Of a DNA stretch of 16,293 nucleotides, positions 1 through 16,293 are shown in pieces. The translations under genes were made by a program, and so were the position numbers. The notes beneath the pieces were generated by a model. That model did no database searches. It saw only the letters and a list, made by a program, of their open reading frames with translations, and was not told the DNA's origin. This DNA comes from a virus (Duplodnaviria > Heunggongvirae > Uroviricota > Caudoviricetes): the IMG/VR virus record IMGVR_UViG_3300042296_001032. The stretch is one strand, 5' to 3'. Within the stretch, counting starts at the first letter, position 1. Each line of letters opens with the position of its first letter.

Positions 1-27
1 CTTAATAATTTAATAATAGTAAAGCAT

Positions 28-55
28 AAAAAAACCTTCTTAATTAAGAAGGTTT
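28..55 (-). terminator. Intrinsic terminator (perfect 24-bp palindrome followed by T tract)
   Basis: AAACCTTCTTAATTAAGAAGGTTT at 32-55 is a perfect inverted repeat. On the minus strand it is followed by a T run and lies 3 nt after the stop of ORF 59..472. Confidence 0.75.
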
Positions 56-58
56 AAT

Positions 59-472
59 TTACACCCCAAAATTCTTTATAAATTTTCTGGCATCCATTAA
101 CTCTAGATTTTCTCCATAATTTTCAGAAACTCCGTTAGCAAAATCTTTTATATGTTCTTCATAATCCTCATCTTCCTCAAGGTGAGTGGTATAAACAAAT
201 TTTAACTCACCCTTAAAGTCAAGATAAGAATAAAGGCCAACAGCGGTTTCGTATCTATTTAGTACTTTTGGTGTTAAATGTTCAGATTCAAAACCTAAAC
301 TAATAAGTTGATTAACTAATTTTGCATAATCTATATCACCTTCTCTAGCTTTTGGTTCAAAATAAAAAGCTTTATTAATAAACATTTCAGGACCAAAACC
401 AGTGTCCATCATCCATTCAAGACCTGTTACTTCTTCCTTTAATATTTTCTTTATACGTTCTTTTAAATTCAT
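59..472 (-). CDS. Hypothetical phage protein with N-terminal KKILKEE/LEW tag (putative virion cargo)
   Basis: 137-aa ORF beginning MNLKERIKKILKEEVTGLEWM, matching the tag shared with neighbouring ORFs. No other recognisable motif. Confidence 0.8.
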   Translation of the reverse strand: MNLKERIKKILKEEVTGLEWMMDTGFGPEMFINKAFYFEPKAREGDIDYAKLVNQLISLGFESEHLTPKVLNRYETAVGLYSYLDFKGELKFVYTTHLEEDEDYEEHIKDFANGVSENYGENLELMDARKFIKNFGV

Positions 473-473
473 A

Positions 474-884
474 TTAATTTATTTCTACAACCATAACACC
501 ACTAACATCAATCCAAGTATTACCTAGTTTACGTTTTAAATCTATTAACCAAAAATCAGTTGTATCTTCATCAGCGTAATCAGTTGACCTTTGTACTCCA
601 TCTGACTCATTTCCCATAAATCCATCTTCTTCATCAATAATAAATTTCTTTTTAAATATTTTACCATTTTTTAAATATTTTCTAGTACCCTCATTTTGAT
701 TAAGTTCTTTAATAGCTTTTGGACCCAATTCAACAATTTTAAATTTAGCACCAGGACCAAGACTTGTAACAGGTACTGGTTTAATATCCCTAATCCAATC
801 TAAACTATCAAACATATCATCATCACCTTCAATAAGAAGGCCCATGATTGATTTGATTCTATTTATTTCTTCTTGTGGGTTCAT
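474..884 (-). CDS. Hypothetical protein, paralog of 886..1236, with LLIE/LDW tag
   Basis: 136-aa ORF. Shares LDWxR, FIIDE, TDYxDxxTTDFWLI and GVMV motifs with the adjacent ORF. Confidence 0.85.
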   Translation of the reverse strand: MNPQEEINRIKSIMGLLIEGDDDMFDSLDWIRDIKPVPVTSLGPGAKFKIVELGPKAIKELNQNEGTRKYLKNGKIFKKKFIIDEEDGFMGNESDGVQRSTDYADEDTTDFWLIDLKRKLGNTWIDVSGVMVVEIN

Positions 885-977
885 ATTAATCTACTCTTAT
901 TACCATAACACCATCAGATTCAACCCAACCACCTGACACACTTACACCTGCAGGAATTAACCAAAAATCAGTTGTAT
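544..977. repeat. 22-nt exact direct repeat shared by the tandem paralogs (544-565 and 956-977)
   Basis: ATTAACCAAAAATCAGTTGTAT is present at both positions and encodes TTDFWLI in both ORFs. Confidence 0.9.
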
Positions 978-1236
978 TTGTATCAGAGTAATCAGTTGTT
1001 ACACCCTTATCTTCGTCATAAAATCCACCACTTTCATCAATAATAAAAATTGTATTCACTAAATCATGGTCTTCAAGGTCACTGTCAAAATAAATAGAAT
1101 TAAGTGATTTTTTTGGTAGGTGATGAAACGTATATTTTTCACCAGGACTAAGGTCTGTTATAGGTACGTGTGGGGTAACATTTCTAACCCAATCAAGACC
1201 ATCCAATTCCTCCTTTATGATTTTTTTAAGATTCAT
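886..1236 (-). CDS. Hypothetical protein, paralog of 474..884, with KKIIKEE/LDW tag
   Basis: 116-aa ORF starting MNLKKIIKEELDGLDWVRNV. The GATATTTAT box lies 4 nt upstream. Confidence 0.85.
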   Translation of the reverse strand: MNLKKIIKEELDGLDWVRNVTPHVPITDLSPGEKYTFHHLPKKSLNSIYFDSDLEDHDLVNTIFIIDESGGFYDEDKGVTTDYSDTNTTDFWLIPAGVSVSGGWVESDGVMVIRVD

Positions 1237-1240
1237 ATCA

Positions 1241-1255
1241 ATAAATATCTTTATA
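1241..1255 (-). promoter_or_regulatory. TATAAAGATATTTAT box, putative phage late promoter or translation signal
   Basis: Positions 1241-1258 are identical over 18 nt to 1996-2013. The box ends 4 nt before the ATG at 1236. Confidence 0.6.
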
Positions 1256-1273
1256 AAAGAAAAACCCCTTATT

Positions 1274-1990
1274 TTAAAAGGATTTATACTGATATTCCTT
1301 TAATAAATTATATATTTGTTGGTATTGTCTTGTGATTTCTTCACTACTATCATTATCAAGACAAAAGTTAAAACTTTCTTTAGATTTTTCTAAAACATCA
1401 CTATAAGATATGTTTTTATAAACAATACCAAAAAATCTTCCAGCATCATATCTATCATATATTTCTAACTCAATTAAATTACCTTTATCGTCGTATTCGG
1501 TAATAACTCTATAACGTTCATCTGATTTTAAGGCATCTATAACCATTTCACCTACTGGTAAGACTTCTCTCATCCAATCCAAATCATCTTCTGCTTCTTC
1601 CTTTAAAGGATTAAAAATTTTATCAAGGGAATCAGTAAGAACCCAATGGTTATCTCTTACAATTAATCTTTTGGCACGTTTTTTAGTTACAGTACGTATA
1701 CCACCAACAGGTTCATCTTCTTCATCAGTTGTTACATGTATTTTATAATGAATAGTACCACTACCATCATAATCATCATCCTCATCATCCTCATCATCTA
1801 TCATACTATTGTAATCATCAATTTTAACGATTTCTAAAACGTATCTAATGGATTCATTAGAATCATATATTGTATACACATCACCAACTCTAACCTCACC
1901 TTTTTTTCTAGGTTTAACAGGTTCAAATTCGGTCCATGACCAATCATTATCCAAAGATTCTCTAATGATTTTTTTAATGAGGTTGTTCAT
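1274..1990 (-). CDS. Two-module hypothetical protein with N-terminal and internal xxE/DW tags; acidic D-rich tract
   Basis: 238 aa. Starts MNNLIKKIIRESLDNDW, has an internal LKEEAEDDLDWMREV and a DDEDDEDDDYD tract. Confidence 0.85.
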   Translation of the reverse strand: MNNLIKKIIRESLDNDWSWTEFEPVKPRKKGEVRVGDVYTIYDSNESIRYVLEIVKIDDYNSMIDDEDDEDDDYDGSGTIHYKIHVTTDEEDEPVGGIRTVTKKRAKRLIVRDNHWVLTDSLDKIFNPLKEEAEDDLDWMREVLPVGEMVIDALKSDERYRVITEYDDKGNLIELEIYDRYDAGRFFGIVYKNISYSDVLEKSKESFNFCLDNDSSEEITRQYQQIYNLLKEYQYKSF

Positions 1991-1995
1991 ATGAG

Positions 1996-2010
1996 ATAAA
2001 TATCTTTATA
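1996..2010 (-). promoter_or_regulatory. TATAAAGATATTTAT box, putative phage late promoter or translation signal
   Basis: Ends 5 nt before the ATG at 1990 and directly follows the terminator at 2011-2041. Confidence 0.6.
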
Positions 2011-2041
2011 AAACAAAAAACCTCTTACAGTTAAGAGGTTT
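2011..2041 (-). terminator. Intrinsic terminator
   Basis: 10-bp stem AAACCTCTTA/TAAGAGGTTT (2018-2041) with a 4-nt loop, followed by TTTGTTT on the minus strand, just after ORF 2050..2550. Confidence 0.75.
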
Positions 2042-2049
2042 AATAAAAA

Positions 2050-2550
2050 TTATAATTTCAATTTTTTAATATTTTTTCTAGGGTTCATACTATTACTGTA
2101 ATAATTTTGTATAGTTATATAACCACATAAACCTTTTTTATATTCTAAAACTTCTTCAGGTGTACATTGCCTTTCATGTAATACCATAACTTCAGGTATC
2201 TCACTCTCATTGGCCCTAACAGACCTAACTACCATTTGTGGTGTAGTGTTATCTGTTCTATTACAAACGAAGATAATATCTAAATCCATAGATTCATCTA
2301 ATTCAACCCTATATCTATTAAGTAGACCGTTATCATAATAATATTCTGATAAGAGTTCAATTAGTTTTGGGTTCATTATTACAGTATCTCCACCTCTCCT
2401 CAAAGAAGAACGATGTATTTGTGTAGAGACTTGGTTAATTCTTGTTATAAGGGTTTTATTCCACTCAGGTTGGATGTCATCCATATCAGTCATATTTTGC
2501 CAACCCGTATAATCCCAAATTGTGGTATGTTTACAGTCACCTATATTCAT
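2050..2550 (-). CDS. Truncated gp23-like major capsid protein homologue (C-terminal portion only)
   Basis: EWNKTLITRINQVSTQIHRSSLRRGGDTVIMN...GLLNRYRVELD aligns by eye with T4 gp23 ESFKALLFQIDKEAVEIARQTGRGEGNFIIAS...GVLGGKYRVYID (recalled from memory). Only 166 aa. Confidence 0.65.
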   Translation of the reverse strand: MNIGDCKHTTIWDYTGWQNMTDMDDIQPEWNKTLITRINQVSTQIHRSSLRRGGDTVIMNPKLIELLSEYYYDNGLLNRYRVELDESMDLDIIFVCNRTDNTTPQMVVRSVRANESEIPEVMVLHERQCTPEEVLEYKKGLCGYITIQNYYSNSMNPRKNIKKLKL

Positions 2551-2774
2551 TTAAAATAATTTTTAACCTCTATCGTATCATGAACACTAAAAACTAATGT
2601 ATCGGCATTAGTTTCAATACAGGTCCATTTATTATTATCACAAAAATGCCAATGACCATCCTCTAAAACAATGGTATCTTCCCAAAAATCAGGATATCTT
2701 TCAACATAATAATCCTTGTTCTGATATGATTTACAAGCAAATAATACAGGTAGTATAAAAAATATTTTTTTCAT
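2547..2774 (-). CDS. Small predicted lipoprotein
   Basis: MKKIFFILPVLFA-C: basic N-terminus, hydrophobic stretch and a lipobox-like LFAC. 75 aa. Confidence 0.65.
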   Translation of the reverse strand: MKKIFFILPVLFACKSYQNKDYYVERYPDFWEDTIVLEDGHWHFCDNNKWTCIETNADTLVFSVHDTIEVKNYFK

Positions 2775-2962
2775 TTTTGTTTTGGCTTACGGCCTCTTTT
2801 CTTAGGTAAACTATCTTTTGATTTTTCCAAATGATTATTAGCTTTTTCTAGTTTTTCAGGAAAAAGAATTTCTTCAGTTTCAGGAATAAGAATTGTGGTA
2901 TACTCAGGGAATAATTGATTTGACCCGACACCAAGACATACTTGAATTGTTTTATATTTCAT
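2771..2962 (-). CDS. Small hypothetical protein with C-terminal AT-hook-like KKRGRKPK
   Basis: 63 aa with a 4-nt overlap to the next gene. Ends PKKRGRKPKQK. Confidence 0.7.
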   Translation of the reverse strand: MKYKTIQVCLGVGSNQLFPEYTTILIPETEEILFPEKLEKANNHLEKSKDSLPKKRGRKPKQK

Positions 2963-2963
2963 T

Positions 2964-3215
2964 TTATTTATATTTTACTCTTTTTATGTTATCAGTTGGG
3001 GTTTCCATTACTTCACCGTTACATTGTTTAATAGCACTAATACCTGAAGTATATGATTGTATATAAACAGCATCAACTTGTGACCCACCCCTTAAAAAAA
3101 CTACCTGATTGCAACCATCACTATCTTTATAATCATAAGAACCCAATATAATGGATAACACAATTAATGGTATTAATAACATGTGCCAAGGATGGTCTTT
3201 AAAAAATTCTTTCAT
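2964..3215 (-). CDS. Small single-pass membrane protein with two periplasmic Cys
   Basis: The ORF track starts at TTG 3230; ATG 3215 (MKEFFKDHPW) is preferred. Hydrophobic segment MLLIPLIVLSIILG. Confidence 0.7.
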   Translation of the reverse strand: MKEFFKDHPWHMLLIPLIVLSIILGSYDYKDSDGCNQVVFLRGGSQVDAVYIQSYTSGISAIKQCNGEVMETPTDNIKRVKYK

Positions 3216-3259
3216 TACTATAGTACCCAAATGGGTTATTTATAATTTTAATTATATGA

Positions 3260-3658
3260 TTATTTTACGTTAGGTAAAATCATCTCCAAGGTGTAGATAT
3301 TATCCATATCTTGTTTGGTTTTTTTCTTCTTAGCTTTTAACATAGCTAATTCATCCAAAATTTCTTCCCGTTTAGTTTTAGGAACTTTTTTTATAGGTGT
3401 TTCTTTTACAACAACTACTGTTTTAGGTTTTTTAGTTGTAGTTTTAATTTTGTTATTAACAACAACCTTATCTCTATAGACAACCTTTTCAACAACCTTA
3501 TCTTGGTAAACAACTCTATCTTGATATGTAATTCTATCACGATACCTTATTTCAGGTACGTAAACAATATTTTCCACAACTTCTTTTGACTTACCATATA
3601 TTGAAAATATAGTGATAAGCAAAATGATATTTACAATGATAGAGATTATTAATGCCAT
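3260..3658 (-). CDS. N-terminally anchored membrane protein with Y[RQ]D[RK]VV beta-type repeats
   Basis: TM segment MALIISIIVNIILLITIFSIYG, then YRDRITYQDRVVYQDKVVEKVVYRDKVV, then a K-rich tail. Confidence 0.8.
   Translation of the reverse strand: MALIISIIVNIILLITIFSIYGKSKEVVENIVYVPEIRYRDRITYQDRVVYQDKVVEKVVYRDKVVVNNKIKTTTKKPKTVVVVKETPIKKVPKTKREEILDELAMLKAKKKKTKQDMDNIYTLEMILPNVK
3461..3545. repeat. Degenerate coding tandem repeat (AACAACCTTATCT at 3461 and 3491)
   Basis: A 13-nt exact repeat with a 30-nt offset underlies the YxDKVV peptide repeats. Confidence 0.6.
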
Positions 3659-3662
3659 GAGA

Positions 3663-3693
3663 CAAAGATAATAAAATATTCTTTATTTAAAAC
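3663..3693 (-). promoter_or_regulatory. Bacteroidota-type housekeeping promoter (TAnnTTTG -7 box)
   Basis: The minus strand reads GTTTTAAATAAAGAATATTTTAT-TATCTTTG-TCTCATG. TATCTTTG (3663-3670) exactly fits TAnnTTTG, 4 nt before the ATG. Confidence 0.6.
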
Positions 3694-3708
3694 ATTTTAT
3701 TAAAAAGT

Positions 3709-4242
3709 TTACCATTTCAACAACCAACCCTTTTCATAATCAAAATCACTACTGACCCATGAAATTGAGAACCCGACCTTCTCTAAAGATTTTAAAACTT
3801 CAAATTCCATAGAAGCAAATAAAATTTGACTATTACCTTTGTTAGCCTCTTCTTTGATTCTATTAAAATAATAAGTTAAATCAACATCAGAAACACCAAA
3901 ATTTTCGGTTATCTTACGAGCTTCTTCTACGGTTAAAACTTTATTCTTACCATAATAATCATCATAAGAAGTTTTTATCTGATGAGTTTTACCTCTCATT
4001 TTATGATAAAGTTCCCAATTAACAATACATTCAGTTAATTCAGTAGATTTTTTGAACTCTTCTTTTCTTTTTTTAACAACGTAGGCATCATATTCCTCAT
4101 CTGTGATAGGTTCTACCAACTCAGACATTAAAAGACTTATAGTTTGATTAATACAATCAACATTTTTATCTTTACTAAAAGTATTCTCAAAGTATTCTAA
4201 AGTACGTATAGTAGATAGAATATTCTCTCTATTCAGATTCAT
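3709..4242 (-). CDS. Hypothetical protein
   Basis: 177-aa ORF on the coding strand. No motif recognised. Confidence 0.8.
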   Translation of the reverse strand: MNLNRENILSTIRTLEYFENTFSKDKNVDCINQTISLLMSELVEPITDEEYDAYVVKKRKEEFKKSTELTECIVNWELYHKMRGKTHQIKTSYDDYYGKNKVLTVEEARKITENFGVSDVDLTYYFNRIKEEANKGNSQILFASMEFEVLKSLEKVGFSISWVSSDFDYEKGWLLKW

Positions 4243-4369
4243 CTTTAGTATCGTTATCGTTGTTGTTATTAAAAATGTCTGTTATTCTTGCTGTCACAAA
4301 AATAATGATAAAACCCAAAAACAAAGTTACTATCGGGTGATTACCCATCGCATCAAAAGCTTCTTCCAT
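4229..4369 (-). CDS. Small membrane protein, 46 aa (not in ORF track)
   Basis: Hand translation: MEEAFDAMGNHPIVTLFLGFIIIFVTARITDIFNNNNDNDTKDESE*. One TM helix; fills the gap and overlaps the next start. Confidence 0.65.
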   Translation of the reverse strand: MEEAFDAMGNHPIVTLFLGFIIIFVTARITDIFNNNNDNDTKDESE

Positions 4370-4384
4370 ATATAATTTTTAATA

Positions 4385-4413
4385 AGATTAAGTATAATAA
4401 AATTAATTGTCAA
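4385..4413 (-). promoter_or_regulatory. Putative host-RNAP (early) promoter TTGACA-N17-TAATCT
   Basis: Consensus -35 hexamer with a 17-nt spacer in the intergenic gap before ATG 4369. Confidence 0.45.
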
Positions 4414-4451
4414 AAGATTTTTAGAATTTATCTTTTGGAATTAAATATTTA

Positions 4452-4571
4452 TCATTTTCTGTTTTTCTTTTTTGAAATAATTTCAACAGCTGAAGCTAGG
4501 ATTACTACTATAACAATAACTAAGAATATTGCTGATACAGGGTTTTCTTTTAAAGATTCTATAATTTTCAT
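4452..4571 (-). CDS. Small membrane protein, 39 aa (not in ORF track)
   Basis: Hand translation: MKIIESLKENPVSAIFLVIVIVVILASAVEIISKKKNRK*. One TM helix and a basic C-tail. Confidence 0.65.
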   Translation of the reverse strand: MKIIESLKENPVSAIFLVIVIVVILASAVEIISKKKNRK

Positions 4572-4594
4572 TTTTTTTTTATTTTTTAATAACT

Positions 4595-4614
4595 AAAAAC
4601 CCCCAATTGGGGGT
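4595..4614 (-). terminator. Intrinsic terminator
   Basis: Palindrome ACCCCC-AATT-GGGGGT (4599-4614) followed by a T run on the minus strand, just after the stop at 4620. Confidence 0.7.
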
Positions 4615-4619
4615 AATTG

Positions 4620-4862
4620 TTATTGGTTTACAGATTTTTTTCTTGTTTTTTGTGGTTGTGCCGTTGGGTTTGGTCCACTTTTTTTAACATTACTTTTTGG
4701 TTTCACATTTCCTTTGGTAGTACTTTTTTTCAAAGCCTTCGGTGTAACTTCTTCAACAGGACTATATTTTTTTCTTAAATACTCAGCCCAATCAGCTTGT
4801 TTTCTACCATTAACAAAAAACCACCCAAAATTTATTTCAAACCATTTAATTATATTTTTCAT
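4620..4862 (-). CDS. Small basic protein with K/P/T-rich tail
   Basis: Track ORF is 4620..4889. The second ATG (4862, MKNIIKWFEINFGWFF) is preferred because it reduces overlap with ORF 4846..4971. Confidence 0.7.
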   Translation of the reverse strand: MKNIIKWFEINFGWFFVNGRKQADWAEYLRKKYSPVEEVTPKALKKSTTKGNVKPKSNVKKSGPNPTAQPQKTRKKSVNQ

Positions 4863-4971
4863 CTTTTCTATAGTTTTTAGAATATTCATACTCTTCTAAT
4901 TCAGGTGGACAATCGTCAACAATATTACGTTTCCACCAATTTTTTAAATATGTTTTTATTTTTTGTAACAT
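4846..4971 (-). CDS. Small hypothetical protein, 41 aa (not in ORF track)
   Basis: Hand translation: MLQKIKTYLKNWWKRNIVDDCPPELEEYEYSKNYRKDEKYN*. ATG directly follows the upstream TAA. Confidence 0.55.
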   Translation of the reverse strand: MLQKIKTYLKNWWKRNIVDDCPPELEEYEYSKNYRKDEKYN

Positions 4972-5127
4972 TTAATTTAATTCTCTATTATACAAATTAA
5001 CTAAAATTAATCTAGCCATTTTAAATTCTCTAGCTTTATTTAATTTTAAACCATAAACTTTAGAAATTTCTTTTAAGTGTGGTAACATCTCACTTAATTT
5101 AGATTTACCAATAGTTTTTCTTTCCAT
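4972..5127 (-). CDS. Small basic hypothetical protein, 51 aa (not in ORF track)
   Basis: Hand translation: MERKTIGKSKLSEMLPHLKEISKVYGLKLNKAREFKMARLILVNLYNRELN*. Confidence 0.6.
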   Translation of the reverse strand: MERKTIGKSKLSEMLPHLKEISKVYGLKLNKAREFKMARLILVNLYNRELN

Positions 5128-5151
5128 GAAACAATTATAATAATTTTTTAT

Positions 5152-6648
5152 TTAAATGTCCATACGATATTGTGACAAGTAAAAGGGTAAATCATCAAAA
5201 TTTATTTGAAACACATTTTTTGGGTCGGTTCCCCCACTCATTCTTTTTGTTTTTCTTAATCTCAGTTTATTAGATTCCAAATCTATTTCATCAGCAACCC
5301 AAATCCAACCATCAACATCATCATTTTTTGACCATACATTACCATAACCTGCAGTTGGTTTAAAACCTAATTTTTGTAATCTATCATAGAATTTTTTTTG
5401 TTCCATAAATTCTTCTGGATTTTCATCAATATATTCTTCACTATTACTTAAAAATTTATCAAAAGCATCCCTGATTTCCCATTCAGCACCACTAGTATCC
5501 CATTCTTCATAAAAGTAGTCATACCAACTGACGTTAGTTACAATAGAAGATAATTCATTTAAAGCTTTCGATAAATCGTTATTAACAGTATTCTTTTCAA
5601 GAATTGTAATTAAATCTTTTGTACTTAAAGTGATTTCAATAGTATCATACCATCTGGAATATGATTTTTTAAATTTTACAGGAAATTTAAATTTATTATC
5701 AGAACCTAAAGTTAATGTTCTATAATATTCAGCGATTGAATTCCATCTATTTTCTTGTATTTTATAACTAAGAATTTCTATAAAACGATTTTGTAAAGTA
5801 TCCCAATACCTTTTAATTTGTGAAATAAGTAAATGTTTTTCTAAATCATTTAAATTATCATTTAAATACTCTTCCAAATCTATATTAGGTGAAATTAATT
5901 TTACAATTTTTTCTAATCTTTCTTTTTGTTCAGATGACATATGATACCCAGCATAATCAAATTCTTCATAGTCCAAATCATAGTAATCATTATCATTACT
6001 GTAATTTGGATTTTCTAAAAGTGGTTCAATAATACTTTCATTATCACCAAAACCTTCACTCATCCTGTCCCTCCATTTTTCATAGTCTAAGGAAAAAACT
6101 GTTTCATCGTCACCAATATTAATCTCACAATCGTCTCCTTGATTATTAAAACAAACACTATCCTCATCAAAATATTTTCCAGGTAAAAAAGAAGGTATTT
6201 CGTGTATCCAATCAAAATCAGAATAACCTTCAACCTCTTCTCTAATTATTTTTTTGATTATACTTTCATACATTTGGTTAGTTAATTTGGGGTGTTTATC
6301 CTCAAATTTTTTAATTACCTCACCCGCTTTAGCATTGGCCTCATTTTCATTTTTACTACCAACATTTTTTTGTTTTTTTCTACCTAATACGGTTCTTTGA
6401 TATTCATGAATCCATTCGTGTGCTAAGGTTCTAAGAACATCTCTATTCATTCTACCTTTAACAAGAATCTTTAACGTATGTTTGTTTGTTCTTGCACCAG
6501 TAGTCATCTCATCTAATCTAGATGACATAAAACGTATTTTAATATTGTGTTCTAATGGATATTCCTTTTTTAAAAAATTAATGAACTCATCATAAAGTTT
6601 CATATCTTTTTTAGAAATTTCACATTCTACAGATTTTTCTATTTCCAT
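5152..6648 (-). CDS. HExxH zinc-metallopeptidase-like N-terminal domain fused to a tagged acidic domain
   Basis: TLAHEWIHEYQ with downstream ENEANA, then internal IIKKIIREE...DFDWI. Start moved from GTG 6684 to ATG 6648 because the GATATTTAT box lies 6 nt upstream of it. Confidence 0.8.
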   Translation of the reverse strand: MEIEKSVECEISKKDMKLYDEFINFLKKEYPLEHNIKIRFMSSRLDEMTTGARTNKHTLKILVKGRMNRDVLRTLAHEWIHEYQRTVLGRKKQKNVGSKNENEANAKAGEVIKKFEDKHPKLTNQMYESIIKKIIREEVEGYSDFDWIHEIPSFLPGKYFDEDSVCFNNQGDDCEINIGDDETVFSLDYEKWRDRMSEGFGDNESIIEPLLENPNYSNDNDYYDLDYEEFDYAGYHMSSEQKERLEKIVKLISPNIDLEEYLNDNLNDLEKHLLISQIKRYWDTLQNRFIEILSYKIQENRWNSIAEYYRTLTLGSDNKFKFPVKFKKSYSRWYDTIEITLSTKDLITILEKNTVNNDLSKALNELSSIVTNVSWYDYFYEEWDTSGAEWEIRDAFDKFLSNSEEYIDENPEEFMEQKKFYDRLQKLGFKPTAGYGNVWSKNDDVDGWIWVADEIDLESNKLRLRKTKRMSGGTDPKNVFQINFDDLPFYLSQYRMDI

Positions 6649-6654
6649 CAATAA

Positions 6655-6663
6655 ATAAATATC
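6655..6663 (-). promoter_or_regulatory. GATATTTAT box
   Basis: Same 9-mer as at 1241, 1996 and 9659; 6 nt before ATG 6648. Confidence 0.55.
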
Positions 6664-6706
6664 TTGAAAATTATAATAATACACTAGGATGTGATATAGA
6701 TTGTAA

Positions 6707-7009
6707 CTATTGGATAAACTCGTTAAGTTTATTTTTTATTAAATCTTTAGCCATTGCACCAGATTGTCTCCACACAATTTCACCTTCTTTAAATAGAATA
6801 AAAGTGGGTACCCCTCTTACATTATATTTCATGGCAGTTTCTCTATTAGAGTCAACATCCACTTTTAAAATTGTTACAGAATCACCAATCTCAGATTTAA
6901 TTTCTTCTAATGGTTTTTCCATCATTCTACAAGGACCACACCAAGTGGCATAAAAATCTACCAAGGTAGGTTTTTTTGATTTAATTATTTCATTAAAATT
7001 ATCACTCAT
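6707..7009 (-). CDS. trxA: Thioredoxin
   Basis: LVDFYATWCGPC active site, VDVD, cis-Pro loop GVPT, GA motif near the C-terminus; 100 aa. Confidence 0.97.
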   Translation of the reverse strand: MSDNFNEIIKSKKPTLVDFYATWCGPCRMMEKPLEEIKSEIGDSVTILKVDVDSNRETAMKYNVRGVPTFILFKEGEIVWRQSGAMAKDLIKNKLNEFIQ

Positions 7010-7029
7010 TTTTTATATTTTTATTTATA

Positions 7030-7449
7030 TTATTTCCTAGTTGGTATTGTAATATCTTCAATGGTCTTAAACCCAAATTTAAGTTTAACTCTATCAGATA
7101 TTGGAATAGATTTGTTTTCTTCGTTTACTCTAACAAAGACGCATTTAGTATCTGATACCACATTTTGTTCACCATCATAAACATCGTGTGACCTTGCTTC
7201 TATTTTAAGAGTAATACTTTTATTACCAATATCTAAAATATCTGCGTATATTTTAATAACTTGACCTTCTTTAGCTGGTCTTACAAATACTGAATCCATA
7301 GTTGCTGTTACCATTCTAGGGGTATCACAACATTGTGTCGCGTAAGATAAAGCTGCCAAATCTATCCACTGTAATAACTGACCCCCAAAAAGATTCCCAT
7401 GAAAACCGAGGTCAGATTTTCTAATGGGATGTGTCGATATCAATTCCAT
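7030..7449 (-). CDS. Acyl-CoA thioesterase (hotdog fold, YciA-like)
   Basis: DLGFHGNLFGGQLLQWIDLAA matches the NxxGxxFGGxxxxxxDxAA hotdog thioesterase signature, followed by VTA and FVRV strands. Confidence 0.88.
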   Translation of the reverse strand: MELISTHPIRKSDLGFHGNLFGGQLLQWIDLAALSYATQCCDTPRMVTATMDSVFVRPAKEGQVIKIYADILDIGNKSITLKIEARSHDVYDGEQNVVSDTKCVFVRVNEENKSIPISDRVKLKFGFKTIEDITIPTRK

Positions 7450-7808
7450 TAATTTATATCAATTAAATTTTTTAATTTTTCTTCACCTAAAGGAAATTTT
7501 ATACTTTCTTTAGGCCATACTCTATCTTTTTTTTCACTGTTACAACTATAACAAGATATAACAAAATTATTTTCATCCATTTTTAATTCATTGTATCTAG
7601 ACTTTGGATAAAAATGGTCTACAGTTGCTACATCATCGTTACTAATTTTTTCACACCAATCGTAAACTACTAAATTTTGTTTTCCACAATATTCACAATG
7701 TAATTTACTGTATTCTAATTCTGTTTTTCTTAAAAATTCTATATTAAATTTTAGTTGTAACCATCTGTCTTCATTTTTTTTAGCCCAAAATGGTTTTTTT
7801 CTGCACAT
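7449..7808 (-). CDS. HNH endonuclease
   Basis: CEYCG...ATVDHFYPKS...NFVISCYSCN: two CxxC pairs plus the DH and N catalytic positions. Confidence 0.9.
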   Translation of the reverse strand: MCRKKPFWAKKNEDRWLQLKFNIEFLRKTELEYSKLHCEYCGKQNLVVYDWCEKISNDDVATVDHFYPKSRYNELKMDENNFVISCYSCNSEKKDRVWPKESIKFPLGEEKLKNLIDIN

Positions 7809-8005
7809 TAATCATTTTTTTTTATTGTAACTACATAATAAAGCCATCCACTGTCAGAATTTTCATTCATAACAAGTGTTAATTTTTCGGCTTCATCAAG
7901 ATTATTAAATTCTAAAATTTCGGAATGACCATTGGTAATTAAAATATTTAATTTTTTACCATATTTATTGGTCATTACTTTTCTTATAACATATACTTCA
8001 TTCAT
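7808..8005 (-). CDS. Small hypothetical protein
   Basis: 65-aa ORF with a TAATG 1-nt overlap to the HNH gene. Confidence 0.7.
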   Translation of the reverse strand: MNEVYVIRKVMTNKYGKKLNILITNGHSEILEFNNLDEAEKLTLVMNENSDSGWLYYVVTIKKND

Positions 8006-8042
8006 ATGTTAATGATACTAAAAACATTTAAATAAGAAAAGT

Positions 8043-9653
8043 TTAGAATGGTAAATCACTGTTTTTATTTAGTGAATTTCTTTTTTTAATTAACCCCCTA
8101 ATTATAACATCTAATTCCTCCAAGTCCATTTTGTTTTTGATTGGGTCTTCTTCTCTAAGTTTATCCCACTCATTTTCCAATCTGTCTATTTGTTTATCTA
8201 ACCTTTCAATTTCACTTTGACCTGTATTAGGCATCACAGTAGTTTTAGGTAATTCAGTTGTACTGGTTGGTACGTTAGTTTTAGGTTCTGTTTTTGGATA
8301 AACTTTAGGTGGAGCTTGTACAGTCATTGGTTTTCCGTGAACGTACTTCATTTTATCAATACGTTTTAGGATATCACGACCTCTTTTGTTAAAATATTTT
8401 TCAGTATAATTTAAGAAATCTACCACATTTTTAAACTTTCTAAAGAAAGGTATGTTAAACTCTGTTATTAACTTAGTCCAAGACTCTTGTAAACCCTTTG
8501 CTGGGTTACCTTGTTTATCTAAAAAGTTTGAAGCTTTAAAATTCATTAATTTTTTAGCTGTATCACGATAACTACCCATCACAGGACTATCATATTCATT
8601 TTCTAAATAAGCTGGAGCTTCCAGTTTAGAACCTAAATAGTAATATCTTATTATTGGATGTAACATTGGGCTTAGCTTAAATGACCCACCTAAAACTAAT
8701 TTTTCAAAATCAGGTGTATAGATATTTTTTATTTCCCACCCATCTCTGATTGCTGGTTTACCTTTCCTCATACGGTTCCAATCGTCATAAGCATGTTTAA
8801 TCTCGTGTATCAAAGCAGAACCACCGATTGAGCTCATAGGCATATTCAAATAAACTACATATTCACCGGCATCATTATAACCAGATTTCCAATGGTCATA
8901 TTCAATTCTATCAGAGTTGGTGATTATCCATTTATCAACATTAAAATCTTTGTAAGATTGTGGAAAATCTTTCCCGTTAATTTCTATTTTATCAATTTTT
9001 GGTTGTTGCTGGTACCCACCATAATAACCATACCCTCCTCTATAATCATATCCTCTATTATAATCATCATAAGAAGATTCAGACATATAATAAGTGTATT
9101 CGTCATCACCGTAATCTACGGCGTAAACAAGTTCATAATCTTCAGTATAAAAAGGTTCTCCACTAACCATATGGTCTTCGATAATTTCTTCTATACCTTC
9201 TCTAAAATTTTCAGGAAATTTAGAATCTACCACATCAACATAAAAAGCACCCTCACCATCTAATTTAATATTAAACAACATACCCGTTATAGCACGTTTA
9301 ATACCAGGGAACTCATATAAGACATCAGCATTTATAACCAATTCGTCAGCATAAACATTAGCCTCTTCATAAGGTTCATGTGTATCATTTTCAAAATGGG
9401 TGAAAGTTGTTTTATAGTCATAGTCATCTTCTTCTTTTTCAGTTTTTGCTGGAGATGACCAAGAAAAATTTTTAGGACCTTGTTGTGTAGGTGGTGTTTT
9501 TGGTTGTTGTGGTGCTTGTGACTTTAGTTTTTCTCTTTCAGCAGCCACATAATTTTTTACATAATTCTCTATATCTTGTGCCCATCTTCTGACTTCAAAA
9601 GAAATACCTGCCACTTCAAGTAAAACACCTTTAATTATTTTTTTAGTATCCAT
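8043..9653 (-). CDS. Large multidomain protein with xxE tag and HExxH metallopeptidase motif
   Basis: Starts MDTKKIIKGVLLE. Contains SALIHEIKHAY and a downstream LEAPAY, Q/P- and G/Y-rich linkers, and a C-terminal predicted coil. Confidence 0.85.
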   Translation of the reverse strand: MDTKKIIKGVLLEVAGISFEVRRWAQDIENYVKNYVAAEREKLKSQAPQQPKTPPTQQGPKNFSWSSPAKTEKEEDDYDYKTTFTHFENDTHEPYEEANVYADELVINADVLYEFPGIKRAITGMLFNIKLDGEGAFYVDVVDSKFPENFREGIEEIIEDHMVSGEPFYTEDYELVYAVDYGDDEYTYYMSESSYDDYNRGYDYRGGYGYYGGYQQQPKIDKIEINGKDFPQSYKDFNVDKWIITNSDRIEYDHWKSGYNDAGEYVVYLNMPMSSIGGSALIHEIKHAYDDWNRMRKGKPAIRDGWEIKNIYTPDFEKLVLGGSFKLSPMLHPIIRYYYLGSKLEAPAYLENEYDSPVMGSYRDTAKKLMNFKASNFLDKQGNPAKGLQESWTKLITEFNIPFFRKFKNVVDFLNYTEKYFNKRGRDILKRIDKMKYVHGKPMTVQAPPKVYPKTEPKTNVPTSTTELPKTTVMPNTGQSEIERLDKQIDRLENEWDKLREEDPIKNKMDLEELDVIIRGLIKKRNSLNKNSDLPF

Positions 9654-9658
9654 ATGAT

Positions 9659-9667
9659 ATAAATATC
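9659..9667 (-). promoter_or_regulatory. GATATTTAT box
   Basis: 5 nt before ATG 9653. Confidence 0.55.
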
Positions 9668-9670
9668 ATA

Positions 9671-9889
9671 TCATACCATAATGTTATTATGTTTTTTAAA
9701 TAAAAAAACTCTAACCTCATCGATTAAATCCCTATCCAATATTGGTTTAAAGTCAACCTCATTGAATATAAGGTAAGAAACTGATGGGAAATATTTAACA
9801 CCCCCATTGGTTTTGTATTCTGTTAAATCGTAACCAAGAATAAATTCGATACCATTTAATGTATAATCTATTTCTTTTTTATCTTCCAT
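9671..9889 (-). CDS. Hypothetical protein
   Basis: Track ORF is 9671..9937. ATG 9889 (MEDKKEIDY) is preferred. Confidence 0.65.
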   Translation of the reverse strand: MEDKKEIDYTLNGIEFILGYDLTEYKTNGGVKYFPSVSYLIFNEVDFKPILDRDLIDEVRVFLFKKHNNIMV

Positions 9890-10041
9890 TTTATATGGTC
9901 TTTTGTGTCTTTTAAAATAAAATATACCCCATCCCAATCCAAATCTAATTCAGGTAAAAAAAATTTTAATACTAAACTAGAGCCGTTCTTAAAATTACTT
10001 TTAAGAAACTCCGTCTTCAAATACTTCTGTTCTTTTTTCAC
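9868..10041 (-). CDS. Possible small hypothetical protein, 57 aa (not in ORF track)
   Basis: GTG 10041 (or TTG 10020) to TAG 9868: MKKEQKYLKTEFLKSNFKNGSSLVLKFFLPELDLDWDGVYFILKDTKDHIKWKIKKK*. Fills an otherwise empty gap but overlaps both neighbours. Confidence 0.4.
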   Translation of the reverse strand: MKKEQKYLKTEFLKSNFKNGSSLVLKFFLPELDLDWDGVYFILKDTKDHIKWKIKKK

Positions 10042-10258
10042 CAATTCCAGCTTTCTTTTTAATTATATTAGAAATAGCTATCAATATTTGTGGTGTTAAA
10101 CCTTGTTCTTGTGATGACCGACCATTTGGTATGAATCTATATTCATCCGAAATATGCCCTAATGGAACATCAAAATCAGAACAATAAATAATATTGTTAG
10201 TTTCATTTAAATATAAGTAATTATCATTACTTAATCGTTCAAAATTTTTATTTTTCAT
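10001..10258 (-). CDS. Hypothetical protein
   Basis: 85-aa ORF overlapping the upstream gene end by 11 nt. Confidence 0.7.
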   Translation of the reverse strand: MKNKNFERLSNDNYLYLNETNNIIYCSDFDVPLGHISDEYRFIPNGRSSQEQGLTPQILIAISNIIKKKAGIGEKRTEVFEDGVS

Positions 10259-10709
10259 CTTCTGTAAATTTAAATTTATTTTTTTTCTTTAGTATCATAG
10301 AATCACTAACGGCTTCCAACTCATCATGTAAAACTTTTGCCATATTTTCCATAATTTCAAGAAAAACATCTTTATCATCTTCACTAACACTAAACTTTGG
10401 CTCACTTATAATTTCATTTACATAAGCTTTTCCATTTATCATTTGTGTTACAAGTTGTAGGGCCCAAATACGCATCAAATTTACATTAATTTCAGGCTTA
10501 TGTGAGTCAGGTTCATTGTATAAAGACCAATCCATTCTACCACCACTTCTTAGAATAGATTCATACTCTTCTGTATCACCATCAATAGTATTTATCCCAC
10601 CTAATTTTTTTGAGTTCTCATTTTCTAACTCTATCTCATGATAGTTCGTAGGTTCTTTAATTACATAATGTGGTTGTAATTTTATGTGAAATGGTTTATT
10701 AAATTTCAT
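10248..10709 (-). CDS. Hypothetical protein
   Basis: 153-aa ORF in a tightly coupled operon. Confidence 0.8.
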   Translation of the reverse strand: MKFNKPFHIKLQPHYVIKEPTNYHEIELENENSKKLGGINTIDGDTEEYESILRSGGRMDWSLYNEPDSHKPEINVNLMRIWALQLVTQMINGKAYVNEIISEPKFSVSEDDKDVFLEIMENMAKVLHDELEAVSDSMILKKKNKFKFTEDEK

Positions 10710-11157
10710 CTTCTTCTCCTTTAATAATATTAATAACTTTTTCTATTTTACTTTTTTTCTTTTTTGTGGGTCTTAGTGTTATACTACCTTTATCATTTAC
10801 CACAGTATCACCTACATGAAAATTAATTACACTATGTTTTCTACCACTTAAAAAATTAAATTTTACCCTATTAATATCCTCTCTATCAGATTCTATATTT
10901 ATAGAACTTAATTCTTTAGGGATAATATTTATACCACTTTCATCAAATATTATTTCAAAATAATGGTTTATATCATCAACCCATTTTGTATCTATCTGAT
11001 ATAAAATTTCTTCGGGTTTAACCCAAAACCTTTTTTCTTGGTAGGTTACTTCATAAGACCCGTTAGACATAAAGGTACTAGGTGTATTAAAAATATTAAC
11101 CTCCCTACCGTCTTTTAATTTAATAATATCACCCTTGTTGTACATCACCTCAATCAA
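10699..11157 (-). CDS. Hypothetical protein, possible N-terminal SH3/KOW-like barrel
   Basis: YNKGDIIKLKDGREVNI pattern. Start is TTG 11157 or ATG 11145. Confidence 0.75.
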   Translation of the reverse strand: MIEVMYNKGDIIKLKDGREVNIFNTPSTFMSNGSYEVTYQEKRFWVKPEEILYQIDTKWVDDINHYFEIIFDESGINIIPKELSSINIESDREDINRVKFNFLSGRKHSVINFHVGDTVVNDKGSITLRPTKKKKSKIEKVINIIKGEEDEI

Positions 11158-12074
11158 AATCCAACCTCTTCCATTCCTTCTTCAGAATATGCCTGACTTT
11201 CATAGATAGTATAATCACCAATCTCTATGTCCTCCGTTAACATTTCGGAAGGGTAAGCCCTCTCTTCGTCATCCGTGATAACATATAATGGTGGTACTAT
11301 TTTAAGTTGTCCATAATATTTATCTTTATTTTTAATTTCCTCATCAGAAAATAATTCTGAATTTTTTGGGTTATTACTTAGATTTGATTTTTCTCTAATT
11401 ATAGATAAAATCTCGTAAGGAACTCCTGACTCTAAAGAATCAATTCTATTATCAGTAGTATTCCAAACAGAAAATTCATTAGGTGAGGAATTAAAACCAT
11501 ATTTTTTACCGTTAACTTTATTAATTACATATAACAAAATACCTTCACTAGCATATCGATAAAAATATGTTGGTTCCATTTTCATGGCTGTACACCATTT
11601 TGTACCTGAACCATAAGCTAAAGAAGCACTAAATGATAAAGGTTTAATTACTAACCAAGTAGAGTCTTCGTAAATACGTTCAACTTGTTTAGTTAATTGT
11701 TTATCCATTTGTTTTACATCAGCAATACCTTTTTGTATCAACAAATCTTCCCACGTCTCATATTGATTAATATCAGTATTTTCAATACGATTATTTTCTA
11801 GATGTTCATTAAACTCCCTTAATGTTTCAAGTCCTTGGTAACCGTCACCTATAACATCTATCAACATTTCAATAATATATAAATCAATTCCATTATTAGT
11901 TATATCACTAAATTCTTTTTTGGCGATGTAACCTCTATCTAAAATATTTTTAGATAGGATTTTCAAAAGAAATGGTGTTAATTTATTTGTTTTACTAGGG
12001 TCTATCCTAGAAACATAATCTATGACACTCACATCCAAATTGGTGTATTGTTTTTTTAAATCTTTTTTTCCCAT
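11154..12074 (-). CDS. Phage protein with YGxGTKWCT motif (possibly PcfJ-like domain)
   Basis: WLVIKPLSFSASLAYGSGTKWCTAM...FYRY...LLYVINK...KKYG is a motif I associate with large-phage proteins. The family label is tentative. Confidence 0.6.
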   Translation of the reverse strand: MGKKDLKKQYTNLDVSVIDYVSRIDPSKTNKLTPFLLKILSKNILDRGYIAKKEFSDITNNGIDLYIIEMLIDVIGDGYQGLETLREFNEHLENNRIENTDINQYETWEDLLIQKGIADVKQMDKQLTKQVERIYEDSTWLVIKPLSFSASLAYGSGTKWCTAMKMEPTYFYRYASEGILLYVINKVNGKKYGFNSSPNEFSVWNTTDNRIDSLESGVPYEILSIIREKSNLSNNPKNSELFSDEEIKNKDKYYGQLKIVPPLYVITDDEERAYPSEMLTEDIEIGDYTIYESQAYSEEGMEEVGF

Positions 12075-12094
12075 TGTTAGTTATTTAATACTTA

Positions 12095-12123
12095 ATTCTA
12101 CTAAAAATTAATTGATTAGTAAA
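12095..12123 (-). promoter_or_regulatory. Putative host-RNAP promoter TTTACT-N17-TAGAAT
   Basis: Near-consensus hexamers with a 17-nt spacer, between the tRNA terminator and ATG 12074. Confidence 0.45.
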
Positions 12124-12131
12124 TAAATTTT

Positions 12132-12164
12132 AAAACAAAAAAAAGGCCACATTTCTGTGACCTT
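12132..12164 (-). terminator. Intrinsic terminator after tRNA
   Basis: Minus strand AAGGTCAC-AGAAAT-GTGGCCTT (8-bp stem with one G:U pair) followed by a long T run. Confidence 0.8.
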
Positions 12165-12169
12165 ATTTG

Positions 12170-12242
12170 AGCGTAACGATGAGATTCGAACTCTCGTCTC
12201 CTACCTGGAAGGTAGGTATTCTAACCACTAAACTAGTTACGC
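12170..12242 (-). tRNA. trnG: tRNA-Gly (anticodon UCC); CCA not encoded
   Basis: Acceptor GCGTAAC/GTTACGC, discriminator U, D loop with GG, anticodon stem CCTAC/GTAGG around CT-TCC-AG, T loop TTCGAAT. The T stem carries one extra A. Confidence 0.93.
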
Positions 12243-12496
12243 ATATTCGGTGGTTTTACCCACCGTATTATTTCAAACTATATGGTTTCTTATAACTAAG
12301 AACTTTAGTACTTTCCATATCATATAACTCCCACCAAATTTCTTTTTTCAATGACTAATACCATGTCAACATGGTTTTATATAGTCTCCAAAAGCGTAAC
12401 TTCGGATATTCACCCTAGTCGGTTGGTTACTCACGATATTTATCATCTACCGTATTCTACCAAAACTTTGTAAACCTTTTGTTTGATTACACTACA

Positions 12497-12525
12497 ATAT
12501 TAGTGTTTATTTTTTAATCAGTCAA
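12497..12525 (-). promoter_or_regulatory. Putative host-RNAP promoter TTGACT-N17-TAATAT(TG) driving the tRNA unit
   Basis: -35 at 12520-12525 and -10 at 12497-12502. TAATATTG also resembles the Bacteroidota -7 box. Confidence 0.55.
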
Positions 12526-12529
12526 CAGC

Positions 12530-12781
12530 TTATCTTAATTTTATTCTAGGTACGAAAGCTTTTTCTACACTTTGTGGGTCTATTTCATACAAATCAAAAT
12601 CATCTGAACATAATTTGACTAATTGTGAATCACCACCACCCAAATCTAAAAAAGCAAATAACACAATATCACCTACTGACATCACTCTTCCTGAATGATA
12701 AGTTTTATCATTAAACTCAATTAAACTTTCTTCAGTAACCCTTTTATTACCATCAATCTGTTCAGTAAAATATTCTATCAT
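12530..12781 (-). CDS. Hypothetical protein
   Basis: 83-aa ORF with an ATGA overlap to the upstream gene. Confidence 0.75.
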   Translation of the reverse strand: MIEYFTEQIDGNKRVTEESLIEFNDKTYHSGRVMSVGDIVLFAFLDLGGGDSQLVKLCSDDFDLYEIDPQSVEKAFVPRIKLR

Positions 12782-13197
12782 GACTCAGAAACTTTATCAA
12801 AAATTTTTTGTAAACTATTAGTAATTTGAGCTTTGATTTTTTCTTCGTAAGCCAATCTAATAGTCTCAGTTTTATGGTTATACATATGATGTAGTCTATT
12901 AGCATCTCTGTTATCTAGTTTAACTACATAATGGTAAACGTGGTTTGTCATTTCAACAGTATTTTGTTGAAAAACAACAAACATAGCCAATTTCTCATTG
13001 ATGATATATCTTTTATCTGAGATTGGTGCAATACTAAACTTTGATTCAGGGTGACTAATAAGTTTTCTACAAATAGAAAGACATAATTTTTCATACTCTG
13101 TTTTTTCACCCTCAGGCTTAAGAAATTTAGTACCCTTCTCCCACATTAAAAATTTAATACCAAATCTTTTAATTCTTCTTTTAATCCAATTAACCAT
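12778..13197 (-). CDS. Hypothetical protein
   Basis: 139-aa ORF in the operon. Confidence 0.8.
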   Translation of the reverse strand: MVNWIKRRIKRFGIKFLMWEKGTKFLKPEGEKTEYEKLCLSICRKLISHPESKFSIAPISDKRYIINEKLAMFVVFQQNTVEMTNHVYHYVVKLDNRDANRLHHMYNHKTETIRLAYEEKIKAQITNSLQKIFDKVSES

Positions 13198-13202
13198 ATT
13201 TT

Positions 13203-13811
13203 TTAATTTAATCCTTTATTAATATCTGACAAAACTGAGTTGACTAGTTGTGAACCTATTTTTTGGTTCCAAAATCTAGTTTGATGGACTGTTTTTTTAG
13301 CTTCTGAATGGACAATTTTCCAATCATCTTCTCTATTAATAAAAGAAACCATTTCATCATCTAATAGAACAGACCTTAAAGTACTTAATAATTTATCTAT
13401 CTTTTCCTCATAATCTTCTTTACTTAAAGTTTTTCTATTTGTTTCACTATCTTCGTATGTGTCTGCAAAGATAATACAAAATTCGACAATTGGATTCTTT
13501 TCTGGATTTTTTGGGTTAAAAATTAATTCACTATTTTTTTTAGAGGAAACCTCATTTAATAAAAGTGACATCATATTTTCTATATCAAAGTTTGTTCCAA
13601 CTCTTCTATACAATCTACGACAAATAGGTATGTACACATTATCAAATATTTCAAATACGTCTTTAGGTATTTTCTTTAATGCTTGTTCAGATAACAACAA
13701 TCTAGTTGCGTTATCATAAACTTGTGCAAGTTCTTCTTTTTCCCATACAGGTAGACCTTCTAAAAGACCTAAAGATTCCCACCTTTGTATTACATTTAAT
13801 ATATCACTCAT
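13203..13811 (-). CDS. Protein with N-terminal region resembling the gp23 major capsid protein N-terminus, plus unrelated C-terminal domain
   Basis: IQRWESLGLLEGLP...LAQVYDNA...YIPICRR aligns by eye with T4 gp23 LNKWKPLLEGEGLP...IAKIFENQ...VMGMVRR (recalled from memory). Confidence 0.6.
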   Translation of the reverse strand: MSDILNVIQRWESLGLLEGLPVWEKEELAQVYDNATRLLLSEQALKKIPKDVFEIFDNVYIPICRRLYRRVGTNFDIENMMSLLLNEVSSKKNSELIFNPKNPEKNPIVEFCIIFADTYEDSETNRKTLSKEDYEEKIDKLLSTLRSVLLDDEMVSFINREDDWKIVHSEAKKTVHQTRFWNQKIGSQLVNSVLSDINKGLN

Positions 13812-14479
13812 AAAGATAAAATCGATTTAGTTGTTACAAATTCTAATGGAACCTCATTCGATAAAGGTCCAACTATTTGGTCAGGGTATGGATTTTGTTT
13901 TTGTTCTATAATATCATCCTTTCTGAAAGGCATACCTCTTAAAGTTCTATTAGCATCTTCAACAACTTTAACAGCATAACCCCTTCTTAATAAACCTTTA
14001 ACCGTTGGTCCGACATCAATACCATAAACCAAAAAGATTGGTCTTTGCATAATAGGAATACCTAAATTATGTATTAAAGATTCTGAATAAGTATTACCCT
14101 CAAAAAAATCCATAGTTCTTTTAGTGACAACTATTTGGTCACTTTGGTGTATGTCGTGAAATGCCAAACCTGAAGAAGAATTCCAATCCATTAAAAAATA
14201 AGATTCAGGTGATGTTTCTTTAAGAAATTTAGCACCCTCAGTGTTTATTAAACAATGTTTTGGAAAGGTGTCTTTGTAGTTAGGGTTATCTGATAAGTGT
14301 TTGGCATTTTCAGTATACCAACCAGCTATATTAATAACTTTAGCATTTCTAATTTTAGCATACTGTGTTAAATCATTAAGATTTGTTAGTATACTATCAG
14401 AACTGGGTATTTTGTAGGAACCAGTAAAAAAATCCCTTTGCGTATTTACGTTAATAAATATTGGAAATAAATCTTCCAT
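13808..14479 (-). CDS. Nicotinamidase/isochorismatase-family homologue, probably catalytically inactive
   Basis: INVNTQRDFF.G, FPKHC...T.GA, VTK and GY.V.VVEDA motifs fit the cysteine-hydrolase fold, but the catalytic Asp and Cys positions are substituted. Confidence 0.8.
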   Translation of the reverse strand: MEDLFPIFINVNTQRDFFTGSYKIPSSDSILTNLNDLTQYAKIRNAKVINIAGWYTENAKHLSDNPNYKDTFPKHCLINTEGAKFLKETSPESYFLMDWNSSSGLAFHDIHQSDQIVVTKRTMDFFEGNTYSESLIHNLGIPIMQRPIFLVYGIDVGPTVKGLLRRGYAVKVVEDANRTLRGMPFRKDDIIEQKQNPYPDQIVGPLSNEVPLEFVTTKSILSL

Positions 14480-15126
14480 TATAATGACCTTAATTTAGCT
14501 TGTGTTATTACCTCAGCCATATCTCTAAGTACATTACTTTTTTCAAACCACATTACTGCGATTAAAGATTTAGCGTCAATCAATTGGTATGGTGGCATCA
14601 TTTTAGATTCTTTACCAACTTCCATATTAAACCCTGTTGGGTCATCAAAAAATAGTCTACCGTTTAGACCTAACTTTTCTACTTCAACAATAGAAATGTT
14701 TTCATCTCCAATACCACCACCTTTATTTACTCTCTCACTAACCTCACAATAAAACAATGATATAATTTCAGTTGTTCTTCCTGGTGAGGTGTAGAAATCA
14801 CTTATATGGTTTGTAAAATCTACCTTATAACCTGTTTCCTCCATGATTTCTCTTTTTATTGCTTGTTCGTGTTTTTCACCTTTGTCTACACTACCAGCAA
14901 CTACTTCTACCATAACACCTTCAGCACCAGCTCTGTACTGTTCAACAAAGATGTATTTTTTCTTAACCGTATCAAAAATAATAGCGGCAACACAATCTGG
15001 TATTTTTAAGATTTCTCTTTTAGTTTCTTTCTCACCATCACTGATTGTGAGTTCTTCTATTTTAGAAAAGCTATTATATAAAGTTTTTCTATCTTTTACA
15101 CTGTAATTAGTTATAACATTTTCCAT
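14479..15126 (-). CDS. nudF: Nudix hydrolase, ADP-ribose pyrophosphatase-like
   Basis: Intact Nudix box GSVDKGEKHEQAIKREIMEETGY, preceded by FVEQYR...EVVAG and followed by YTSPG and IDAK, as in ADPRase-type enzymes. Confidence 0.85.
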   Translation of the reverse strand: MENVITNYSVKDRKTLYNSFSKIEELTISDGEKETKREILKIPDCVAAIIFDTVKKKYIFVEQYRAGAEGVMVEVVAGSVDKGEKHEQAIKREIMEETGYKVDFTNHISDFYTSPGRTTEIISLFYCEVSERVNKGGGIGDENISIVEVEKLGLNGRLFFDDPTGFNMEVGKESKMMPPYQLIDAKSLIAVMWFEKSNVLRDMAEVITQAKLRSL

Positions 15127-15128
15127 AT

Positions 15129-15308
15129 TTACACATTTAATTCGGGTTCTTCACCACTTTGTATTTGTTGTTTAGATAATTCTTTAGCTACCTCTTCACC
15201 AAATTGGGCCTCCAATTTTTTGTAAAAAGCACGTCTTTTTTCGTCTAACTTTTGTCTTCTAAGGGCCACTCTCTTTTTATGGTCTTTTTTATTTTTTGAT
15301 TTTGGCAT
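15129..15308 (-). CDS. Small basic protein, 59 aa (not in ORF track)
   Basis: Hand translation: MPKSKNKKDHKKRVALRRQKLDEKRRAFYKKLEAQFGEEVAKELSKQQIQSGEEPELNV*. Ends 2 nt before the Nudix ATG. Confidence 0.75.
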   Translation of the reverse strand: MPKSKNKKDHKKRVALRRQKLDEKRRAFYKKLEAQFGEEVAKELSKQQIQSGEEPELNV

Positions 15309-15372
15309 AATAAAACTTTTTATTAATAATTATTTTATTAATAGTAAGTTTTTTATTTAATAAATTAAAGCC

Positions 15373-16041
15373 CTAGAAGGAATAAATAGCGTCAGGTAAA
15401 CGTCTTCTAGCGTAAGTTACCCAAGTATTTAATAGTTTACTTGATTCTTCTCTTGAAAGGTTCCCCAACATAATTTCATGGTTTAAGTCATCCATCATTA
15501 CAATATCCAAAGGTTTCTTTTCTATTTTGGCCCTTCTATAAAACCCATGTACTAAAGCCTCAACTTCTGATGGGTCCATGTGATGTTCAAAGGTAGATTC
15601 ATAATCTGCTGTATATTCTATGTTAGGTTGTTGTCTATCCGAAAAAATTCCTTGTAATAGATGTTCCAACTCATGTCTAACATCCTCGTTAATTTTATAA
15701 AAAATTTCTTCGTAATATTCTTTATCGTAATTGTTGTTAATTAAAATCTCAACGTTAAGATAATCCTCATCATCAATATACGATTTAACATAATAAGGTA
15801 TTTCTTCACCATTATGTTCTATATTATCATTTGTTCTTAGAATAGTTAATTCTACATTAATATTTAAGTTTGGCCCTTGGTAATATTCTTCTCCGTTTTT
15901 TTCAAAAGGCAATGAAAAATATTCAGATTCATCATAACTACCCTCAGTTTCTTTAATGCAACTAATAATATCCCTACTAATAATACGGGTCAATGAATCA
16001 TACTTACCTTCTAATAATATTTGTTTTTTGGTTTTAATCAT
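15373..16041 (-). CDS. HExxH zinc-metallopeptidase-like protein with N-terminal LLE tag
   Basis: Starts MIKTKKQILLEG. Contains VRHELEHLLQ and a downstream EVEALVHG. Confidence 0.8.
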   Translation of the reverse strand: MIKTKKQILLEGKYDSLTRIISRDIISCIKETEGSYDESEYFSLPFEKNGEEYYQGPNLNINVELTILRTNDNIEHNGEEIPYYVKSYIDDEDYLNVEILINNNYDKEYYEEIFYKINEDVRHELEHLLQGIFSDRQQPNIEYTADYESTFEHHMDPSEVEALVHGFYRRAKIEKKPLDIVMMDDLNHEIMLGNLSREESSKLLNTWVTYARRRLPDAIYSF

Positions 16042-16293
16042 TGTATTTTTCAGGGTTTTGTATATAATCTATTTCACCTTTAATGGTTTCAAAACTAGCA
16101 TATATATTTTTTAATTCATCACCAATACCTCTAACTGATAAAGCAATCATTTTATTTTCATCAGCAAATTCAGAATTGTCACCATCCCATTTCATTTGTG
16201 GTGAATGTTTATCAAACTCATCTATTTTTTGAATCCAACCAGCAATCTGAATTCTATTATTTTCACACCAATTAACAATCTCTTCTAACGGTA
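16034..16293 (-). CDS. Partial hypothetical protein (5' end outside window)
   Basis: Open frame from the window edge: PLEEIVNWCENNRIQIAGWIQKIDEFDKHSPQMKWDGDNSEFADENKMIALSVRGIGDELKNIYASFETIKGEIDYIQNPEKYND*. Overlaps the next ATG by 8 nt. Confidence 0.75.
   Translation of the reverse strand, partial: PLEEIVNWCENNRIQIAGWIQKIDEFDKHSPQMKWDGDNSEFADENKMIALSVRGIGDELKNIYASFETIKGEIDYIQNPEKYND

Follow-up and report, generated by a model that had tools for sequence, protein, structure and literature searches.

A shared N-terminal tag on unrelated proteins of an uncultured T4-like phage: a candidate head-loading and processing signal

About one in ten genes of a large uncultured T4-like phage opens with a common, lysine-rich tag of 11 residues, with the consensus M-K-N-L-I-K-K-I-L-K-E. 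Because this N-terminal tag ends in a motif that is cut by T4-type head proteases, the phage probably loads the tagged proteins, which are many, unrelated and mostly acidic, into its head. We think it somewhat more likely than not that the tag is a T4-CTS-like head-targeting propeptide with its cleavage site. This capsid-loading reading, which had been proposed from the sequence alone, withstood every computational test able to refute it and is partly supported: the gp21-type protease of the lineage, the P3 and P1 residues that are kept, the late promoters and the location of tagged genes between protease and scaffold all speak for it, while the strongly acidic and partly cytoplasmic-looking cargo speaks against it. 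New here are the promoter class of the tagged genes, the tagged genes of the protease-scaffold interval, and the fixed junction motif.

Spread of the tag and its copies in the window

The window, i.e., the whole stretch of DNA from which the tag was first read, is 16,293 nucleotides long; the whole contig has 195,712 bp (196 kb). Over the whole contig the strict motif [KR][KR]-I-[IL]-[KR]-E occurs 28 times, including 20 copies inside the first 12 residues of an ORF (20 of 257 ORFs). Since only 1.5 N-terminal copies would be expected under a uniform spread and 0.085 by residue shuffles, chance is excluded, and the scan shows the tag to be commoner than the sequence-only reading had reported. 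Positions M1, I5, K7, I8 and E11 are invariant and L9 is nearly so; variants without E at position 11 have another [IL]-x-E a few residues downstream (GVLLE, GLLIE).

The 318-kb genome of a relative (G002) has 23 tagged N-termini, 119 of 702 ORFs are tagged in 51 IMG/VR loci, and a profile of the tag found 401 representative clusters at E ≤ 0.001 among 1.84 billion protein clusters, the match starting at residue 1-2 in 140 of the best 150 profile-matched clusters. The tag is virus-specific, with one match in 596 Gb of prokaryote genomes versus 51 in viral contigs. Its bearers form an abundant group of aquatic T4-like jumbo phages, with Bacteroidota as their probable hosts. No cultured phage matched the window by megablast, and the tag is absent from the nearest cultured phage, Flavobacterium phage immuto, which carries only a tiny leader family of its own, MENFDLKKFLVEN.

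All seven stretches first noticed in the window were found where they had been placed, on the minus strand. Five are canonical. The leader of gene 59..472 (410..472) combines the tag, MNLKERIKKILKE, with an acidic/W segment, EVTGLEWM; that of gene 886..1236 (1186..1236) reads MNLKKIIKE, then ELDGLDWV, and that of gene 1274..1990 (1934..1990) MNNLIKKIIRE, then SLDNDWSW. The fourth is an internal tag and junction in gene 5152..6648 (6205..6264), SIIKKIIRE↓EVEGYSDFDWI, where the arrow marks the candidate cut, and the fifth is the leader of gene 15373..16041 (16009..16041), MIKTKKQILLE↓G, in which G12 is invariant and E11 nearly invariant over 35 homologs. Gene 8043..9653 has a variant leader (9615..9653), MDTKKIIKGVLLE, containing KKIIKGVLLE, and gene 474..884 (leader at 789..884) a third type, MNPQEEINRIKSIMGLLIE followed by GDDDMFDSLDWIR, which it has in common with one other gene of the genome. 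Neighbouring genes of the window that have no tag encode ordinary enzymes (thioredoxin, thioesterase, NUDIX, isochorismatase-like and HNH).

Head protease, junctions and candidate processing

Three tag-bearing relatives (G001, G002 and G003) have both Peptidase_S77 (gp21) and gp23, the lineage keeps a T4-like head gene order, and in all three relatives genes between protease and scaffold bear short or long tags. The gp21-like protease that the sequence-only reading called for is thus found in relatives and not on the 59%-complete contig itself, which lacks the whole head module as well: PF03420 is absent from the contig and PF07068 is present just as small fragments. The propeptide region of the major capsid protein (MCP) has L-Y-E and L-I-[SN]-E↓T close to the aligned T4 cleavage site. 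PHROGs gave no function for the genes of the protease-scaffold interval, nor for most tagged proteins, and a complex prediction, run without controls, that paired the G002 protease with the N-terminal 40 residues of one tagged protein scored 0.00 and gave no answer.

The site at which the tag ends belongs to a fixed junction motif, [LI]-[KN]-E-S-E-E..F-x-W, which is also found between modules inside multi-module proteins. The "acidic-LDW" segment, earlier taken for an element of the leader and a possible second docking or ejection signal, is better described as the downstream half of this junction, recurring between modules. Of 26 internal junctions, 20 contain [ILV]-x-E, versus 37% in acid-rich controls (p = 4e-5); [LI]-x-E as such is short and frequent in proteomes rich in K, E and I, where 23-37% of 15-residue windows contain it. 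Among 60 junctions from database proteins, 52 have L or I at P3 and 45 have S at P1', and both the tags and the internal junctions retain L/I at P3 together with E at P1.

Of 150 representatives, 42 have one or more internal junctions, so that a subset of the tagged proteins combines unrelated domains in one polypeptide, as polyvalent proteins do, and the same module may be found either alone and tagged or within a polyprotein. The HExxH module of 15373..16041, for instance, is the last module of an 871-residue (G002, 40204-42819) and a 941-residue (P0160) polyprotein in other phages, and one of its homologs has a complete internal MKNIIKKILKE. Two proteins of the window are two-part: in 1274..1990 the junction FNPLKE↓EAEDDLDWM (1571..1615, minus strand) separates module 1 from module 2, an extra module being inserted at this very point in some homologs, and in 5152..6648 the junction at 6205..6264 divides an N-terminal HExxH part from the C-terminal cargo. 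In structural models, leaders and junction have pLDDT < 50 and are unpacked against the folds; the leader of 1274..1990 is a low-confidence helix that does not pack on its fold.

From the motifs with their position and spread, and from promoter class and gene neighbourhoods, we infer binding, cleavage, packaging and delivery along the following lines. The amphipathic, lysine-rich tag helix would attach to the prohead core during assembly, with the very acidic scaffold protein as a plausible receptor, after which the prohead protease, of the gp21 type, would cleave [LI]-x-E behind its Glu. In multi-module proteins, cutting at the internal [LI]-[KN]-E↓S-E-E..F-x-W sites would free the modules; because the site recurs inside these proteins, a single N-terminal tag could import a whole polyprotein. 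The released cargo, a large set of mostly small and acidic proteins that changes fast and includes a lysozyme-domain protein and HExxH proteins, would be delivered along with the DNA or be active within the head.

A fuller version of this scheme, which we put forward only tentatively, is a two-part loading and processing system. One helix may import interchangeable modules, either singly or in strings of about seven at most, and the protease may cut every [LI]-[KN]-E↓S-E-E. All released modules would then begin with the same acidic F-x-W end, which may be a second signal that governs retention or ejection or is directed at a host target; the pool of at least 400 clusters, mostly acidic, may be rich in DNA mimics and other anti-defence proteins. 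Such a system would be undescribed so far.

Less comfortable is the cargo itself, which has a median pI of 4.6 versus 6.0 (p = 2e-4), 79% of it lying below pI 6; the small basic cargo that is typical of, if not defining for, the T4 CTS is not what we find. The internal proteins of T4 are basic, and acidic ones are a poor fit beside packed DNA. Some tagged proteins, moreover, resemble enzymes of the cytoplasm (a PolyA_pol/CCA-adding head domain, a P-loop protein), and to our knowledge some 10% of genes as head cargo is far above any studied phage. Neither the acidic cargo nor the conserved F-x-W follows from the T4 model, and both would call for a new explanation. The F-x-W segment is superfluous under that model.

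An exposed location would suit acidic cargo better than a DNA-filled head, and the tag might then be an uncleaved docking helix, joining late proteins, with no proteolysis, to a hub that is not the prohead core, such as the outside of the capsid, the tail or baseplate, or a complex for replication or packaging late in infection. The tag is amphipathic, very strongly conserved and virus-specific, its genes are late, and all 11 residues are conserved, stricter than the T4 CTS requires (PMC9026906). We nevertheless regard docking as unlikely, because it leaves unexplained both the [LI]-x-E-S-E-E at internal module boundaries that have no helix and the tagged-alone and in-polyprotein forms of the same module, and because genes of the protease-scaffold interval are tagged.

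Head loading with cleavage by the prohead protease also has to be weighed against cleavage by another peptidase. Three tagged proteins of the window have HExxH, and the 15373..16041 family, which ends the two long polyproteins, has invariant H123, E124 and H127 with a downstream Glu, E159. Zincins release the domains of polyvalent proteins (PMC5512222), and the hydrophobic F or L preceding W would fit a zincin P1' site, so the junction might be a polyvalent-like processing site, used by HExxH modules or the like in the cytoplasm or the next host, with a separate role for the helix. This we consider quite unlikely. Only 1 of 11 multi-junction proteins has HExxH, a fold search with the HExxH module found no zincin match (best Z 6.9, helices only), and Pfam on 27 tagged proteins gave no peptidase and no LPD or other known polyvalent-protein domain, the leads to LPD23 being weak and feature-based (scores 0.86-0.88). 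Glu at P1 with L/I at P3 is, by comparison, the known preference of T4-type prohead proteases (PMC5694885).

Promoters, codons and cargo

The ATATTTAT promoter is found upstream of the terminase, portal, protease, baseplate wedge and endolysin genes. Tagged genes have the same promoter as these head and tail genes and almost never the host-type TAnnTTTG: among genes with a promoter of their own, the ratio of late to host-type is 23:1 for tagged versus 98:63 for untagged genes (p = 4e-4). The shared promoter motif suggests that tagged genes are made late, together with the head proteins. An equal frequency of the motif in early non-virion proteins had been named as grounds for giving up capsid loading; the count of 23 late tagged genes to one host-type points the other way.

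In 20 of the 23 tagged late promoters TATTTAT lies only 4-7 nt before the ATG, versus 28 of 98 untagged (p = 3e-7). In the window, such promoter-like motifs, all on the minus strand, stand 4 nt before the ATG of 886..1236 (1241..1247, short-spacing class), 5 nt before that of 1274..1990 (1996..2002), 6 nt before that of 5152..6648 (6655..6661) and 5 nt before that of 8043..9653 (9659..9665). This close spacing in tagged genes that head operons, with a mild enrichment of A-ending codons, might mean that the leader serves expression, as the coding start of leaderless or nearly leaderless late mRNAs, with selection acting on translation initiation or on a signal in the nascent chain. Such a role is very unlikely to account for the tag: many tagged genes lie inside operons and have no promoter of their own, copies of the tag stand inside proteins at module boundaries, and codons vary and K and R are exchanged while the hydrophobic residues, E and W are fixed. 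At the DNA level the 45 tags make up 38 distinct 18-mers, with codon use near that of the genome. Judged from these sequences, selection on the tag acts at the level of the peptide and not of the DNA.

A DNA-level recombination site at the tag region, which we also considered, has little support: the longest stretch of exact identity that two tag regions share never exceeds 25 nt, and its median is 9 versus 7 in controls.

The claim that the cargo is mostly unrelated holds. BLAST sorts the 196 modules into 87 clusters, and of 325 profile-profile pairs not one attains a probability of 90%; the 35 modules of this genome alone make 33 clusters. One exception is the paralogous pair 474..884 and 886..1236. 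Descent of all tagged proteins from a single fast-diverging family, in which the N-terminus alone is still recognisable and has no address function, is most improbable and was rejected on these profile comparisons. Alike module sizes (median 131 residues) and the existence of a few true paralogs favour it, but the cargo is diverse (lysozyme, L5 gp82-like, PolyA_pol/CCA-adding head and HExxH), and the two modelled cargos have different folds. Module 2 of 1274..1990 was compared with an AcrIIA4-like anti-CRISPR fold, taken as acidic and alpha-beta-beta-beta-alpha-alpha; its best and, at Z ≥ 5, sole match in the PDB is 5vzl_C (Z 6.3, rmsd 3.4, 86 of 87 residues, 13% identity), a Z below 8 that may reflect just a common arrangement.

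If the head-loading reading is true, about a tenth of the genes of this phage group encode head-carried proteins, a share well above that of T4. With the tag as a simple sequence handle, hundreds of candidate injected proteins could then be listed from metagenomes, which would lead directly to new anti-defence factors. The fixed junction would amount to a natural "cut here" linker, and the tag might be used to load foreign proteins into capsids.

Comparison with known systems

The T4 CTS on internal proteins was reportedly described by Mullaney and Black in 1996. It has 10 residues, with residues 4 and 7 for targeting and 8 and 10 for processing, and is all that the variable internal proteins of T4 have in common (PMC9026906, PMC3012670, PMC5694885); it is carried by IPI-III, Alt and gp24 and removed by the prohead protease gp21 (reviewed in PMC9026906, PMC3012670). 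The tag resembles it as a short N-terminal leader (11 residues here) on unrelated, fast-changing proteins, with hydrophobic positions early and an (L/I)-x-E end, in a lineage with a gp21-type protease, a gp23-type capsid protein, the head gene order, and predicted expression alongside head genes. It differs in being of the lysine-rich MKNLIKKILKE and not the MKTYQEFIAE type, in being borne by tens of genes per genome and not a handful, and in its mostly acidic, not basic, cargo; the second conserved segment (E-E..F-x-W) and the reuse of the candidate site inside multi-module proteins likewise set it apart.

Polyvalent proteins, with two to 15 unrelated domains per polypeptide, are also strings of unrelated modules, lysozyme and HExxH among them, in a late or virion gene context, for which delivery with the DNA and cutting into units have been proposed (Iyer et al. 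2017, PMC5512222). Here, by contrast, there are one fixed junction motif, one fixed tag and mostly single-module genes, and a prohead serine protease is the likely agent in place of a built-in zincin.

In the giant phages SPN3US, phiKZ and 201phi2-1, a gp21-related protease cleaves many head proteins behind the Glu of a three-residue motif, and paralogs have identical N-termini with a diverged remainder (PMC5694885, PMC7411985). Their motif, unlike ours, is A/S/G-x-E, their propeptides often exceed 100 residues, and processing is limited to about 8-19 proteins. We know of no description of a common short tag or a repeated junction in their ejection or inner-body proteins.

Finally, the cargo-loading peptides of encapsulins and the encapsulation peptides of bacterial microcompartments address unrelated proteins into a protein shell by a short amphipathic helix on a flexible linker. 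These systems are cellular, have other sequences and involve no proteolytic removal of the peptide, and the likeness to the tag is one of analogy, not membership.

The shared leader and its spread

We lean towards reading the tag, an 11-residue N-terminal leader ending in [LI]-x-E, as a capsid-loading signal, a reading that survived all of the computational tests run. The window corresponds to the minus strand at 169154-185446 in a 195,712-bp IMG/VR virus record (30.7% G+C, estimated completeness 59%), in which almost all genes run in the same direction and for which cultured phages gave no close match. All seven stretches from which the sequence-only reading had proposed a capsid-loading tag system are found in the window at the places given, and the observation of a shared leader is both confirmed and extended. 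The 257 non-overlapping ORFs called on the contig contain 28 occurrences of the strict motif [KR][KRQS][IL][ILV][KRL]E; 20 fall inside the first 12 residues, where 1.5 would be expected from a uniform spread and 0.085 after shuffling each protein. The consensus is M-K-N-L-I-K-K-I-L-K-E. A second, long leader type, MKKV[IV]RLTE.DL.R[LI]VKRI[IL]KE, is present in three genes, and a third, MN[PL]QEEI[NK]RIKSIMGLL[IM]E, in window gene 474..884 and one P-loop protein; the ending [IL]-x-E is common to all three. Selection on the tag acts at the peptide level: its DNA is diverse (38 distinct 18-mers in 45 tags), lysine and arginine interchange, and codon use departs little from the genome's, A-ending codons being mildly increased.

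A search with the tag's exact degenerate DNA pattern hit 51 stretches of viral contigs in IMG/VR and, across 596 Gb of genomes from bacteria and archaea, only one contig of 730 bp; the signal is therefore virus-specific and does not serve sorting in the host. Of the 702 ORFs in these 51 viral loci, 119 are tagged, several often consecutively. Built on the N-terminal 33 residues from 37 tagged proteins and searched against 1.84 billion proteins (E<=0.001), a profile matched 401 representatives of 50%-identity clusters; among the best 150 of these, 140 match from residue 1 or 2 onwards. The relative G002 (318 kb, 96% complete) has 23 tagged genes and has 129 of 257 proteins in common with this genome at a median identity of 46%; most tagged proteins of each lack a counterpart in the other genome. 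The nearest cultured T4-like phage, Flavobacterium phage vB_FspM_immuto_3-5A (loci L102-L109), does not have this tag. A different leader, MENFDLKKFLVEN, is common to two small genes of that phage, one of which lies directly upstream of the terminase gene.

Junctions, polyproteins and the head module

Within 2-10 residues after about 55% of tags stands an acidic-LDW segment, [DE]-[FL]-[DEGS]-W-[AIV]. The segment is also found internally, there with a fixed [LI]-[NK]-E-S-E-E before it, forming a junction between modules (median 131 residues). In this genome and G002 together, [ILV]-x-E lies no more than 14 residues from 20 of the 26 internal sites, versus 37% of acid-rich control positions (p=4e-5); in 60 junctions of database proteins, P1 is E, with L/I at P3 in 52, K/N at P2 in 39 and S at P1' in 45. 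The N-terminal tag with its Glu and the internal junction are interchangeable, because the same module is found tagged alone or within a polyprotein (15373..16041, solitary in the window, reappears as the final module in an 871-residue G002 protein and in a 941-residue protein that has seven junctions), because homologs of gene 1274..1990 differ by a whole-module insertion at its junction, and because in one database protein two tagged genes are fused, with a complete M-K-N-I-I-K-K-I-L-K-E left inside. A cleavage site predicts such interchange. An uncleaved docking helix, to which we would give an outside chance, does not. The modelled leaders and junction have pLDDT <50 and are not packed against the folds.

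Slightly less probable still is polyprotein processing without relation to the head. The gp21-like protease sought by the sequence-only reading was found in three tagged relatives, but not on this contig, where no Peptidase_S77 was found, gp23 is represented by small fragments only and the head module is absent. The three tag-bearing records (380, 318 and 210 kb) each have Peptidase_S77 (T4 gp21) and a gp23-type capsid gene a few kilobases apart, in the order terminase, portal, protease, scaffold, capsid. In all three, the genes of the protease–scaffold interval have the short or long tag, and more tagged genes flank the head module; in T4, prohead core protein genes surround the protease gene. 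The acidic scaffold has KSII[ED]E and ALLE at its start. Alignment of the relatives' capsid protein to mature T4 gp23 begins at about residue 64, and directly upstream stand L-Y-E and L-I-[SN]-E|T as two candidate sites, so that the expected capsid maturation site has the same form as the tag end. Small genes consisting of major capsid protein fragments share operons with tagged genes at G000:C1:117563-121219 (this genome, outside the window) and G002:C1:6264-12524.

Promoters and timing of the tagged genes

Two promoter-like classes occur on the contig, TAnnTTTG and ATATTTAT; promoter-like motifs in the window lie on the minus strand at 1241..1247, 1996..2002, 6655..6661 and 9659..9665. TAnnTTTG is the host-type motif, the -7 element of housekeeping promoters in Bacteroidota, and was found ahead of some 24 genes in this genome and 40 in G002. 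ATATTTAT we read as the late promoter from the genes it precedes: in G002, the terminase, portal and protease genes along with a putative tail gene; in this genome, a baseplate wedge gene, endolysin and large putative structural genes. The sequence-only reading's refuting condition, a tag equally frequent in early non-virion proteins, finds no support in the promoter motifs: among genes with their own promoter, late and host-type motifs number 23 and 1 for tagged ones, versus 98 and 63 for untagged (Fisher p=4e-4).

The late motif comes in two geometries, with an AATAAAA-type leader of about 12-18 nt (structural genes) or 4-7 nt from the ATG (mostly tagged genes); TATTTAT lies 4-7 nt ahead of ATG in 20/23 tagged versus 28/98 untagged late promoters (p=3e-7). 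If the motif works like the T4 late -10 element, this spacing suggests leaderless or nearly leaderless late mRNAs. That the tag is an expression leader of such mRNAs we consider improbable.

Cargo proteins and comparison with known systems

Beyond the tag, the cargo is indeed mostly unrelated. With the tag and following 18 residues cut off, BLAST grouped 196 modules into 87 clusters (this genome's 35 into 33), and profile-profile comparison of the 26 largest clusters gave 0/325 pairs at 90% probability (best 34%). A diverged paralog family is very improbable. Recognisable cargo domains are few: this genome contributes phage lysozyme and L5 gp82-like domains, G002 a PolyA_pol/CCA-adding head domain. 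The last belongs to a tagged 769-residue protein (G002:C1:135696-138005; L088:15696-18005, minus) whose gene adjoins the prohead protease gene, divergently; it is an unexpected head-cargo candidate, and the phage has numerous tRNA genes.

The window gene at 15373-16041 (minus) defines a small family with >100 database relatives, stand-alone or final modules of polyproteins, in which H123, E124, H127 and E159 are invariant (HExxH plus a downstream Glu), by motif a putative zincin-like metal site; although the protein's model is confident (pLDDT 87), no solved zincin structure clearly matched it in a fold search. Module 2 of gene 1274..1990 (window 1274-1705, minus) is confidently modelled as an acidic alpha-beta-beta-beta-alpha-alpha unit, whose closest PDB structure, and only match with Z>=5, is the anti-CRISPR AcrIIA4 (Z 6.3, 86/87 residues), a weak lead to a possible anti-defence role. 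Amid the tagged genes (window 6707-7808 and 13808-15126, minus) are ordinary auxiliary enzymes, all untagged: thioredoxin, 4HBT thioesterase, HNH endonuclease, isochorismatase-like and NUDIX hydrolase. The isochorismatase-like and NUDIX genes are neighbours and may form a pair related to NAD/ADP-ribose.

The multi-module proteins, lysozyme and HExxH modules among their parts, are similar to polyvalent proteins (Iyer et al., PMC5512222), although none of the known domains of the latter was detected here and HExxH is present in only 1/11 multi-junction proteins. In T4, the first 10 residues of IPIII are enough for encapsidation, residues 4 and 7 serving targeting and 8 and 10 cutting, and the internal proteins of T-even phages are variable with a capsid targeting sequence (CTS) in common (PMC9026906, PMC3012670); gp21-family proteases all cut after Glu in a three-residue motif (PMC5694885). 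In length and position, as in its hydrophobic pattern and end motif, the tag matches the T4 CTS; it differs in its sequence, its number (about 10% of genes) and its repeated junction. Unlike the basic internal proteins of T4, the tagged cargo is acidic, with a median pI of 4.6 versus 6.0 in untagged proteins (p=2e-4).

Follow-up and report, generated by a model that had tools for sequence, protein, structure and literature searches.

A freshwater phage protein family with an N-terminal module copied from the T4-type major capsid protein, encoded beside NUDIX and isochorismatase-like genes

The window analysed here, a stretch of 16,293 nucleotides, is the reverse strand of bases 169154–185446 of an IMG/VR virus record of 195,712 bp (30.7% G+C, CheckV completeness 59%). 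In this large uncultured lake phage, the gene 13203..13811 encodes an intact, mostly helical protein of 202 amino acids (aa) that is under purifying selection. On sequence comparison, only residues ~7–74 of this protein are derived from the major capsid protein (MCP), being copied from the N-terminus of the T4-type MCP of the lineage, and the protein probably works by imitating new shell protein. The 202-aa family is new and well populated, and its genomic context is both fixed and unusual. As a variation on MCP paralogy and propeptide-mediated targeting, it is not demonstrably a new system; a literature search found no description of stand-alone gp23 propeptide modules. The features of the locus are listed in Table 1.

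Table 1. Positions of the 202-aa gene, its parts and the neighbouring and related features (window positions unless marked as genome positions).
Feature	Position	Strand	Description
202-aa gene (ORF)	13203..13811	minus	202 aa, ATG start; capsid N-terminus module plus a region with no relatives except the 133-aa paralogue family
Residues 7–74	13590..13793	minus	homologous to MCP propeptide and N-arm start (MCP ~25–90)
Residues 40–42, L-S-E	13686..13694	minus	alignment with MCP I-S-E and the T4-type L-T-E maturation site
Residues 75–137	13401..13589	minus	helical, conserved F-C-x-x-F-A-D-x-Y-E-D, common to the 133-aa paralogue family
Residues 138–202	13206..13400	minus	helix, beta-hairpin, helix; conserved N-K-G tail
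Isochorismatase/nicotinamidase-like gene	13808..14479	minus	PF00857, 28.3 bits (cut-off 27)
NUDIX hydrolase gene, YffH/AdpP (ADP-ribose pyrophosphatase-type)	14479..15126	minus	TIGR00052, 93.1 bits (cut-off 79.6); PF00293
HExxH gene	15373..16041	minus	222 aa; syntenic, upstream of the NUDIX gene
tRNA-Gly(TCC)	12169..12242	minus	
Terminator-like hairpin	12143..12164	minus	follows tRNA-Gly(TCC)
Second MCP-derived gene	2050..2550	minus	matches MCP 417–461, 47% identity, E 7e-14
133-aa mini-protein gene	85571..85972 (genome)		paralogue family member in this record

Since the MCP is missing from the 59%-complete record, in which no full capsid gene but only small ORFs with gp23-like pieces were found, the comparison rests on the MCPs of relatives. 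These were taken from G001 (318 kb, 96% complete), G002 (380 kb, 100%) and G003 (210 kb), each of which has an orthologue of the 202-aa gene and one gp23-type MCP of 589–607 aa with PF07068 matches. Residues 7–85 align with MCP residues 25–100 at 34% identity (BLASTP, E 6e-10), and the family profile matches the profile of the three MCPs (hhalign, probability 95.7%, E 1e-8) as well as that of 25 MCPs (probability 96.8%, E 2.9e-10). As an independent test, five further records were picked by their MCP only and then searched with the family HMM; the single match in each was the MCP N-terminus (profile positions 8–72, E 1e-10 to 6e-9). A truncated MCP N-terminus was also recovered at E 7e-4 by an exhaustive phmmer search of 1.8 billion proteins. 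The first-pass annotation had read residues ~7–66 as following the N-terminus of T4 gp23. This resemblance holds for the MCPs of the lineage but not for T4-type gp23 itself (Tequatrovirus N2), to which the match is not significant (BLASTP E 0.97; hhalign probability 9%), and the profile search against gp23 families that it had proposed likewise gave no PF07068 match in Pfam at E ≤ 1, in contrast to the lineage MCP profile.

Residues W11, G15, L20, A29, P62, I63 and R66 are invariant in the family, its paralogues and the MCPs. The same motifs can be recognised in Rhodothermus phage RM378, whose MCP is the closest cultured relative of the lineage MCP, and, on inspection by eye, in T4-type gp23. 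Within the protein, conservation is highest in the module, with a mean pairwise identity of 53% compared with 31–43% for residues 75–104 and 138–202, and its predicted helix-loop-helix-helix pattern matches that of the MCP N-terminus, for which a poor AlphaFold2 (AF2) model (pLDDT 49.7) was used for its secondary-structure pattern only. Divergence from the capsid protein after the N-terminal region, as previously noted, is seen beyond about residue 75–85. In the MCPs, residues 1–120 are at least 82% identical across the 120 top-scoring clusters out of at least 8000, which points to a lineage of great abundance whose propeptide is under unusual constraint.

In T4, the prohead protease removes the first 65 residues of gp23; the N-terminal region is disordered and lies inside the prohead before expansion, and the residues after the cleavage site form the N-fist and N-arm after expansion (PMC9958956). 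In the multiple alignment, the T4-type L-T-E corresponds to I-S-E or I-N-E of the lineage MCPs and to L-S-E of the 202-aa protein. From this cleavage-site alignment, residues 1–42 correspond to the propeptide, and residues 43–74 to a shortened N-fist and the start of the N-arm (P-I-x-R-R). The maturation-site Glu (MCP E60) is invariant in 25 lineage MCPs. At the homologous site of the 202-aa family, Glu is kept in seven of the 26 members, with Lys, Asp or Asn often found instead, and no other conserved canonical cleavage site was seen among the 26. The family as a whole therefore does not conserve processing at the homologous site, and it does not have a conserved (L/I)-x-E ending an N-terminal targeting segment.

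The T4 Gol peptide, a 29-residue region of gp23 with a 20-residue core, binds EF-Tu and activates the Lit protease (PMC3014915). As the first-pass annotation had stated, the homology reaches the start of the Gol-equivalent segment: it ends near P-I-x-R-R, the first residues of that segment, followed by weak similarity up to residue ~85. Unlike in Gol, the MCP core that follows (N-D-I-V-S-V-Q part) is not kept; the alignments reveal that its hallmark V-Q-P part is missing from the 202-aa protein, and the 29-residue region with its 20-residue core that would mark a Gol-type Lit activator was not found. The Lit/Gol-type reading is thus without support. Lit/e14 is a system of E. coli, and no Lit-like protein was detected near 13203..13811.

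The gene was originally described as a fragment, yet it belongs to a full-length conserved family with MCP-derived sequence in the first third only. A search of 5.8 billion proteins by word index recovered at least 200 full-length homologues (197–211 aa, query coverage 97–100%, identity 48–99%), all unnamed or hypothetical save one that its source labelled "phage pi2 protein 07". The exhaustive HMMER search of 1.8 billion cluster representatives recovered 27 clusters, which consist of short proteins except for two long repetitive proteins with weak partial matches. Pairwise dN/dS values are 0.10–0.28, alike in the N-terminal third and the remainder, and 0.07–0.22 within the MCP-like module, all of these figures being approximate because dS is near saturation. 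The family is widespread in freshwater phages, and the phage DNA was seen repeatedly in lake-water metagenomes dated 2020 to 2024, with 23 lake-water DNA runs containing the stretch. The single public RNA run yielded four small contigs of a related strain, none covering 13203..13811, and has no bearing on expression.

The AF2 model, built from a 26-sequence alignment, comprises eight helices and one beta-hairpin (pLDDT 88.5, pTM 0.70) and integrates the MCP-like module into a compact helical fold instead of leaving it as a free tag. With regard to an HK97 fold, the model is helical with one hairpin, its 202 aa are far fewer than the 589–607 aa of the MCPs, and no capsid protein appeared among the Foldseek or VIA matches. 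Searches of the protein against Pfam, PHROGs, NCBIfam and PADLOC gave nothing significant, 13203..13811 had no match in 50,697 phage records (tblastn, megablast), and the PDB sequence search with the family profile returned a chance match alone (E 0.8). Foldseek searches (PDB, BFVD) and VIA-align (48,161 chains) gave no informative match to the model; the best Z score, 6.7, was on helical bundles, one uncharacterised Myoviridae protein was matched at E 0.027, and no enzyme-like or ligand-binding fold was among the structure matches. PvcA-like matches in the ESM Atlas (scores 0.87 or lower) were dismissed as noise.

Outside the module, the motifs F-A-D-x-Y-E-D and T-R-x-W-N-Q-K and the N-K-G tail are strongly conserved. 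Residues 3–137 match a family of 133-aa mini-proteins (hhalign, probability 99.1%, E 4e-19) whose common architecture is the MCP N-module followed by a helical region ending in E-x-C-x-x-F-[AS]-[ED]-x-Y. The 202-aa protein has the same architecture, with 65 extra C-terminal residues and without the K-H-K-L tail. The 133-aa family matches the MCP N-terminus better than the 202-aa family does (probability 98.6%, E 1.4e-15) and shows a weak second collinear match to MCP 346–399 (probability 39%, E 3.2e-4), a segment that comprises a strand and the beginning of the D-A-E-A-E-L-bearing helix. By transitivity, the F-C-x-x-F-A-D-x-Y-E-D region may thus descend from the D-A-E-A-E-L helix, the derivation of residues 105–125 from this MCP spine helix via the 133-aa family being weak (probability 17–39%). 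It would then be suggested, though no more firmly than that, that both families are MCPs minus the E-loop and insertion domain. Residues 138–202 have no detectable relatives outside the 202-aa family, and residues 127–202 have no detectable profile similarity to the MCP. A derivation of residues 127–202, with the W-N-Q motif, from MCP 382–456 was not supported (hhalign E 0.4–0.6, different register); the helix-hairpin-helix order of these residues parallels MCP 384–456 in the low-confidence MCP model.

The module is kept in three small genes of this genome, 13203..13811, 85571..85972 and 87717..88031, while complete genomes with the 202-aa family have one copy each, plus the MCP. A different piece of the capsid protein is carried by 2050..2550. 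As the first-pass annotation had recognised, the two genes correspond to non-overlapping parts, MCP 25–100 for 13203..13811 and MCP 417–461 for 2050..2550. Its view of them as a pair kept together does not extend to relatives: no stand-alone orthologue of 2050..2550 was found in G001–G003, G009 and G010, and G001 and G002 have an orthologue of 13203..13811 only, so conservation does not tie the two genes together.

The first-pass annotation had proposed a decoy or assembly-regulator role, whereas the genomic context points to a link with two enzyme genes. The fixed context of the gene is a cassette with the AdpP-type NUDIX gene first, followed by the isochorismatase-like gene, and the 202-aa gene third. 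The isochorismatase-like gene directly precedes the 202-aa gene in all 12 related IMG/VR loci (12/12), and the ATG of 13203..13811 overlaps the stop codon of the upstream gene (ATGA). The NUDIX gene precedes the isochorismatase-like gene, mostly adjacent to it, with up to about 3 kb between them in a few loci, and a gene or domain with a conserved HExxH motif lies upstream of the cassette in the 12 related loci. In the complete genomes of G001 and G002, the three cassette genes are all present and adjacent. All three are absent from the complete genomes of G009 (345 kb, terminal repeats) and G010 (294 kb), whose MCP is of the same type (61–64% identity). This joint presence and absence indicates that the 202-aa gene is accessory and co-inherited with two enzymes acting on NAD-cleavage products. 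With a sample of two genomes with and two without the cassette, the pattern may represent one evolutionary event. The tRNA-Gly(TCC) and the hairpin behind it probably close the long co-directional gene array as the end of a transcription unit; the only sizeable RNA-library contig (12173–12466) covers this ORF-free tRNA region.

How the imitation would work can be stated only tentatively. The reading we prefer, which we hold as possible, is that, in the assembling head, the MCP-like module docks on whichever partner the MCP propeptide binds. The kept residues are those of all gp23-type propeptides (K/R-W, G-x-L-x-G-L, P-I-x-R-R), which suggests that the same partner is probably bound, and the retention of the module in three separate small genes suggests that it is useful outside the shell protein. 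We infer that the module has a portable function, of which the simplest would be binding what the inward-facing N-terminus of the MCP binds. By such mimicry the module would engage the same partner as that N-terminus, most likely the scaffolding core or the prohead interior, and docking would bring the 202-aa protein, perhaps also its operon partners, into or to the assembling head. Since the maturation-site Glu is not conserved, most members of the family would remain uncleaved, as docked proteins and not as processed cargo. For the giant phage SPN3US, the authors of the study infer that long N-terminal propeptides probably target inner head proteins into heads (PMC5694885). In a T4-type genome, an internal head protein gene is located about 1 kb from a nudix gene, so the non-structural context is no objection to docking. 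Against docking, however, the homologous (L/I)-x-E site is kept in only seven of the 26 members, the module is integrated in a compact fold, and the 202-aa gene is missing from two complete genomes of the wider lineage and so not needed for head assembly. The tight linkage to two NAD-product enzymes fits a metabolic or counter-defence role equally well.

The counter-defence role could take the form of a decoy, a possible but somewhat doubtful reading, in which the module mimics nascent capsid protein and blocks or titrates a host sensor or factor that recognises the conserved MCP N-terminus; the decoy would belong to a cassette that also clears ADP-ribose and nicotinamide, the breakdown products of NAD. 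The accessory, co-inherited cassette with its AdpP-type NUDIX and nicotinamidase-like genes is consistent with this, the near constancy of MCP residues 1–120 among the 120 best-scoring of thousands of clusters would make them a good sensor target, and the first quarter of T4 gp23 binds EF-Tu and triggers Lit (PMC3014915). A soluble, uncleaved mimic would also be in keeping with the lost protease-site Glu. However, the protein matches no PADLOC or anti-defence family, the V-Q-P part of the Gol-equivalent core is absent, and a decoy resembling the trigger could itself activate the sensor. Moreover, the family has diverged as fast as the neighbouring enzymes (45–72% identity), unlike typical fast-turnover anti-defence genes. 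The metabolic role would be that of an exapted fold, which we regard as rather unlikely: the MCP-derived helices would have become a structural or regulatory subunit for the isochorismatase-like and NUDIX enzymes, with the capsid link gone. The invariable adjacency and joint presence or absence of the genes, the ATGA overlap, which suggests translational coupling, the single compact helical protein predicted by AF2 and the strongly conserved motifs outside the module all agree with such a subunit. It does not explain why the residues kept in the module are those common to MCPs as distant as that of Rhodothermus phage RM378, or why two other mini-genes of the same genome keep the module outside the cassette, and it finds no echo in an enzyme-like or ligand-binding fold.

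A role in head assembly itself, as a regulator or chaperone that pairs with the MCP N-terminus or acts as a pseudo-substrate of the prohead protease and so times folding, assembly or cleavage, is unlikely. The shared secondary-structure pattern with the MCP N-terminus (low-confidence MCP model) and the frequent Lys, Asp or Asn at the P1 Glu position of the homologous cleavage site argue for it. The gene, however, is absent from two complete genomes with the same MCP type, lies far from the head genes, and encodes a protein without similarity to known assembly factors in Pfam and PHROGs. Finally, the locus might be gene debris, with the 5′ end of the capsid gene duplicated and now decaying, or the motif match a coincidence, as the missing Pfam gp23 match and the non-significant direct comparison with T4 could suggest. 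This is hardly credible and is refuted by the at least 200 intact full-length homologues, the dN/dS values of 0.10–0.28 and the E values of 1e-8 to 1e-10 against lineage MCPs, and the conserved synteny also speaks against it. The first-pass annotation had named a frameshifted pseudogene as one case in which its reading would fail; the full-length homologues, the dN/dS values and the confident model show that the gene is not one.

The docking reading and the decoy reading could each be extended to the cassette as a unit, an extension that we consider distinctly unlikely. The propeptide mimic would either load or anchor the ADP-ribose and nicotinamide enzymes in the head, from which they would be delivered into the next host, or blind an NAD-depleting sensor, the host sensor of nascent capsid protein being blocked while the two enzymes clear the products. 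If true, this would be a new mode of action, in which the targeting or recognition module of a structural protein serves as a portable address or decoy. The family is tractable, being widespread in freshwater, with a confident model and kept propeptide residues, and tied to two enzymes of known chemistry. Identifying the partner of the module would reveal what the motif that is universally conserved in gp23 propeptides binds in T4 head assembly, and whether phages reuse this motif as an address tag or an immune decoy.

Several known systems can be compared with the family. The W, G-x-L-x-G-L, A and P-I-x-R-R positions of gp23-type MCPs (PF07068) are common to residues 7–74. Unlike these MCPs, the 202-aa protein has no HK97-fold body apparent in its model, no PF07068 match and no conserved cleavage Glu, and its gene is located in a NUDIX/isochorismatase-like cassette distant from the head genes. 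Similar to T4 gp24, the vertex protein and classical whole-gene paralogue of gp23, it is the product of a capsid-gene duplication kept under selection. However, gp24 has a whole HK97 fold and builds vertices, whereas the 202-aa protein keeps the N-terminal module only, with which it could not form a shell. The targeting sequences of T4 internal proteins and Alt and the SPN3US propeptides (>100 aa) likewise put a prohead-facing N-terminal segment on an unrelated body (PMC5694885), and the copy in the window has L-S-E at the homologous cleavage position. In contrast to these segments, it is a copy of the MCP propeptide itself and not a short tag, and its cleavage motif is not conserved in the family. 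The T4 gene 61.1-type ORF of 54 aa, located beside the primase gene, is also a small stand-alone gene resembling part of the gp23 N-terminal region; in Tequatrovirus N2 (Escherichia phage N2, L121:728-892), it matches gp23 57–95 at E 2.9e-4 within that genome. This match makes it a precedent, in a T4-type phage, for part of the capsid N-terminus being copied into a gene of its own. It differs from the 202-aa protein in covering another stretch, around and after the cleavage site, in being far shorter, and in having a short IP-type leader and no extra domain.

Several further observations concern the neighbours and the capsid genes. The PF00857 match of the isochorismatase-like protein covers residues 8–92 only and is barely above the cut-off. 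The D-V-G-P-T-V found by eye at the position of the expected catalytic Cys indicates that it may not be a canonical nicotinamidase. The NUDIX proteins (14479-15126; L008-L019 homologues) have a conserved basic tail at the C-terminus, K-[ILM]-[RK]-S-[LI]; the tails of the capsid-derived mini-proteins, K-H-K-L and K-K-L-K-L, are similar, and the two may represent a common C-terminal signal. The 222-aa HExxH protein has a fully conserved R-H-E-[IL]-E-H motif (L010-L013, L019 homologues). Some relatives encode it as a separate protein with a K-K-x-I-L-L-E-G leader, and elsewhere it is the C-terminal domain of proteins of 710–1154 aa, one of which also has a MIB_HERC2 domain. It was considered as a Lit-like protein and rejected, with no match to Peptidase_U49 or any other Pfam family even at E 10. 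A late promoter was sought in 83 MCP upstream regions, which gave A-rich leaders and no usable motif; the leaders of the lineage capsid genes (L032-L111) are short and A-rich, and no Shine-Dalgarno-like motif is present in them. G001:C1:77670-77813 is what remains of a capsid N-terminal module, interrupted by an in-frame TAA, and looks like a decaying third copy. In addition, gp23 profile segments occur in permuted order in small ORFs of 78, 141 and 196 aa: G000:C1:118469-119090, outside the window, has profile positions 304–366, then 132–195, then 18–48, and both G001:11337-11696 and G004:27399-27758 have positions 143–196, then 2–48.
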